Source: an archaeon (lineage in GTDB: Archaea > Iainarchaeota > Iainarchaeia > Iainarchaeales > 1-14-0-10-31-34). Taken from it: DNA of 32,000 bases. Each line of letters starts with the position of its first letter. Position 1 is the stretch's first letter. The stretch is taken from NCBI GenBank assembly GCA_024277355.1, contig JAJRVL010000002.1, positions 30,001 through 62,000 of the forward strand. Direction: 5' to 3'. The position numbers and the translations under genes are program-made. The notes beneath the pieces were generated by a model that searched no databases, had not been told where the DNA came from, and saw only the letters and a list, made by a program, of their open reading frames with translations. Below are positions 1 through 32,000 of the stretch, one piece after another.

Positions 1-711
1 GGCGAAGAAGGTTATCCAGCTTATCTTGCAGCAAGATTATCAGAATTTTATGAAAGAGCCGGAAGAGTTAATGCTTTAGGTTCAAAAGAAGTAATTGGTT
101 CAGTTACAGCAATTGGTGCAGTTTCTCCTCCAGGAGGAGACTTTTCAGAACCTGTAACTCAAAATACTTTAAAGATTACAAAAGTGTTTTGGGCTTTAGA
201 TGCAAAATTAGCTCACAGAAGACACTTTCCTTCAATTAACTGGCTTGACTCTTATAGTTTATATGCAAACTCTTTAGAAAACTGGTTTATTGAAAATGTA
301 GCAGAAGACTGGGTTAAAATCAGAACTCAAATAATGAATGTCTTACAAAAAGAAGCTTCATTACAGGAAATTGTTCAGTTAATTGGTTCAGATGCTTTGC
401 CTGAAAAAGAACAGCTTACAATGGAAGTTGCAAGATTAATTAGAGAAGGTTTTTTGCAGCAAAACGCATTCCATGAAGTTGACTCTTACTGCAGTCTAAA
501 AAAACAATATGGTATTTTGAAGTCAATTATTTCTTTTTCTGAACAAGCTAATGCAGCAGTTGATGTTGGAGTGCCAATTGAAAGCATAATTAAAATGAAT
601 TCAAAATCTAAATTAACTAAAGTTTCTTTAGTTAAAGAAGAATTATTTGAAAAAGAAACAGAAAAAATAATGAATGAAATGAAAGAAGAATTTAAGTCAA
701 TCGCAAAATAA
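1..711 (+). CDS. atpA: A-type (A1A0/V-type) ATP synthase catalytic subunit A, C-terminal part; 5' end lies outside the window
   Basis: Frame 1 is open from base 1 ([64 protein letters not shown]), matching the C-terminal half of A/V-ATPase A subunits. The track ORF 184..711 is only its GTG-started tail. Stop is TAA at 709-711. Confidence 0.9.
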
Positions 712-730
712 TGTCTGGAGTGATGAGAAA

Positions 731-2272
731 ATGAAAGAATATAAAACAATTGAAAAAATTGCAGGACCATTAATTTTTGTAAAAAAAACTGATCCAATAG
801 GTTATGGAGAATTAGTTAAAATAAAACTTGGAGACGGAACAATAAAAAATGGTCAAGTATTAGATACTTCAGATGATTTAGTTGTTGTACAGGTATTTGA
901 AGGAACTTCGGCAATAGATAAACAGTCAACAGTTAAATTTACAGGAGATACAATTAAACTAAAAGTTTCAAAAGATTTATTAGGAAGAGTTTTATCAGGT
1001 TTAGGCAATCCATTAGATGGCGGACCACAAATAATTCCAGAAAAAGAACAGGATATTATTGGAGCAGCAATTAATCCTTATGCAAGAAGTTCTCCAAAAG
1101 ATTTTGTTCAAACAGGAATTTCAACTATTGACGGAATGAATACTTTAGTTAAAGGACAAAAACTGCCAATTTTTTCTGGTTCAGGTTTGCCTCATAATGA
1201 CATTGCATTGCAAATTGCAAGACAGGCAAAAGTTGAAGGAAATTTTGCTGTTGTTTTTGCTGCAATGGGAATAACAAATGAAGAAGCACAGCAATTCCAA
1301 AGAGATTTTGAACAAACAGGCGCATTAGAAAGAACAATTATGTTTTTGAATTTAGCTAATGATCCTGCAATTGAAAGACTTATTACTCCTAGAATGGCTT
1401 TAACTGCAGCAGAATATTTAGCTTATGAACACGACATGCATGTTTTAGTAATTTTAACTGATATGACAAATTATTGTGAAGCATTAAGAGAAATTGGAGC
1501 TGCAAGAGAAGAAGTTCCTGGAAGAAGAGGTTATCCAGGGTATATGTATACAGATTTAGCTTCAATTTATGAAAGAGCAGGATTAATTAAAGGAAAACAA
1601 GGTTCAGTAACTCAAATTCCAATTCTAACAATGCCAGGAGATGACATAACTCATCCAATTCCTGATTTAACTGGATATATCACTGAAGGACAAATTGTGT
1701 TGGGAAGAGATTTGCATATGAAAGGAATTTATCCTCCAATTGATGTTTTGCCTTGTTTGTCTAGATTAATGAATGCAGGAATTGGCAAAAAAAACACAAG
1801 AGATGACCATAAAGCAGTTTCAAATCAATGTTATGCAGGTTATGCTGAAGGAAGATCTTTAAGAGGATTAGTTGCAATTGTCGGAGAAGAAGCTTTAAGT
1901 GAAAGAGACAGAGGTTTCTTAAAATTTGCAGAACAATTTGAAGACAAATTTATCAGACAAGCAAAAAACGAAAACAGAACAATTTTTGATACTTTAAATT
2001 TAGGCTGGGAATTATTATCAGCTTTGCCTAAAGCAGAATTAACAAGAATTGATGATGAATTAATTGAAAAATATTTAGACAAAGATAAAAGAGAAAAAAT
2101 AAGTGCAGAATTACAGTCAAAAAAACCTGAAGAAAATAAATCAGCAAAATTAGATGTTTCAAAAGAAATTTCTGCACCTAAATCAACAAAATTAATTTCA
2201 TCAAAAACAATACTAAAAAAGAAAACAACAAAAAAACCAGTAAAAAAAGCAGTAAAGAAAAAAAAGAAATGA
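731..2272 (+). CDS. atpB: A-type ATP synthase subunit B with an unusual Lys-rich C-terminal tail
   Basis: 513-aa ORF starting 19 nt after atpA. It has conserved B-subunit blocks ([56 protein letters not shown]). It ends at TGA. The last ~60 aa (..[18 protein letters not shown]) lie outside the conserved core. Confidence 0.95.
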
Positions 2273-2405
2273 CAACAAAATAAAAAATTAAAAAAATAAA
2301 AAAAGAAAAACACAAGTAAAATAAAAAAAAACAAAAAATAAAATTAACAAAAAATTAATTAAAATAAATTGAAATAAAAAAAAGTTAAATGAAAAGTGTT
2401 TAAGT

Positions 2406-3059
2406 ATGGCTGACATTAAACCAACAAGATCAGAATTAATTAAATTAAATAAAGCAATTAAATTAGCTTCTTCAGGGCATGCATTACTTAAAAGAAAAAG
2501 AGACGGTTTAATTCAGGAATTTTTCAAAGTATTAGAGGATGCAAAAAAATCTAAGTCAGCAATGGCAGATAATTACAAAAAAGCAACTCAAGAAATTAAT
2601 TTAGCCAGAGCAGTTGATGGAACAACAGCAGTTAAATCTGCTTCTTTAGCATTAAAACAAAAAGCAGTAATTGAAGTTAAAACAAGAAATGTAATGGGAG
2701 TAGTTGTTCCTGCAGTTAAATCTGATTACGAAGTAAAAGCTTTTGGAGAAAGAGGTTATGGTTTAATTGGCACTTCATCTTACATTGATGATGCTGCTGA
2801 AAGCTATGAAGTTTTATTGAAAAATATTATTGTTGCAGCAGAAATAGAAAACACGCTAAGAAAATTGTTAACAGAAATTGATAAAACTAAACGAAGAGTT
2901 AATGCATTAGAATTCAAAGTTATTCCTGAAATGAAAAAATCTGCTTCATTTATTCGTTTAAGATTAGAAGAAATGGAAAGAGACGATTTATTCAGATTAA
3001 AGAAAATCAAATCTAAATCAAAAAAGAAAGCTGAACTAAAAGAAAAACAAGTAAACTGA
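2406..3059 (+). CDS. atpD: A-type ATP synthase central-stalk subunit D
   Basis: 217-aa ORF. N-terminus MADIKPTRSELIKL..HALLKRKRDGL and a coiled-coil C-terminus (RRVNALEFKVIPE) are typical of subunit D. Gene order A-B-D matches archaeal atp operons. Confidence 0.9.
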   Translation: MADIKPTRSELIKLNKAIKLASSGHALLKRKRDGLIQEFFKVLEDAKKSKSAMADNYKKATQEINLARAVDGTTAVKSASLALKQKAVIEVKTRNVMGVVVPAVKSDYEVKAFGERGYGLIGTSSYIDDAAESYEVLLKNIIVAAEIENTLRKLLTEIDKTKRRVNALEFKVIPEMKKSASFIRLRLEEMERDDLFRLKKIKSKSKKKAELKEKQVN

Positions 3060-3180
3060 TTTTCAGTTAAATTTAAAATAATCTTTTGGCTGTATTAATT
3101 ATTATTATTATTATTATTTCATGATTTAGTTGAAGTTGATGCTTCAAGAGGAATAGTTAAAAAAATAAAAAAGTGAAAAA

Positions 3181-3200
3181 ATAGAAGATTAATCTTCTAT
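3181..3200. terminator. Perfect 20-bp palindrome between convergent atpD and radA (candidate bidirectional terminator hairpin)
   Basis: atagaagatt/aatcttctat is self-complementary. It overlaps the radA stop codon (3189-3191) and lies downstream of atpD. A function in archaeal termination is inferred only. Confidence 0.35.
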
Positions 3201-4310
3201 TCCGTTTTCTGTTACTTTATATACTGCTTCTCCGTCTGGAAGTGAAGGACTGTCAACTAATTTTGCAACTCTTTTTTCTGCTTTAGCTTTTCTTAAATAA
3301 ATTCTTGTTTTGCTTGCGTGTGCTACTACATTTCCTCCGATTGGTGCTGTTGGGTCTCCAAACAATATGTCTGGACGAGACATTACCTGGTTTGTAACTA
3401 ATACTGCAACATTATTCATTTCAGCTAATTTCATTAAAGTATGCATATGTTTGTTTAGTTTTTGTTGTCTTCCTGAAAGTGTTCCTCTTCCAATAAATTC
3501 TGCTCTGAACTGAGAAGTCAAAGAATCAACTATAACTAATTTAATGTTTTTTTCTTTTATCATGTCTTCTGCTTTTTCTGCTAAAACCATTTGGTGGTCT
3601 GAATTAAAAGCTCTTGCAACAAAAATGTTTTTCAATACATCTTCTTCATGTAAATCAAATCTTTTTGCAATGCTTACAATTCTTTCCGGTCGAAAAGAAT
3701 TTTCTGAGTCAATATATAATACATTTCCGTTTAAACCGCCTTGTTCTTTTGGCAGTTGAGTTGCAACGCATAACTGAAAGCACCACTGAGTTTTTCCTGA
3801 AGCAAATTTTCCGTAAATTTCTGTTATGCTTTGTGTTTCAATTCCTCCGCCGATTAATTCATCTAATTCTTTTGAGCCTGTAGTAATTTTTCCTATTGAT
3901 GCTCTTCTTTCCTGAATTTTGTCTGCGGTTTCATAACCCATTTCAAGGTTTTCTCTTGCTGCAGTAATTGCTTTTGTTGCAGTAATTTCTCCTAATCCTG
4001 CGGCTTCCATTAATTCTGCAGGAGAAGCTACAGCAATGTTTTCCATTGTTTTATATCCTGCTGCAATTAATTTTTCTGCTGAAGTTGCTCCAACTCCAGG
4101 CAAGTCTGAAATAGTTTTTGCTTTTTTTTCTAGTTTGCTTATTTCTTTTTCAGCATTAGTTGTGGTTTCAGTTTTAGTTTTCTTTTCTGGTGCAATTACT
4201 TCACTTTCAGCATCAGCTGTAATTGTAGTTTTAGTTTTTTTTCCAGGAGTAATTATTTCGCTTTCTCCGGTAGAAACAGTTGTTGTTTTACTTTTACTTT
4301 TTTCGGCCAT
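3189..4310 (-). CDS. radA: DNA repair and recombination protein RadA with an N-terminal Thr/Lys/Glu-rich repeat extension
   Basis: 373-aa ORF with an HhH region ([17 protein letters not shown]), Walker A (GKFASGKTQ), Walker B ([10 protein letters not shown]) and a RadA/Rad51 core. The first ~60 aa are repeats of SE(I/V)I.P.KKTKT. Confidence 0.95.
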
Positions 4311-4478
4311 TTTTTCACACTCCTTTTATTGCATTAAGTTTTTTCAGGTTGTTGTTTTGGCTGAACTCACCTATTAACTTATGCTCATATAACTAAGTCC
4401 CATGCTTTTTAAATATTTTTCAGGGTAAACTGCCGTTGATTTACAAAGATTTTTTAATAAAGAAAAGGATATTTATTT

Positions 4479-5117
4479 ATGAATAAACTTAAAACTGTTG
4501 AAGATATTGCAAAAAAAGAATTACAGGCATTAAGAGAAAACGTTGAAAAATCAAAAGGAAAAGCAATTGTTTTAGTTCATCCTTTTTATTATCAAAAAGA
4601 AAAAGAAATTAAAGTTTCAGAAGAATTAATTAAAAAATCAAAATTTCCTGTAATTATTCTTGAAGAATCAGAAGAAATTCCTTTGCTTAAACAAAGACTG
4701 CAAAAACTAAAAATTCATTCTCCTTTAATTCTGCCTACGGTTTCTAATACTCCTAATTTAAAAGCAAAAGGAGTAAAAGCAATTGTTAACTGGTTTTTTC
4801 CTGCAAGAAAATTAATTTCAATTTTAAGTACTGCAGGAGTAAAAAGAGTTTTTGTTGGAGGAATGGAAACAAGAAAAAAACCTAATTTAAGTGTTTTTAT
4901 GCATGAAAAAAAACAGCTTCCTGCAAACAGAAAGCCTTCAGCAAATACTGTTTCTGATGGCTGTGCAGGACTTGTTTATGAAAAATTAATTAAATCCAAA
5001 AAATTTGATGCAATAAGATTAATTCCTAATACAGTTTTTCCTGATAAACCAAAATATAAATTAAAAACGCCTAAAGTTAAACCAAAGAAACCGAAATTAA
5101 AGCCAAAACTTCGTTAA
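4479..5117 (+). CDS. Hypothetical protein with a Lys/Pro-rich C-terminal tail
   Basis: 212-aa ORF with ordinary amino-acid composition. It is divergent from radA and has TATA-like AT boxes upstream. I recognise no family. The tail is PDKPKYKLKTPKVKPKKPKLKPKLR. Confidence 0.5.
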   Translation: MNKLKTVEDIAKKELQALRENVEKSKGKAIVLVHPFYYQKEKEIKVSEELIKKSKFPVIILEESEEIPLLKQRLQKLKIHSPLILPTVSNTPNLKAKGVKAIVNWFFPARKLISILSTAGVKRVFVGGMETRKKPNLSVFMHEKKQLPANRKPSANTVSDGCAGLVYEKLIKSKKFDAIRLIPNTVFPDKPKYKLKTPKVKPKKPKLKPKLR

Positions 5118-5180
5118 TTGCCTTAACATTGAATTTAAAAGCCTTTTTTCACCCTTTATTTTTCTTTTAAGAGGGAAAAA

Positions 5181-6323
5181 ATGATTGCAGACAGATTTAA
5201 TGAATTACAGCCTTCAGCGACTTTAGCTATTAATGCTAAAGCATTAGAATTAAAAGCAAAAGGATTTAATGTAATTAATTTTTCTGTTGGCGAACCTGAT
5301 TTTAATTCTCCTGAAAATGTTAAGCAAGCAGGAGTTAAAGCAATACAAGAAAACTTTACTCGTTATACTGCTGTTCCAGGAATAATTGATTTAAGAGAAA
5401 AAATAAAAGAAAAATTAATGAAAGAAAACAATTTGAATTATTCTGTTGAAGAAATTGTTGTTTCAAATGGAGCAAAACAAGCATTATATAATTCAATTAT
5501 GGTTTTATGCAATAAAATGGATGAAGTAATTATTCCTTGTCCTTATTGGGTAAGTTATAATGCAATGGTTTTGTTGGCTGAAGCAAGACCTGTTTACACA
5601 AAAAATGATTCACTTAAAATAACCTCTGAAGAATTTGAAAATTCAATAACAAAAAAAACTAAAGCAATAATTCTTAATTCTCCAAGCAATCCAACTGGAT
5701 TAATTTACAAAAAAAAAGAATTAGAATCTTTAGCTGAAATTGCAGTTAAAAAAAATGTTTTTGTTTTGTCTGATGAAATCTATGAAAAAATAATTTTTTA
5801 TGAAAAACATTATTCTATTGCATCATTTAATGATGAAATAAAAAATTTAACTGTTACAATTAATGGTTTTTCAAAAACTTATTCAATGACTGGTTATAGA
5901 ATAGGTTATTCTGCTTCAAACAAAGAAATTGCTTCTGCAATAAAAAAAATTCAAAGCCATGCTACAGGTTCTGCTTGTTCTTTTGCACAAAAATCTGCTT
6001 TAGCTTCATTTGAAACAAAAGAAACTGAATCAGAAAAACACATTGAAGAATTAAAGAAAAAAAGAGATTTTACGGCAAAAGAATTAAAAAAAACTAAAAT
6101 TAAATTTATTTTGCCTGATGGAGCATTTTATTTTTTCTTAAATTTAAAAGAAATTTCAGATAATGACATTAAATTATGTTCTGATTTACTTGAAAAAAAA
6201 CATGTTGCTTTAGTTCCAGGAACTCCTTTTGGAATGAAAGGTTATGCGAGATTAAGTTATGCTGTTTCAAACGAAAATTTAATTGAAGGCTTAAAAAGAA
6301 TAAACGAATTTATAAAACAATAA
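5181..6323 (+). CDS. PLP-dependent class-I aminotransferase (aspartate aminotransferase-like)
   Basis: 380-aa ORF with blocks NFSVGEPDF, NSPSNPTG, LSDEIYE and FSKTYSMTGYRIGY (PLP-lysine motif). AGAGGGA RBS upstream. Confidence 0.85.
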   Translation: MIADRFNELQPSATLAINAKALELKAKGFNVINFSVGEPDFNSPENVKQAGVKAIQENFTRYTAVPGIIDLREKIKEKLMKENNLNYSVEEIVVSNGAKQALYNSIMVLCNKMDEVIIPCPYWVSYNAMVLLAEARPVYTKNDSLKITSEEFENSITKKTKAIILNSPSNPTGLIYKKKELESLAEIAVKKNVFVLSDEIYEKIIFYEKHYSIASFNDEIKNLTVTINGFSKTYSMTGYRIGYSASNKEIASAIKKIQSHATGSACSFAQKSALASFETKETESEKHIEELKKKRDFTAKELKKTKIKFILPDGAFYFFLNLKEISDNDIKLCSDLLEKKHVALVPGTPFGMKGYARLSYAVSNENLIEGLKRINEFIKQ

Positions 6324-6380
6324 ATTATTAAAATAAAAAAAGGAAAAAAATAAAAGAAAACAATTATTTAATTGAATTCT

Positions 6381-7010
6381 TTATTTATTTAATTCAGTTT
6401 GAATTGCCTGCTTTAAATTACTCCATTTGCCAATTTTTTTTCCGTTAACAAAAAAGCTTGGAGTTGAATTTACTCCTTTAGATATTCCTTCCTGAATGTC
6501 TTTATTAACAACTGAATCTTTAGCTGTTCCTTCAAGTGTTGCAGTAAATTTCTCTATGTCTAATTCAAGTTCTTCTGCATATTTAATTAAATCTTCTTTT
6601 TTCAGATTATCCTGATTTTCAAATAATTTATCGTGATATTCCCAGAATTTTCCCTGGTCTCCTGCTGCTTCAGCTGCAACTGCAGCTTTAAATGCATAAG
6701 GATGAATTGAAGTTAAAGGAAAATGCCTGTATTCAAACCGAACTTCATCCTGAAATTCATTTATTGTATTTTTAGCATAATTATAAGCTGAACCGCATGC
6801 AGGACACTGAAAATCAGAATACTCGATTACAACAACTTTTGCATCTATGTTTCCTTTAAACGGTCTTCCATCATTTCCTGTCGGAGCAGGATTATTATTC
6901 ATAACCATAAATCCAATTACTATTACAAGAATAACAACTGCTATTCCGCCATAAAGCATTGAATTAGATTTTTTTTCGGTTTCCATTTTTTTTTCTTTTA
7001 ATTTACTCAA
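6381..7010 (-). CDS. Membrane-anchored DsbA-like thiol:disulfide oxidoreductase (CPAC active site)
   Basis: 209 aa. N-terminal TM segment (GGIAVVILVIVIGFMVM), then YSDFQCPACGS and the cis-Pro region NSTPSFFVNGKK, as in DsbA-like thioredoxin-fold proteins. Probable TTG start preceded by GGGGTG. Confidence 0.8.
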   Translation of the reverse strand: MSKLKEKKMETEKKSNSMLYGGIAVVILVIVIGFMVMNNNPAPTGNDGRPFKGNIDAKVVVIEYSDFQCPACGSAYNYAKNTINEFQDEVRFEYRHFPLTSIHPYAFKAAVAAEAAGDQGKFWEYHDKLFENQDNLKKEDLIKYAEELELDIEKFTATLEGTAKDSVVNKDIQEGISKGVNSTPSFFVNGKKIGKWSNLKQAIQTELNK

Positions 7011-7111
7011 GACAACACCCCTTTTCTTTATTTAATCATCAAACTGTTTAAATTAGTTGTTTTTTTTGTCAGTAATTTTTTTATTAGCAGTTTCTTTTTA
7101 TTTTGTTTTAT

Positions 7112-9706
7112 TTATTTTTTAAAAAAACTTGCTTTAAATCTTTTCATAAGTAATGAGTTTGTTACAACTGAAACTGAACTAAAAGCCATTGCAGTTCCTG
7201 CAATAACAGGGCTTAATAAAATTCCTGTAAAAGGAAATAAAATTCCTGCTGCAATCGGAATTCCAATTACATTATAAGCAAAAGCCCAGAAAAAATTCTG
7301 TTTTATTTTGTTCATTGCATATTTGCTTAATTCAATTGCAGTAACTACATCTCTTAAATCATTTTTAACTAAAATTACATCTCCTGTTTCAATTGCAATA
7401 TCTGTTCCTGAACCAATTGCAATTCCAATGTCTGCCTGAGCCAAAGCAGGAGCATCATTTATTCCGTCTCCTACCATTGCAACTTTAAGGTTTTCTTTTT
7501 GTAATTCTTTTACTTTTTCTGCTTTTTCTTCAGGCAGAACTTCAGCAAAAACTCTTTCAATTCCAATTTGGTCTGCTATGGCTCTTGCAGTTCTTTCATT
7601 GTCTCCTGAAATCATTATTGTGTCAAGGTTCATTTTATTAAGAATTTTTATTGCTTCAAAAGAATTTTCTTTTAATGTATCGGCTACAGCAATAATTCCT
7701 GCAGGAGTATTGTTAACTGAAATTACAACAGCAGTTTTTCCTTGTTTTTCAAGTTTTTGCAGGGAACTTTCAATAAACTCAGTTTTAATTTTATTTTCTT
7801 CCATTAATTTTCTGTTTCCAAGCAGAATATTTTTTTTATTGTAAACTGCCTGAATTCCTTTTCCGCTGATGGAATTAAAGTTTTCTGGTTCCTTTAAAAT
7901 AATTTTTTGTTCTTTTGATTTTTTGACTATTGCTTCTCCTAAAGGGTGTTCTGATTTATTTTCTATTGCTGCTGCAATTTCTAATACTTCTTTTTCTTTA
8001 AATCCATTTAAAGAAATAATATTTGTTACTTCAGGTTTTCCTTTAGTTAAAGTTCCTGTTTTATCAAAAACAATTGTGTTAAGTTCTCCTGTTTTCTGCA
8101 ATGCTTCAGCATTTTTAATTAATATTCCGTGTTCTGCGCCTAAACCTGTTCCAACCATTACTGCAGTAGGAGTAGCCAAGCCAATTGCACAAGGACATGC
8201 AATAATCATTACACTAATAAAAATAGTTAAAGCAAAAAGAAATGCCTGTCCTCCAATAAAAAACCAGAATAAAGCAGAAACAACCGCAATAATCATTACT
8301 GCAGGAACAAAAACAGAAGCAATTTTGTCTCCTAATTCTTGTATTGGAGCTTTGCTTCCTTGTGCGTCTTCAACAAATTTAATTATTTGTGCTAAAGCAG
8401 TTTCTTCTCCAATCTTTTCTGTTTTAAATTTAAAGCTTCCTGTCTTATTTATTGTTGCTCCAATTACTGTGTCATTAATGTTTTTTTCTACTGGAATACT
8501 TTCGCCTGTAACCATGCTTTCATCAATACTTGAATGACCTGAAATTACTTTGCCGTCAACAGGAATTTTCATTCCGGGTTTAACAATAACAATATCTCCA
8601 ACTAAAACTTCTTCTATTGGAATTTCAATTTCTTTTCCGTTTCTTTCAATTAAAGCAGTTTTTGCCTGCAAGCCCATTAATTTTTTTATTGCTTCAGAAG
8701 TTTTTCCTTTAGCTAATGATTCAAAATATTTTCCTAATAAAATAAATGCAATTAAGAACGCTGCAACTTCAAAATACAAATCTTTTGAACTAAACAAAGA
8801 AGAACCAGTTAAAATTGCAATAACTGCAATTAAACTGTAAACATAAGCAGAACCAACTCCAATTGCCACAAGAGAATCCATATTAGGGTTTTTGTTTAAA
8901 ATTAATGCTTTAAAACCAGAAGTAAAAAATCTTCTTCCAATCCACATCACAGGAGTAGCAAGCAAAAACTGAATTATAGCTTCATTTTGCATAATAAATT
9001 CGGGGACAGGTAATGGGAAAAAATTTGAAAACATTAAATACATTAAAGGAAGTGATAAACCAATTGCACTAAGAAATTTATTTTTATATGATTCAATTTC
9101 TTTTTGTCTTGCTTCTTTTTCTATGTCAGATGTTTCTGTTTTTTCTGCTTTATAGCCTGCGTTATCTATTGCTTTAATTAAATCACTTGTTTTTACTTTA
9201 TCTGAATCAAAAAAAACTGTTGCTTTTTGTGTTGTTAAGTTAGTCTGATAACTTTTCACTCCGTCAATTTTTTCTAAAGTGCTTTCAATTATTCCAATGC
9301 AATGCTGTGATTCCATTCCATGAACTTTTAATATAACTTTATTTTTTCCTTTTTCAGGTTCTTTTTTGATTACTCCATAACCTGCTTTTTTTATTGCTTT
9401 TTCAAATAAACCTGAATTGGCTTTATTTTTATCAAAAACAATTGTTGCTTTTTCTGTTGCATAATTAACATTAGCAGATTTAACTCCTTCAACTTTATTT
9501 AATGCTTTTTCTATTGTTAAAGCACAGGAAGCACAATGCATATCTTTAATCAAAATGCTTTGTTTTGAATCAGAAATTAAAGGGTGTTTGTGTTCTTTAG
9601 TTTTTTCTTCCCCTAAAAACTTTTCATAACAATTCTTTGAACAAAAAAAGTATTCTTTTCCGTTCTTAACTGTCTTAAATTTAGCTTTTTCTTTTTCTAT
9701 TTCCAT
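7112..9706 (-). CDS. copA: Copper-translocating P1B-type ATPase (YHS-like N-terminus + 2 HMA domains)
   Basis: 864 aa with TGES, the CPC motif ([11 protein letters not shown]), DKTGT, SEHPLG and [13 protein letters not shown]1 has MHCASC. HMA2 is degenerate (GMESQHC, a single Cys). The N-terminus [15 protein letters not shown] is the C-terminal half of a YHS/TRASH motif. The first half (DPSCG) lies upstream of the ATG (see findings), so the true start is uncertain. Confidence 0.95.
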
Positions 9707-9729
9707 TCCGCAGGAAGGGTCTTTAACTT

Positions 9730-10116
9730 TTATTTTACCACCATGTCAACAACTTTTTTTAATTTTGCTTCAACTTCAATTCCAATTTCTTCTAATTCCT
9801 TGTTTCCAATTAAATCCATCATAATAGAAGGAAGAATCGCTGAAATAAAAACTTTTCCTTTGTCTTTAAAAATAATTACATTGCAAGGCAAAAACAAACC
9901 AATTTCTTTTTCTGCTTTTAATGTCTTAAATGCAAAAGAAGGATTGCATGCTCCAAGAATTTTATATTCATTAAATTCTTCATTTAATTTTTCTTTTAAG
10001 GTTTTTTTAACATCAATTTCAGTTAAAACTCCAAAACCTTCTTTTTTCAGTTCTTCAAAAGCTTTATTATAAGCTTCCTGAAAACTTCCATTAAATTCTT
10101 TTTTATATCCATACAT
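9730..10116 (-). CDS. DUF302 domain protein
   Basis: 128 aa. The pattern [37 protein letters not shown] matches DUF302 as I remember it. It sits immediately upstream of copA in the same orientation. Confidence 0.8.
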
Positions 10117-10162
10117 TAAAACACCTCTAATAATTAAAAAGAAAAAAACTAAAAATAGTTTA

Positions 10163-10181
10163 AAGGGCTAAAAAAGCCCTT
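10163..10181 (-). terminator. GC-rich stem-loop AAGGGCT-N5-AGCCCTT
   Basis: A 7-bp perfect stem stands out in AT-rich DNA. On the minus-strand RNA it lies 7 nt after the mini-ORF stop and upstream of DUF302-copA, and is followed by T-runs. Confidence 0.4.
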
Positions 10182-10188
10182 ATTTAAT

Positions 10189-10212
10189 TTAACAACAACC
10201 TGGTCCTCTCAT
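10189..10212 (-). CDS. Candidate 7-codon mini-ORF encoding MRGPGCC
   Basis: ATG AGA GGA CCA GGT TGT TGT TAA is preceded by GGAGGTG with a 5-nt spacer, the same SD geometry as neighbouring genes. It is far too short to assess by coding statistics. Confidence 0.2.
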   Translation of the reverse strand: MRGPGCC

Positions 10213-10281
10213 TCTTTCACCTCCTAAACTTAGGCTTGCCTAATATATTGTGAATCATAATCTTATTAAAACTTATTGTGT

Positions 10282-10527
10282 TTAAGCAAATTTATTGTAA
10301 GCCAATGCTATTGCATATCCAAAAACAAAACCAATTATTCCTGCTTCAATTATTCCAAGAATTATTCCTGTTGGGGTCAAAGAAAAAAACATGTGTCCTT
10401 CCTGCATCATGTTCGCCATTCCGGAATAAATTCCAAAATTTCCAAAAACTCCCATTAAAAGCATTGCTAAAGCAGAAACAATTCCTCCTGCATAACCTAG
10501 TGCAAGTTCATTTAATTTTTCACTCAT
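10282..10527 (-). CDS. Small two-TM membrane protein (81 aa from the SD-preceded ATG)
   Basis: The track ORF 10282..10569 has an internal ATG at 10527 preceded by AGGAGGG. The sequence MSEKLNELALGYAGGIVSALAMLLMGVFG..GIIGFVFGYAIALAYNKFA has two hydrophobic helices. Confidence 0.6.
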   Translation of the reverse strand: MSEKLNELALGYAGGIVSALAMLLMGVFGNFGIYSGMANMMQEGHMFFSLTPTGIILGIIEAGIIGFVFGYAIALAYNKFA

Positions 10528-10562
10528 TTTTTCCCTCCTTTTTACTAATCCTATTAGGTAAC

Positions 10563-10579
10563 ATATCATAATATGATAT
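10563..10579. promoter_or_regulatory. 17-bp perfect palindrome ATATCATA-A-TATGATAT in a divergent promoter region
   Basis: It lies between the small membrane protein gene (-) and the PadR::TRASH regulator gene (+), just upstream of a TTTTTAAAT TATA-like box (10585-10593). It is a candidate operator. Confidence 0.35.
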
Positions 10580-10614
10580 ATCAGTTTTTAAATCTTTTGC
10601 TTTAGCCTTTAATT

Positions 10615-11049
10615 ATGGCTAAAATAAAAGTAGATAATTTAGCAAAGTTTTATGCGATTATTTTGTTATTTGAAGGTCCAAAACATGGCTATGATTTAAT
10701 TAAAATAGTTGGAGAAAAACTTAACAGAAAAATTTCTGCAGGACAGATTTATCCTTTTCTTGCGAAACTTCAGAAAGAAAATTACATAAAAATTAAATCT
10801 GAAGGGAAAAGAGAAAAAAAAATTTATAGATTAACTCCTTTAGGAAAAAGATTCTGTGAATCAATGCTCCATAGGTTTGCTGATTTAATTGAATTAGCTA
10901 TTGAACCAAATCTTTCAAAATGTGCCAGCTGCGGCTGTGAAATATATAAAGGAAGTTATAAAGAAAAAATTAAAGGAAAACTAACTACTTTTTGCTGTTC
11001 TCATTGCGCTGCATCATTTAAAAACTGCTCTAAAACAAAAACACATTAG
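10615..11049 (+). CDS. PadR-like winged-helix regulator fused to a C-terminal TRASH-type Cys domain
   Basis: 144 aa. The PadR pattern is LLFEGPKHGYDLIK..SAGQIYPFLAKLQKENYI..KKIYRLTPLGKRF. The C-terminus is CASCGCEI..(19 aa)..FCCSHCAASF, i.e. CxxC...CxxxC as in TRASH/YHS metal-binding modules. Confidence 0.8.
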   Translation: MAKIKVDNLAKFYAIILLFEGPKHGYDLIKIVGEKLNRKISAGQIYPFLAKLQKENYIKIKSEGKREKKIYRLTPLGKRFCESMLHRFADLIELAIEPNLSKCASCGCEIYKGSYKEKIKGKLTTFCCSHCAASFKNCSKTKTH

Positions 11050-11501
11050 TTTTTGCAGTTTCTGCATTTTAATTCTTTATAAATCAAATAAATCAAAATT
11101 ATTACTGATGCAATTCCCAGAAAAGGCCTTAATGGCTCAATAAATGCCATAATTGTTGTAAAACCCAATACTGAAACAAGAAGCAGATTACATACCGGAC
11201 AGCTAAAAGCAACAAAACCTATGCTTCCTCCAGCTATTGTTTTGAAATCAGCCTTATTTTTTGACTTAAAATAAAGTTTTAACGAAATTAATGCTCCAAG
11301 AAGTGCTGATGTTGAAACCAAAAAAAAGTAATCCAAAACTGTTGCAGGAATCATTCTTGTGTATTTAATTAAAGGATTTGGGATTAATGCTGTTGGAATT
11401 CCCATAACTAAGAATAATGAGATTGAAATAATTATTCCTGCAAAAAAATATTTTATTTTTGGATTCAATTTTTTTCCCTTCAAAACGAAATAATTATTCA
11501 A
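11046..11501 (-). CDS. 4-TM membrane protein with intramembrane CPVC pair (paralog A)
   Basis: 151 aa. GGSIGFVAFSCPVCNLLLVSVLG sits in predicted helix 3, and there is a C-terminal CRNC. It overlaps the upstream gene by 8 nt. Architecture is shared with 12090..12539 and 16214..16780. Confidence 0.65.
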   Translation of the reverse strand: MNNYFVLKGKKLNPKIKYFFAGIIISISLFLVMGIPTALIPNPLIKYTRMIPATVLDYFFLVSTSALLGALISLKLYFKSKNKADFKTIAGGSIGFVAFSCPVCNLLLVSVLGFTTIMAFIEPLRPFLGIASVIILIYLIYKELKCRNCKN

Positions 11502-12078
11502 AAATTATTTTAATTACATCTTTTTCTTTTATGACATAATTTCTGAATTCAAAATTTTCTTTTCCATTAACAAGCATTTTTACTTTTCCTTTATTTCCGT
11601 TGCATAAATCTCCGTTTGTTTTATTCATTATTTTTGTTTCACTGAATTTTACTGCAATCCCGTCAAAAAATTTTCCTAAAGTAATATGTTCAGGGCTTTG
11701 AACATTTCCTTCAATATGGATTAATGAGTCTTCATGAGTATGAAGTAAATTACTTCCAAGATGTCTGTTGGTTAATGGAACAGGAGTGCTTTTTTTTTCT
11801 CCGCAGATTTCAATTAAAGGCGTTGCATGCCAGTGTATGTTTCCTAAAGGAAAAGTCAAATTTCCTGTATTAAGATTTGAATTTCCTGTTTCTGAATTCC
11901 CTGAAAAAACAAAAACTGAAAAAATTGAACCAATAAAAATCAACACCAAAGCAATTGAACTGTATTTTTTTATTTTTCCTGTTGTGTTTTTTCTTTGCTG
12001 TTCTTTAACTTTTTCCTGTTTTCTTTGTTTAAGTTTTAATTTTTTTCTTTCATGTTTTGAAAGTTTTTCCTGAGTCAT
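11494..12078 (-). CDS. N-terminally anchored secreted protein with HWH / HTHED..H..IE His motifs
   Basis: 194 aa with a Lys-rich cytoplasmic head, one TM segment and a domain GNIHWHATPLIEICGEKK..LLHTHEDSLIHIEG..LGKFFD. It resembles an uncharacterised His-motif family that I recall next to DsbA-like genes. That recollection is from memory. Confidence 0.6.
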   Translation of the reverse strand: MTQEKLSKHERKKLKLKQRKQEKVKEQQRKNTTGKIKKYSSIALVLIFIGSIFSVFVFSGNSETGNSNLNTGNLTFPLGNIHWHATPLIEICGEKKSTPVPLTNRHLGSNLLHTHEDSLIHIEGNVQSPEHITLGKFFDGIAVKFSETKIMNKTNGDLCNGNKGKVKMLVNGKENFEFRNYVIKEKDVIKIIFE

Positions 12079-12089
12079 TTTTTCACCAC

Positions 12090-12539
12090 TTATTTTTTAA
12101 ATGCTCCTAAATAGTTTAATGTAAAAAAGAGCAGTCCAATGCTAAACAAATTTATTGCCCATCCGTATTCTGCCAGAAAACTGATTGCACCAATTGGCAG
12201 AAATAATGCGCCTAAAGAAGCGCAAGCAGGGCATTGTGCTACTAAAAATAATCCTGCAGTTCCTGCTCCGCTTCCTCCAGCTCCGCTGATTTTCCTGTTA
12301 ATACTGCATGTTTTTGGCTGAAGCCAGTTAAAAACCTGAAATGAAAAAGTGATTCCAAATAAAACAGCAAAAACAACAAACAAAATAGCGTTATAGAAAG
12401 GTATGCTTGCAAACCATATTTCAATATTTTCAATTATTCCAAGAACTTGAGTATAAATATAAATAACTGTAATAATTATTGTTGAAATAACAGCCAATGA
12501 AAAATATTTTGGTTTTTTCAGAACATCAATTAATTTCAT
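12090..12539 (-). CDS. 4-TM membrane protein with intramembrane CPAC pair (paralog B)
   Basis: 149 aa. It has a Gly-rich loop SGAGGSGAGTAG followed by LFLVAQCPACASLGALFL. It lies directly downstream of the DsbA-like gene 12604..13386. Confidence 0.65.
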   Translation of the reverse strand: MKLIDVLKKPKYFSLAVISTIIITVIYIYTQVLGIIENIEIWFASIPFYNAILFVVFAVLFGITFSFQVFNWLQPKTCSINRKISGAGGSGAGTAGLFLVAQCPACASLGALFLPIGAISFLAEYGWAINLFSIGLLFFTLNYLGAFKK

Positions 12540-12573
12540 TTTTATTGCCTTTTATTTTTTTTTTAGAGGGGTC

Positions 12574-12600
12574 AAAGGGCGCAATAAAATTACGCCCTTT
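12574..12600 (-). terminator. GC-rich stem-loop AAAGGGCG-N11-CGCCCTTT
   Basis: 8-bp perfect stem located 4 nt downstream of the stop of the DsbA-like gene (minus strand). It occupies the only sizeable gap (64 nt) in this gene run. Confidence 0.45.
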
Positions 12601-12603
12601 AAT

Positions 12604-13386
12604 TTAACTCAGCAGTAAATCAATTGCTGACTTAAATGTTTCAAATGGCTGGGCTCCAACTATAAGCCGGCCTGTTCCATCTTTTTTTCCAATGAAAAAA
12701 CTTGGAGTCCCGCTTACTCCTATGTTGCTTCCTTCATTGAAATTTGCCTGAACAATTTTAGAGTATTTTTTTGAATCAAGGCAGGAATCAAATTCGCTTG
12801 AATTTAATCCTAAATTTTTTGCCCATGACTTAATGTCTTTTACTGTAAGATTAGAAACTGTTCCTTGTCCAAATTTAGCTTGTTCTTCAAATATTTTGTT
12901 GTGCATTTCCCAGTATTTTTCCTGTTCGCCTGAACATCTTGCAGCTTCAGCATAAGGCTGAGCCATTGAATGAAAACTCAAAGGAAAATCTTTATAGACA
13001 AAAAATACTTTTCCTGTTTCAACATAGTCTTTATCCAGCTGGGATTTTGTATTATTAAACCAGCTCCTGCAGAAAGGACACTGATAATCAGAAAACTCAA
13101 CTATTATTACTGGTGCGTTTGGGTTTCCAAGTGTTGCAGCAGCATTTTCAAGAAGTTCGTTCATCTGAATGCTTCCTTTAGAGTCAACAGAAGGAATAGG
13201 AGAAGGATTTGGCGCAAGTATTTCTTTTGAATCTTTTGGTATTACTTGTGTTTTTTTAAATTCTGACAGTAATGTTATTTTTCCGCTGATTTCCTCTCCT
13301 GAAATAAATATTGCTGCTGAAACAATTAATGCTGAGACAAGCACAACTATTGAAAATATATTTATTAAATTTTTTTCTTTATTCAA
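12604..13386 (-). CDS. Membrane-anchored DsbA-like thiol:disulfide oxidoreductase (CPFC active site)
   Basis: 260 aa with an N-terminal TM segment, FSDYQCPFCRSW and GVSGTPSFFIGKKDG. Second DsbA-like gene in the window. Confidence 0.8.
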   Translation of the reverse strand: MNKEKNLINIFSIVVLVSALIVSAAIFISGEEISGKITLLSEFKKTQVIPKDSKEILAPNPSPIPSVDSKGSIQMNELLENAAATLGNPNAPVIIVEFSDYQCPFCRSWFNNTKSQLDKDYVETGKVFFVYKDFPLSFHSMAQPYAEAARCSGEQEKYWEMHNKIFEEQAKFGQGTVSNLTVKDIKSWAKNLGLNSSEFDSCLDSKKYSKIVQANFNEGSNIGVSGTPSFFIGKKDGTGRLIVGAQPFETFKSAIDLLLS

Positions 13387-13399
13387 TTAAATTCCTCCT

Positions 13400-13804
13400 T
13401 TAATTAACAATTATTTCTCCGGTCATATTTCCGTGTTTTTCTCCGCAATAGACAGAACAAAAAAATGAATAATTTCCTTTTTTGTCTGCAGTAAATTCTA
13501 TTAAAGTTGTTTGTCCTGGTTCAAGGTTTTTGTTGATTCCAAAAGTATTAATGGAAATTCCATGCAAAACATCAACACTAGTTATGTATAATTTGACTTT
13601 GTCTCCTTGGTTTATTGTTATTGTTGAGGGATTAAATTCCCATTGTTTTGCAGTAATTCTGAATTCTTTTGTCTGTATTTCTTTGGTTTTTACAGAAACA
13701 TCTGCATTGTTTTTTGTTGTGTTTTCTGCAGAATCAATACAGCCGGATAAAAAAACTAATATTGCGATTAAGAAAAAACCGCTGATTAATTTATTTGTTT
13801 TCAT
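13400..13804 (-). CDS. Cupredoxin-fold lipoprotein-like protein with a CuA-type ligand motif
   Basis: 134 aa. The signal peptide ends in LSGC. The cupredoxin region (WEFNPSTITINQGDKVKLYITSVDVLHG) ends in FCSVYCGEKHGNM, which fits the C-x3-C-x3-H-x2-M pattern of cytochrome oxidase subunit II / N2O reductase CuA sites. Confidence 0.8.
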   Translation of the reverse strand: MKTNKLISGFFLIAILVFLSGCIDSAENTTKNNADVSVKTKEIQTKEFRITAKQWEFNPSTITINQGDKVKLYITSVDVLHGISINTFGINKNLEPGQTTLIEFTADKKGNYSFFCSVYCGEKHGNMTGEIIVN

Positions 13805-13810
13805 TTTTTT

Positions 13811-14089
13811 TCACCTTTTGCAGCTTATTTTGCATTCAAAATTTTGTTCTGAAAAATAAGGGTTGTTTGTAAGTGAAGAAAATTTTATTGTGGTTCCTTT
13901 TTCTGAGAAAAGTTTTTCTTTGTCTGCAGAAGCAGTAAAATTTTCTGAAGACAAAGAATCAGAAAGTCTTATCTCAATTTCAGTTTCGTTGAAATTATTG
14001 TAAGAAGGAGGTGTAACTGCAACAAGTCCAATAATAAACAGAATTATTATTGCTCCTGTTCCTGTATAAAGATAGTTTTCATCACTCAT
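13811..14089 (-). CDS. Hypothetical N-terminally anchored small protein
   Basis: 92 aa with one TM segment (GAIIILFIIGLVAV) and a C-terminal CKISC. It is the first gene of the minus-strand run. No family recognised. Confidence 0.45.
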   Translation of the reverse strand: MSDENYLYTGTGAIIILFIIGLVAVTPPSYNNFNETEIEIRLSDSLSSENFTASADKEKLFSEKGTTIKFSSLTNNPYFSEQNFECKISCKR

Positions 14090-14156
14090 AATAAAACCTT
14101 AATGTAACCTTATTGTAATAAAGTATTTAAACCTATTCTTTTGCCTATAATATTAG

Positions 14157-14477
14157 GTGGTTTTGTTGGCTTTGGAATTATTATGGAGTATTCTTTCCTC
14201 AATTTTTTTTATTGCGGCTGTTTTTTTTTCTTATAAACTTTCAAAGGAAACTAAAGGAGAAAAATACTGGATTTTTTTTATGGTGTCTGCTGTTAGTTTT
14301 GGCTTAAGCCATTTAGCAGCTAAAGGTTTTTTGTTTGGTATTCCTTTAGAGAGTTTATTTGTAGTTCGCGAGTTAGGGGAAATTGTTGGGGCTTTTTCTT
14401 TAGCTTATGCAACTTTTGGTTTGTATTCTTCAATGAAAAAAATCAGAAATAAAATGTCTGAAGAATTAAAGGAATAA
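14157..14477 (+). CDS. Hypothetical 3-TM membrane protein
   Basis: 106 aa with a GTG start and three hydrophobic segments. It is separated by 3 nt from the following wHTH gene. Confidence 0.45.
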   Translation: MVLLALELLWSILSSIFFIAAVFFSYKLSKETKGEKYWIFFMVSAVSFGLSHLAAKGFLFGIPLESLFVVRELGEIVGAFSLAYATFGLYSSMKKIRNKMSEELKE

Positions 14478-14480
14478 AAA

Positions 14481-14759
14481 ATGGACAAGTCTATTTTGTT
14501 TTACTGGAGCAAAGGCGCAGATACAAGAGTAAAATTAATAAATGAACTTTCCAGATGTAATAAAAACAATAAAGCATGCTATTTGAATTTATTGGCTGAA
14601 AAATTAAAGCTTTCTCATGTAGCAGTAAAAAAGCATTTGGATTTGCTGGTTGAACAAAATTATATAAAAGAAATTAATCCTGAAGGAAAACCTGTTTATT
14701 TAGAATTAACTGAAAAAGGATTAAATGTTTTAAAGGAATTTAAGAAAAAAAATAAGTAA
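14481..14759 (+). CDS. Small winged-helix DNA-binding protein (ArsR/TrmB-like)
   Basis: 92 aa. LNLLAEKLKLSHVAVKKHLDLLVEQNYIKE looks like an HTH recognition helix plus wing. The assignment is weak. Confidence 0.55.
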   Translation: MDKSILFYWSKGADTRVKLINELSRCNKNNKACYLNLLAEKLKLSHVAVKKHLDLLVEQNYIKEINPEGKPVYLELTEKGLNVLKEFKKKNK

Positions 14760-14765
14760 TTTTAA

Positions 14766-15437
14766 TTAAATCAGAACTCTTGTTATTATTACAAAACCTA
14801 AAATAACACTAATAAGTCCGCTTGTAATTTTTATTGAATTATGGAATTTATCTGCAGCAGTTAATTGAGATGGAAATGCAATTAATGCACTTACAAAAAA
14901 CATGCCTATCACTGAACCTAATCCAAAAAGCAGTATATAAATAATGCCAATTAATACTGAATTTACTGTTGATAAAACTAAGACTGTTATTGAAGCACTT
15001 CCTGCTAATCAATGCACTATTCCAACAAAAAAAGATTTATGAGAATGGTTGTGTGAATAAGAATCCTTGTGGGAATGAAAATGAATATGTGTTGTTTTTT
15101 TATGTCTGTGTAAATGCAGGTGAATTTTATTTTTAATTACTTTTATTAGTAAATCAAACCCAAGTAATACTAAAATAATTCCTGCAGAAAATTCCATTGC
15201 TGACGCAATAGTTTCAGGAATAATTGTTTTAGAAATCAAAACAAAAAAGCCAATTAAAAGTAAAATAAAACTATGTCCTAACCCCCATGCAATTCCAGAA
15301 AAAGATGCTTGTTTCATGCTTTTTGTCTGGCTGGCAATAGTTGAAACAGCAGCAATATGGTCTGGTTCAAATGCATGCATTAAACCAAGCATTAATCCAA
15401 AACCAGCCATTGCCAGAAACTGAGGTAATTCAATCAT
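14766..15437 (-). pseudogene. NicO/NiCoT-superfamily (UreH-like) metal transporter with a His-rich loop, interrupted by one in-frame TGA (15009-15011)
   Basis: The first part has the GLMHAFEPDHIAAV motif and the loop HLHLHRHKKTTHIHFHSHKDSYSHNHSH. After ..FFVGIVH-TGA the same frame stays open for 80 more codons (LAGSASITVLVL..GLGSVIGMFFVSAL..) down to TAA at 14766-14768. The downstream part has no start codon or SD of its own. Confidence 0.7.
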
Positions 15438-15463
15438 TGCAAATCATTGAATAACTTTGATGA

Positions 15464-15856
15464 TTATTTCTGAACCAAATCAAAAGCTTTTTTTCCGCCT
15501 TCAAGATTTATTACATTTTTGTATCCTAATTCATTTAATTTTTTTGATGCGGTTATGCTCATGTTTCCGCTTCTGCAGTAAACAATTATTTGAGTTTCTT
15601 TGTTTTCAGGAAGTTTGGTGATATTTTCTTCTATTTTATCAAATGCAATAAATTCATCTGTTCCTTTAATGTGTTCCTGTTCCGGAATGTGGACGTCAAG
15701 TAAAAAGAAATCTTTGGTTTCAAGTTTTTGTTTTAGTTCTTGTGCAGAAATATTAGTAAAACTAATGTTTTCTTTTTTTTGGATTTCTGTTTCAGAGTTA
15801 ATGCATCCATTTACAAAAAGCAGTAAAACTAATATTCCTCCAATAATTATTTTCAT
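15464..15856 (-). CDS. Secreted/lipoprotein-like single-domain rhodanese
   Basis: 130 aa. The signal peptide ends in VNGC. The active-site loop is IIVYCRSGNMS, followed by NVINLEGG. Confidence 0.85.
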   Translation of the reverse strand: MKIIIGGILVLLLFVNGCINSETEIQKKENISFTNISAQELKQKLETKDFFLLDVHIPEQEHIKGTDEFIAFDKIEENITKLPENKETQIIVYCRSGNMSITASKKLNELGYKNVINLEGGKKAFDLVQK

Positions 15857-15881
15857 ATTATTCCTCCTTTTTTATTAAAAT

Positions 15882-16202
15882 TTATTTCATAAGTTCTTCT
15901 AATGTTTTTCCTGTTGCCTGTTTTAATAATTCTGGGTTAACTTGTTTTAAGCATTTTTCATATCTGGCCGGATGATGGCTTAAATGCTGGATATTTGATT
16001 CACTTTCTAAGTCTCCGCATTCTGAATTAATTTCTTCTGCCTGTTGTGTAAAAATTTCTTCATTTTTTTGTGTTTTCAAAACATTTCCTTTTTCATCAAC
16101 ATCAAGTTTTTGTTCTGAGTTTACAAAAGGAATTAATGCAACTCCAATAAGTATTATTCCAAAGAATAATGCACCGTATATTATTGTTTCATTTTTTTTC
16201 AT
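15882..16202 (-). CDS. Hypothetical N-terminally anchored protein (CG..HLSHHP..C motif)
   Basis: 106 aa with one TM segment and an extracytoplasmic part SECGDLESESNIQHLSHHPARYEKCLK. SD is GGAGGAG. Confidence 0.5.
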   Translation of the reverse strand: MKKNETIIYGALFFGIILIGVALIPFVNSEQKLDVDEKGNVLKTQKNEEIFTQQAEEINSECGDLESESNIQHLSHHPARYEKCLKQVNPELLKQATGKTLEELMK

Positions 16203-16213
16203 TTTAACTCCTC

Positions 16214-16780
16214 CTAAATAATTTTAATAAATGAATAAATAATTGACAAAACAATTACTGCCAGCCCTATAACAAAAAACACTTTAAATAATTTATCTAA
16301 ATTAAATGAAATTATTTTTCTTAATGCCAAGTTACTTTCTTTTTTAACTAAATTATGTTTTTTTATTACTGAAAGCATATAAATTGCGCCAAGTGCATTA
16401 GAAAAAACTGCTATAAGCATTAAAGAAGTCTGATACTGGCTTATTAAAACAGCAAAAACAGACAATCCTAATACTGCAAGTAAATCAGTTAAATGGTGTG
16501 CACAGCAGGCAGCCATTGAAACGCCTGAAACTCCTGCTGAACCCGCAACACTGACTTTTGCAGGAGAATTATTAAGAAAATTTTTTATGTAAAAATATAG
16601 TCCTGTTTGAACACCAAAACCAACTGAAATAAATAAAATAAAATACCAGATTCTCTGGAATTCATTTAATGCATGTTCAACTGAATTTGCAATAATTAAA
16701 ACTGCAAAATAAAATCCAATCATTCCAAAAAACGCAAGCAACCCAAAAAAATAATGGCTTTTTTTATTTATTAAATTCAT
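16214..16780 (-). CDS. Multi-TM membrane protein with intramembrane CCAHH motif (paralog C)
   Basis: 188 aa. AGSAGVSGVSMAACCAHHLTDLLAVLG sits in the same relative position as the CPVC/CPAC helices of paralogs A and B. Confidence 0.6.
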   Translation of the reverse strand: MNLINKKSHYFFGLLAFFGMIGFYFAVLIIANSVEHALNEFQRIWYFILFISVGFGVQTGLYFYIKNFLNNSPAKVSVAGSAGVSGVSMAACCAHHLTDLLAVLGLSVFAVLISQYQTSLMLIAVFSNALGAIYMLSVIKKHNLVKKESNLALRKIISFNLDKLFKVFFVIGLAVIVLSIIYSFIKII

Positions 16781-16801
16781 TTTTTATCAGCTTTTATTTT
16801 T

Positions 16802-16948
16802 TCAGCAAAACTCGCATTTATTGTCTTTTGAAAGCAGTTCATTTGCTTTTTTTTCATAGTTTTCAGAACATTTTCCTGAACAAAAATTTTCATATTTATT
16901 TAAAGCATTAAATTTTTTCCTGCAGTAAAAACATTTTTTTTCAGTCAT
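16802..16948 (-). CDS. 48-aa TRASH/YHS-like mini-protein (not in the ORF track)
   Basis: The minus strand encodes MTEKKCFYCRKKFNALNKYENFCSGKCSENYEKKANELLSKDNKCEFC with a TGA stop, preceded by GGAGGGAATAAA-ATG. The pattern CxxC..(13 aa)..FCSxxC plus a C-terminal CxxC resembles small archaeal TRASH metallochaperones. It fills the gap between two operon genes. Confidence 0.6.
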   Translation of the reverse strand: MTEKKCFYCRKKFNALNKYENFCSGKCSENYEKKANELLSKDNKCEFC

Positions 16949-16959
16949 TTTATTCCCTC

Positions 16960-18174
16960 CTAAAAAGCAAACAAAAACAGTATTCCTGCAAGTATCAGCA
17001 ATACAATTCCCATTAATAATTTCATGTTTCTTTTGTTTTGTTTTTCCCAGTTAGTGATTTTTTCTGTCATTTTTTTGTTGCCTGCAACTAATAAAATTAT
17101 TATTAACGGAACAACAAACATTATATTGTAAATTGTAAGGAAAACCATTCCTTGCATAAATGTTGTTTGAATTGCAAGCAATGAAAGTATTCCTACATAA
17201 ACTCCTCCGCTGCATGGAAAAGTGCATAATCCAACCAAAAAGCCAAGTATTGCAACAGAAACAAGAGTTAAGTTTGTCATTCTCTTTTTTATCATTGGAG
17301 AAGCAAAAGAAGGCATTTTTAAGCTAAACCATTTGCCGTAAAAAAAGTAATCTTTAAAGTTAATTAAAGCCAAAAACAGCATTAAAAACACACTGATTTT
17401 TCCAAATAAATGCGGAATTCCTGTAATTAATATTGCCTGAAGTAAACCTAATCCAATCAAAAAATAAGCAACAAAAATTGCTGCAATAAATACTCCTCCA
17501 ACTTTCCAGACTTCTGTTTTTGTGCGGTTAATCGAATAAAGAAATGCAATGAAAAATAATAATACTCCGAAAGCACAGGGATTAATTCCATCTAATAATC
17601 CTGTAATTAAAACCAAAGGTAAAAGCTGAATGAAATCCAAATTATTATTTTTTAATTCTTTTGGGGTTGTCAGTGAATTCTTGTTTTTATTAAACCAGTT
17701 TAAATAAACTGAAATTGGTTTATTAATTTTGTATTCTTTTATTTCTCCTTTAAATGCCCAGACTTTATAGTTTTTTGCGTTTTCCATTTCGTCTTGAAAC
17801 ACAACAATTTTTTCAATGCTTTTATCAATTAAAATATCTTTGATTATTTGTTCAGGGACATGCCCTTCAAGAATTATTTTGTTGTCAATAAAAATAGTAA
17901 AATGACCTTGTAATTGAGATGGAATACTTAATTTTTTGCTTAATTCATTTAATTCAATTCTATTTTCTTTTTCACTTATAAAATCTTTTTTTTCAACTTT
18001 AATGCTGTATGATTCAAGCAATGGTTCAATGTTGTCTTCTATATACATTGTACAGCCGTGGCATGCTTTATTATAGTAAATTACTGCGTTTTTGTATTCT
18101 GTTGCAAAAGAAAACGCAGGAACTAACAGTAAAAATAATAATAATACAATAATTTTTTTTGTCATTTTTTTCAT
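16960..18174 (-). CDS. Fusion of a secreted CopG/DUF411-like domain with a CcdA/DsbD-type transmembrane thiol-disulfide transfer domain
   Basis: 404 aa. After the signal peptide comes VIYYNKACHGCTMYIED..IPSQLQGHFTIFIDNKIILEGHVPEQIIKDIL; the EGHVP block and an early Cys motif are as I recall for DUF411. The 6-TM half has GINPCAFGVLLFF and LCTFPCSGGVYVG, one Cys in each half as in CcdA. Confidence 0.75.
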   Translation of the reverse strand: MKKMTKKIIVLLLFLLLVPAFSFATEYKNAVIYYNKACHGCTMYIEDNIEPLLESYSIKVEKKDFISEKENRIELNELSKKLSIPSQLQGHFTIFIDNKIILEGHVPEQIIKDILIDKSIEKIVVFQDEMENAKNYKVWAFKGEIKEYKINKPISVYLNWFNKNKNSLTTPKELKNNNLDFIQLLPLVLITGLLDGINPCAFGVLLFFIAFLYSINRTKTEVWKVGGVFIAAIFVAYFLIGLGLLQAILITGIPHLFGKISVFLMLFLALINFKDYFFYGKWFSLKMPSFASPMIKKRMTNLTLVSVAILGFLVGLCTFPCSGGVYVGILSLLAIQTTFMQGMVFLTIYNIMFVVPLIIILLVAGNKKMTEKITNWEKQNKRNMKLLMGIVLLILAGILFLFAF

Positions 18175-18590
18175 CTCACAATATTTGCTTTTAATTCTAT
18201 TTCTATTTCAGGTTTTTCAATATCATTGCTTTTTACATAAACAATTCTTTCTATTTTTCCTTCAATACCTTTTTCCATTAAATTCGGGTCAATTGTTACA
18301 AGAAGTTTTGCTGTTTCTCCTGAATTAATTAATTTTTTGTCAATTGTTCCTTTTGTGCATCCGCAGGAAGTGCTTATTCCTGTTATTTCAAGAATTCCTG
18401 TTCCCTTATTTTTAACAAAAAAAACATATTCTATTTTTTCGTAAGGAACATTTCCAAAATCATAAAATTCAGGGGTAATTTCTATTTTTGGTTTATTGTT
18501 TTCTAAACTTTGATTTTCAGGAATTGAAATACACCCTGAAAAAATAATCAATGTTATAATCCCTATTCCTAAAAGAAATTTTTTTTTCAT
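18171..18590 (-). CDS. DUF1573-like lipoprotein (SCGCT motif)
   Basis: 139 aa. The signal peptide ends in FSGC. YDFGNVPYEKIEYVFFVKNKGTGILEITGISTSCGCTKG matches the DUF1573 pattern. A 4-nt ATGA overlap links it to the next gene. Confidence 0.75.
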   Translation of the reverse strand: MKKKFLLGIGIITLIIFSGCISIPENQSLENNKPKIEITPEFYDFGNVPYEKIEYVFFVKNKGTGILEITGISTSCGCTKGTIDKKLINSGETAKLLVTIDPNLMEKGIEGKIERIVYVKSNDIEKPEIEIELKANIVR

Positions 18591-18593
18591 TTT

Positions 18594-19187
18594 TTATGCC
18601 ACCTGGTTGACATTTATTTTTACTTTTTTTTCTGAATTTAAGGGATCGTCTGAATAAATTGAAACTATCCTTGTTACTGGCCCTCTTAAATCAGGGTGTG
18701 CAGTAGGATCATAAAAAATCTTTAATTGTGCTTCTTCTCCTGGTTCTAATATTTGTTTATAGCCGGGATTATTATGCATGCCAAATACAGGGCTTTGAAT
18801 TCCATTTATTATTATAACAGCGGTAGTGCACATACAAGAAGACTTTAATCCGTTTAATACTAGTTTTCCTTTTCCTTTATTTATTATTTCCATTGAAGTG
18901 CTTACTGTTCCTTTTCTAATGCTGACTGTTCCAAAATCATGAACTTCAGAACTAATTGTTATTAAGCCTGAACCTCTTGGATCAGGAGAATTATCAATTA
19001 TTCCCTGAATTAAAAACAAAGCAATTAATCCTAAAACTAAAACACCTATTCCAATTTTAATTATTTTTTTTCCTGTTTTTCTTCTGCTTAAATTTTTTTC
19101 TTCTTTATCTGTTTTTTCCTGTCTTAATTTTTTTTTAAGTTCTTTTTTTTCTCTTTTGCTTAATCCTTCAAAATCAGGTCTATTCAT
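18594..19187 (-). CDS. DUF1573-like protein, CMCT variant with a Met/His insertion
   Basis: 197 aa with a Lys-rich head, a TM segment and HDFGTVSIRKGTVSTSMEIINKGKGKLVLNGLKSSCMCTTAVIIINGIQSPVFGMHNNPGY. It is a paralog of 19188..20003. Confidence 0.65.
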   Translation of the reverse strand: MNRPDFEGLSKREKKELKKKLRQEKTDKEEKNLSRRKTGKKIIKIGIGVLVLGLIALFLIQGIIDNSPDPRGSGLITISSEVHDFGTVSIRKGTVSTSMEIINKGKGKLVLNGLKSSCMCTTAVIIINGIQSPVFGMHNNPGYKQILEPGEEAQLKIFYDPTAHPDLRGPVTRIVSIYSDDPLNSEKKVKINVNQVA

Positions 19188-20003
19188 TTATTCCACCTGA
19201 TCAATGTCAATTCTTACTTTTTTTTCAAAATCAACTGAGTCATTTGAAAAAACACTAATAACTCTGACTAAATGTTGTCCTTCAAGTCCTGAATGAACTG
19301 TTGGATCGTAATAAATTTTTAATTGAGCCTGTTGTTTTGGAGGAATAGTTACTGACCATCCTTTTGGATTGCCGTGCATGCTCATTCCAAATATTGGACC
19401 TTCTACTCCATTAAAAATTATTGAAGCAGTAGTGCACATACAGGAAGAATCCATATTATTTATTACTAAATCGCTTTCTCCGTCATTTCTTATTGTCATA
19501 ATTTTGCTTACTGTTCCTTTTCTAACGCTTACTTCTCCAAAATCATATGAATCCGGAGTAATAATTATTTTAGGCCTGTTTTCAGGGGCTCTTTCGGCCA
19601 ATTCAAGTCTTATTTCTTCTTCTAATTTTTTTCCTTCATCTGAAAGAGATTCCATTCCGTATTTTTTTACCATTTTAATTATTGCATCTGTTTTAGAAAT
19701 TTCTGTTTTCTCTAAAGAATCAATATACTCTAGTCTTTCTTTGGCTGAACCGCAGCAAATATTTTCTTTATCTAAAGGCCTGTTGCAGCATGAACAAATA
19801 AATAATCCATAAACTTCGTCTGCTTTAAATGGTTCTGCTAAAATTATTTTTCCTGTAACAGGCGGCATAGTTTTCTCAGAATTTAATGCAACTGGAGTCT
19901 GGGTTATAAATGAATTTGCTAAAAAAATTAAAGAAATAACAATTAAAGCCATTGCTGTAAAATACAATTGATTTTTTTTACTTTTTATTTTTTCTTTATC
20001 CAT
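19188..20003 (-). CDS. Cys-cluster N-domain + DUF1573-like CMCT-variant domain
   Basis: 271 aa with a TM anchor, FICSCCNRPLDKENICCGSAKE, then YDFGEVSVRKGTVSKIMTIRNDGESDLVINNMDSSCMCTTASIIFNGVEGPIFGMSMHGNP. Confidence 0.65.
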   Translation of the reverse strand: MDKEKIKSKKNQLYFTAMALIVISLIFLANSFITQTPVALNSEKTMPPVTGKIILAEPFKADEVYGLFICSCCNRPLDKENICCGSAKERLEYIDSLEKTEISKTDAIIKMVKKYGMESLSDEGKKLEEEIRLELAERAPENRPKIIITPDSYDFGEVSVRKGTVSKIMTIRNDGESDLVINNMDSSCMCTTASIIFNGVEGPIFGMSMHGNPKGWSVTIPPKQQAQLKIYYDPTVHSGLEGQHLVRVISVFSNDSVDFEKKVRIDIDQVE

Positions 20004-20028
20004 TTTTTCACTTTCTTAAAAAGAGGGG

Positions 20029-20050
20029 GAGAAAGCCTTACGGCCTTCTC
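20029..20050 (-). terminator. GC-rich stem-loop GAGAAAGCC-ttac-GGCCTTCTC (one mismatch)
   Basis: 8 of 9 stem positions pair. It lies between the Met/His-rich protein gene and the DUF1573 operon start, so it is a candidate terminator or processing site. Confidence 0.35.
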
Positions 20051-20088
20051 TTGGTTTTAACGCATTATTTAATGCATTAACATTTTTT

Positions 20089-20439
20089 TTAGATGTATTT
20101 TCCTGACATCATAGGGCAGTGTTCTGTCATTTCCTCAAAGTTTCCTGATTCCATTGCCTTTTGCATTTCTTTAAAATCTTCTGAATCCATTGTTTCATGC
20201 ATTTCGTTTATTTCTTCTTTCCAGTTTTCCCCAAGCATTTGTTCGTGAAATTCCTCAAAGTTTCCTTTGTGCATTGTTTTATGCATTTTCTTCATGCCGA
20301 AAAAAGTTTCTTCTGGATTTTCAGTGTTTGAGTTATTTTCAGTATAATTTCCTTCTGAATGTGCTGTAACAGAAACAGAAATAATTCCAAGCAATGCAAC
20401 TACAAAAAGAGAAATTACTGCTGTTTTAAACAAATCCAT
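20089..20439 (-). CDS. Secreted Met/His/Glu-rich repeat protein (putative Cu-binding)
   Basis: 116 aa. After the signal peptide comes FFGMKKMHKTMHKGNFEEFHEQM..EMHETMDSEDFKEMQKAMESGNFEEMTEHCPMM. The GNFEE/DFKEM units repeat. SD is AGGAGATGG. Confidence 0.65.
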   Translation of the reverse strand: MDLFKTAVISLFVVALLGIISVSVTAHSEGNYTENNSNTENPEETFFGMKKMHKTMHKGNFEEFHEQMLGENWKEEINEMHETMDSEDFKEMQKAMESGNFEEMTEHCPMMSGKYI

Positions 20440-20458
20440 TTAACCATCTCCTAAAAGC

Positions 20459-20475
20459 TTTACATTTAATGTAAA
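20459..20475. promoter_or_regulatory. Operator-like palindrome TTTACATT-T-AATGTAAA (box 1)
   Basis: A perfect 17-bp palindrome sits between a TATA-like ATTTAAAAA (20484-20492, minus strand) and the SD of the Met/His-rich protein gene. With flanks, GCTTTACATTTAATGTAAATC is 18/21 identical to box 2. Confidence 0.5.
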
Positions 20476-20496
20476 TCAATCTGTTTTTAAATCTTT

Positions 20497-21213
20497 CTAG
20501 AGTTTTTCTCTTGCCTTGTCTAAAATTAGTGTTTCTTTTCCCATTTTTTTATCTAATTTTCTTTCTTCTAAAATGTCTAATTCTTCAAAATGAATTGGAA
20601 GAAGGCCAAAAGTTCCTGCCTTGACCGAAGAAAAAAATCTTTTAATATTGAAAAAAGAGCCTTTTAAATGCATTAATTCGTGCTTTATTACTGTTCTTAA
20701 TTCATTGTCTTCAAGCAGTTCAATTAATCCTGTTGAAATAAAAATTACTTTTTTGTATCCTGAAACGACAAAAGCATTTGGTTCTGAATTCACAAAAACA
20801 ATTATTTCGGGTTTTGTTATTGAAAGGTTTGCTGCTTCTTCTAAAGCAATTTTTTCTACTTTTTTGTCTTTTGTTTTTGTTATTCCTATTTTCATAAGCA
20901 AAGGAGAAAAAACATATGAGACAATAAAAAATAAGCCTGCAGCAATTAATGCTGTCTGGTGTGCTAAATGAAAAATTGTTGAATAATGTGAATTAGCAAA
21001 AGCAAGAATTAAAAGAAAAGTTATTATTGAAGTTGAAAGAATTGCTTTTGTAAAAAGACTTTGTTTTATTGAAAGTTTTTTTCTAAGTAAAATAAGAATT
21101 AAAATTGAAACAAGGATAAGGGTTATTAAAAAATAGTTAAAAGATGCGAGAAAAGGACTTTGCCCCGCAATACATTCGGTAGCGCATTGTAGTGTTGAAA
21201 CTCCTTCGCCCAT
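20497..21213 (-). CDS. BlaR1/MecR1-like (M56/M48-type) membrane zinc metalloprotease lacking a C-terminal sensor domain
   Basis: 238 aa with three TM segments, then EPNAFVVSGYKKVIFISTGLIELLEDNELRTVIKHELMHL (HExxH). The N-terminal extracytoplasmic end carries CATEC. It is directly downstream of the BlaI-like gene (10-nt gap). Confidence 0.7.
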   Translation of the reverse strand: MGEGVSTLQCATECIAGQSPFLASFNYFLITLILVSILILILLRKKLSIKQSLFTKAILSTSIITFLLILAFANSHYSTIFHLAHQTALIAAGLFFIVSYVFSPLLMKIGITKTKDKKVEKIALEEAANLSITKPEIIVFVNSEPNAFVVSGYKKVIFISTGLIELLEDNELRTVIKHELMHLKGSFFNIKRFFSSVKAGTFGLLPIHFEELDILEERKLDKKMGKETLILDKAREKL

Positions 21214-21223
21214 TTAAAACCTC

Positions 21224-21586
21224 TTATTTAAGTTGTTTTCTCAAATAAGCTACAGAAGAACTTCCAAAAGTATTTTTCAGAAAAGAAAGGAATTTGTCAG
21301 AAATTTCCTCGCTTAATTCTTCTCTGCTGTATTTAGGAGAATAAATGTAAATTAAGCCGCCTTTTCCTTTGAGTATTTTTCTTGTAAGTATTCCTTTTGA
21401 GTGCATTCTGTCTGTTGTAACTGTTATAGTAGTATAAGCAACGTCATTCTTTTTTTTCACTAAATCAAATATTTCTCTGCAGGTGGCTTTTTCTTTTTTC
21501 CATAATGAATCCATTATGTCTGATTCAAGTTTTCCAACTAAAGAATTTAGTCCTTTTTTTTCAAAGTCAATTTTATTTAAATCCAT
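21224..21586 (-). CDS. BlaI/MecI/CopY-family winged-helix repressor
   Basis: 120 aa. LGKLESDIMDSLWKKEKATCREIFDLV..VAYTTITVTTDRMHSKGILTRK..YIYSPK follows the penicillinase-repressor pattern. It has no C-terminal CxCxxxxCxC copper hook. Confidence 0.8.
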   Translation of the reverse strand: MDLNKIDFEKKGLNSLVGKLESDIMDSLWKKEKATCREIFDLVKKKNDVAYTTITVTTDRMHSKGILTRKILKGKGGLIYIYSPKYSREELSEEISDKFLSFLKNTFGSSSVAYLRKQLK

Positions 21587-21633
21587 TGTTTCACTTATTT
21601 ATCTTTTGCAAAATATGTTTATAAATGTATTGC

Positions 21634-21650
21634 TTTACATCTTTTGTAAA
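21634..21650. promoter_or_regulatory. Operator-like inverted repeat TTTACA-N5-TGTAAA (box 2)
   Basis: It lies in the divergent region between the blaI-like gene and 21675..22328, directly after the palindromic TATA box TTTATAAA (21618-21625) and before the SD GGAGGT (21661). An additional ATGTA-N6-TACAT repeat overlaps it at 21625-21640. Confidence 0.5.
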
Positions 21651-21674
21651 TCTTTTACTTGGAGGTATGATTAA

Positions 21675-22328
21675 ATGAATAATACAAAGTTTTTTCTTGT
21701 ATTGCTTGTTGCTTTAACAGCATTAACTCAGATTTATAATCTTTCACTTGAAAATTCAATTTCTTCTGATTTAATAAGTAATGTTGTTTTATCTTCTAAT
21801 GCGGATTCAGCTAACACAGTGACAGCAAATTTATCTAACAGCAATACACAGGAAAAAAAAACGCTTTCTCTTTCTGATATAATTCCTTCCGGGGTTCCTG
21901 AAATTTATGGAACAGAATTAGGAATAAGCTATGATGAACCTGTTGCAGGTTTAGCTGTATTAAAAAAACTTGATACTGCAATTTCTCTTGAAGGAAACTT
22001 ACAGGAAAGATATATTAAAGTAGGAACAAGCATTTCATGCGAATTTTGCTGCGGAGCAAAATCAATTACTTTTTCTGATGGAAGAGCAGCTTGTGGTTGT
22101 GCTCATTCTTATGCAATGAGAGGTTTAGCAAAATATTTGCTTCAAAATCACGCAGACAAATTTACTGATCAGGAAATTTTAAATGAATTAGTTAAATGGA
22201 AAACTTTGTTTTTTCCAAAACAAATGACTAAAAGAGCATTAGAATTAGCTGCACAAGAAGGAACTTATAATCAGGAACTTTTGAATAAAGTTAATTCAAG
22301 TGTTCCAGACATGGTAGGAGGTTGTTAA
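21675..22328 (+). CDS. Secreted Cys-cluster protein ending in PDMVGGC
   Basis: 217 aa with an N-terminal signal/anchor, SCEFCCGAKSITFSDGRAACGCAHSYAMRGL and the C-terminus SSVPDMVGGC followed by the stop. Confidence 0.65.
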   Translation: MNNTKFFLVLLVALTALTQIYNLSLENSISSDLISNVVLSSNADSANTVTANLSNSNTQEKKTLSLSDIIPSGVPEIYGTELGISYDEPVAGLAVLKKLDTAISLEGNLQERYIKVGTSISCEFCCGAKSITFSDGRAACGCAHSYAMRGLAKYLLQNHADKFTDQEILNELVKWKTLFFPKQMTKRALELAAQEGTYNQELLNKVNSSVPDMVGGC

Positions 22329-22329
22329 A

Positions 22330-22575
22330 ATGGATTTAAATAAAATTAGTTTTGATTCACTGCTTTTAGTTTTTGTAGCAGTATTGTTTATTGTTTCTGC
22401 AGTTTCAGCAGTGCAATTAAATGAATTACAGGGAAAAATTGTTTCTTTCAAAGAAACAAGCAGTTCAGTAGTTTCTCTGAGTTCTGATTCATCTTCTAAT
22501 ATTTCTTCATCTTCAAGTGACGAAGAAATTTTAGCAAAACTGAATCAAGCTCCAGATATGGTTGGAGGCTGTTAA
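22330..22575 (+). CDS. Small anchored Ser-rich protein ending in PDMVGGC
   Basis: 81 aa with a TM segment (LLLVFVAVLFIVSAVSAV), a Ser-rich linker and the C-terminus NQAPDMVGGC followed by the stop. It starts 1 nt after the previous stop. Confidence 0.6.
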   Translation: MDLNKISFDSLLLVFVAVLFIVSAVSAVQLNELQGKIVSFKETSSSVVSLSSDSSSNISSSSSDEEILAKLNQAPDMVGGC

Positions 22576-22604
22576 AGCCTCTTTTTATTTCTTTTTATAA
22601 TTAA

Positions 22605-23750
22605 TTGAATAAGAGTTTTTTTATGTCTTCAAAAAAAATGTTTCTTCCAAAAAAACCAATGATTTTAGCGGTTATTGCTCTTTTAGCTTTAATTATTTTT
22701 TCTGCTTTTTTTAGTATTCAGTCAATGAATAATGAATTAACTGAAAAAGAAAACAATTCTTTGGAAGAAAATTCTTTAAAAGACAATAATGAAATTAATA
22801 ATGCACTTCCTTTTGTTAAAATACTTTTAGTTAAAAATAACTGTGAAGACTGCTTTGATATTGATTTAATGGCGCAGCAAATTTATTCTTTTGATATCAA
22901 TGTTTTGTAAGTAAAAACAATTAATGCTGATTCAGAAGAAGGAATAAATTTAATTAAAATGCATGATTTGAATACTTTGCCCGCAATTATTATTAATGGT
23001 GAATTCAAAGGAACTGACTTAGAAACCCAATGGAAAACAATTGGTGAAGAAAAAAACGGAGTATTAATTGCAAGCAGGCCTCCTTATTATTCTTTAGAAG
23101 AAAAAAGAGTTAAAGGAAAAGTTGATTTATTATTAATAAAAAATTCTTCTTGTAAAGACTGCATTGACCTGAATTTTTTTGCTGACGACTTAAGAGAATT
23201 AGGCATTATAATTGAAAATGAAAGAACAATTGAATTTGATTCAGAAGAAGGACAATCTCAGATTGAATTTTATTTTATTGACAGAGTTCCTGTGGTTCTT
23301 TTAACCAGTGAAATTGGAGAGTATTCTTTTTTGAAACCTTTATGGAGCCAGATAGGAATAATTGCTCCTGATGGAAGTTATATTTACACTGAAGCTGTTC
23401 CTTTTTTTGATTTATTTTCAGAAGAAACTAAAGGGTTAGTTGAAGTAACAAGATTAATTGATGCAAATTGTTCTGATTGTGTTGATGTAAATGCAATTGT
23501 TTCTCCTTTAACTAAAATGGGCTTAAAAATAATCAAAGAAGAAACCTTTGATGTTTCATCTGAAAAAGGAAAAGAATTAATTGAAAAATATTCTATTACT
23601 AAAATTCCCACAATAATTGTTTCAGAGGAAGCTGAAGAATACACTGAATTTTTTGTTGTCTGGCCTAAAGTAGGAACAAAAGAAGAAGATGGATTTTTTG
23701 TTTTCAGAAATCTTGAAGTTTTAGGAAGCAATTTTATTACTTTAAAGTAA
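22605..23750 (+). pseudogene. Membrane-anchored protein with three thioredoxin-like CxDC repeats, interrupted by one in-frame TAA (22908-22910)
   Basis: Track ORFs 22605..22910 and 22959..23750 are in the same frame, separated only by a TAA. The repeats (~105 aa each) carry NCEDC, SCKDC and NCSDC plus a cis-Pro-like (L/V/I)P(A/V/T)(I/V) element. The stop falls inside repeat 1 (INVL*VKTINADSEEG, compare IIIENERTIEFDSEEG and LKIIKEETFDVSSEKG). The likely real start is the ATG at 22623. Confidence 0.65.
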
Positions 23751-24965
23751 TTTTTCTAAAACTAATTCAGTTTCTCCATTAAATGAATTATTTTTTGCTT
23801 TTGCCAGAAAACTTATTTCTTTGCCTTTTATTGCTTCATTTAATTCAGTTATTATTTCTTCCAGGATTATTTCATTTGTTTTTTCTTCTATTTCTTTTGT
23901 TGTTTTTTCTAATATTTTTTCTGCTTTTTTTCCGTAAACCATTGTATTAATTAAAGCAGTTTCATCTTCTAATTCAAATGAAACAACCAGTCTTTTTTCT
24001 GGTTTTAATATTTGTCCGCAAGTTTTGCAGAAAAAAGTATTATTTTCTTCCTGAATGCTTTTTCCGCATTCAGGACAAACATTAAACAATAATTTTGTTT
24101 TGTTTAATGAATTAATTTTTCCTTCTGCTATAAATCTGTTTCCTTCAATTACTTTGTTTAATTCTTTTTTCCCAAAAAAATTAATGCAATATTCTTTTAG
24201 TTTTCCTTCTTCTAATTCTTTTATTTCAGTGTTGTCTGTTGAATGTAATTCTAATTCATTTAATCCTTTTCTTGCATTAACATTGCTTATTTTAATTATT
24301 TTTTCTGATAATTTTTCTCTTGCTTTTTCATTCCATAAAACAAGCATAATGCTTTTGTTTTCGTCAATTAATTCAATTCTTTTAAGCATTCCTTTTCTTC
24401 CTTTTGATTCAAATTCCTTTAAAGGAAATTCTCTCAAAATCATTGCTTTAATTGTAAGATTTCTTTCTCCGTCAATTATTTCATTTATTTTTTTTATTTC
24501 TTTTGTTTTTTGATTTTCTTTTAAATTAAATTTTCCATTAAATCTTTTATTTAATTGTTTTTTTCCATTAAATTCTTCAACAAAAAATTCAGTTAATTCA
24601 ATTTTTTTTCCTGAATCTTTTTCTAATATTTTTTCTGTGTCTTCATTCCATAAAACAAGATATGCGGTTCCAGTATTATCTTTTATTAATATATTTTTCA
24701 CTTTGCCTTTTTTTCCTTTTGATTCAAATTCTCTTTCAGGATAAACTGAAATAATTTCGCCTTTAACATTAACTGTCTGGCCTTTTTTTAATTCAGATAA
24801 AACAGTGTCTTTTTCTTCTATTTCTATTCCTTGTTCTCTTGCAATCAAGAATAATGCTGCTTCTTTATTTAGCATTCCTGAAAACTTTTCTGTTTTTTCT
24901 TTGACTTTTTCTTCTAATTCTTCTTCACTTAATTGTTCAAGGATTTTTTCTTTTAATTGATTCAT
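23742..24965 (-). CDS. Replication protein A-like ssDNA-binding protein (OB folds + zinc ribbon)
   Basis: 407 aa with repeated OB-fold signatures (REFESKGKKGKVKNILIKDNTGTAYLVLWNE; KEFESKGRKGMLKRIELIDENKSIMLVLWNE) and CPECGKS..FFCKTCGQ. Confidence 0.8.
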   Translation of the reverse strand: MNQLKEKILEQLSEEELEEKVKEKTEKFSGMLNKEAALFLIAREQGIEIEEKDTVLSELKKGQTVNVKGEIISVYPEREFESKGKKGKVKNILIKDNTGTAYLVLWNEDTEKILEKDSGKKIELTEFFVEEFNGKKQLNKRFNGKFNLKENQKTKEIKKINEIIDGERNLTIKAMILREFPLKEFESKGRKGMLKRIELIDENKSIMLVLWNEKAREKLSEKIIKISNVNARKGLNELELHSTDNTEIKELEEGKLKEYCINFFGKKELNKVIEGNRFIAEGKINSLNKTKLLFNVCPECGKSIQEENNTFFCKTCGQILKPEKRLVVSFELEDETALINTMVYGKKAEKILEKTTKEIEEKTNEIILEEIITELNEAIKGKEISFLAKAKNNSFNGETELVLEKLL

Positions 24966-25018
24966 TAAAGAAAAGATTCTGGAAACCTTTTATTAACACT
25001 TTTATTTTTCTTTATTTA

Positions 25019-25669
25019 ATGCCTTTGATTAAATTTAATGAAAATGTTTTTATGCTTAAAACAAGTGATTATTCTTGTAATTCTTTTCTAATTAAAGCAG
25101 AAAAAAATGTTTTAATTGATTCAGGTTTAGTTTCAGCAGTTCCAGAGCATATTGAAATGCTTAATTCAATTAATTTAAAGCCTGAAGATATTGATTTAGT
25201 TTTGCATACTCATGGTCATTGGGATCATTTTCAGGCAGACAAAATTTATGTTAATGCAATAAAATTTATGAGTGAATTTGATGCAAAACATTTAATTGAA
25301 GAAAACCCTGAAATAACAAGAACAAAAGAAAATCATTTTTATCCCAAAATTGATGGTTTTTTTGAAGAAAATGAAGTCATTGAATTAAATCCATTTAAAT
25401 TAAAAGTAATTTTTACTTCAGGGCACACTCAAGGAGGAGTCTGTTTTTATGAAGAAAAACAAAAATGGCTGTTTTCAGGGGACACTTTGTTTGCTGAAAC
25501 AATCGGCAGAACTGATTTGCCTACTGGTTCTTTTGACGAAATAAAATCTTCAATTCAAAAACTTTCAGAATTAGAAATAAAATATCTTTTTTCCGGCCAC
25601 GGAAGAATTGTTTCGGGTTTAACTGAAAACAAAGAGAATTTTAAGTTTATCTTTAAAGCTTTCTTTTAA
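25019..25669 (+). CDS. MBL-fold metallo-hydrolase
   Basis: 216 aa with HTHGHWDH (HxHxDH), SGHTQGG, and GDTLF..GRTD. Confidence 0.85.
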   Translation: MPLIKFNENVFMLKTSDYSCNSFLIKAEKNVLIDSGLVSAVPEHIEMLNSINLKPEDIDLVLHTHGHWDHFQADKIYVNAIKFMSEFDAKHLIEENPEITRTKENHFYPKIDGFFEENEVIELNPFKLKVIFTSGHTQGGVCFYEEKQKWLFSGDTLFAETIGRTDLPTGSFDEIKSSIQKLSELEIKYLFSGHGRIVSGLTENKENFKFIFKAFF

Positions 25670-25701
25670 ATACTTTTTATACTCATTTTTTAGAGTGATT
25701 T

Positions 25702-26493
25702 TTGATGTTTGATAATCATTTTGGTAAAACTTATAATTTTATTTTAAGTAAAATTAAAGAAAAAAAAGGATTAGTTTTTTTGGTTATTGATCCGCCTGAT
25801 CAGACTCCTGAAGAAGCTGGATTGCTTGCAGAATTAGCTGAAAAAGCAGGAATTTCAGCTTTTGCTGTTGGGGGTTCAATTGGAGCTCAGGGTTCAATGT
25901 TAGATAAAACAATTAAGGCAATTAAATTAAATTCTTCTTTGCCTGTAATTTTGTTTCCTGGGGATATTGCTACTTTAAGTCCTAAAGCTGATGCAGCTTA
26001 TTTTATGTCAATGCTTAATTCAAGGGATCCTTATTTTATTTCTGGAGCGCAGATGGCTTCTTCTATTCCTATAAAAAAAATGAAGTTAGAAACTATTCCT
26101 ACTTCTTATTTAGTATTTGAACCAGGAAAAGCTGTTGGATGGGTTGGACAGGCTAATTTAATTCCAAGAGATGTGTCGTATATTGGTGCAGCTGCTGCTT
26201 TAGCAGGCCAATTTATGGGGTCTCATTTAGTTATTTTAGAGTCTGGTTCTGGTGCAGAAAGCTGTGTTCCAGCTAAAAACATTGAAATTATTGCTAAAAC
26301 AATCAATATTCCAATTATTGTTGCTGGAGGAGTTAAAACTCCTAAAATGGCTTTTGACTGCATTAATGCAGGAGCTTCAATTGTTCATGTGGGGACAGCA
26401 GTGGATAATGTTTCAGCTAATAAAGATAAAGCATTAAAATTAATGAAAGAATTTGTTGTTTCAGCAGAAAAAGCAGGCAAAAGCAGAAAATAA
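25702..26493 (+). CDS. Geranylgeranylglyceryl phosphate synthase (PcrB/GGGPS family)
   Basis: 263 aa with VIDPPDQ, AVGGS, ILFPGD, MLNSRDPYFI, ILESGSGA and IVAGGVKT blocks typical of GGGPS. The start is TTG at 25702 or ATG at 25705. Confidence 0.85.
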   Translation: MMFDNHFGKTYNFILSKIKEKKGLVFLVIDPPDQTPEEAGLLAELAEKAGISAFAVGGSIGAQGSMLDKTIKAIKLNSSLPVILFPGDIATLSPKADAAYFMSMLNSRDPYFISGAQMASSIPIKKMKLETIPTSYLVFEPGKAVGWVGQANLIPRDVSYIGAAAALAGQFMGSHLVILESGSGAESCVPAKNIEIIAKTINIPIIVAGGVKTPKMAFDCINAGASIVHVGTAVDNVSANKDKALKLMKEFVVSAEKAGKSRK

Positions 26494-26654
26494 TTATTTA
26501 ATTAATTTTTTTGTATTTTTTAAAGTATTATTTTTTATTTTTTTTATAGTTTTTTTCTTTTTATTTTTTTGTTGCTGTTTAATTTTTTTAGTTATTATTT
26601 TTATTATTAATTATTTTTGTTTATTTTTTTTTGTATTTCTTTTTTTGCTATTTC

Positions 26655-27518
26655 TTATATTGTTTCTTTTATGGCTTGTTCAGTTGAATATTTTGGAAGC
26701 CAACCTAAATTTCTTATTTTTTCTGTGGAATAATTTCTTTCTCTGATTAATCTGTTAATATATTCTTGTCTTAGCAAAGGATTTCTGCTGAAAAAAGCAT
26801 AAATTTTAGCTAAAAATACTGGAACAACCCGAATTTTTTTTTCTATTCCTAAAGCTTTCTGAATTAAAATATAAATTCCAACTAATTTTTTCCCTTTTTC
26901 TTCTGCTATAATTAAAGTTTCATTTTCTGTTTCTTTGTTGTCTAAACAAAAAATTATTAATGAAATTAAATCCTTGTAATACACAATCTGAAAACTATTG
27001 TTTCCTTTTCCAATTAAAGGAAAACCTTTTTTAACTAAATTAATTATTTGCTTCCAGTATTTGTTTGGCCCTAAAACCAAAGCACTTCTAATAATTGTAA
27101 TTGGAAGTATTTCTTGGAATTCATTTACTTTTTGTTCTGCTTCAGCTTTAGTTTTTTCGTAATTTGTTTTTGGATTAATTGAAGTTAATTCATTTGCTTG
27201 TTTTGTTATGTCTCCCATTACTCCAACTGTACTTAAATAAATAAATTTTTTTATTTTAAATTTAATGCATTTTTCTAATAGTAATTCTGTTCCTTCAACG
27301 TTTACTTCTCTCATTAAATCTAAATTTTCTCTTTCATCTATTACTGCTGCTAAATGAATTACAGTTTCAACTCCTTTTAATGCATTTAAATCTGTTTCTT
27401 TAAGCAAATTAACTCCTTTGCTTAAATCAAATTCAATGACTGTGTGCTTTAATTTCTTTAGTTCTTTAACTAATTCTTTTCCAATAAATCCATCTGAACC
27501 AGTAACTAAAATTTTCAT
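26655..27518 (-). CDS. NAD-dependent epimerase/dehydratase family protein
   Basis: 287 aa with an N-terminal Rossmann motif (MKILVTGSDGFIGKEL) and IHLAA. Specificity is unknown. Confidence 0.8.
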   Translation of the reverse strand: MKILVTGSDGFIGKELVKELKKLKHTVIEFDLSKGVNLLKETDLNALKGVETVIHLAAVIDERENLDLMREVNVEGTELLLEKCIKFKIKKFIYLSTVGVMGDITKQANELTSINPKTNYEKTKAEAEQKVNEFQEILPITIIRSALVLGPNKYWKQIINLVKKGFPLIGKGNNSFQIVYYKDLISLIIFCLDNKETENETLIIAEEKGKKLVGIYILIQKALGIEKKIRVVPVFLAKIYAFFSRNPLLRQEYINRLIRERNYSTEKIRNLGWLPKYSTEQAIKETI

Positions 27519-27628
27519 TTCAAACCCTTTAAATTAAGTGAAAAGCAGTTATTAATTTTACTGCTTTAATTCTTTATTATTTTGTGTTTTATCTGAATTT
27601 ATATTAATTTTTGTTTCTTATTATATTT

Positions 27629-28690
27629 ATGGAAGAAAAATTAATTGAAATTGACGGCAGAGCCGGAGGACAGTCGTTAAGGACAGCTTTATCTTTATCT
27701 GCTTTATTAAATAAACCAACTTTAGTTTTTAATATTCGTGCCAACAGACCTAAACCAGGTTTAGCTCAACAGCATTTAACTGGATTAAATACTTTAACTA
27801 AAATTTCTAAAGCAAAAACCAAAGGAAATTTCCTTGGATCAAAAAAAATAGTTTTTTTTCCTAAAAAAATAAAAGAAGGAAATTATGCAGTTAACATTGG
27901 AACCGCAGGTTCAATTCCTTTGCTTTTGCAGACTTTAACTTTGCCTTTAACTTTTTCTGAAAAAAAATCTTCTTTCAGAATTTTTGGAGGAACAGATGTT
28001 CCTTTTTCTCCCCCGTTTAATTATTCAAAAGAAGTTTTTTTTCCTTTTCTTTCAAAAATGGGAGCTAAATTTTCTTTAAATTTAAAAAGAAGAGGATACT
28101 ATCCTGAAGGAAACGGTTTAATTGTGTTTTCAAACAATGAATCAAAGCTTCCTTTAAAACCTTTTTATAAAGTTGAACAAGATAAATTAGATTTTATTAA
28201 AATTATTTCTCATTCAACCGGCTACCCAAAAGAAGTTTAATCTAACTTAAATTCTGCTGCAAAAAAAAATTTAAATGAAAAAATTAATGTGCATTTAGAT
28301 GAAGTAATTGAATTTAATGATTCAATTGAATTAAAGGGAGCTGGAATAAATTTAATTGCTGTATTTAAAGACAAAACAAGAATTGGAGTAAATGCGTTGC
28401 AGGAAAAAAACAGAAAACCGGAAAAAACTGCTTTAATTGCAGTTGAAAGATTACTAAAGCAAATTAACTCAAATAAACCAGTTGATGAACATTTATCTGA
28501 TCAATTAATTCCTTTTATGGCTTTAGCTAAAGGTCATTCAACTTTTGAAACATCTTTTTTAACTCAGCATACTTTAAATAATATTCTTGTAACAGAAAAA
28601 TTTCTGGAAGTAAAATTTGAAGTTAAAGGAAAAATAAATGAATCCGCTGAAATTTCAGTTGAAGGAATTGGTTTTAATGGAATTAAATAA
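27629..28690 (+). pseudogene. rtcA: RNA 3'-terminal phosphate cyclase interrupted by one in-frame TAA (28238-28240)
   Basis: The first part has GGQSLRTALSLSALLNKP, RPKPGLAQQHLTG, GTAGSIPLLLQTL and GGTDVPFSPP. After ..GYPKEV-TAA the same frame continues with no further stop through EHLSDQLIPFMALA and TQHTLNNI, the region that holds the catalytic His in RtcA. Combined length is ~353 codons, matching the family. The second part has only a GTG and no SD. Confidence 0.8.
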
Positions 28691-28856
28691 AAAAATAAAA
28701 ATTCTTGTTGTAATTCTTTCATTGCTTTTAATAATTATTTTTTTTCTTGCAATTTTAGGTTTCACTGACATTATTAATTTTTGGATTGCAGTAGTTTTAG
28801 TTGGAGTTTTTGCTTTTTTTGTTTTGCCTAAATTAAATAAAAAGATTAATCATTAA
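28638..28856 (+). CDS. Hypothetical small 2-TM protein (start 28638 or 28677)
   Basis: It has two hydrophobic helices (ILVVILSLLLIIIFFLAILG; IAVVLVGVFAFFVL). It overlaps the rtcA 3' end and converges on the peptidase gene. Support is weak. Confidence 0.3.
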   Translation: MNPLKFQLKELVLMELNKKIKILVVILSLLLIIIFFLAILGFTDIINFWIAVVLVGVFAFFVLPKLNKKINH

Positions 28857-29672
28857 TTCAGGGAATGCAAGATTAATTAACACTCCAATAAAAATAAACG
28901 GGCCAAATTTAGGTAAATTCCTGTAAACAAATAATTCTTTTATTCCTGTTTTTTCTAATTCTTTTTTTTCTTTTTCTTCTATTACTCCTTTAAACCCTAA
29001 ATTTAATTGTTTTATTGTTTTTTTGTCAGTAAACTCAAATGCAATTAATTCATCTTCTTCCATGTCTTTAACCTGAATTTTTTTTAAGAAAAAGTTTTTT
29101 TTAATTCCTTTTTCTAATGCAACAAAAACCAGTGAAATGCTTAAAGGAAAAAACAAAACTAAAATTAGTTTTTCTAATCCAGCAGAATAAATCATAAAAA
29201 AATAAAATGCAATTAATATTCCCAACCCTGAAGCTTTTTTTATTCCTTCAGAATTTTCTTTTAAGTCAATTCCTTTTCTTGCATACTTTAAAACATAATA
29301 AGTCCCATAAAAAATCAATGAAGTAATTCCGGCCCAGATTAAAATATTTAAAACAAAAATATTCAAAGGAAAAATTCCGTTTTCAAAAGGCAAAAGTAAA
29401 GCAATTCCTGTGAATAGTTTTACATCCCCTCCTCCAATTTTGCCTAACCAATACATTCCATAACCTAATACAAAAACAAGTATTCCAACTGAAAATAATT
29501 CCATGAATTTTTCAATTGAAATTTCCTGTACAAACTCAAATAAATTCAAGAAAATTCCTATTGCAATCATTGGATAAGTTATTTTATCAAAAATATATCC
29601 TGTTTTAAAATCAGTGTAAGCAGCAATTAAGCTTCCAATTAAAATCACTGCTTGTTTTAACAATAAAATCAT
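28833..29672 (-). CDS. Archaeal type IV prepilin/preflagellin peptidase (A24 family)
   Basis: 279 aa, polytopic. The two catalytic Asp motifs are AAYTDFKTGYIFD and IGGGDVKLFTG (GxGD). Confidence 0.85.
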   Translation of the reverse strand: MILLLKQAVILIGSLIAAYTDFKTGYIFDKITYPMIAIGIFLNLFEFVQEISIEKFMELFSVGILVFVLGYGMYWLGKIGGGDVKLFTGIALLLPFENGIFPLNIFVLNILIWAGITSLIFYGTYYVLKYARKGIDLKENSEGIKKASGLGILIAFYFFMIYSAGLEKLILVLFFPLSISLVFVALEKGIKKNFFLKKIQVKDMEEDELIAFEFTDKKTIKQLNLGFKGVIEEKEKKELEKTGIKELFVYRNLPKFGPFIFIGVLINLAFPELMINLFI

Positions 29673-29721
29673 TTTTTCACCTAAGCAAGTATTATTAAGT
29701 GGTTTAATTTAATAATTCTTT

Positions 29722-29937
29722 ATGCCTATTCAAAGACGCGCAGGAAAAACTGCTTTTAAATCATTAACTAAATGGAATTTGGAGCCTAAAAGCAAAAGAA
29801 ATAACAAAATATTAATTAATCTTTTAACAGGTAAAAAAATAACTAAACAACTTCATTTTATAAATAAAGCAAGAAGGTTTGGTTTAACTGTTTCAGAAGC
29901 AAATGCTTTATGGAAAAAATATTTTTCAGTTAAATAA
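29722..29937 (+). CDS. Hypothetical small basic protein
   Basis: 71-aa Lys/Arg-rich ORF. No family recognised. Confidence 0.35.
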   Translation: MPIQRRAGKTAFKSLTKWNLEPKSKRNNKILINLLTGKKITKQLHFINKARRFGLTVSEANALWKKYFSVK

Positions 29938-29938
29938 A

Positions 29939-30463
29939 TTATTCATAAAATTCTTTGCTTATAATTTTAATTAAAGCCATTAAAACAGCTAATTCAGTAA
30001 AGTCAGTTCTAGTGATTTTTCCTTTAGTTAATTCTCCTACTGCTCCGCCTTTTTTTCCCATGTCTTTTTCTTTGTTAAACAATTTAGCAAAAGCAGTATT
30101 TACATCGTCTTGTCCTTTAATTAATAATTCAACTGCTTTTTCAGGGTATTCAAATAGCGGACTTGAACCATAAAAATAATTTTTGCCGTCAAAAATCACT
30201 GCAATAGTTGATTCAACAAAACCTGAATTAAAAGGAAAACTCATTAACCCTGATTCAATTCCAACAGAATACTTACAGTCAATAAAACTTTTTTTTGCAC
30301 GATTTTTTGCTCCTAAAATTATTTCTTTTAAATTCAATGGCTGTTCTCTTACATTAGAATTAGTTTTAATTCCTTTGACCTTAATTTCTTTAAAGTATTT
30401 GCAGAAAGCTTTTTTTACTGCATTAACTTTAACTGGATTTTCTGAACCAATGTTAACTTTCAT
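29939..30463 (-). CDS. Inosine/xanthosine triphosphatase-like NTPase (YjjX/DUF84 family)
   Basis: 174 aa. N-terminus MKVNIGSENPVKVNAVKKAF and GIESG follow the YjjX-type pattern. Confidence 0.75.
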   Translation of the reverse strand: MKVNIGSENPVKVNAVKKAFCKYFKEIKVKGIKTNSNVREQPLNLKEIILGAKNRAKKSFIDCKYSVGIESGLMSFPFNSGFVESTIAVIFDGKNYFYGSSPLFEYPEKAVELLIKGQDDVNTAFAKLFNKEKDMGKKGGAVGELTKGKITRTDFTELAVLMALIKIISKEFYE

Positions 30464-30467
30464 TTAA

Positions 30468-31820
30468 TTACCTGAATTTAATTTTTTTTTGTTTACTAAA
30501 TTTTTTCATTAATTTTTCCATTGCGCCTTTTTTTTGTAATGCTTCAGGGTCATTAAATTTTCTCATCTGCTTAAACATTTTTTTCATTTTTTTGTAGTGT
30601 TTAATTAATTCTCTTACGTCTTCTTCTTTTTTTCCTGAACCTTTTGCTATTCTTATAATTCTTGAATGATTTAATAATTCTGGTTCAAGTTTTTCTTTTT
30701 TTGTCATTGAATCCATTATTACTTTGAATCCATCTAATTTTCCTTCGCCTAATTCCATTTGTTCTTTTGGAATTTGTTTTCCCATTCCCATCATATCCAT
30801 TACTTTGTTTAATGGACCCATTTTTCTTGCAGCTTTTAATTGTTTATAAAATACATCTAAATTAAATTCTTTTTTCATTAATTCTTCTAAATCAATTTCT
30901 TCGTCTTCTGATGCTTCTTTTACTTTTTCTAATAATCCCTGTAAGTCTCCATAACCCATTATTCTGCTTAAATATCTGACTGAATCAAATTCTTCTAAGT
31001 CATTCATTTTTTCTCCTGTCCCAATAAAATAAACAGGAGCTTTAGTCAAAGAACAGGCAATTAATGTTCCTCCTCCTTTAGCTGAACCATCCATTTTTGT
31101 AATTATAACACCTGTTACTCCAACTGATTCATGAAATGCTTTTGCTTGTTTTCCTGCAATCTGTCCGATATCTGCGCCTAACACCAGCAAAGTTAAATCA
31201 GGTTTTAATTCAGAGTTAACTTCTTTTATTTCTTTAATTAATTCTTCATCTAATGCACTTCTTCCTGCTGAATCAACTATAATTAAATCGTAATTCTTGA
31301 ATTTTTCTATTCCTTTTTTGACTACTTTTGCTGCATTTTTTTCGTTTTGAATTCCAAAAAATTCAACGTCAATTTTTTCTGATAATTGTTTTAATTGTTC
31401 AAATGCTGCAGGACGAAAAACATCAGCACAAATTAAGCCGACTTTTTTTCCTCTTTTAGAATAATATTTTGCTAGTTTTCCTGTTGTAGTTGTTTTTCCT
31501 GCTCCAAATAATCCAACCATTAAAATTCGTTTAGGTTCAATTAATTTTGTCTTTTCTCCGCCTAAAGCTTTAGCTAAAATATCATAAGTATTTTTTGTAA
31601 TAAATTCTCTTCTGTTAATTCCTGATGGAAGATCTTTGAATGCTTCTTCTTCAATTTGTTTTGTTAATTTTAATACTAATTCAATTTGTACATCAGATGA
31701 AATTAAAGCTCTTTGAATTTCTTTTGTTACTTCTTTTACTGTATCTTTATCTAATGAACTGGAATTACGTATTTTTTCCATTGCATTTCTTAGTTTTTCG
31801 CCTAAACTCATTTTTCTCAC
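30468..31820 (-). CDS. srp54: Signal recognition particle protein SRP54
   Basis: 450 aa with GLFGAGKTTTTGKLA, DSAGR, TKMDGSAKGGG and a Met-rich C-terminal M domain. Confidence 0.95.
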   Translation of the reverse strand: MRKMSLGEKLRNAMEKIRNSSSLDKDTVKEVTKEIQRALISSDVQIELVLKLTKQIEEEAFKDLPSGINRREFITKNTYDILAKALGGEKTKLIEPKRILMVGLFGAGKTTTTGKLAKYYSKRGKKVGLICADVFRPAAFEQLKQLSEKIDVEFFGIQNEKNAAKVVKKGIEKFKNYDLIIVDSAGRSALDEELIKEIKEVNSELKPDLTLLVLGADIGQIAGKQAKAFHESVGVTGVIITKMDGSAKGGGTLIACSLTKAPVYFIGTGEKMNDLEEFDSVRYLSRIMGYGDLQGLLEKVKEASEDEEIDLEELMKKEFNLDVFYKQLKAARKMGPLNKVMDMMGMGKQIPKEQMELGEGKLDGFKVIMDSMTKKEKLEPELLNHSRIIRIAKGSGKKEEDVRELIKHYKKMKKMFKQMRKFNDPEALQKKGAMEKLMKKFSKQKKIKFR

Positions 31821-31863
31821 TTAAAATAGAATTCTGTTAAGAAAATTAATTAAAATAAGGCTT

Positions 31864-32000
31864 TTATTTGATTATTCTTTCTGTAATAAACTGAGGAGTA
31901 AATTCAATTAAATCTTTATATCCTTGGCCTGTTCCAACAAATAAAACTGGTTTTTTTATTCCATTAATTAAAGAAATAGCAGTTCCGCCTTTTGCGTCAG
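31864..32000 (-). CDS. ftsY: SRP receptor FtsY, C-terminal end (5' part outside window)
   Basis: The minus-strand translation ..DAKGGTAISLINGIKKPVLFVGTGQGYKDLIEFTPQFITERIIK with a TAA stop matches the G4/G5 region and C-terminus of FtsY. Confidence 0.8.
   Translation of the reverse strand, partial: DAKGGTAISLINGIKKPVLFVGTGQGYKDLIEFTPQFITERIIK

Follow-up and report, generated by a model that had tools for sequence, protein, structure and literature searches.

A candidate envelope block for copper efflux and thiol reduction in a DPANN-type archaeon

Gene content of the block

The window analysed here, a 32-kb stretch of DNA from a small-genome (DPANN-type) archaeon, contains a 17-kb block flanked by aminotransferase and RPA genes. 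Hydrophobic anchors or other membrane or signal segments were found in 23 of the 28 block products vs 1 of 15 flank products (Fisher p=2e-6), and the Cys content of the block is 2.7-fold higher than that of the flanks (1.57% vs 0.59%, p=3e-6). The core of the block is largely made up of unnamed protein families. Its features are as follows (position, strand, description).

6381-7010, minus: DsbA-like thiol oxidoreductase 1, membrane-anchored, CPAC (Thioredoxin_4 3.5e-27, DSBA 7.7e-17)
7112-9706, minus: CopA, P1B-1 Cu(I)-type ATPase with N-terminal YHS and two HMA domains (Pfam and motifs)
9730-10116, minus: cytoplasmic DUF302 protein, directly upstream of copA (Pfam DUF302 1.5e-22)
10282-10569, minus: DUF5676-like 2-TM protein (Pfam DUF5676 2.7e-5, 25.4 bits vs cut-off 27.6)
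10615-11049, plus: PadR winged-helix regulator with C-terminal TRASH-type Cys motif (Pfam PadR 9.4e-15)
11046-11501, minus: TM4a, four hydrophobic segments (4-TM), intramembrane CPVC and C-terminal CRNC
11494-12078, minus: membrane-anchored His-motif protein (HWH...HTH...HIE), unnamed family, 8 His, one anchor segment
12090-12539, minus: TM4b, 3-4-TM, Gly-rich loop and CPAC, homologs in Patescibacteria
12604-13386, minus: DsbA-like thiol oxidoreductase 2, membrane-anchored, CPFC (Thioredoxin_4 3.4e-35, DSBA 2.5e-20)
13400-13804, minus: exported cupredoxin, CuA-type motif (Cupredoxin_1 2.4e-15, COX2 1.8e-10)
13811-14089, minus: 92-aa anchored protein, one hydrophobic segment, C-terminal CKISC
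14157-14759, plus: 106-aa membrane protein (14157-14477) and 92-aa winged-helix regulator (14481-14759)
14766-15437, minus: NicO/DsbD_2-superfamily His-rich transporter gene (Pfam NicO 1.4e-10, N-terminal half)
15464-15856, minus: exported single-domain rhodanese, active-site loop CRSGNMS (Pfam Rhodanese 8.2e-14)
15882-16202, minus: 106-aa anchored Cys/His protein, unnamed, with orthologs
16214-16780, minus: TM4c, membrane protein, invariant intramembrane SM-ACC-HH, in a family with domain fusions
16802-16948, minus: cytoplasmic mini-protein of 48 aa with a TRASH/YHS-like Cys6 treble clef (DUF2116 0.0029), immediately upstream of TM4c
16960-18174, minus: signal anchor, thioredoxin-fold domain (DUF411-like, CHGC) and CcdA/DsbD-type 6-TM electron transporter (profiles, invariant residues)
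18171-18590, 18594-19187 and 19188-20003, minus: three DUF1573 Ig-like exported/anchored proteins (Pfam 9.9e-15, 3.2e-11 and 2e-9)
20089-20439, minus: exported Met/His-rich protein with internal repeats, 12 Met and 6 His in 116 aa
20459-20475, unstranded: dyad TTTACA-N5-TGTAAA, exact match, candidate BlaI/MecI-type operator upstream of the Met/His-rich gene
20497-21213, minus: BlaR1-like membrane M48/M56-type zinc protease, HELMH, three TM segments (Peptidase_M48 8.5e-11)
21224-21586, minus: BlaI/MecI/CopY-family repressor (Pfam Penicillinase_R 5e-15)
21634-21650, unstranded: second exact TTTACA-N5-TGTAAA dyad, in the divergent blaI/GGC1 intergenic region
21675-22328, plus: GGC1, anchored, invariant CxxCC...CxCAH helical domain and C-terminal PDMVGGC-COOH (homolog family)
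22330-22575, plus: GGC2, 81 aa, TM anchor, Ser-rich linker and APDMVGGC-COOH, tail-only partner paired with GGC1
22605-23750, plus: triple-Trx, anchored, three thioredoxin-like repeats with NCEDC, SCKDC and NCSDC (NCBIfam PDO 3.9e-7)

The gene positions of the original prediction were borne out, and nearly all of its metal/redox family calls are backed by Pfam matches above curated cut-offs, namely Thioredoxin_4/DSBA (twice), the CopA domains, DUF302, PadR, Cupredoxin_1/COX2, NicO (N-terminal half), rhodanese, DUF1573 (three times), Peptidase_M48 and Penicillinase_R. Its DUF411, CcdA and TRASH calls fall below the Pfam thresholds but are corroborated by other evidence, and both of the PDMVGGC tails it described are present. 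The gene list holds for the families; it omitted the DUF5676-like gene, and the NicO-like and triple-Trx genes each carry one in-frame stop.

Regarding the copper efflux unit, CopA matches E1-E2_ATPase (3.8e-56), Hydrolase (HAD; 9e-39), HMA (7e-32, two stretches) and YHS (2.7e-8), and contains CASC, CPC, YNVIGIP, MAFSS and DKTGT motifs with the Cu(I) signature residues. DUF302 keeps its position next to CopA in L001-L004, L019, L038, L040 and L042, and the DUF5676-like ortholog sits between PadR-TRASH and DUF302 in L001-L003. The TRASH part of the PadR fusion, which has orthologs in L001-L003 and L040, gives weak Pfam matches (Ta0938 6e-4, TRASH_HVO_1752_C 0.009) and has the exact spacing C-X2-C-X20-C-X3-C; this regulator is a candidate metal sensor.

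DsbA-like 1 has one N-terminal hydrophobic segment and its CPAC at residue 69, and shares 39% identity with DsbA-like 2. The cupredoxin has a lipoprotein-like N-terminus and a CuA-type motif, CSVYCGEKHGNM, at residue 116. The rhodanese, with a hydrophobic N-terminal segment, has an ortholog at the matching position in L001-L004, and orthologs of the 106-aa Cys/His protein, which has no Pfam or NCBIfam match, lie between TM4c and rhodanese in L001-L003. There is no meaningful Pfam, NCBIfam or PDB match for the His-motif protein, and the CKISC protein has neither a Pfam or NCBIfam match nor a homolog in the 83 loci collected around CcdA. The plus-strand pair at 14157-14759, whose regulator has weak Pfam matches only (HTH_45 1.5e-4, HTH_5 0.0065), is missing from the compact cluster in L001. 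The Met/His-rich protein has no Pfam match; its gene contains DNA repeats (D16), and its ortholog follows M48 in L001-L004.

Conserved residues, fusions and operators

The Trx-fold::CcdA protein scores just below the cut-off of Pfam DsbD_TM (7.7e-6, 25.8 bits vs 27.1), and its 18 homologs share invariant C38, C41, H91, H105, NPC200, C317 and FPC321. DUF411 is likewise sub-threshold here (E=0.015) and matches 15 of the 18 homologs, and the domain profile has CopG as its top PDB sequence match (6wis, E=0.0049). The AF2 model predicts that the N-domain has a Trx fold, with TMt of 0.46-0.59 against thioredoxins; no Foldseek match reached E<=0.001, and the E-values for Trx matches are weak (0.5-1.7) because the entire 404-aa model served as query. 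Whereas CopG (DUF411) has a CxCC motif, this domain has CxxC. In Vibrio, copG belongs to the copper-induced CueR regulon together with copA (PMC12341060).

A DUF1573 gene is present in 58 of the 83 CcdA loci and lies within 300 bp in 32 of the 40 strict fusion loci. This pairing extends over most loci, including Chloroflexota, Patescibacteria, Bipolaricaulota, Hydrothermarchaeota, Thermoplasmata and DPANN, and single-chain DUF1573::Trx-fold::CcdA fusions occur (P0073, P0106, P0107, P0109, P0114). The three DUF1573 proteins here are mutual paralogs with SCGCT/SCMCT motifs, the third adding a CSCC...CCG domain, and all 87 DUF1573 copies in the loci carry [ST]CxC[TS]. A selenoprotein form with UGC in place of CGC exists (PMC9312934), which argues that this Cys is redox- or metal-active. 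The set of Ig-like, TM and Trx-like modules is known from DsbD/ScsB (PMC3322552); DUF1573, Trx-fold and CcdA are counterparts of its three modules, sometimes fused.

GGC1 has more than 1620 homologs; not one of them carries a Pfam match or a name. The family has an invariant (M/Q)VGGC-COOH tail; in a sample of 120, the exact GGC end occurs in 109 and C..CC in all 120. Its AF2 model (pLDDT 88) has no PDB match, neither by fold nor by sequence. In nine distinct loci (L001 (= L002), L013, L019, L023, L028, L040, L048, L055, L056) GGC1 is followed by a short ORF with a GGC tail, and within any one genome the tails of the pair vary together; only 26 of 7521 ORFs in the loci end in GGC, all 26 being this pair or its variants. 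The triple-Trx protein matches Pfam Thioredoxin_3/9 weakly.

Among the 4-TM proteins, TM4a has no Pfam match and an ortholog in L001. TM4b, also without a Pfam match, has an invariant C-P-x-C in its family; in the Patescibacteria loci L013, L017, L019 and L023 its homologs sit between the DUF1573 and CcdA genes. TM4c, a candidate thiophilic-metal permease, has no Pfam, NCBIfam or PDB match; this CCAHH family, clustered at 50% identity, comprises at least 1000 representatives, some with N-terminal HMA, YHS or YHS+HMBD, and was found in 13 of the 83 loci. To call these three proteins paralogous, as originally proposed, is overstated, as BLASTP detects no paralogy; profile comparison by hhalign, whose scores composition can inflate when TM proteins are compared, gives remote links (TM4b-TM4a, 93% probability, E=3e-7; TM4c-TM4b, 88%; TM4c-TM4a, none). 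The Cys6 mini-protein (CFYC...CSGKC...CEFC; orthologs in L001-L004) adjoins TM4c here, and YHS::TM4c fusions occur elsewhere.

The zinc protease lacks the penicillin-binding sensor domain of BlaR1 and matches Peptidase_M56 weakly (0.0018, 18 bits vs 31), and the BlaI-family repressor lacks the Cys motif of CopY. BlaI homologs occur in 10 loci, Patescibacteria among them, and are paired with the M48 protease in L001-L004, L019, L078 and L086. The two exact dyads in the window compare with 0.01 expected, and they lie upstream of two transcription units of the thiol module; the first is kept at the orthologous site in L001-L004, the second in L001-L003. Terminator-like hairpins lie between the Met/His-rich gene and the DUF1573 run and across the GGC2 stop.

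Gene linkage and evolutionary origin

Gene-neighbourhood analysis revealed conserved linkage; scattering of the genes in relatives, which would have counted against the original proposal, was not seen. Close relatives (84% identity) have a collinear compact cluster with different flanks. The order in Patescibacteria is BlaI-(M48)-GGC1-tripleTrx-DUF1573x2-4TM-CcdA...CopA, sub-modules recur in matching order in Patescibacteria, Chloroflexota and other phyla, and in Chloroflexota DUF1573-CcdA is flanked by DsbA-like genes. In 39 of the 83 loci a CopA gene is found within 10 kb; about half of the loci, among them many short contigs, lack it. Loci anchored independently on GGC1 again contain CopA, BlaI/M48, triple-Trx and a DsbD-type gene, although in one of them (L084) the linkage is no more than loose, and an HMA::DsbD_TM fusion adjoins CopZ-CopA-GGC1-GGC2-Trx3. 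Neighbourhood (CopA) and fusions (HMA/YHS::TM4c, HMA::DsbD_TM) support a tie between copper and the thiol genes.

The presence of typically bacterial families had suggested horizontal acquisition. A recent event finds no support in the native composition of the block, which matches the flanks in GC, GC3, codon usage (RSCU r=0.97) and tetranucleotides; a search for mobile-element marks (tRNA, integrase, flanking repeat) found none, and the nearest relatives are DPANN, the CcdA fusion protein grouping with other DPANN archaea. The core gene order recurs between this DPANN archaeon and distant ultra-small bacteria, and an ancient inter-domain exchange of the module, in either direction, is likely.

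Proposed function

Judged from sequence, the most likely role of the block is to expel copper and to maintain thiols at the cell surface in the reduced state. We favour, with some reserve, a composite three-layer envelope system for copper (thiophilic-metal) stress that combines copper efflux with an Scs/DsbD-like reductant relay. The first layer would be a cytoplasmic efflux unit, in which the metal-sensing PadR::TRASH regulator stands beside DUF5676-DUF302-CopA and CopA, as a P1B-1 ATPase, would export Cu(I). The second would be the conserved extracytoplasmic thiol module, acting as a split DsbD/ScsB-like relay: electrons from cytoplasmic thioredoxin would cross the membrane via the CcdA domain (Cys200, Cys317/321), pass to the fused thioredoxin-fold CopG-like domain (CHGC and two invariant His), and reach clients through the CxC motifs of the Ig-like DUF1573 proteins. 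Putative clients are the GGC1/GGC2 pair, whose MVGGC tail may be a mobile thiol arm, the PDO-like triple-Trx protein and the rhodanese. Surface thiols kept reduced in this way could bind and hand over Cu(I), and wrong disulfides catalysed by copper would be undone. BlaI and the M48 membrane protease would control the thiol module via the TTTACA-N5-TGTAAA operators. The family assignments, the motifs, the kept gene order and operators and the domain fusions were observed directly, and from them we infer the electron path, the identity of the metal and the direction of 4-TM transport; the "self-contained" and "no client" readings of the block apply to the 32-kb window, within which no thioredoxin/thioredoxin reductase donor was seen.

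The 4-TM Cys proteins (CCAHH, CPxC) are read as putative metal permeases and the Cys6 mini-protein as their possible chaperone; a role of the former as DsbB analogs was set aside in favour of the permease reading. The third layer would comprise lineage-specific additions, namely the two DsbA-like oxidases, the CuA-type cupredoxin, the His-motif protein and the now-interrupted NicO-like transporter.

Because the triple-Trx and NicO-like genes are interrupted, this copy of the block may be partly decaying. The NicO-like gene has an in-frame TGA at 15009-15011; the deposited contig has a 142-aa fragment as a called gene, and once this stop is replaced, residues 8-215 are covered by NicO and DsbD_2 (36.6 bits). 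The triple-Trx gene has an in-frame TAA at 22908-22910, where full-length Patescibacteria homologs, which adjoin GGC1, have K, A or Q.

Gene content and conserved linkage of the island

Regarding gene content, the ORF map reproduces the gene set of the original prediction for the island (6381-23750, between the aminotransferase and RPA genes) and reveals a DUF5676-like gene (10282-10569) that was missing from that list. The envelope character claimed for the island is borne out: an anchor or transmembrane (TM) segment is found in 23 of 28 island products and in 1 of 15 flank products (p ~1e-6), and cysteine content is 1.57% in the island vs 0.59% in the flanks (p ~1e-6). Most family calls exceed the Pfam cut-offs, namely, those of two DsbA-like proteins (Thioredoxin_4/DSBA; CPAC and CPFC motifs, each with an N-terminal hydrophobic segment), CopA with YHS and HMA x2, DUF302, PadR, a CuA-type cupredoxin (C-x3-C-x3-H-x2-M), rhodanese, three DUF1573 proteins and a Penicillinase_R repressor. 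The M48 membrane protease also passes its cut-off. The DsbD_TM (CcdA), DUF411 and TRASH calls, like the DUF2116 match of the 48-aa Cys6 mini-protein, stay below threshold, yet they are corroborated by motifs or homologs.

Main genes of the island (window coordinates, strand)
7112..9706 (-): CopA
10282-10569: DUF5676-like protein
11046..11501 (-): TM4a, small 4-TM Cys protein
12090..12539 (-): TM4b, small 4-TM Cys protein
16214..16780 (-): TM4c, small 4-TM Cys protein
16802..16948: 48-aa Cys6 mini-protein
16960..18174 (-): Trx-fold::CcdA (CcdA fusion), 404 aa, with a DUF411-like N-domain
18171-18590, 18594-19187, 19188-20003 (-): three DUF1573 proteins
20089..20439 (-): Met/His-rich protein
20497..21213 (-): M48 membrane protease
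21224..21586 (-): BlaI-like repressor
21675..22328 (+): GGC1
22330..22575 (+): GGC2
22605..23750 (+): triple-Trx protein

The flanks encode archaeal housekeeping proteins: A/V-type ATPase subunits A (C-terminal part), B and D, RadA, a class I/II aminotransferase, RPA, a metallo-beta-lactamase-fold protein, GGGP synthase (PcrB), an epimerase, RtcA, an ITPase-like protein and SRP54, together with an A24 prepilin peptidase (28833-29672). Some flank products carry unusual extensions. RadA (3189-4310) has a repeated Lys/Thr-rich N-terminal extension of ~60 residues, with 57-nt DNA repeats at 4113-4226; the ATPase B subunit (731-2272) ends in a Lys-rich tail, and a 212-aa protein assigned to no family (4479-5117) ends in a Lys/Pro-rich tail.

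The NicO-like and triple-Trx genes do not stand as originally listed, each being cut by one in-frame stop (TGA 15009-15011 and TAA 22908-22910, respectively); RtcA is cut in the same way (TAA 28238-28240). The three genes are otherwise intact, homologs or profiles span the stops, and the fragments are called as genes on the deposited contig. The above-cut-off NicO-type match covers the N-terminal half alone (41.4 bits), and the stop is spanned only when it is replaced. Stop-codon reassignment was considered and rejected, as TGA, TAA and TAA are codons that also end normal genes. The stops are nonsense alleles or consensus errors, with no change of code.

Scattering of the genes in related genomes, which would have spoken against the original prediction, is not seen; the genes are linked. 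The gene order of GCA_002763225.1 (Diapherotrites) and two other assemblies is collinear with the window: GGC2-GGC1, divergent from BlaI-M48-Met/His-DUF1573x2-CcdA-mini-TM4c-106aa-rhodanese-TM4a, then PadR::TRASH on the opposite strand, then DUF5676-DUF302-CopA. The Diapherotrites copy has no counterpart of window positions 11494-15437 and is flanked by HxlR, cytochrome b5 and RNase HII instead. A wider set of loci was collected by scanning the CcdA-fusion alignment against one genome per species, which yielded 592 relatives, of which the best 80 loci were kept; loci were annotated by phmmer with the window proteins as queries. Counted over 83 loci, DUF1573 occurs in 58, CopA in 39, DsbA-like proteins in ~18, GGC1 in 16, the cupredoxin in 14, TM4c in 13, and triple-Trx and BlaI in 10 each. 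Of the 40 loci that pass a strict fusion-motif test, 32 have DUF1573 no more than 300 bp from the CcdA gene. Four Patescibacteria loci (L013, L017, L019 and L023) show the window order, BlaI-(M48)-GGC1-tripleTrx-DUF1573x2-TM4b-(TM4c)-CcdA...CopA, and the Chloroflexota order is DsbA-DUF1573-CcdA-DUF1573-(CopA). Loci were also anchored on GGC1, against the circularity of CcdA anchoring; an archaeal contig obtained in this way carries CopZ-CopA-GGC1-GGC2-Trx-like...HMA::DsbD_TM, a Micrarchaeota contig carries DUF302...cupredoxin-PadR-M48-BlaI, divergent from Trx-GGC1-GGC2...DUF5676, and a third GGC1-anchored locus shows loose linkage only, with CopA 7 kb off.

The conserved core, comprising BlaI/M48, GGC1 and GGC2, triple-Trx, DUF1573, the 4-TM CPxC and CCAHH proteins and Trx-fold::CcdA, may, with a somewhat less than even chance, be an undescribed envelope thiol-metal system common to DPANN archaea, Patescibacteria and several other phyla. 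The literature searched contained no description of the module, of a DUF1573 function or of the MVGGC tail. The signature of such a system would be an anchored protein pair with invariant, co-varying (M/Q)VGGC-COOH tails.

The proposed thiol relay, the 4-TM proteins and the GGC pair

The CcdA fusion aligns over its full length with more than 900 proteins, the closest of which (84-86% identity) are annotated as Candidatus Diapherotrites or Micrarchaeota; the host is accordingly a DPANN-type archaeon. Invariant residues are C38 and C41 (CHGC here), Q89-G-H91, G104-H105-x-P107, N198-P-C200, C317 and F319-P-C321. The DsbD_TM match reaches 25.8 bits vs a cut-off of 27.1 and is shared by 9 of 18 homologs, and the NPC200 and FPC321 cysteines are invariant. 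The DUF411 match of the N-domain is weaker (E=0.015; 15.4 bits vs 27), with weak matches in 15 of 18 homologs. In the AlphaFold2 (AF2) model of the fusion (pLDDT 76), the N-domain has a beta-alpha-beta arrangement whose helix 1 starts with the CxxC, and its PDB matches by Foldseek are thioredoxins (TMt 0.46-0.59, rmsd 3.2-3.7 A); none reaches E<=0.001 because the query was the entire 404-aa model. The top PDB sequence match of the N-domain profile is CopG (6wis, E=0.0049). The CopG motif is CxCC; this copper-cluster motif is absent from the N-domain, which has the invariant CxxC instead, and "QGH" in place of "SCH". The N-domain further differs from CopG in being joined to a CcdA transporter and in its sub-threshold Pfam score. 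Common to CopG (DUF411; PDB 6wis/6wje) and the N-domain are an LG(I/V)P...EGHVP segment, a thioredoxin-like fold and CopA in the genomic context (PMC12341060).

The three DUF1573 proteins score 54.8, 43.6 and 37.8 bits vs a Pfam cut-off of 26.1. DUF1573 is an Ig-like domain that also matches HYDIN/VesB-like Ig models, and its [ST]CxC[TS] motif is present in 87/87 copies in the loci and in 3/3 in the island. In 5 of the 120 best homologs of the CcdA fusion (e.g., P0073), DUF1573 is fused in front. DUF1573 is listed as a selenoprotein family in which UGC replaces CGC (PMC9312934, PMC13188914), a replacement that usually marks a redox-active or metal-active cysteine. DsbD and ScsB consist of three modules, an Ig-like Cys domain, a Trx-like CxxC domain and a CcdA-type core (PMC3322552). 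The same three modules are encoded adjacently in the island and occur as a single chain in P0073 and others; DUF1573 and Trx-fold::CcdA are therefore read as a split, permuted DsbD analog. Electrons would pass from cytoplasmic thioredoxin via the CcdA core to exported clients. The module would share with the proteobacterial DsbD and ScsB-ScsC (suppressor of copper sensitivity) systems (PMC3322552) the combination of a CcdA/DsbD-type TM core with Trx-like and Ig-like Cys domains, the supply of exported thiol oxidoreductases and a link to copper tolerance. It differs from them in its families and module order: DUF1573 with CxC takes the Ig-like role, the Trx-fold domain is of the DUF411-like type and sits at the N-terminus, most of the parts are encoded by separate genes, and the hosts are DPANN, Patescibacteria and Chloroflexota; homologs of ScsA, ScsC or ScsD were not identified here. 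We infer that the thiol module works like the DsbD/ScsB-ScsC copper-stress relays, with different, largely unnamed families. A 457-aa HMA::DsbD_TM/DsbD_2 fusion on an archaeal contig (L085, 12458-13831) ends a cluster of CopZ-CopA-GGC1-GGC2-Trx-like, so that a heavy-metal domain is joined directly to a DsbD-type transporter.

The third DUF1573 protein (19188-20003) contains an extra N-terminal Cys-rich segment at residues ~60-120 (FICSCCNRPLDKENICCGSAKE), which recalls the CxxCC...CG of GGC1 and has no Pfam match at E<=0.05.

The three 4-TM proteins had been described as paralogous. BLASTP shows no paralogy among them; they are linked at the profile level alone, with TM4b as a bridge. TM4a and TM4b have a CPxC within a predicted helix after a Gly-rich loop, and TM4a has an additional cytoplasmic, C-terminal CxxC. 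TM4c carries the invariant pattern S-M-x-A-C-C-x-H-H...D...G...Y-Q...N..G..M. It has no relative in Pfam, NCBIfam or PDB, and a profile search finds a family of at least 1000 50%-identity representatives (802 at E<=1e-10). Some of the longer members bear N-terminal fusions to HMA x2 (P0280), HMA (P0388), YHS (P0367) or YHS+HMBD (P0294). As HMA, YHS and HMBD are cytoplasmic metal-binding domains of P1B pumps, these fusions favor a thiophilic-metal permease over a DsbB analog as the likely role of TM4c. The Cys6 mini-protein, encoded immediately upstream, and TM4c look like a split form of YHS::TM4c. The 4-TM proteins are like MerT/MerC/MerF in their small size, their paired Cys within a TM helix and the fusion of family members to HMA-type domains, but they lack a significant sequence match, their motifs are CCAHH and CPxC, and a mercuric reductase partner is missing. 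Assignment of TM4a to MerTP was rejected, since the match (4.2e-5) is partial, leaves out the Cys motif and scores 23 bits vs a cut-off of 180. The 141-aa gene after rhodanese in L001, the locus of a close relative, had been considered as half of a NicO gene and proved by phmmer to be a TM4a ortholog.

A single TM4c relative, P0353 (490 aa), is fused to an ICMT/PEMT-like methyltransferase domain. The ICMT-type family methylates C-terminal cysteine carboxyls in eukaryotes, and the fusion is intriguing beside proteins whose last residue is a free cysteine.

More than 1620 homologs of GGC1 were found, and not one of them has a Pfam domain or an informative name. Among the best 120, C-x-x-C-C is present in 120 and C-x-C-A-H in 112, and 109 end exactly in GGC, almost always as x-(M/Q)-V-G-G-C-COOH. 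In the AF2 model, which is confident (pLDDT 88), a TM helix at the N-terminus is followed by a disordered linker and then by a helical domain that contains two short Cys knuckles; Foldseek gave no PDB fold match better than E=1.5, and the sequence profile found zero PDB chains. Of the 7521 ORFs in the 83 loci, 26 have GGC as their last residues, and all of these are GGC1, a TM4a::GGC1-like fusion or a small ORF of 66-108 aa with a TM anchor, a low-complexity linker and the tail. In the fusion (L054, 9895-12084; Halobacteria contig), a membrane domain with CPVC that resembles TM4a is joined to a C-terminal domain that resembles GGC1 and has RGGC as its last residues; the ORF is long and of high GC, and its N-terminal portion is probably spurious. 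The small ORF lies directly 3' of a GGC-tailed GGC1 in nine distinct loci and just upstream of the triple-Trx gene instead in L017, L025, L030 and L047. The paired tails co-vary per genome (LPQQVGGC/LPQQIGGC, LPSQVGGC x2, LPDMAGGC x2, LPNMVGGC x2 and, here, VPDMVGGC/APDMVGGC), which points to a shared recognition partner. Speculatively, the (M/Q)VGGC tail would be a mobile terminal-thiol arm, similar in principle to the redox or metal arms at the C-termini of MerA, DsrC and thioredoxin reductase. Such an arm might shuttle Cu(I) or electrons among the Cys6-His domain, which has no PDB fold match, the split DsbD-like relay and the small metal permeases.

Probable copper efflux and candidate regulation

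P1B-1 Cu(I)-ATPases are defined by CPC, YN(x4)P, M(x2)SS and DKTGT motifs and an N-terminal CxxC metal-binding domain. CopA has all of these features, with CASC at 58, CPC at 504, DKTGT at 548, YNVIGIP at 811 and MAFSS at 840, in addition to the E1-E2 ATPase and HAD Pfam domains. The PadR fusion shows the exact TRASH spacing C-X2-C-X19-22-C-X3-C (C106...C127-x3-C131, 20 residues between) and weak matches to the Pfam TRASH models, and the 48-aa mini-protein has a DUF2116 match (0.003) and a Cys spacing of 13 residues, shorter than that of TRASH. The Sulfolobus-type cop cluster consists of a CopR/CopT regulator with TRASH, a CopM/CopT TRASH mini-chaperone and CopA. In the island, likewise, the neighbor of the P1B-1 CopA is a TRASH-bearing regulator, and one of the cluster genes encodes a small treble-clef protein rich in Cys. 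In contrast to that cluster, the DNA-binding domain is PadR instead of Lrp/HTH, the mini-protein adjoins the 4-TM CCAHH protein and not CopA, and DUF302 and DUF5676 lie between regulator and pump. The efflux unit has the usual layout of archaeal cop clusters, with the TRASH regulator in a PadR variant.

In two 84%-identical relatives (L001 14428-18192 and L002 14416-18192), CopA is 1254-1258 aa long, with faint Intein_splicing and LAGLIDADG_3 matches between the ATPase and HAD parts; the window CopA has 864 aa without such an insert.

The proposed BlaI/BlaR1-like pair stands as regards the repressor (Penicillinase_R, 56.3 bits), the adjacent membrane protease (M48, 42.5 bits) and the accompanying TACA/TGTA dyads, which are the classical BlaI/MecI operator type. 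The resemblance to BlaR1 itself does not extend further, as Peptidase_M56 is sub-threshold (18 bits vs 31), the protein matches M48 better, and its 238 aa hold no further domain, the penicillin-binding sensor domain included. A Penicillinase_R repressor with a membrane HExxH protease and candidate TACA/TGTA operators is reminiscent of BlaI/BlaR1 (MecI/MecR1) and CopY; unlike CopY, the repressor lacks the C-terminal CxCx4CxC. The M48 protease would likely be the signal transducer, and its N-terminal Cys pair is a candidate sensor. The exact dyad TTTACA-N5-TGTAAA occurs twice in 32 kb vs 0.01 expected, a count reached in 0 of 100 shuffles. One copy lies in the blaI/GGC1 divergent region and the other upstream of the Met/His gene, which heads the DUF1573-CcdA run. 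Both are kept at orthologous positions in L001-L003, and the latter also in L004, whose contig ends before the other site. As the dyad is present at both, the GGC genes and the DUF1573-CcdA genes constitute one candidate regulon. Terminator-like hairpins lie 3' of the Met/His gene, over the GGC2 stop and between DUF5676 and DUF302, implying that the long minus-strand "operon" may be several units. A sigma-70 promoter scan of this archaeal sequence was uninformative (65 sites vs 77 expected).

A near-perfect palindrome at 20057-20080, TTAACGCATTA-TT-TAATGCATTAA, closely precedes the terminator-like hairpin located between the Met/His gene and the DUF1573 run, and may be a second regulator site. 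In the AT-rich intergenic stretches of the cluster, GC-rich hairpins at 10163-10181 (AAGGGCT...AGCCCTT) and 12570-12600 (AAAGGGCG...CGCCCTTT) are conspicuous and may be terminators or sites of protein binding.

Origin and alternative functions

The original prediction suggested horizontal acquisition. Signs of a recent event are absent from composition, mobile elements and borders. The window is AT-rich (GC ~0.29) with no GC step at the proposed island borders; island and flanks are alike in GC (0.296 vs 0.285), GC3 (0.179 vs 0.136) and RSCU (r=0.97), and tetranucleotide profiles of 4-kb segments correlate at r = 0.94-0.99. No tRNA, Rfam element, integrase, flanking repeat or meaningful long repeat was found in the window; the deviant composition, integrase or transposase, and tRNA or direct-repeat boundary of a mobile genomic island are all missing. 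In a rough NJ tree without support values, the window CcdA fusion groups with Diapherotrites, Micrarchaeota and AR10, and Woesearchaeota/Nanoarchaeota with Hydrothermarchaeota, and Thermoplasmata, interleave with bacterial clades. Past inter-domain exchange of the module, in either direction, is therefore likely; the window copy is a long resident. It is very improbable that the genes form a recently acquired bacterial island or a chance pile-up of unrelated genes. The greater frequency of BlaI/M48, DUF1573, DUF411-like and CcdA proteins in bacteria, the flanks that differ between this genome and its relatives, and the interleaved tree would agree with such an origin, but the compositional match, the DPANN affiliation of the closest relatives of the CcdA fusion and GGC1, and a gene order conserved far beyond chance largely refute both the "recent" and the "chance" versions.

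Regarding function, the thiol genes could provide general extracytoplasmic disulfide formation or isomerization for episymbiont surface proteins (pili, S-layer, adhesins), the copper genes being adjacent for no other reason than a shared site of action, the envelope. In agreement with this, the island encodes two DsbA-like proteins, a PDO-like triple-Trx, CcdA and an exported rhodanese, a prepilin peptidase is nearby (28833-29672), and about half of the CcdA-anchored loci have no CopA in reach. This explanation is unlikely, however, considering that metal-binding domains are fused to module members (HMA/YHS::TM4c and HMA::DsbD_TM), that the N-domain is closest to the copper protein CopG, that the Met/His-rich protein, cupredoxin, TRASH, YHS and DUF302 interleave with thiol genes in an order kept in relatives, and that DsbB and VKOR have zero Pfam matches among the products of the 32-kb window. 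It is quite unlikely that the system acquires or inserts copper to mature extracytoplasmic cuproproteins such as the CuA-type cupredoxin, by analogy with Sco/PCuAC/TlpA, and does not detoxify it. The cupredoxin and its neighbors (11494-14759) are missing from the compact cluster of the 84%-identical relatives and from most Patescibacteria loci, and a CopA of this type, YHS/HMA domains and a Met/His-rich protein are usually signs of efflux and sequestration. In favor of insertion, a CuA-motif cupredoxin lies within the island, CcdA-type genes come directly after cupredoxin genes in Chloroflexota L072-L083, and in bacteria it is established that Trx-like reductases fed by CcdA, such as TlpA, prepare the cysteines of CuA sites. 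ScsB-TlpA is a further case (PMC3322552). It is decidedly unlikely that the target is a different thiophilic metal or metalloid (Hg, Ag, Cd, Ni/Co) taken up in a Mer-like manner by the small membrane proteins with Cys pairs: MerA, MerB, MerR and an ArsR-type metal enzyme are absent from the window and relatives, the MerTP match of TM4a omits the Cys motif at 23 bits vs 180, and the NicO-like gene is interrupted and absent from relatives. In favor of this reading are vicinal or paired TM-helix Cys with a cytoplasmic Cys pair, which resemble the MerT/MerC/MerF logic, the weak, partial MerTP match itself (4.2e-5), the presence of a His-rich NicO-like transporter gene and the transport of Ag(I) by P1B-1 pumps.

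Should the core indeed be an undescribed thiol-metal system, interest in it would be high. DPANN archaea and Patescibacteria are host-attached organisms with tiny genomes, and an envelope module kept in the same order by both is likely to be important for surface chemistry. Testable roles are proposed for several large nameless families: DUF1573 as the Ig-like arm of a split DsbD, a DUF411-like Trx domain driven by CcdA, the CCAHH and CPxC 4-TM proteins as metal permeases, and the (M/Q)VGGC-COOH-tailed pair. BlaI/M48 with a defined operator is a candidate regulatory circuit. The connection of copper stress with thiol repair in the envelope, familiar from Scs/DsbD, is extended to archaea and candidate-phyla bacteria.

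In many loci among L072-L083 (Chloroflexota and others), CcdA relatives without the Trx-fold N-domain lie directly downstream of a cupredoxin gene; this pairing is a separate, recurrent arrangement.

What the first reader, a model, noticed from the sequence alone, without database searches (positions are those of the whole stretch)
16960..18174. Fusion of a CopG/DUF411-like secreted domain to a CcdA-type membrane electron conduit
The N-terminal ~180 aa resemble DUF411/CopG copper-resistance proteins. They have an early Cys motif, here CHGC rather than the CxCC I recall, and the EGHVP block. The C-terminal half is a 6-TM CcdA/DsbD-like module with one Cys per half (NPCAFG, FPCSGG). CcdA normally passes cytoplasmic reducing equivalents to separate thioredoxin-like partners. 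A covalent fusion to a copper-site domain would suggest reductant-driven copper redox chemistry, or repair of a Cu-poisoned thiol site, outside the cell.
Basis: partly seen in the sequence, partly recalled or inferred. Interest (0 to 1): 0.65.

Follow-up and report, generated by a model that had tools for sequence, protein, structure and literature searches.

The report
CopG-like thiol domain fused to CcdA
A small archaeon, and at least 591 other archaeal and bacterial species genomes, fuse a membrane electron conduit (CcdA) to an outward-facing two-cysteine relative of the copper protein CopG; the gene sits in a conserved operon with three cysteine-bearing surface proteins and often beside copper pumps, which points to an undescribed cell-surface thiol and copper protection system.

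Summary
Window 16960-18174 (-) is one intact 404-aa gene: signal peptide, a thioredoxin-fold domain whose closest solved structure is CopG/DUF411 (Foldseek top hit 6WIS; hhalign 96.7 %), then a six-helix CcdA/DsbD membrane domain (hhalign 96.3 %; 5VKV second hit).

It is not an assembly artefact. At least 591 GTDB species genomes from both domains encode relatives. In three tested cases the standalone domain gene is followed by a separate membrane gene 40-43 % identical to our membrane half.

It is not a canonical CopG. The defining CxCC is CxxC throughout, and the SCHT cysteine and one methionine are lost. Two His and one Met are kept in 84-90 % of representatives.

The gene is the last in a conserved cassette of three DUF1573 proteins with an SCxC motif; the first also has a CcmH-like CxCC domain. 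DUF1573 is adjacent in 51/64 fused loci versus 0/16 membrane-only relatives. P1B heavy-metal ATPases lie within 5 kb in 20/64. I found no cytochrome c assembly gene in the host genome.

Best reading: a self-contained DsbD-like reductant relay serving cysteine sites of copper-stress surface proteins. Direct copper chemistry on the domain is not excluded.

This is a new variant of a known kind. Other first-stage notes on this window had already flagged the surrounding island.

The parts
16960..18174 (-). Whole gene, 404 aa: signal peptide + CopG-like CxxC thioredoxin-fold domain + 6-helix CcdA-type membrane domain
   Evidence: ORF list; AF2 model pLDDT 87.4; Foldseek 6WIS first and 5VKV second
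18103..18174 (-). Residues 1-24: predicted Sec signal peptide (MKKMTKKIIVLLLFLLLVPAFSFA), which would place the following domain outside the cell
   Evidence: Read directly from the sequence; helix 3-17 followed by a low-confidence linker at 19-24 in the model. Cleavage is inferred.
17659..18102 (-). Residues 25-172: CopG/DUF411-like domain, made of a beta-alpha-beta-alpha-beta-beta-alpha thioredoxin core (29-116) plus a beta3-alpha extension (123-167)
   Evidence: hhalign against DUF411 96.7 %, E 3.6e-10; Foldseek 6WIS prob 1.00; the only PDB sequence hit is 6WIS, E 0.62
18052..18063 (-). C38-H-G-C41, the CxxC pair. It corresponds to Cys1 and Cys4 of the DUF411 CGCC motif; the third cysteine is absent.
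   Evidence: Invariant in alignment A1; 99-100 % conserved across 142 divergent representatives; mapping
17854..17868 (-). E103-G-H-V-P107 block shared with DUF411. H105 is kept in 85 % and P107 in 95 % of representatives. H91 (17902-17904) aligns with the His of the DUF411 SCHT motif.
17785..17796 (-). Q127-D-E-M130. M130 aligns with the last Met of the DUF411 GMPxGSPGM loop and is kept in 90 % of representatives; the first Met of that loop is lost.
16963..17643 (-). Residues 178-404: CcdA/DsbD-type membrane domain, six long helices, with basic loops on the predicted cytoplasmic side
   Evidence: hhalign against Pfam-certified DsbD_TM proteins 96.3 %; Foldseek 5VKV prob 0.98; PF02683 scores 27.3 bits in the six-frame search
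17575..17583 (-). N198-P-C200, the first membrane cysteine. It aligns with the first catalytic Cys of CcdA.
   Evidence: Invariant; aligned
17203..17217 (-). P320-C321-S-G-G, the second membrane cysteine. It aligns with the second catalytic Cys of CcdA.
   Evidence: Invariant; aligned
18171..18590 (-). DUF1573-C, 139 aa, lipoprotein-like, with an STSCGCT motif. Its stop codon overlaps the start of the fusion gene (ATGA). In other organisms this protein type is fused to the N-terminus of the fusion protein.
   Evidence: Pfam DUF1573 E 9.9e-15; overlap seen; fused forms such as P0106
18594..19187 (-). DUF1573-B, 197 aa: basic cytoplasmic tail + TM anchor + DUF1573 with SSCMCT and a Met/His insert
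19188..20003 (-). DUF1573-A, 271 aa: TM anchor + CcmH-like helical domain (C70-S-C-C73 ... C83-C84) + DUF1573 with SSCMCT and a Met/His insert
   Evidence: 18 of 39 family members hit Pfam CcmH, best E 1.9e-6; top PDB profile hits are CcmH 2KW0 and 2HL7, with CPCC aligned on CPKC; AF2 pLDDT 89.7
16802..16948 (-). 48-aa Cys-rich mini-ORF starting 9 nt after the fusion gene's stop, behind a GGAGGG; possibly a member of the operon
   Evidence: Sequence; weak treble-clef hit, E 0.0029. Not found by phmmer in the other loci.
16214..16780 (-). 188-aa membrane protein with a CCAHH motif; relatives lie near the fusion gene in 12 of 64 other loci
20497..21586 (-). M48/M56-type membrane protease plus a BlaI/CopY-family repressor, upstream of the cassette. 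The same pair recurs next to the cassette or its split version in L010, L103 and L104.
7112..9706 (-). P1B-type ATPase with one YHS and two HMA domains, in the same island (context only)

Best explanation
The protein is a self-contained, DsbD-like transmembrane thiol-disulfide relay. Reducing equivalents from the cytoplasm pass to the membrane cysteine pair of the CcdA domain (C200/C321). From there they pass to the CxxC (C38/C41) of the covalently attached, outward-facing thioredoxin-fold domain, which is of the CopG/DUF411 lineage. The likely cytoplasmic source is the TrxR-like enzyme plus a small glutaredoxin-type redoxin found in the genome.

The fused domain then keeps cysteine sites of surface proteins reduced. 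The most likely clients are the three co-transcribed DUF1573 proteins (SCxC motif; one also carries a CcmH-like CxCC domain). The chain resembles the DsbD -> CcmG -> CcmH thioreduction branch of cytochrome c maturation, but it operates in an organism where I found no cytochrome c machinery. The module belongs to an envelope copper-stress system, in which such thiols either bind Cu(I) or need repair after copper-catalysed oxidation.

Shown: the domain homologies, cysteine conservation, fusion and fission, operon linkage, and the association with copper ATPases. Inferred: the direction of electron flow, the identity of the donor and the clients, and the link to copper physiology.
For: 1. Both halves are homologous to their named families, and all four relay cysteines are effectively invariant.

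2. The two cysteines kept in the N-domain are exactly those at the thioredoxin CxxC position of CopG.

3. Fusion and fission both occur. Standalone N-domain genes P0183, P0212 and P0155 are each followed directly by a separate membrane gene 40-43 % identical to our TM half, E 1e-53 to 1e-61.

4. The four-gene cassette, with the same gene sizes and order, appears in distant homologues L008, L010 and L012. DUF1573 is adjacent in 51 of 64 fused loci versus 0 of 16 membrane-only relatives, Fisher p 2.5e-9. DUF1573-C is fused to the same protein in some lineages. Its stop overlaps our start codon as ATGA.

5. All 88 neighbouring DUF1573 ORFs carry [ST]CxC[T]. Selenoprotein forms of DUF1573 have UGC at this site (PMC9312934, PMC13188914).

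6. DUF1573-A has a CcmH-like domain with CPCC aligned on the CcmH active-site CPKC.

7. This is the only DsbD_TM gene in a 96 %-complete genome, and no PF01578 cytochrome c assembly gene was found. A TrxR-like gene and a small Grx-type redoxin are present.

8. Copper link: a P1B ATPase lies within 5 kb in 20 of 64 fused loci, 10 of them with CPC, YNxxxxP and MxxSS. The window island holds CopA, a cupredoxin, PadR-TRASH and DsbA-like genes.

9. Precedent: ScsB/ScsC, a DsbD-family reductase with a Cu(I)-binding thioredoxin-fold partner that confers copper tolerance (PMC10907172).
Against: - There is no biochemical evidence for the direction of electron flow or for any client.
- H91, H105 and M130 are shared with CopG and kept in 84-90 % of representatives. 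A plain thiol reductase does not obviously need them, which hints at a metal site on the domain itself.
- The middle residues of the CxxC vary widely (HG, GG, SM, TM, HH, RD, AD, GH). That is unusual for a redox family tuned to one potential.
- 13 of 64 fused loci lack DUF1573 nearby, and 5 of those have only a copper ATPase. DUF1573 therefore cannot be the sole client.
- The genome's only canonical thioredoxin is itself secreted, so the cytoplasmic donor is assumed rather than identified.
Confidence: 0.55

Rival explanations
1. The fused domain is itself a copper site, a Cys2-His2-Met centre derived from the CopG cluster site. In this reading the protein is an extracytoplasmic copper oxidoreductase. 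Electrons delivered through CcdA would reduce bound Cu(II) to Cu(I), or hold copper as Cu(I)-thiolate for hand-over to neighbouring proteins.
For: The domain is homologous to CopG, including its C-terminal extension. H91, H105, M130 and Y136 are kept in 84-92 % of representatives and align with conserved CopG residues. The middle residues of the CxxC vary, as in metal-binding CxxC motifs. The gene is strongly associated with P1B ATPases and HMA proteins, including 5 loci with no DUF1573. CopG has been proposed to interconvert Cu(I) and Cu(II) (PMC7558416, PMC13707694).
Against: The features reported to define the CopG cluster site are missing from the whole family: CxCC and two adjacent methionines (PMC7558416); the invariant SCHT cysteine of canonical DUF411 is missing too. 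The His residues are absent from about 15 % of representatives, whereas the cysteines are never lost. Cu(I) is the more toxic form, so producing it outside the cell has no obvious benefit. The tight DUF1573 and CcmH-like linkage is better explained by protein-thiol clients.
Confidence: 0.22
2. The protein is a thiophilic-metal transporter rather than an electron conduit, analogous to MerP/MerT. The external CxxC domain would capture Cu(I), or another soft metal, and pass it to the membrane cysteine pair, which would move the ion across the membrane.
For: The best NCBIfam hit of the membrane half is the ArsG permease family, although weak (E 3.6e-5). The half-size NicO-like protein in the window (15009-15437) also hits the ArsG model, a hint that these membrane folds are related. 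The N-domain belongs to a metal-binding lineage. The context is copper-linked.
Against: Both membrane cysteines align exactly with the catalytic cysteines of CcdA, in Pro-Cys motifs. The best structural match for the membrane half is CcdA. The operon partners carry redox-type motifs: the CcmH-like CxxC and the UGC selenoprotein relatives (PMC9312934). No transporter of this architecture is known to me.
Confidence: 0.08
3. It is an ordinary cytochrome c biogenesis CcdA, as the source annotations on homologues say, with an accessory domain.
For: JGI and NCBI name many homologues 'cytochrome c biogenesis protein CcdA'. One partner is CcmH-like. A CcmF gene lies about 4 kb from the cassette in the Hydrothermarchaeum locus L008.
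Against: The 96 %-complete host genome has no PF01578 match (the CcmC/CcmF/CcsA family), while 11 of 14 control genomes match, 9 above the cutoff. The family is common in DPANN archaea and Patescibacteria, which from my own knowledge have very small genomes and mostly lack respiratory chains. The conserved partners are DUF1573 proteins and copper ATPases, not cytochrome maturation genes.
Confidence: 0.04
4. The fusion is an assembly or gene-calling artefact: two genes joined by a missing stop codon.
For: None was found. The split arrangement does exist in other organisms.
Against: Hundreds of independent assemblies across both domains encode the same continuous ORF with 92-100 % coverage. AlphaFold models it confidently as one chain. 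The linker region (W160, F161, P186) is itself conserved.
Confidence: 0.01

Closest known systems
CcdA with a separate thioredoxin-like partner (CcdA-ResA/CcmG type; solved CcdA structure 5VKV)
   Same: Six-helix membrane domain with one Pro-Cys in each half, aligned at profile level and structurally. It would hand electrons to an extracytoplasmic thioredoxin-fold CxxC protein.
   Different: Here the partner is fused to the N-terminus and belongs to the CopG/DUF411 lineage, not the TlpA/ResA/CcmG lineage. I found no cytochrome c maturation genes in the host genome.
DsbD / ScsB fused membrane reductases, and the ScsB-ScsC copper-tolerance system
   Same: A single polypeptide combines a DsbD-family membrane core with an N-terminal extracytoplasmic cysteine-pair domain. 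ScsB/ScsC are Cu(I)-binding thiol oxidoreductases that link copper and redox stress (PMC10907172, PMC3322552).
   Different: From my own knowledge, DsbD and ScsB have an eight-helix core, an immunoglobulin-like alpha domain and a C-terminal thioredoxin gamma domain. This protein has a six-helix core, one thioredoxin-fold domain at the N-terminus and no gamma domain. Its partners are DUF1573 proteins, not DsbC/DsbG/ScsC-type proteins.
CopG (DUF411, PF04214; Pseudomonas aeruginosa structure 6WIS)
   Same: Same fold, including the C-terminal extension (Foldseek prob 1.00 with 121 of 125 residues aligned; hhalign 96.7 %). Shares the EGHVP block, the His of SCHT, one Met and a Tyr. Both occur in copper-resistance gene neighbourhoods.
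   Different: CxxC replaces the defining CxCC. The SCHT cysteine and the first Met of GMPxGSPGM are lost. The domain scores below the Pfam threshold. CopG is a soluble periplasmic protein, whereas this domain is tethered to, or encoded next to, a CcdA.
System I thioreduction branch DsbD -> CcmG -> CcmH
   Same: The cassette has the same three kinds of component: a CcdA/DsbD membrane conduit, a thioredoxin-fold CxxC domain, and a CcmH-like helical domain whose CPCC aligns on the CcmH CPKC.
   Different: The host genome shows no haem-handling Ccm or Ccs components. The CcmH-like domain is fused to a DUF1573 Ig-like domain with its own CxC motif.
Mycobacterial DipZ-type CcdA-thioredoxin fusions (recalled from memory, not tested here)
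   Same: A CcdA-like membrane domain covalently fused to an extracytoplasmic thioredoxin-like domain.
   Different: In DipZ the thioredoxin-like domain is C-terminal and of a different subfamily. No DUF1573 partners or CopG relationship are known for it.

Membership tests
CcdA / DsbD_TM (PF02683) | One conserved cysteine in each half of the membrane domain, each preceded by proline, aligned with the catalytic cysteines | tested here: met
   NPC200 and FPC321 are invariant in 63 sequences. They align with the sPC and IPC of Pfam-certified DsbD_TM proteins.
CcdA / DsbD_TM (PF02683) | Score at or above the Pfam gathering threshold (27.1 bits) | tested here: inconclusive
   25.8 bits in the protein scan and 27.3 bits in the six-frame genome search. 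The profile-profile comparison is clear: 96.3 %, E 1.9e-9.
CcdA / DsbD_TM (PF02683) | Six-helix fold resembling solved CcdA | tested here: met
   The AF2 model has six long helices after residue 181. Foldseek matches 5VKV with prob 0.98 and target-normalised TM 0.47.
CcdA / DsbD_TM (PF02683) | Transfers electrons from cytoplasmic thioredoxin to an extracytoplasmic acceptor | not testable with these tools
   Only the presence of a TrxR-like gene and a small Grx-type redoxin in the genome could be shown.
CcdA as a 'cytochrome c biogenesis protein' (functional label) | Co-occurs with cytochrome c assembly machinery (CcsA/CcmC/CcmF, PF01578) | tested here: not met
   No PF01578 match in the 96 %-complete genome; controls match in 11 of 14 genomes.
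CopG / DUF411 (PF04214) | Thioredoxin fold with a C-terminal extension | tested here: met
   Foldseek top hit 6WIS_B: prob 1.00, 121 aligned columns of 125, target-normalised TM 0.57.
CopG / DUF411 (PF04214) | Sequence homology to the family | tested here: met
   hhalign 96.7 %, E 3.6e-10 over 103 columns against six plasmid DUF411 proteins. The single-sequence Pfam score is below threshold: 15.4 bits against 27.
CopG / DUF411 (PF04214) | Conserved CxCC motif that binds the tetranuclear copper cluster | tested here: not met
   CxxC in all 120 close homologues, and C38/C41 at 99-100 % in 142 representatives; I saw no CxCC at this site. Canonical DUF411 proteins have an invariant CGCC. The defining role of this motif is taken from PMC7558416.
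CopG / DUF411 (PF04214) | SCHT cysteine and the two methionines of GMPxGSPGM | tested here: not met
   The SCHT Cys is replaced (LQGHF) and only the last Met is kept, as QDEM.
CopG / DUF411 (PF04214) | Binds copper | not testable with these tools
   Needs metal-binding assays on the purified domain.
DsbD / ScsB architecture | Ig-like N-terminal alpha domain, eight-helix core and C-terminal thioredoxin gamma domain | tested here: not met
   The N-terminal domain has a thioredoxin fold, the core has six helices, and there is no C-terminal soluble domain. NCBIfam DsbD scores only 19.4 bits against a cutoff of 330.

The most novel reading that the evidence does not exclude
The fused domain is a previously unrecognised mononuclear or binuclear copper centre (Cys2-His2-Met) descended from the CopG cluster site and wired directly to the cytoplasmic thioredoxin pool through CcdA. 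That would make it a thioredoxin-powered copper reductase or copper-thiolate hand-over station on the cell surface. The DUF1573 proteins (CxC plus a Met/His insert) would be a new family of Cu(I)-binding surface proteins that take copper expelled by the neighbouring CopA pump.
Probability: 0.2. Interest if true: 0.8.

Novelty: new variant of a known kind. Interest (0 to 1): 0.6.

Why it matters
- **A new branch of the DsbD/CcdA reductant-export systems.** The receiving domain comes from the copper-protein lineage CopG rather than from the usual TlpA/ResA/DsbC families. This suggests how a redox fold and a metal-site fold can interconvert (CxxC and CxCC).
- **First functional context for DUF1573.** This is a large uncharacterised domain family with selenoprotein members. 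Here it appears as the client of a dedicated reductant conduit, and a CcmH-like domain appears working outside cytochrome c maturation.
- **Relevance to small-genome lineages.** The cassette is common in DPANN archaea, Patescibacteria and Chloroflexota, whose envelope redox and metal homeostasis are almost unknown. In the 1.13-Mb genome studied here it is the only DsbD-family gene.
- **Annotation.** The current label 'cytochrome c biogenesis protein CcdA' is probably misleading for this family.

Tried and rejected
- **Word-index search with the isolated N-domain.** It found only two short, probably truncated proteins. The exhaustive search was needed to find the standalone and variant architectures.
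- **The primary CopG structure paper.** It could not be read by DOI or PMC id. The defining features of CopG are therefore taken from a review (PMC7558416) and from my own alignment of six plasmid DUF411 proteins.
- **Single-sequence phmmer of the N-domain.** As far as I could see it found no canonical CxCC DUF411 protein. The relationship is visible only at profile or structure level.
- **Foldseek on the DUF1573-A model.** It returned generic Ig/PapD-like folds (top hit 2QSV, uncharacterised) and no metallochaperone, so it says nothing about function.
- **Model coordinates are not exposed.** I could not measure whether C38, C41, H91, H105 and M130 cluster in space. Their proximity is inferred from thioredoxin-fold geometry and from the CopG alignment.
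- A range that was not a multiple of three (fixed in 71-73). An off-by-one column mapping (fixed in 87). A first hhalign run that used a truncated master sequence (redone in 92). My regular expressions for the Met/His insert and the CxCC..CC domain were too strict, so those counts are not used.
- **Rejected readings.** Assembly artefact, and genuine cytochrome c maturation.
Full report
**1. The observation**

The window carries an intact 404-aa ORF on the minus strand at 16960-18174.

Single-sequence family scans are weak for both halves. Pfam DsbD_TM scores 25.8 bits against a cutoff of 27.1, and DUF411 scores 15.4 against 27. NCBIfam offers only faint ArsG, TsoB and DsbD hits.

**2. Both domain assignments hold at profile and structure level**

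A search of the 5.8-billion-protein collection returned more than 900 hits. The top 120 are all about 400 aa long and cover 92-100 % of the query.

In a 63-sequence alignment (44-84 % identity) the four cysteines are invariant. So are N35, H91, G104, H105, P107, Q127 and M130 in the N-terminal part.

An AlphaFold model built on this alignment is confident (mean pLDDT 87.4). After a signal peptide it shows:
- a beta-alpha-beta-alpha-beta-beta-alpha thioredoxin-type core (residues 29-116), with the CxxC at the start of helix 1;
- a small beta3-alpha extension (123-167);
- six long membrane helices.

Foldseek against the PDB ranks CopG (6WIS) first: prob 1.00, 121 of its 125 residues aligned, TM 0.57 normalised to the target. 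The CcdA NMR structure 5VKV is second (prob 0.98). The only PDB sequence hit of the family profile is also 6WIS, and it is weak (E 0.62).

For a proper profile-profile test I retrieved six annotated DUF411 genes from copper and silver resistance plasmids and aligned them. hhalign of our N-domain columns against them gives 96.7 % probability, E 3.6e-10, over 103 columns. The membrane half against four Pfam-certified DsbD_TM proteins gives 96.3 %, E 1.9e-9, over 198 columns, and both of our cysteines fall on theirs.

**3. A CopG relative, but not a canonical CopG**

Canonical DUF411 proteins have invariant CGCC, SCHT, EGHVP and GMPxGSPGM motifs. A review states that CopG binds its tetranuclear copper cluster through the CxCC motif and two adjacent methionines (PMC7558416).

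The hhalign mapping shows what our family keeps and what it has lost:

| CopG/DUF411 feature | In this family |
|---|---|
| Cys1 and Cys4 of CxCC (the thioredoxin CxxC positions) | kept (C38, C41) |
| Third cysteine of CxCC | lost |
| His of SCHT | kept (H91) |
| Cys of SCHT | lost |
| EGHVP block | kept (H105) |
| Last Met of GMPxGSPGM | kept (M130) |
| First Met of GMPxGSPGM | lost |
| Conserved Tyr | kept (Y136) |

Across 142 representatives at 50 % identity or less, conservation is: C38 99 %, C41 100 %, H91 84 %, H105 85 %, M130 90 %, Y136 92 %. The cysteines are indispensable. The His and Met residues are strongly but not universally kept. The middle residues of the CxxC vary widely.

**4. 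The fusion is real, old, and also exists split**

A scan of GTDB species genomes found at least 591 relatives:
- Archaea: Micrarchaeota and Nanohaloarchaea (DPANN), Hydrothermarchaeota, Thermoplasmata, Halobacteria and methanogens.
- Bacteria: Chloroflexota, many Patescibacteria, Bipolaricaulota, Thermotogae, Proteobacteria and Cyanobacteria, including a Phormidium plasmid.

The exhaustive HMMER search with the N-domain alone revealed four architectures:
- domain + CcdA (about 400 aa);
- DUF1573 + domain + CcdA (about 530 aa);
- a tandem-domain form (P0126);
- a roughly 190-aa standalone form with a signal peptide and a C-terminal anchor, usually with CGHC.

In all three standalone cases I examined, the next gene encodes a separate membrane protein 40-43 % identical to our whole membrane half (E 1e-53 to 1e-61), with both cysteines present. 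Split and fused versions in the same order show that the two parts work together, and they rule out an assembly artefact.

**5. The gene is the last member of a conserved cassette**

Upstream, on the same strand, lie three DUF1573 genes:
- A: 19188-20003, 271 aa.
- B: 18594-19187, 197 aa.
- C: 18171-18590, 139 aa.

The stop codon of C overlaps our start codon as ATGA.

The same four genes, with the same sizes and order, occur beside homologues that share only 47-51 % identity: Hydrothermarchaeum (L008) and two metagenomic contigs (L010, L012).

Across 80 named loci, DUF1573 genes lie on the same strand within 5 kb in 51 of the 64 loci whose match includes the N-domain. None of the 16 loci that match only the membrane part has one (Fisher p 2.5e-9). 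The position varies by lineage (upstream, downstream or fused), but the linkage persists. All 88 of these DUF1573 ORFs carry [ST]CxC[T]. Selenoprotein forms of DUF1573 have UGC at this site (PMC9312934, PMC13188914), which marks it as the functional centre.

Protein A has an extra helical domain with an invariant C70-x-C-C73 ... C84. 18 of 39 family members hit Pfam CcmH (best E 1.9e-6). The best PDB profile hits are the two CcmH structures, with our CPCC aligned on the CcmH active-site CPKC.

The cassette therefore has the same three kinds of component as the DsbD -> CcmG -> CcmH thioreduction branch of cytochrome c maturation.

**6. It is not cytochrome c maturation here**

The host assembly is 1.13 Mb and 96 % complete. 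Searches of it showed:
- no PF01578 assembly protein, while 11 of 14 control genomes match;
- this gene as the only DsbD_TM match;
- all clear DUF1573 genes inside this cassette.

A TrxR-like gene (E 1.9e-93) and a small glutaredoxin-type redoxin (75 bits) could supply electrons. The only canonical thioredoxin is itself secreted (WCPSC behind a signal peptide), so it may be another client rather than the donor.

**7. The copper link**

The window's island holds a YHS/HMA P1B ATPase, two DsbA-like proteins, a cupredoxin, a PadR-TRASH regulator, DUF302, a rhodanese, a NicO-like protein and a BlaI/M48 pair.

Among the 64 fused loci, 20 have a P1B-type ATPase within 5 kb:
- 10 are long ORFs with CPC, YNxxxxP, MxxSS and DKTGT.
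- 1 has CPC but runs off the end of the locus.
- 4 are full-length but lack CPC.
- 5 are fragments cut by the end of the locus or contig.

Five more loci have only small HMA proteins. Five of the 13 loci without DUF1573 still have the ATPase. For a gene present once or twice per genome, my rough estimate is that a random 10-kb window would contain one less than 1 % of the time. That figure is an inference, not a computed control.

A CCAHH membrane protein like the one at 16214-16780 recurs in 12 of 64 loci. The BlaI/M48 pair recurs beside the cassette or its split form in L010, L103 and L104.

**8. Interpretation**

The most economical mechanism is a DsbD-like relay:
cytoplasmic reductant -> C200/C321 in the membrane -> C38/C41 on the tethered CopG-type thioredoxin domain -> cysteine motifs of the DUF1573 and CcmH-like proteins (and perhaps other surface proteins).

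This would operate within a copper-stress envelope module. The ScsB/ScsC system is a documented precedent: a DsbD-family reductase with a Cu(I)-binding thioredoxin-fold partner (PMC10907172).

I rate that at about 0.2. A Mer-like metal-transport reading is possible but weak. Cytochrome c maturation and an assembly artefact are effectively excluded.

**9. Novelty**

I found no paper describing a DUF411-CcdA fusion or any function for DUF1573. No curated model captures the family, and source names are 'CcdA' or 'hypothetical'.

CcdA-thioredoxin fusions and DsbD/ScsB are known kinds of system. This one is a new variant, with a new receiver-domain lineage and a new conserved partner set.

Other first-stage notes on this window had already flagged the island, the DUF1573 trio and the mini-ORF. 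I re-checked the parts I use.

Noticed in passing
window 15009-15437 (-): The NicO-like protein is only 142 aa and matches just the first half of the Pfam NicO profile (positions 2-137 of 287). An earlier scan note reports an in-frame TGA at its end. I did not examine the stop codon.
   Followed up: no
window 16802-16948 (-): A 48-aa Cys-rich mini-ORF starts 9 nt after the fusion gene's stop, behind a GGAGGG. It gives a weak treble-clef (DUF2116) hit, E 0.0029. phmmer did not find it in the 80 other loci.
   Followed up: partly
L087-L102 (Chloroflexota loci matching only the membrane half): Relatives of the membrane domain that lack the CopG-like domain have no DUF1573 neighbours. They do sit next to cupredoxin genes in 9 of 16 loci and copper ATPases in 3 of 16, so this whole CcdA subfamily may be copper-linked.
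   Followed up: partly
own genome, contig C2:9912-10232 (-), locus L107: The genome's only Pfam Thioredoxin hit is a secreted, lipoprotein-like protein with WCPSC. It could be a further client of the sole CcdA.
   Followed up: no
P0126 (593 aa, from the representative search): A homologue with two tandem CopG-like domains before the CcdA part. The second copy has lost the first cysteine of the CxxC (SPDC).
   Followed up: no
L099 (Phormidium sp. plasmid pPhorR1S1_1, CP143274.1): The fusion gene, with two DUF1573 genes downstream, is carried on a 153-kb cyanobacterial plasmid. The module may therefore be mobile.
   Followed up: no
window 21675-22328 (+) and 22959-23750 (+): Relatives of these two island proteins each recur within 5 kb of the fusion gene in 10 of 64 other loci, mostly Patescibacteria. 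One is a secreted protein without a family hit; the other is weakly thioredoxin-like.
   Followed up: partly
P0165, P0193, P0199, P0228 (representative search): A sub-branch of the fused family has HPC and FGCTAG in place of NPC and FPCSGG in the membrane domain, together with CGHC in the N-domain.
   Followed up: partly

What the first reader, a model, noticed from the sequence alone, without database searches (positions are those of the whole stretch)
20459..21674. BlaI/CopY-BlaR1-like proteolytic switch in an archaeon, with a 21-bp TACA/TGTA box present twice at promoter-proximal positions
A BlaI/MecI/CopY-type repressor gene (21224..21586) is followed 10 nt later by an M56/M48-type membrane protease gene (HELMH). 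That protease lacks the penicillin-binding sensor domain and instead exposes an N-terminal CATEC pair. GCTTTACATTTAATGTAAATC (20457-20477) and GCTTTACATCTTTTGTAAATC (21632-21652) are 18/21 identical, and both contain TTTACA-N5-TGTAAA. Each box sits between a TATA-like element and the SD of a target gene: the Met/His-rich protein gene on the minus strand and the PDMVGGC/Trx operon on the plus strand. Operators of this repressor family are known to be TACA..TGTA inverted repeats (the cop box is TACAnnTGTA). Here the half-site spacing is 5 rather than 2. This suggests a sensor-protease/repressor module re-purposed for copper or redox stress.
Basis: partly seen in the sequence, partly recalled or inferred. 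Interest (0 to 1): 0.75.

Follow-up and report, generated by a model that had tools for sequence, protein, structure and literature searches.

The report
Archaeal repressor-protease switch with conserved operator
A small DPANN archaeon carries a DNA-binding repressor next to a membrane protease, related to the bacterial penicillin-sensing BlaI/BlaR1 pair, and the repressor's 21-bp binding site is conserved in front of the same target genes in more than 20 related archaeal loci, so this is most likely an untested archaeal switch for sensing copper or thiol stress outside the cell.

Summary
An exact TTTACA-N5-TGTAAA is expected 0.01 times in the window and occurs twice.

Comparative data make it much stronger. 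In more than 20 loci from DPANN archaea (protease 30-78% identical; one distant locus of unassigned taxon) the repressor and protease genes are always adjacent. Perfect boxes (consensus AAwGC-TTTACA-N5-TGTAAA-GCwTT, spacer free) lie in a fixed promoter layout: TATA, 8 nt, box, 17-22 nt with a Shine-Dalgarno (SD) ribosome-binding site, ATG.

The protease has three transmembrane helices and the N-terminus outside. The HExxH/ExxxD domain is cytoplasmic. C10, C14 and H85 are invariant and extracytoplasmic.

Targets are secreted Met/His-rich and Cys-rich proteins and a thioredoxin-like protein, inside a copper-ATPase/Dsb island.

Best reading: a BlaIR-type proteolytic switch that senses extracytoplasmic Cu(I) or thiol stress.

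The concept is not new. Cyanobacterial PetR/PetP is a copper-responsive, sensor-less BlaIR pair, and most bacterial BlaR homologues lack the penicillin-binding domain. It is a new archaeal variant of a known kind. Cleavage and the signal are inferred, not shown.

The parts
21224..21586 (-). BlaI/MecI/CopY-family winged-helix repressor gene (120 aa). It has a conserved N-terminal extension, KI(D/N)FxKKGLNS, and a short C-terminal domain ending TFGxSSVAYLRKxLK. Its only Cys is C36.
   Evidence: Pfam PF03965 at 56.3 bits. Best PDB sequence matches are M. tuberculosis BlaI 2G9W at E=2.8e-6, then S. aureus BlaI and MecI.
20497..21213 (-). Three-TM membrane zinc metalloprotease gene (238 aa), M48/M56 type. 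Invariant residues are the extracytoplasmic C10-x3-C14-x2-GQ, H85 at the outer end of TM3 (adjoining the TM2-TM3 loop), and the catalytic H178ExxH182 and E217xxxD221. It has no fourth TM helix and no sensor domain.
   Evidence: Pfam and NCBIfam scans. Alignments A3 and A4. Hydropathy and K/R distribution. AF2 model at pLDDT 72.5 with three long N-terminal helices followed by an alpha/beta protease domain. Fold matches to HtpX, ZMPSTE24, selecase and BlaR1.
21632..21652 (.). Operator box 2 (GCTTTACA-TCTTT-TGTAAATC), in the divergent promoter region between the repressor operon and the CEFCCG/MVGGC operon.
   Evidence: Exact match. A box is conserved at the homologous position in every related locus whose held sequence covers that region (L004 and L009 are cut off upstream of the repressor gene).
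20457..20477 (.). Operator box 1 (on the minus strand GATTTACA-TTAAA-TGTAAAGC), in the promoter of the Met/His-rich protein gene, just downstream of the protease stop codon.
   Evidence: Exact match. Conserved position in close relatives. In distant relatives the second box precedes a different small exported or membrane protein gene.
21618..21625 (+). TATA-like element TTTATAAA, 6 nt upstream of the 21-bp box 2 (8 nt upstream of the TTTACA core). It is palindromic and might also serve the repressor operon (ATG 31 nt away on the other strand).
   Evidence: Invariant in alignment A1. Coordinates. Same TATA-8 nt-TTTACA layout in all loci.
20484..20491 (-). TATA-like element TTTAAAAA (minus strand), 8 nt upstream of the TTTACA core of box 1.
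21661..21666 (+). Shine-Dalgarno GGAGGT of the CEFCCG/MVGGC gene.
   Evidence: CCTCC is invariant in A1.
20444..20451 (-). Shine-Dalgarno-like GGAGATGG of the Met/His-rich protein gene.
20089..20439 (-). Target gene 1: secreted or membrane-anchored Met/His-rich protein (116 aa). It carries MHKTMHK and EMHETM repeats and the conserved EHCPMM motif. It is a probable Cu(I)/Ag(I) binder.
   Evidence: Translations of the window protein and its orthologues. No Pfam family.
20020..20088 (-). Two stable hairpins followed by CCCCCTCTTTTT downstream of target gene 1. This looks like a terminator and implies a monocistronic transcript.
   Evidence: RNA fold -23.3 kcal/mol, z = -7.06.
21675..22328 (+). 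Target gene 2: membrane-anchored extracytoplasmic Cys-rich protein (217 aa) with an invariant C-E-x-C-C-G...C-G-C-A-H core and the C-terminal MVGGC.
   Evidence: Alignments A6 and A7. At least 934 DPANN homologues, none annotated. AF2 pLDDT 87.8 with no PDB fold match.
22330..22575 (+). Small membrane-anchored protein (81 aa) that also ends in PDMVGGC, in the same operon.
22623..23750 (+). Membrane-anchored thioredoxin-like protein with three CxxC motifs (CEDC, CKDC, CSDC). In this window it is interrupted by an in-frame TAA at 22908-22910.
   Evidence: relatives have Q or E at that codon. Thioredoxin-like hits.

Best explanation
This is an archaeal BlaI/BlaR1-type transmembrane proteolytic switch with a two-promoter regulon.

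Proposed mechanism:
1. The 120-aa winged-helix repressor binds, presumably as a dimer, to the palindrome AAwGC-TTTACA-N5-TGTAAA-GCwTT.
2. The palindrome starts 8 nt downstream of the TATA box and covers the predicted transcription start. TBP/TFB could still bind, but RNA polymerase recruitment would be blocked.
3. One operator controls the divergent operon: the CEFCCG/MVGGC Cys-rich exported protein, a small MVGGC protein and a 3xCxxC thioredoxin-like protein. The other controls a secreted Met/His-rich metal-binding protein.
4. The co-transcribed protease has three TM helices with the N-terminus outside and the HExxH/ExxxD domain in the cytoplasm.
5. Its only extracytoplasmic parts are a short N-terminal helix carrying the invariant C10-x3-C14 and the short TM2-TM3 loop, next to which the invariant H85 opens TM3.
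6. I propose that a thiophilic metal, most likely Cu(I), bridges these residues. Alternatively the Cys pair is oxidised. Either event would move TM3, which leads straight into the protease domain, and switch it on.
7. The activated protease would cleave or degrade the repressor and de-repress both promoters.
8. Cytoplasmic copper would be handled separately by the PadR/TRASH-like regulator next to DUF302-copA in the same island.

Shown here: homology, gene linkage, conserved residues, topology prediction, operator conservation and operator placement. Inferred: DNA binding, repression, cleavage of the repressor, and the nature of the signal.
For: Operator:
- Two exact boxes against 0.01 expected.
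- Exact boxes lie at the homologous promoter positions in L001-L018, L053, L085, L110, L112 and L125. They also occur in distant pairs: L141 (repressor 34% identical), L131 (29%) and the Nanoarchaeota locus L144 (35%).
- Among 33 unique sites there are 24 different spacers. The flanks, which were not used to select the sites, are G at 63/66, C at 58/66 and AA at 57/66 and 52/66.
- The TATA-8 nt-box-17 to 22 nt-ATG layout is constant.

Repressor:
- PF03965 at 56.3 bits.
- Best solved relatives are BlaI and MecI.

Protease:
- Adjacent to the repressor gene in all loci.
- HExxH and ExxxD, the BlaR1 active-site motifs (bioRxiv 10.64898/2026.08.03.742534), are invariant, as are C10, C14 and H85.
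- K/R counts are 0 in the N-terminus, 4 in loop 1, 0 in loop 2 and 6 after TM3.
- More distant archaeal relatives keep an N-terminal Cys pair (35 of 81 short representatives) and/or a Cys pair in the TM2-TM3 loop.

Copper context:
- The Met/His-rich target carries an EHCPMM motif.
- The window also holds CopA with YHS and HMA domains, DUF302, a cupredoxin, DsbA-like, DsbD-like and rhodanese genes.
- CopA homologues lie within the held flanks of about 10 of 23 system loci. L004 has Csp and YHS genes. L141 has ArsR and CopA genes.

Precedent: PetP, a sensor-less M48/M56 protease, degrades the BlaI-like PetR in response to copper, with ligands proposed in the TM2-TM3 loop (bioRxiv 10.1101/2020.07.31.226407).
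Against: - There are no experimental data for any member of this archaeal clade.
- The window protease is below the Pfam M56 gathering score (18 against 31) and did not match BlaR1 by sequence in the PDB. The fold match to BlaR1 is weak: E=0.028 with a large rmsd.
- The repressor lacks the last ~20 residues of BlaI/MecI. At the position aligned with their N101-F102 scissile bond it has Y-L. A BlaI-like cleavage site is therefore not established.
- CxxxC is not the commonest Cu(I) motif.
- The regulon (Trx-like and Cys-rich proteins) fits thiol or disulfide stress equally well.
- In L131 the target is a MacB/FtsX permease, so the signal may differ between clades.
- copA itself carries no box in the window.
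- Only 32 kb of this genome could be scanned.
Confidence: 0.55

Rival explanations
1. The architecture is the same proteolytic switch, but the signal is extracytoplasmic thiol-disulfide (oxidative) stress and not a metal. The exposed C10/C14 pair forms or loses a disulfide, and this activates the protease.
For: The regulon and neighbourhood are dominated by thiol-redox functions. These are a 3xCxxC Trx-like protein, Cys-rich exported proteins ending in Cys, DsbD-like, DsbA-like and rhodanese. The CEYCCG and Trx-like genes are the partners most constantly linked to the pair, more so than CopA. Relatives carry variable Cys pairs (CxxC, CxxxC, CxxxxC), which is typical of redox switches.
Against: The second box drives a Met/His-rich protein typical of Cu/Ag binding, not of redox repair. 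Copper genes lie near about half of the system loci. From my own knowledge, copper stress itself causes disulfide mis-pairing, and bacterial copper-tolerance loci such as Scs encode Dsb/Trx-like proteins, so redox genes do not exclude copper. The invariant H85 beside the Cys pair suggests a metal site.
Confidence: 0.25
2. The protease is not the sensor. It is a housekeeping or quality-control membrane protease of HtpX type that merely shares an operon. The repressor senses the signal itself, for example through its single Cys36, or is released by another factor.
For: The strongest profile hits of the protease are M48/HtpX-type. The repressor has a conserved Cys (T/S-C-R) in the DPANN clade.
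Against: HtpX equivalog scores are about ten times below their cut-offs. The gene is always immediately downstream of a BlaI-family gene, as for the 96% of bacterial M56 proteins that lie near a BlaI gene (PMC13492132). The repressor Cys is absent from L131 and L141, which use the same operator. The invariant extracytoplasmic Cys/His residues have no role in a plain quality-control protease.
Confidence: 0.1
3. The boxes are not protein-binding sites. They are RNA hairpins, terminators or chance palindromes in AT-rich intergenic DNA.
For: The window is 28.7% G+C. Box 1 lies just after the protease stop codon, where a terminator could sit. An exact 21-mer search of metagenomes returns many unrelated hits: 113 of the first 120 have no BlaI-like gene nearby.
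Against: The hairpins are very weak, -3.1 and -3.2 kcal/mol. Box 2 lies in a divergent promoter where no transcript ends. The stems are invariant in sequence across proteins only 29-78% identical and show no compensatory changes, while the loop is free. That is the signature of sequence-specific protein recognition. Expected exact matches are 0.01 per window. The distance to the TATA element is constant.
Confidence: 0.02

Closest known systems
PetR/PetP of Synechocystis sp. PCC 6803 (Garcia-Canas et al. 2021; bioRxiv 10.1101/2020.07.31.226407; commentary PMC7896320)
   Same: A BlaI/CopY-family regulator and a downstream, co-transcribed M48/M56 membrane protease without a penicillin-binding domain. 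Copper triggers protease-dependent loss of the regulator. The regulon is very small. The operator is an inverted repeat. The proposed metal ligands lie in short extracytoplasmic segments next to TM2/TM3.
   Different: PetR/PetP is bacterial (sigma-70 promoters), whereas this pair is archaeal (TATA/TFB promoter, operator over the start site). PetP has four TM helices and two conserved Met in the TM2-TM3 loop. The archaeal protease has three TM helices, an N-terminal CxxxC and His85. The PetR site is GAC-N5-GTC (GACA-N3-TGTC), and here it is TTTACA-N5-TGTAAA. PetR also activates. The PetRP targets are plastocyanin and cytochrome c6, not metal or thiol defence proteins.
BlaI/BlaR1 and MecI/MecR1 of Staphylococcus aureus and Bacillus licheniformis (BlaR1 cryo-EM structure PMC9834060; 8EXP-8EXT)
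   Same: The repressor belongs to the same Pfam family, and BlaI and MecI are among its best solved relatives. TACA/TGTA half-sites. The gene order is repressor then protease, in one operon. N-terminal TM helices are followed by a cytoplasmic HExxH/ExxxD domain.
   Different: There is no TM4 and no extracellular transpeptidase-like sensor. The protease is 238 aa against about 585. The half-site spacer is 5 and not 2. The repressor lacks the last helix and has Y-L where BlaI has the N101-F102 scissile bond. The signal cannot be a beta-lactam.
CopY/CopR copper repressors of Enterococcus, Lactococcus and Streptococcus (cop box TACANNTGTA, refined to RNYKACANNTGTMRNY; PMC7253601)
   Same: The same winged-helix family, ACA/TGT half-site cores and a link to copper homeostasis genes.
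   Different: CopY senses Cu(I)/Zn(II) directly through C-terminal CxC motifs and needs no protease. The archaeal repressor has no such motif. It scores 32 bits against the CopY_TcrY cut-off of 122. The spacer is 5 and not 2.
Atypical, sensor-less BlaIR systems of bacteria: M. tuberculosis Rv1846c/Rv1845c, C. difficile CenIR (PMC13492132), P. aeruginosa PvmSR (bioRxiv 10.64898/2026.08.03.742534)
   Same: BlaI-like and M56-like pairs without a beta-lactam-binding domain. They are the majority class: only ~6% of M56 proteins carry the transpeptidase domain. Their signals are mostly unknown.
   Different: These are bacterial proteins, which usually have a fourth TM helix and variable C-terminal tails. 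None is reported with an N-terminal extracytoplasmic Cys pair or with this operator. The archaeal proteins fall under the M48 rather than the M56 Pfam threshold, so M56-based surveys would miss them.
Minigluzincins (selecase and projannalysin of Methanocaldococcus jannaschii, 4QHF/4JIX) and the HtpX catalytic domain (3CQB)
   Same: These are the best sequence and fold matches for the catalytic core: E=1.7e-5 by sequence and Foldseek E=4.6e-3 to 3e-2. They share the HExxH plus glutamate-helix gluzincin scaffold.
   Different: They are soluble minimal proteases or housekeeping HtpX. They have no linked repressor, no three-TM sensor-like N-terminal part and no conserved extracytoplasmic Cys.

Membership tests
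BlaI/MecI/CopY repressor family (Pfam PF03965 Penicillinase_R) | Winged-helix DNA-binding domain scoring above the family's gathering threshold | tested here: met
   56.3 bits against a cut-off of 22.6, E=5e-15. The distant partners L131 (35.9 bits) and L141 (54 bits) also pass.
BlaI/MecI/CopY repressor family (Pfam PF03965 Penicillinase_R) | Operator built from a TACA/TGTA inverted repeat | tested here: met
   TTTACA-N5-TGTAAA at both promoters, conserved in more than 20 loci. The spacing is 5 where BlaI, MecI and CopY have 2 (PMC7253601). Binding itself was not tested.
BlaI/MecI subgroup (protease-inactivated repressors) | C-terminal dimerisation domain containing the N101-F102 scissile bond | tested here: inconclusive
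   In alignment A5 the equivalent residues are Y114-L115 (window), Y-F (L141) and N-F (L131). The archaeal proteins end about 5 residues later and lack the last BlaI helix.
CopY/TcrY subgroup (direct metal sensors) | C-terminal CxC...CxC Cu/Zn-binding motif; NCBIfam TIGR02698 equivalog score | tested here: not met
   The protein has a single Cys (C36) and none in the C-terminus. It scores 32.4 bits against a cut-off of 121.95.
BlaR1/MecR1 family (peptidase M56) | M56 profile above the gathering threshold | tested here: not met
   The window protein scores 18 bits against 31, while M48 scores 42.5 against 20.3. The relative P0035 passes M56 at 38.3 bits and others reach 23-30 bits. NCBIfam blaR1_generic gives 15 bits against 400.
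BlaR1/MecR1 family (peptidase M56) | HExxH and ExxxD zinc-site motifs in a cytoplasmic domain that follows N-terminal TM helices | tested here: met
   H178ELMH182 and E217RKLD221 are invariant. Three hydrophobic helices, with a K/R distribution placing the domain inside.
BlaR1/MecR1 family (peptidase M56) | Gene adjacent to and co-oriented with a BlaI-family repressor gene | tested here: met
   All related loci show this. The gap is 10 nt in the window.
BlaR1/MecR1 family (peptidase M56) | Fourth TM helix and an extracellular penicillin-binding (transpeptidase-like) sensor domain | tested here: not met
   The protein ends 56 residues after HELMH with no further hydrophobic helix or domain.
BlaR1/MecR1 family (peptidase M56) | Signal-dependent cleavage of the cognate repressor | not testable with these tools
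   This needs biochemistry or genetics.
PetR/PetP-type copper switch | Copper-dependent, protease-dependent degradation of the regulator | not testable with these tools
   Only context is available: a Met/His-rich target and CopA, Csp, YHS, DUF302 and cupredoxin genes nearby.
PetR/PetP-type copper switch | Four-TM protease with two conserved Met in the TM2-TM3 loop; GAC-N5-GTC operator | tested here: not met
   Three TM helices. The loop reads NSHYS with no Met, and the conserved residues are C10, C14 and H85. The operator is TTTACA-N5-TGTAAA.
HtpX (M48B housekeeping protease) | Score at HtpX equivalog level; gene not linked to a regulator | tested here: not met
   Best HtpX model 36.5 bits against cut-offs of 245-422. 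The gene is always linked to a BlaI-like gene.

The most novel reading that the evidence does not exclude
The pair is one member of a large, uncharacterised, mainly archaeal family. The family occurs in DPANN phyla, and Bathyarchaeota/Thermoproteota relatives of the protease exist. Each member is a minimal transmembrane signalling device. A three-TM M48/M56 protease would read the extracytoplasmic metal or thiol state directly through Cys pairs in its N-terminus and/or its TM2-TM3 loop. It would pass the signal on by destroying a BlaI-like repressor that blocks RNA-polymerase recruitment at a TATA-proximal operator. That operator, TTTACA-N5-TGTAAA, has stayed the same across repressors only ~30% identical. 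This would be the first defined pathway of regulated proteolysis controlling transcription across the membrane in Archaea. It would be a main envelope-stress sensor in genome-reduced DPANN cells, which I expect, without having checked, to have few two-component systems. Its core target, the CEYCCG/MVGGC protein family (at least 934 members, no known fold), would be a new extracytoplasmic metal/thiol-handling protein.
Probability: 0.4. Interest if true: 0.7.

Novelty: new variant of a known kind. Interest (0 to 1): 0.55.

Why it matters
Signal transduction across the membrane is poorly understood in Archaea, and least of all in the uncultivated, genome-reduced DPANN lineages. No characterised archaeal BlaI/BlaR1-type system turned up in the literature I could search.

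This locus offers a compact, fully specified hypothesis:
- a regulator;
- an exact operator with its promoter geometry;
- a two-promoter regulon;
- a candidate sensing site of three residues;
- a plausible ligand.

All of it can be tested with recombinant proteins and a heterologous host, without cultivating the organism.

It also shows that the copper-responsive PetRP logic of cyanobacteria may have a counterpart in another domain of life with a different basal transcription machinery.

Finally, it points to a large DPANN-wide family of Cys-rich exported proteins ending in MVGGC as the main regulated output.

Tried and rejected
1. Exact look-ups of the window's own repressor and protease in the contig index found nothing. 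I could not reach the rest of the 104-kb source contig, so no whole-genome box scan was possible.
2. Word-index homology searches returned only 8-9 close relatives. The wider family came from the profile search of the representative library and from DNA pattern scans.
A3 worked.
Of these, 113 are chance matches with no BlaI-like gene. This gives no genome-wide frequency, but it did yield seven more system loci, two of them distant.
6. The Cys-rich target protein gave a confident model but no PDB fold match and no Pfam or NCBIfam family. Its function stays unknown.
7. Rfam found no known RNA in the window.
8. Literature searches for archaeal BlaI/BlaR1 systems returned nothing specific. One paper only notes an annotated BlaI/MecI/CopY gene in Haloferax (PMC9240420).
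9. I rejected a CopY-type direct metal sensor, an HtpX housekeeping protease and an RNA hairpin or terminator. The reasons are in the membership tests and the rival explanations.
Full report
**Observation.** The sequence is as described. GCTTTACATTTAATGTAAATC lies at 20457-20477 and GCTTTACATCTTTTGTAAATC at 21632-21652. They are 18/21 identical and each contains TTTACA-N5-TGTAAA. The exact pattern occurs twice in the 32-kb window, against a mean of 0.01 in dinucleotide-preserving shuffles. Allowing one mismatch adds nothing. ORF 21224-21586(-) is a Penicillinase_R/BlaI-family protein (56.3 bits, cut-off 22.6). Ten nucleotides downstream, ORF 20497-21213(-) is a 238-aa protein with HELMH. It passes the Peptidase_M48 threshold (42.5 bits) and scores 18 bits on M56, below that threshold. 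It has no penicillin-binding domain and begins MGEGVSTLQCATEC.

**Organism and neighbourhood.** The window is 28.7% G+C. It encodes archaeal markers: PcrB/GGGP synthase and an RPA-type protein. The nearest named homologues are MAGs of Ca. Diapherotrites/Iainarchaeum and Micrarchaeota, which are DPANN archaea. The pair sits in a roughly 15-kb island of envelope metal and thiol genes:
- three DUF1573 proteins;
- a DsbD-like membrane protein;
- rhodanese;
- a NicO-like half-protein;
- a cupredoxin;
- a DsbA-like protein;
- a PadR regulator with a TRASH-like tail, divergent from DUF302 and a YHS-HMA-HMA P-type ATPase (CopA).

**The operator is real.** I retrieved related loci in three ways: exact protein look-up (L001-L007), a scan of one genome per species (L008-L018) and a metagenome scan with the 21-mer.
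- In every locus that encodes a relative of the pair (protease 30-78% identical), the repressor and protease genes are adjacent. Exact TTTACA-N5-TGTAAA boxes occur only at promoter-proximal intergenic sites.
- One box always lies between the repressor gene and a divergent gene for a Cys-rich exported protein. The second precedes a small exported or membrane protein gene.
- Searches allowing one or two mismatches found no degenerate versions at these positions, so the invariance is not an artefact of the search.
- Among 33 unique sites there are 24 different spacers. The flanks, which were not used for selection, are strongly conserved (G 63/66, C 58/66, AA 57/66 and 52/66). They extend the motif to AAwGC-TTTACA-N5-TGTAAA-GCwTT.
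- The same half-sites are used by much more distant pairs: L141 (repressor 34% identical, two boxes, next to ArsR and CopA genes), L131 (29%, 45% G+C, two boxes, divergent MacB/FtsX permease) and a Nanoarchaeota locus, L144 (three boxes).
- Folded as RNA the boxes are worth only about -3 kcal/mol. Invariant stems with free loops are the opposite of covariation. A protein-binding site is therefore the only reasonable reading.

**Promoter geometry.** In all loci the layout is an 8-nt TATA-like element, 8 nt, TTTACA-N5-TGTAAA, then 17-22 nt containing a Shine-Dalgarno sequence, then ATG. In the window:
- plus strand: TTTATAAA 21618-21625, box 2, GGAGGT 21661-21666, ATG 21675;
- minus strand: TTTAAAAA 20484-20491, box 1, GGAGATGG 20444-20451, ATG 20439.

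From general knowledge, archaeal transcription starts about 25 nt downstream of the TATA centre. That puts the start inside the right half-site. Archaeal repressors that block RNA polymerase recruitment, rather than TBP/TFB binding, sit at this position. In distant relatives the divergent box has exactly the same flanks as the second box when read towards the Cys-rich protein gene. Autoregulation of the repressor operon through the palindromic TATA element is possible but not shown. In L141, L131 and L144 a box lies directly upstream of the repressor gene.

**Repressor.** Its best solved relatives are M. tuberculosis BlaI (2G9W, E=2.8e-6), then S. aureus BlaI and MecI. It is not a CopY. It has one Cys and no C-terminal CxC motifs, and it scores 32 bits against the CopY_TcrY cut-off of 122. 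Compared with BlaI and MecI it has a conserved N-terminal extension and lacks the last helix. The residues aligned with the N101-F102 scissile bond are Y-L (Y-F in L141, N-F in L131).

**Protease.**
- Alignments show invariant C10, C14, G17, Q18, H85, H178, E179, H182, E217 and D221. At family level C10, C14, HExxH and E217 persist. HExxH plus ExxxD are the BlaR1 active-site motifs (bioRxiv 10.64898/2026.08.03.742534).
- Hydropathy, the AF2 model (pLDDT 72.5) and K/R counts (0 / 4 / 0 / 6) indicate three TM helices. The N-terminus and the TM2-TM3 loop are outside and the catalytic domain is inside.
- By sequence, the catalytic core is closest to the minigluzincin MJ1213 and an HtpX domain. By fold it is closest to HtpX, ZMPSTE24 and selecase, and weakly to BlaR1. 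The family straddles M48 and M56, as PetP does.
- It is not HtpX. Scores are about ten times below the equivalog cut-offs, and linkage to a BlaI-like gene is universal.
- A profile search of 1.84 billion representatives found 8 close clusters and 884 hits at E<=1e-3. Among the 81 short (200-270 aa) proteins in the best 150, 35 carry an N-terminal CxxC, CxxxC or CxxxxC, and several also have a Cys pair in the TM2-TM3 loop.
- The named examples are Ca. Iainarchaeum, with an adjacent BlaI gene, and Bathyarchaeota/Thermoproteota.

**Regulon and signal.**
- Target 1 in the window clade is a signal-anchored Met/His-rich protein with a conserved EHCPMM motif and, in relatives, a MHGMMH tail. This is typical of Cu(I)/Ag(I)-binding proteins.
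- Target 2 is an operon. It encodes a membrane-anchored protein with an invariant C-E-x-C-C-G...C-G-C-A-H core and the C-terminal MVGGC, a small protein with the same C-terminus, and a 3xCxxC thioredoxin-like protein.
- The Cys-rich protein belongs to a DPANN-wide family of at least 934 proteins. It has no Pfam or NCBIfam model and no PDB fold match, despite a confident model.
- CopA homologues lie within the held flanks of about 10 of 23 system loci. The Cys-rich protein gene is present wherever the upstream flank is held, except in L131.
- copA itself has no box. It has its own PadR/TRASH-like regulator. This suggests a division of labour between cytoplasmic and extracytoplasmic sensing.
- The evidence favours copper or another thiophilic metal but does not exclude thiol-oxidative stress.

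**Comparison with known systems.**
- The closest functional precedent is PetR/PetP of Synechocystis. A BlaI-family regulator is degraded, in a copper- and PetP-dependent way, by a sensor-less four-TM M48/M56 protease. Copper ligands are proposed in the TM2-TM3 loop, and the operator is GAC-N5-GTC (bioRxiv 10.1101/2020.07.31.226407; PMC7896320).
- Sensor-less BlaR homologues are the rule in bacteria. Only ~6% of M56 proteins have the transpeptidase domain, and 96% lie near a BlaI-like gene (PMC13492132).
- The canonical TACANNTGTA site of CopY, BlaI and MecI has a 2-nt spacer (PMC7253601).
- The archaeal pair therefore belongs to a known mechanistic class. It differs in domain of life and promoter logic, in having the minimal three-TM architecture, in its candidate sensing residues (N-terminal CxxxC plus His), and in operator sequence and spacing.
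- I found no paper describing an archaeal BlaIR-type system, within the limits of the searchable library.

**Verdict.** My confidence falls step by step:
- the boxes are the repressor's operators: about 0.85;
- the protease inactivates the repressor on a signal: about 0.65;
- the signal is extracytoplasmic Cu(I) or a similar soft metal: about 0.45.

I classify it as a new variant of a known kind, with interest 0.55.

Noticed in passing
window 21675-22328 (+) and 22330-22575 (+): Both proteins end in an invariant MVGGC. The larger one has an invariant C-E-x-C-C-G...C-G-C-A-H-S core. Its family has at least 934 members across DPANN phyla, all annotated as hypothetical, with no Pfam or NCBIfam model. 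A confident AF2 model (pLDDT 87.8) has no PDB fold match. The role of a C-terminal Cys after Gly-Gly on an exported protein is unexplained.
   Followed up: partly
window 22908-22910 (within 22623-23750, +): A single in-frame TAA interrupts the 3xCxxC thioredoxin-like gene. Two relatives have Gln or Glu at this codon, which is one base change away. It could be a nonsense mutation, an assembly error or read-through. I could not decide which.
   Followed up: partly
window 7112-11049: A PadR-family regulator with a Ta0938/TRASH-like C-terminal region (10615-11049, +) lies divergent from DUF5676 (10282-10569), DUF302 (9730-10116) and a YHS-HMA-HMA P-type ATPase (7112-9706) on the minus strand. It is probably a separate, cytoplasmic copper-responsive unit. 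No TTTACA-N5-TGTAAA box is present there.
   Followed up: partly
window 20020-20088 (-): Two very stable hairpins (-23.3 kcal/mol, z = -7) are followed by CCCCCTCTTTTT, directly after the Met/His-rich protein gene. This is a terminator-like element separating that gene from the DUF1573/DsbD-like gene cluster.
   Followed up: partly
L004, L010-L013, L018 (e.g. L011:7800-8285): In the more distant relatives the second box controls a different gene: a ~160-aa four-TM protein with conserved SSWSLCHSICLAL and NPxC motifs and no known family. In L015 and L016 the box precedes small exported proteins (a 79-aa Cys-containing one in L015). In L131 it precedes a MacB/FtsX permease. In L144 a third box precedes a class-V aminotransferase.
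   Followed up: partly
L001:16757-20521: The CopA homologue of a close relative is 1254 aa and carries faint intein-splicing and LAGLIDADG hits. This suggests an intein inside the copper ATPase. The window's copy (864 aa) has none.
   Followed up: no
P0173 (HIH17179.1, Ca. Iainarchaeum): A 379-aa protein sits in the same 90% cluster as a 120-aa BlaI-like and a 258-aa M48 protein. It appears to be the two genes called as one ORF. It could be a gene-call artefact or a real repressor-protease fusion.
   Followed up: no
window 16960-20003 (-): Three consecutive DUF1573 (SCxCT-motif, Ig-like) exported proteins are followed by a 404-aa protein. That protein joins an N-terminal CHGC thioredoxin-like part to a DsbD-type membrane domain. 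The order is conserved in close relatives.
   Followed up: no

Follow-up and report, generated by a model that had tools for sequence, protein, structure and literature searches.

Two adjacent genes of a DPANN archaeon, here called A and B, encode membrane-anchored proteins that end in the same seven residues, PDMVGGC. The locus raises the question of why two proteins should share this C-terminal peptide, and of what its last residue, a cysteine, might do on the outer face of the membrane. DPANN archaea represent a large, mostly uncultured share of archaeal diversity; their genomes are tiny, and for the majority of their conserved surface proteins no function has been assigned. The analysis was carried out on the whole stretch of 32,000 nucleotides, hereafter referred to as the window (GC content 28.7%), and on 80 loci from DPANN genomes, for a total of 81 loci. 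The features discussed below are listed in Table 1.

Table 1. Position of the features described in the text, in window coordinates. The basis of each assignment, where given, is reported in the last column.
Feature	Position	Strand	Basis and remarks
P1B-1 (Cu+/Ag+-type) ATPase, YHS and two HMA domains	7112..9706	-	Pfam
Small anchored protein, C...H-x-x-HHP...C (cluster 5)	15882..16202	-	Translation; conserved operon member
CCxHH-motif membrane protein (cluster 3)	16214..16780	-	Translation; conserved operon member
CcdA/DsbD-type transmembrane thiol-disulfide transporter, N-terminal CxxC domain	16960..18174	-	PF02683, E 7.7e-6
BlaR1/HtpX-like membrane zinc metalloprotease (HEXXH), without large sensor domain	20497..21213	-	PF01435, E 8.5e-11; PF05569, E 1.8e-3
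BlaI/CopY-family winged-helix repressor	21224..21586	-	PF03965, E 5e-15; divergent from A
Operator-like inverted repeat TTTACA-N5-TGTAAA	21634..21650		Divergent promoter region, BlaI-like gene to A
Gene A	21675..22328	+	ORF list; 217 aa; membrane-anchored, Cys-rich helical ectodomain; C-terminal ...SSVPDMVGGC
Invariant Cys5-His core of A, C122-E-x-C125-C126 ... C140-G-C142-x-H144-S145	22038..22109	+	44-sequence alignment
Tail of A, P-D-M-V-G-G-C	22305..22325	+	Codons CCA GAC ATG GTA GGA GGT TGT; TAA 22326-22328
GGAGG in the Gly-Gly codons of A	22317..22321	+	8 nt upstream of the B ATG; likely ribosome-binding site for B
Gene B	22330..22575	+	ORF list; 81 aa; arm-only: TM helix, disordered Ser-rich linker, short helix, ...NQAPDMVGGC
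Tail of B, P-D-M-V-G-G-C	22552..22572	+	Codons CCA GAT ATG GTT GGA GGC TGT; TAA 22573-22575
Terminator-like hairpin GGAGGCT/AGCCTCT and T-run	22564..22592	+	5' arm formed by the last codons of B
Membrane-anchored protein with three thioredoxin-like CxxC repeats	22605..23750	+	Interrupted by in-frame TAA, 22908-22910

The tail is conserved as a peptide

The sequence and the ORF list agree with what a sequence-only reading of the locus had pointed out: A and B have identical PDMVGGC ends, located as in Table 1, and the three codons by which these differ (gac/gat, gta/gtt, ggt/ggc) are synonymous. No other ORF with an end of this type was found in the whole 32 kb window. The database check proposed by that reading found the motif in orthologues: MVGGC closes 105 of the 120 best homologues of A and 114 of the 118 matches to family B. 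All together, the tail is conserved in more than 2,000 proteins, belonging to six DPANN phyla.

Metagenome DNA was scanned for PDMVGGC followed by a stop codon, and 99 stretches were obtained. Their tailed ORFs were assigned to A (70) and B (77), or were cut by a contig end (18); five further ones, unclassified in the scan, turned out to be a C-terminal fragment of A, three B-like sequences with long N-termini and one chance match. A third class of protein carrying the tail was found neither in the 99 stretches nor in the 8 kb flanking each side of the 80 genome loci.

All four codons for Val and all four for Gly are in use in the tails. The V-G-G-C codons are identical in only 6 of 77 A/B pairs, and codon identity between A and B tails is 43%, compared with about 33% expected from pooled codon usage. 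Since synonymous sites differ between the two tails, gene conversion is excluded; a recent duplication, which would have undone the earlier interpretation, and an origin of the tail in a Shine-Dalgarno sequence only are likewise rejected by the codon data and by conservation across phyla. What is under selection is therefore the peptide, not its DNA, as had been proposed, and GGAGG alone is insufficient as a cause, since the codons vary while the amino acids are kept.

Signals at the DNA level are nevertheless present. GGAGG in the tail of A is well placed as a ribosome-binding site for B, and is more common in A tails (46/75) than in B tails (32/85); the commonest gap between the two genes is 2 nt. 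Judged from its position, this stretch of A tail codons likely doubles as the ribosome-binding site of the following gene. The tail codons of B form one arm of the hairpin, a structure seen at 1 site, against 0.6 expected in shuffles. The notion that the peptide has no function, and that the identity of the two tails is due to such signals (Shine-Dalgarno GGAGG, terminator stem), to gene conversion, to recent duplication or to chance, is refuted by the freedom of the codons, by the absence of a downstream gene that the B tail could serve in the window, and by the number and phylogenetic spread of the proteins carrying the motif.

Family A

About 1,620 homologues of A, none with a Pfam domain, were retrieved by database sequence search; clustering at 50% identity, among 1.84 billion representatives, gives 334 groups. 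The family has no match in Pfam, NCBIfam or the PDB, and none of the homologues of A and B has a known function. For A itself, no Pfam or NCBIfam family was matched at E <= 0.1, the profile search against PDB sequences gave zero matches at E <= 10, and Foldseek gave no PDB match at E <= 0.001, similarity to Erv, Ero1, DsbB, VKOR and thioredoxin folds being absent from its results. The PCYCGC family (PF13798), considered for its resemblance to the CGCxHS motif of A, was rejected after hmmscan returned no match at E <= 0.1; the literature on that family yielded a lipoproteome note only.

The AlphaFold2 model of A (mean pLDDT 89.6) predicts an anchor helix at residues 3-38, a low-confidence linker at about 39-65 and an all-helical domain at 66-209, followed by the tail block, 211-217, with a pLDDT of 87. 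According to this model, the ectodomain would represent a new all-helical fold. The columns of the Cys5-His core are invariant in an alignment of 44 sequences spanning DPANN phyla. In the same alignment G215 and C217 are invariant, and M213, V214 and G216 are conserved in at least 90% of the sequences. Only 6 of about 300 A sequences have residues beyond the terminal Cys, and tail-less variants retain all five domain cysteines. In some A proteins the cytoplasmic N-terminus is rich in His. Rarely, the A domain occurs naturally fused to a CPxCP membrane domain (P0257) or to the HH-R domain of the operon (P0225); the fusion partners, which also include FKBP, inform on operon linkage and not on chemistry.

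Family B

A search with B alone gave only 2 matches, because of its low-complexity linker, and the alignment of the B proteins from the loci was therefore used as query. The family thus defined includes at least 671 small proteins, in each of which a TM helix is followed by a disordered linker and by the tail; B gave noise only when scanned against Pfam and NCBIfam. A TM-like segment is found at the N-terminus of all 85 copies from the loci, and the terminal Cys is the sole cysteine in 69 of them. The tether, 30-70 residues long, is disordered. In the AlphaFold2 model, based on database B proteins, a helix spans residues 8-43, the linker has a pLDDT below 50 and the tail one of about 54. G79, G80 and C81 are invariant, and M77 and V78 are conserved in at least 90% of the sequences.

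Lys and Arg average 3.5 on the N-terminal flank of the helix, against 1.4 in the 15 residues past it, so the tails should lie outside the cell. This bias and the other topology signals support the earlier suggestion that both proteins have N-terminal membrane anchors and extracytoplasmic tails. Motifs of the type YExMMxRMHPDQ or WTxxEKMxYExHG occur in 26 of the 85 locus copies and in 85 of the 118 database matches. Two extra cysteines, typically a CC pair, are found within an N-terminal extension in 12 of the locus copies, and an N-terminal CC in 25 of the database matches. PF00403 (HMA/CopZ-type, MxCxxC) matched neither A nor B, the HMA domains nearby being those of the P1B ATPase only.

Apart from the tail, A and B had been described as unrelated. 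This is true for most of their length, with the exception of the N-terminal TM helix and of a juxtamembrane N/Q motif, which are aligned as profiles by hhalign with a probability of 87% (E 4e-6, 41 columns). B is thus an arm-only relative of A.

A and B are paired, and their tails match

By automatic count, 76 of the 81 loci have one to three B genes after A; 71 of these have a tailed A, and five a tail-less A next to a tailed B. Two of the loci scored as lacking B (L012 and L019) reflect ORF-calling artefacts, and in each a tailed ORF directly follows A. The pair recurs in hundreds of DPANN genomes, within an unannotated operon.

Tail residues tend to be the same in the A and B proteins of a genome. 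At tail position -5, M is found in both proteins in 70 pairs and Q in both in 9, only 2 pairs being mixed; at position -7, Pro is present in both in 37 pairs, absent from both in 35 and mixed in 9. The 10 Q-type A proteins fall into 10 separate clusters at 35% distance, with an M-type nearest neighbour for 8 of them; this scattering of Q-type among M-type proteins implies at least 7 independent M/Q switches. The agreement at positions -5 and -7 suggests that the two tails share a common recognition. In a combined set of 293 A tails, position -5 is M in 247 and Q in 40 (about 14%). No residue of the A domain was found to co-vary convincingly with this choice, weak signals, confounded by phylogeny, being seen at positions 185 and 130. 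The best coupled, 185, is V in 21 of 40 Q-type and in 20 of 247 M-type sequences.

The operon and its regulators

The order of genes in the operon, roughly eight in number, is regulator, A, B, CcdA, and then membrane proteins with Cys/His motifs. The most constant annotated neighbour is a CcdA-like gene, found at no more than 8 kb from A in 51 of the 80 loci and usually right behind B; the window copy scores 25.8 bits, below the PF02683 cut-off of 27.1 bits. The CCxHH protein is found in 50 loci, and the soluble HH-R domain found fused to A is associated with it. The small anchored protein of cluster 5 is found in 37 loci; an MHP-x-Q-type motif is common to it and to many B proteins.

The vicinity of the operon often includes genes for DsbA-like and thioredoxin-like proteins, for Met/His-rich proteins and for a Cu(I)-type P1B ATPase. 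Recurrent redox genes, among the 80 loci, encode DsbA-like proteins (25 loci), the three-repeat thioredoxin protein, with a median intact length of 358 aa (18), and AhpC/redoxin-like proteins (10). A P1B ATPase lies within 8 kb of A in 19-26 loci, about a quarter to a third; the window copy has the signature residues CPC 504, YN 811 and MAFSS 840 of the P1B-1 class. Metal-type genes of the window include this CopA, HMA, YHS, TRASH-PadR, cupredoxin and DUF302 genes and a His/Met-rich protein. The same island encodes CxC/CxxC proteins (DUF1573 and DsbA, three each) and a membrane protein with a weak match to MerT (E 4e-5), far under the family cut-off. A rhodanese gene is present in the window and in 8 of the 80 loci, and a cysteine desulfurase-like gene in 10. 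In 5 loci the operon has a bona fide Lgt homologue (PF01790, E 2e-65) close by; ordinary N-terminal lipoboxes occur in the island, as in ORF 18171-18590 (...IIFSGC).

The BlaI-like repressor also has a weak match to TIGR02698 (CopY/TcrY, E 9e-8). BlaI and BlaR genes lie upstream of A in about 20 of the 80 loci, and TACA-N5-TGTA repeats were found in 10 out of 13 regions between BlaI and A, taken from different DPANN genomes. In the window, the operon would be switched by a BlaI/CopY-type repressor and a BlaR1-like protease, with TACA-N5-TGTA as operator; the switch in most other DPANN genomes would be a membrane-bound winged-helix protein with an external CxxxxCPH loop. Both regulators would be of an extracytoplasmic sensing type.

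A proposed role for the tail

Conservation, pairing and covariation of the tails, the topology signals, operon membership and the metal-type neighbours were all observed. Most probably, the tail serves as a flexible cysteine "arm" of a previously undescribed kind, and the most likely function of the operon is cell-surface thiol and copper handling; a literature search on MVGGC, DPANN CcdA or C-terminal cysteine gave nothing relevant. Our main reading, to which we assign a probability of about 0.45, is that a cysteinyl arm, maintained by CcdA at the cell surface, hands a soft metal, probably Cu(I), to the Cys5-His site of A.

In this scheme [M/Q]-V-G-G-Cys-COOH would act as a flexible arm on the outer face of the membrane. 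A would consist of one TM anchor and an ectodomain with the invariant Cys5-His site (plus Glu, Ser and Arg), its own arm folded back onto the domain; B would combine an A-like anchor, a disordered tether, often a Met/His motif, in some cases a cytoplasmic N-terminal Cys-Cys, and the same arm. The thiol of B, aided by the Met/His motif, would capture a thiophilic metal near the surface, most likely Cu(I), and B would then dock into the groove that takes the tail of A. There the metal would exchange to or from the cysteine cluster, the five domain cysteines and one arm cysteine amounting to six thiolates, and would move onward to the Cys/His-motif membrane proteins of the operon, while CcdA and the thioredoxin- and DsbA-like proteins would hold the external thiols reduced. 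Metal binding, docking in trans and the direction of transfer are what we infer from these data. Docking of the tail onto A, in particular, is suggested by its higher model confidence in A than in B. The five loci with tail-less A and tailed B, where the domain cysteines are all retained, fit a sixth cysteine supplied in trans.

Some considerations weigh against this reading. The invariant Glu, Ser, Arg, Lys and His of A resemble an enzyme site as much as a metal store. Gln is a poor ligand for Cu(I); since it replaces Met in about 14% of A tails, Met may serve recognition and not ligation. A lone thiol has low affinity, and extracellular cysteine-based copper handling is unusual except under anoxic conditions.

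The sequence-only reading had offered three functions for the tail. The Cu(I) ligand has the most contextual support, though it is not proven, in view of the Met/His motifs of B, the P1B-1 CopA, the HMA and TRASH domains, the cupredoxin and the CopY/BlaI-type repressor. Capture by the three-repeat thioredoxin protein is possible, but is weakened by the presence of that gene in only 18 of 80 loci and by the in-frame stop in the window copy, CcdA being a steadier partner. Of the three, a processing or attachment signal has the weakest support.

A bolder version of the metal-carrier reading is possible, though doubtful: A and B would form an unrecognised two-part carrier, in which the Gly-Gly-Cys of B plugs in trans into the pocket of A as sixth thiolate of a polynuclear Cu(I)-thiolate (or catalytic) site, in competition with the cis tail of A, as a detachable-ligand relay heading a DPANN-wide extracytoplasmic thiol/metal system. 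A radical variant, with Gly-Cys-COOH activated by an N-to-S acyl shift and the Gly-Gly end attached to another molecule, is far less likely and would surprise us.

Alternative explanations

The rival that best survives, still an unlikely one, is a pure thiol-disulfide relay. A would be a new extracytoplasmic oxidoreductase, with CxxCC and CGC as redox motifs, and the terminal cysteines of A and B would be shuttle arms that, via transient mixed disulfides, move reducing or oxidising equivalents between CcdA, DsbA-like or membrane partners and substrates. Erv2, with its C-terminal Cys-Gly-Cys, and mammalian thioredoxin reductase, with Gly-Cys-Sec-Gly, are known examples of tail shuttles. The frequency of CcdA, the recurrence of DsbA-like, three-repeat thioredoxin and AhpC/redoxin-like genes, the many CxC/CxxC proteins of the island and the fusion of A with a CPxCP membrane domain all speak for such a relay. 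B, however, has one extracellular Cys and cannot resolve a mixed disulfide by itself; its Met/His motifs, the CC and His-rich extensions on the cytoplasmic side and the neighbours of copper type would be left unexplained, and Foldseek showed no similarity of A to the oxidoreductase folds named above.

It is improbable that V-G-G-C is a handle for post-translational modification, either lipidation (as a C-terminal lipobox), removal of the Cys or thioester attachment of the Gly-Gly end. The residues at -4 to -1 ([M][V][G][G/S/A]-C) fall into classes like those of the bacterial lipobox, as judged against the PROSITE pattern, an Lgt homologue is sometimes near and the Cys is almost always the very last residue. 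Against this, no hydrophobic stretch precedes the motif, the residues directly upstream are polar or charged (D of PDMVGGC), and in some variants (MVGDC, MVGEC, WVGDC) position -1 is D or E. A TM helix already anchors each of the two proteins, the N-terminal lipoboxes of the island already account for Lgt, the operon has no conserved candidate for a processing enzyme, and the tail is predicted to be packed on A with high pLDDT.

A purely structural role, with the terminal cysteines forming an A-B (or B-B) disulfide that holds a membrane complex together, appears even less probable. The tails always co-occur and match, the common anchor has conserved N/Q residues by which A and B could pair in the membrane, and the carrier-arm cysteines of SoxY are known to cross-link (PMC5336275). 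But a single disulfide needs neither five conserved residues nor M/Q covariation, tail-less A occurs with tailed B, and the adjoining CcdA reductase argues for reduced thiols.

We consider very improbable, finally, a sulfane-sulfur carrier, in which the terminal Cys would ferry persulfide or thiosulfonate adducts between extracellular enzymes. SoxY offers a precedent for a swinging-arm Cys (PMC5336275), and the rhodanese and cysteine desulfurase-like genes would suit it, although they are infrequent neighbours. No signal of SoxY, SoxZ, SoxAX or SoxB was seen in Pfam and NCBIfam scans of A, B and their neighbours, and the Met/His motifs suggest metal. DPANN archaea are not known as sulfur oxidisers.

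Significance

Two unannotated families are defined here, A (about 1,600 proteins, with a putative new fold) and B (at least 670 small proteins), together with a conserved operon of about eight genes, its regulators and a C-terminal motif of diagnostic value. Family models can be built from this motif and from the A/B pairing, for the annotation of thousands of hypothetical proteins. Should the arm prove to be a metal or thiol carrier, it would reveal how DPANN archaea manage copper and redox at the surface facing their host cells, and that this surface chemistry relies on cysteines needing a dedicated reductase.

Comparison with known systems

In PGF-CTERM/archaeosortase, LPXTG/sortase and GlyGly-CTERM/rhombosortase signals, the motif is followed by a TM helix and a basic tail. 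The tail of A and B resembles them as a short conserved C-terminal motif on otherwise different surface proteins, but it is found on only two protein families, and in the window and the listed pairs the Cys is directly followed by a stop, with TAA, TGA and TAG all in use. A sorting signal of these types is thus rejected, in keeping with the sequence-only reading. Bacterial-type lipoproteins, the substrates of Lgt, were rejected because here the motif is C-terminal and preceded by polar or charged residues (PD-, GSG-), and HMA/CopZ-type metallochaperones because A and B lack PF00403. Ubiquitin-like and sulfur-carrier proteins with Gly-Gly termini (ThiS, MoaD, SAMP, CysO-Cys) are beta-grasp and cytoplasmic, while A is predicted to be all-helical and B disordered, both being TM-anchored.

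The C-terminal Cys of HypE (PRIC) and the arm of DsrC (CxxxxxxxxxxC-V) are mobile tails that ferry a covalently bound group between active sites. As in A and B, the functional Cys is at or beside the extreme C-terminus; the proteins, however, are cytoplasmic, with unrelated folds and motifs and no arm-only partner. In the Mer relay (MerP, MerT, MerA), a soft metal is handed by ligand exchange from one cysteine motif to another, on both sides of the membrane, and MerA has a flexible C-terminal Cys tail. The weakly MerT-like protein of the island is reminiscent of it, but MerA and MerP were not found, and Mer uses Cys pairs in place of the single Cys of the arm.

The Scs system couples a DsbD-family reductase (ScsB) with Cu+-binding thiol proteins, ScsC and ScsD (PMC10907172). 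The likeness, a functional analogy only, consists in an envelope operon with a DsbD/CcdA-type membrane reductase and membrane-linked thiol proteins, and in the link to copper-redox stress (PMC10907172); a CcdA-family reductase is likewise encoded with the thiol partners in 51 of the 80 loci. Scs proteins are thioredoxin folds with CxxC, whereas A and B are archaeal, have a single terminal Cys, no thioredoxin fold and no Scs homology.

SoxY is a soluble beta-sandwich, paired with SoxZ, that ends in Gly-Gly-Cys-Gly-Gly. It carries pathway intermediates on its swinging-arm Cys, and arm cysteines can cross-link by disulfides (PMC5336275). In A and B, by contrast, the Cys is the last residue (...VGGC-COOH), the proteins are TM-anchored and B lacks any domain. 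Comparison with the SoxY domain gave no family for A at E <= 0.1 and noise only for B, A being modelled as all-helical and B as a TM helix plus disorder; no Sox families were found among the 30 neighbours scanned. The likeness lies in a mobile, extracytoplasmic C-terminal peptide, with a Cys beside Gly-Gly, that would visit the active sites of partners. If the proposed role is correct, B would add an "arm without body" architecture to the small set of known swinging-arm carriers.

The tail and its carriers

The adjacent genes A and B end in the same heptapeptide, PDMVGGC (the tail), as noticed from the sequence alone; their tail codons differ at three third positions, all synonymously. Among all ORFs of the window, none besides A and B carries such a tail. 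The G+C content of the window is 28.7%, and the neighbouring genes are of archaeal type.

Features of the window and of protein A
Feature	Position	Strand	Description
Island	6381-23750		about 17 kb of extracytoplasmic Cys/His/Met-motif genes
Cluster 5 protein	15882-16202		neighbour protein cluster
Lipobox ORF	18171-18590		classical N-terminal lipobox IIFSGC
DUF1573 protein	19188-20003	-	extra N-terminal Cys-rich segment CSCCNRPLDKENICCGSAKE
Anchored protein	20089-20439	-	116 aa; MHKTMHKGNFEEFHEQM...EHCPMMSGKYI
Minus-strand array		-	BlaI, BlaR1-like, His/Met-rich, three DUF1573, CcdA, CCxHH, HHP, rhodanese, NicO-like
Inverted repeat	21634-21650		TTTACA-N5-TGTAAA; A promoter region, between divergent BlaI-like gene and A
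Gene A	21675-22328	+	217 aa; ends ...NSSVPDMVGGC
Tail codons of A	22305-22325	+
GGAGG	22317-22321	+	likely ribosome-binding site from GGA-GGT of the A tail, 8 nt ahead of the ATG of B
Gene B	22330-22575	+	81 aa; ends ...NQAPDMVGGC
Tail codons of B	22552-22572	+
Hairpin	22564-22592		terminator-like; 5' arm GGA-GGC-TGT of B; then T-run
Thioredoxin-like gene	22605-23750		three repeats; downstream of B
In-frame TAA	22908-22910		splits the thioredoxin-like gene
A anchor	residues 3-38		long N-terminal helix (AF2)
A linker	between anchor and ectodomain		low confidence (AF2)
A ectodomain	residues 66-209		all-helical (AF2)

About 1,620 homologues of A were found among 5.8 billion clustered proteins, none with a Pfam domain or a name other than "hypothetical". 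The closest are from DPANN archaea, the match in a Candidatus Diapherotrites genome being 73% identical. The family is compact: searched exhaustively by HMM, 1.84 billion representatives yielded only 334 clusters at 50% identity, and no distant annotated relatives. MVGGC ends 105 of the 120 best matches, the remainder being mostly conservative variants or truncated. Representatives carry MVGGC (74), QVGGC (27) and, more rarely, MVG[A/S/D/E]C and WVG[D/E]C, hence the consensus [M/Q/W]-[V]-G-[G>S,A,D,E]-C-COOH. A is encoded in 538 genome loci; the best 80 belong to Iainarchaeota/Diapherotrites, Micrarchaeota, Woesearchaeota, Pacearchaeota, Aenigmatarchaeota and Nanoarchaeota and, in five cases, to bins labelled Methanosarcinales.

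Counted automatically over 81 loci (these 80 and the window), small ORFs sharing the tail, one to three in number, come within about 0.5 kb after A in 76; over the 81 loci the A-to-B gap is most often 2 nt. Two loci, L012 and L019, were scored as lacking B through ORF-calling artefacts only, a tailed ORF directly following A in each. The tail is gone from A and kept on B in 5 of the 76 paired loci. A profile built on B finds no fewer than 671 short proteins of 50-120 aa; MVGGC is the ending of 114 of the 118 matches inspected. DNA encoding PDMVGGC-stop was sought in 241 million metagenome records. In the 99 stretches retrieved, the ORFs bearing any tail variant were A-type (70), B-type (77), cut by a contig end (18), A/B-like with unusual starts (4) or a chance match (1); no third protein class bearing the tail was found in them.

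Selection on the tail

The sequence-only reading had attributed the synonymous differences to selection on the peptide, and comparison across genomes bears this out: the V-G-G-C codons are identical in only 6 of 77 A/B pairs. The paired tails share 43% of these codons, where pooled usage predicts about 33%, an excess such as shared genomic codon bias would produce. Gene conversion is therefore excluded by the divergence of the two tails, as is recent duplication, which the same reading had named as an origin that would overturn it. DNA-level explanations of the identity are refuted. The tail codons do serve double duty, as a likely ribosome-binding site in A and as an arm of a terminator-like hairpin in B; GGAGG occurs in 61% of A tails versus 38% of B tails.

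Position -5 agrees within genomes (M in both genes in 70 pairs, Q in both in 9, mixed in 2). When clustered at 35% distance, the A proteins of Q type, 10 in all, fall into 10 different clusters, and for 8 of them the nearest relative is M-type; the A proteins of loci L060 (Q-type) and L015 (M-type), for example, share 78% identity. From this scattering it follows that the switch from M to Q occurred at least 7 times, always in A and B together, and in L060 in all three genes. The context upstream, Pro at -7 versus a Gly/Ser-rich run, also agrees within genomes. The tails co-evolve and are dispensable on A, not on B, and their matching is the pattern expected if one partner reads both.

Predicted structure of A and B

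The AF2 model of A has a mean pLDDT of 89.6. The invariant C122, E123, C125, C126, C140, C142, H144 and S145 lie in an irregular segment between the helices, followed in sequence order by M148, R149, H159, K176, F180 and P181, and the tail block (211-217) reaches a pLDDT of 87. No relative of A in the PDB was found, either by fold (Foldseek) or by searching the PDB sequences with a profile.

All 85 B copies from the loci have an N-terminal hydrophobic helix, with 3.5 K+R on its N-terminal side versus 1.4 on the other, then a near-invariant juxtamembrane Q-x-x-Q motif, a linker rich in S/A/G/Q, and the tail. The terminal Cys is the only one in 69 of the 85. In AF2 models the linker is disordered (pLDDT below 50) after the TM helix and the tail scores about 54; the heptapeptide is therefore confidently placed only with the domain of A present. 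The B anchor aligns with that of A (probability 87%, E 4e-6 by profile comparison), so that B looks like A minus its ectodomain.

Many B linkers contain a Met/His motif, GGETYEQMMARMHPDQ or WTEDEKMxYExHGxxPAR (26/85 in loci, 85/118 among database matches). The pattern (M/H)-x-x-M-(G)-H-(H)-P-(D/G/E)-Q recurs in B, in cluster 5 and in the Met-rich cluster 14 of the loci, which suggests a metal-binding module common to three otherwise different small operon proteins. Twelve of the 85 copies have two more Cys, typically a CC pair, in a charged and presumably cytoplasmic N-terminal extension (e.g. MDCCENTEQK; also L061, 7006-7215). Cytoplasmic extensions of A homologues are often His-rich (HETHEHHEHHEH; P0044, P0054 and others), and both kinds of extension hint at metal contact on the cytoplasmic side too.

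Operon, island and regulators

The order regulator, A, B (one to three copies), CcdA is kept across loci, CcdA being a DsbD-type transmembrane thiol-disulfide transporter. Next come a HCPLC membrane protein together with its partner, then a CCxHH membrane protein, to which a soluble HH-R domain is sometimes attached, and lastly a small C...HxxHHP...C protein. Frequent additions are DsbA-like, three-repeat thioredoxin-like, Met-rich, PadR-TRASH, ArsR and DUF302 proteins and P1B ATPases; most core members match no Pfam or NCBIfam family. In rare fusion proteins the A domain is combined with a CPxCP membrane domain (P0257) or with HH-R (P0225), which ties A functionally to these operon members.

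In the window, A, B and the thioredoxin-like gene diverge from the minus-strand array; the genes further upstream encode a cupredoxin, DsbA/MerT-like pairs, PadR-TRASH, DUF302 and a CopA with Cu+/Ag+ signature residues (CPC, YN, MxxSS). The island as a whole holds three DsbA-like and two MerT-like CPxC membrane proteins, the cupredoxin, a rhodanese, a NicO-like half-transporter, three CxC-bearing DUF1573 proteins, PadR-TRASH, DUF302, DUF5676 and CopA; most of its small membrane proteins have no family assignment. The Cys-rich segment of one DUF1573 protein loosely echoes the CxxCC...G of A. The 116-aa anchored protein, very rich in His/Met/Glu, is likely to be a metal binder; it has no family match, and a homologue in only one other locus. 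Past its in-frame TAA, the thioredoxin-like gene stays open in the same frame and its homology is still clear (...FDINVL*VKTINADSEEGINLIK...); homologues that are intact have about 358 aa. Decay to a pseudogene, an assembly error or read-through could explain the stop. A genuine bacterial-type Lgt (prolipoprotein diacylglyceryl transferase, PF01790, E 2e-65) adjoins the operon in L030, L031, L041, L050 and L062, and the classical N-terminal lipobox occurs on proteins of the island such as ORF 18171-18590.

The regulator in 55 of 80 loci is a one-component membrane protein, encoded upstream of A, in which two TM helices flank an external CxxxxCPH loop and a winged helix follows in the cytoplasm (DUF7343; e.g. 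L049, 1641-2144). It is absent from the window and stands in for the BlaI-like repressor and BlaR1-like protease of about 20 loci, the window included. A TACA-N5-TGTA repeat is present in 10 of 13 BlaI-A intergenic regions (besides the window, L001, L013, L017, L044, L048, L051, L053, L058 and L069). TACA/TGTA half-sites are typical of BlaI/MecI/CopY operators, and the repeat is probably an operator; the classical cop box, TACAnnTGTA, has a narrower spacing.

Interpretation and known systems

Motif and gene pair are real, strongly conserved, previously undescribed and DPANN-specific. A strictly C-terminal Gly-Gly-Cys, on flexible tethers at what is predicted to be the external side of the membrane, is carried both by an ectodomain protein with a Cys5-His site and by its arm-only partners, of which there are one to three. 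The operon is CcdA-linked and rich in Cys, His and Met motifs, with copper-type neighbours and envelope-sensing regulators. We infer a cysteinyl carrier arm, or an envelope metal/thiol relay. The most economical mechanism, with a probability of roughly 0.45, is a thiol-based relay of soft metal, probably Cu(I). B would fish for the metal by its thiol and Met/His motif, dock where the tail of A itself docks and exchange the metal with the cysteine cluster of A, the thiols being held reduced by CcdA and Trx- or DsbA-like proteins.

A pure disulfide relay is the main rival, and a doubtful one. A post-translational handle, such as lipidation, is improbable, and a structural disulfide very unlikely. 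A SoxY-like sulfur carrier (PMC5336275) is the least probable of these. The tail failed a defining feature tested for each of SoxY, sortase-type signals, the lipobox, HMA chaperones, the PCYCGC domain and ubiquitin-like Gly-Gly ends, and belongs to no known family or signal.

The Scs copper/redox system (PMC10907172) and the Cys relay of Mer are functional analogues of the proposed soft-metal relay. Closest in their way of working are the swinging-arm carriers SoxY, HypE and DsrC, from which the A/B tail differs in its motif, its membrane tether, its extracytoplasmic location and its domain-less partner.
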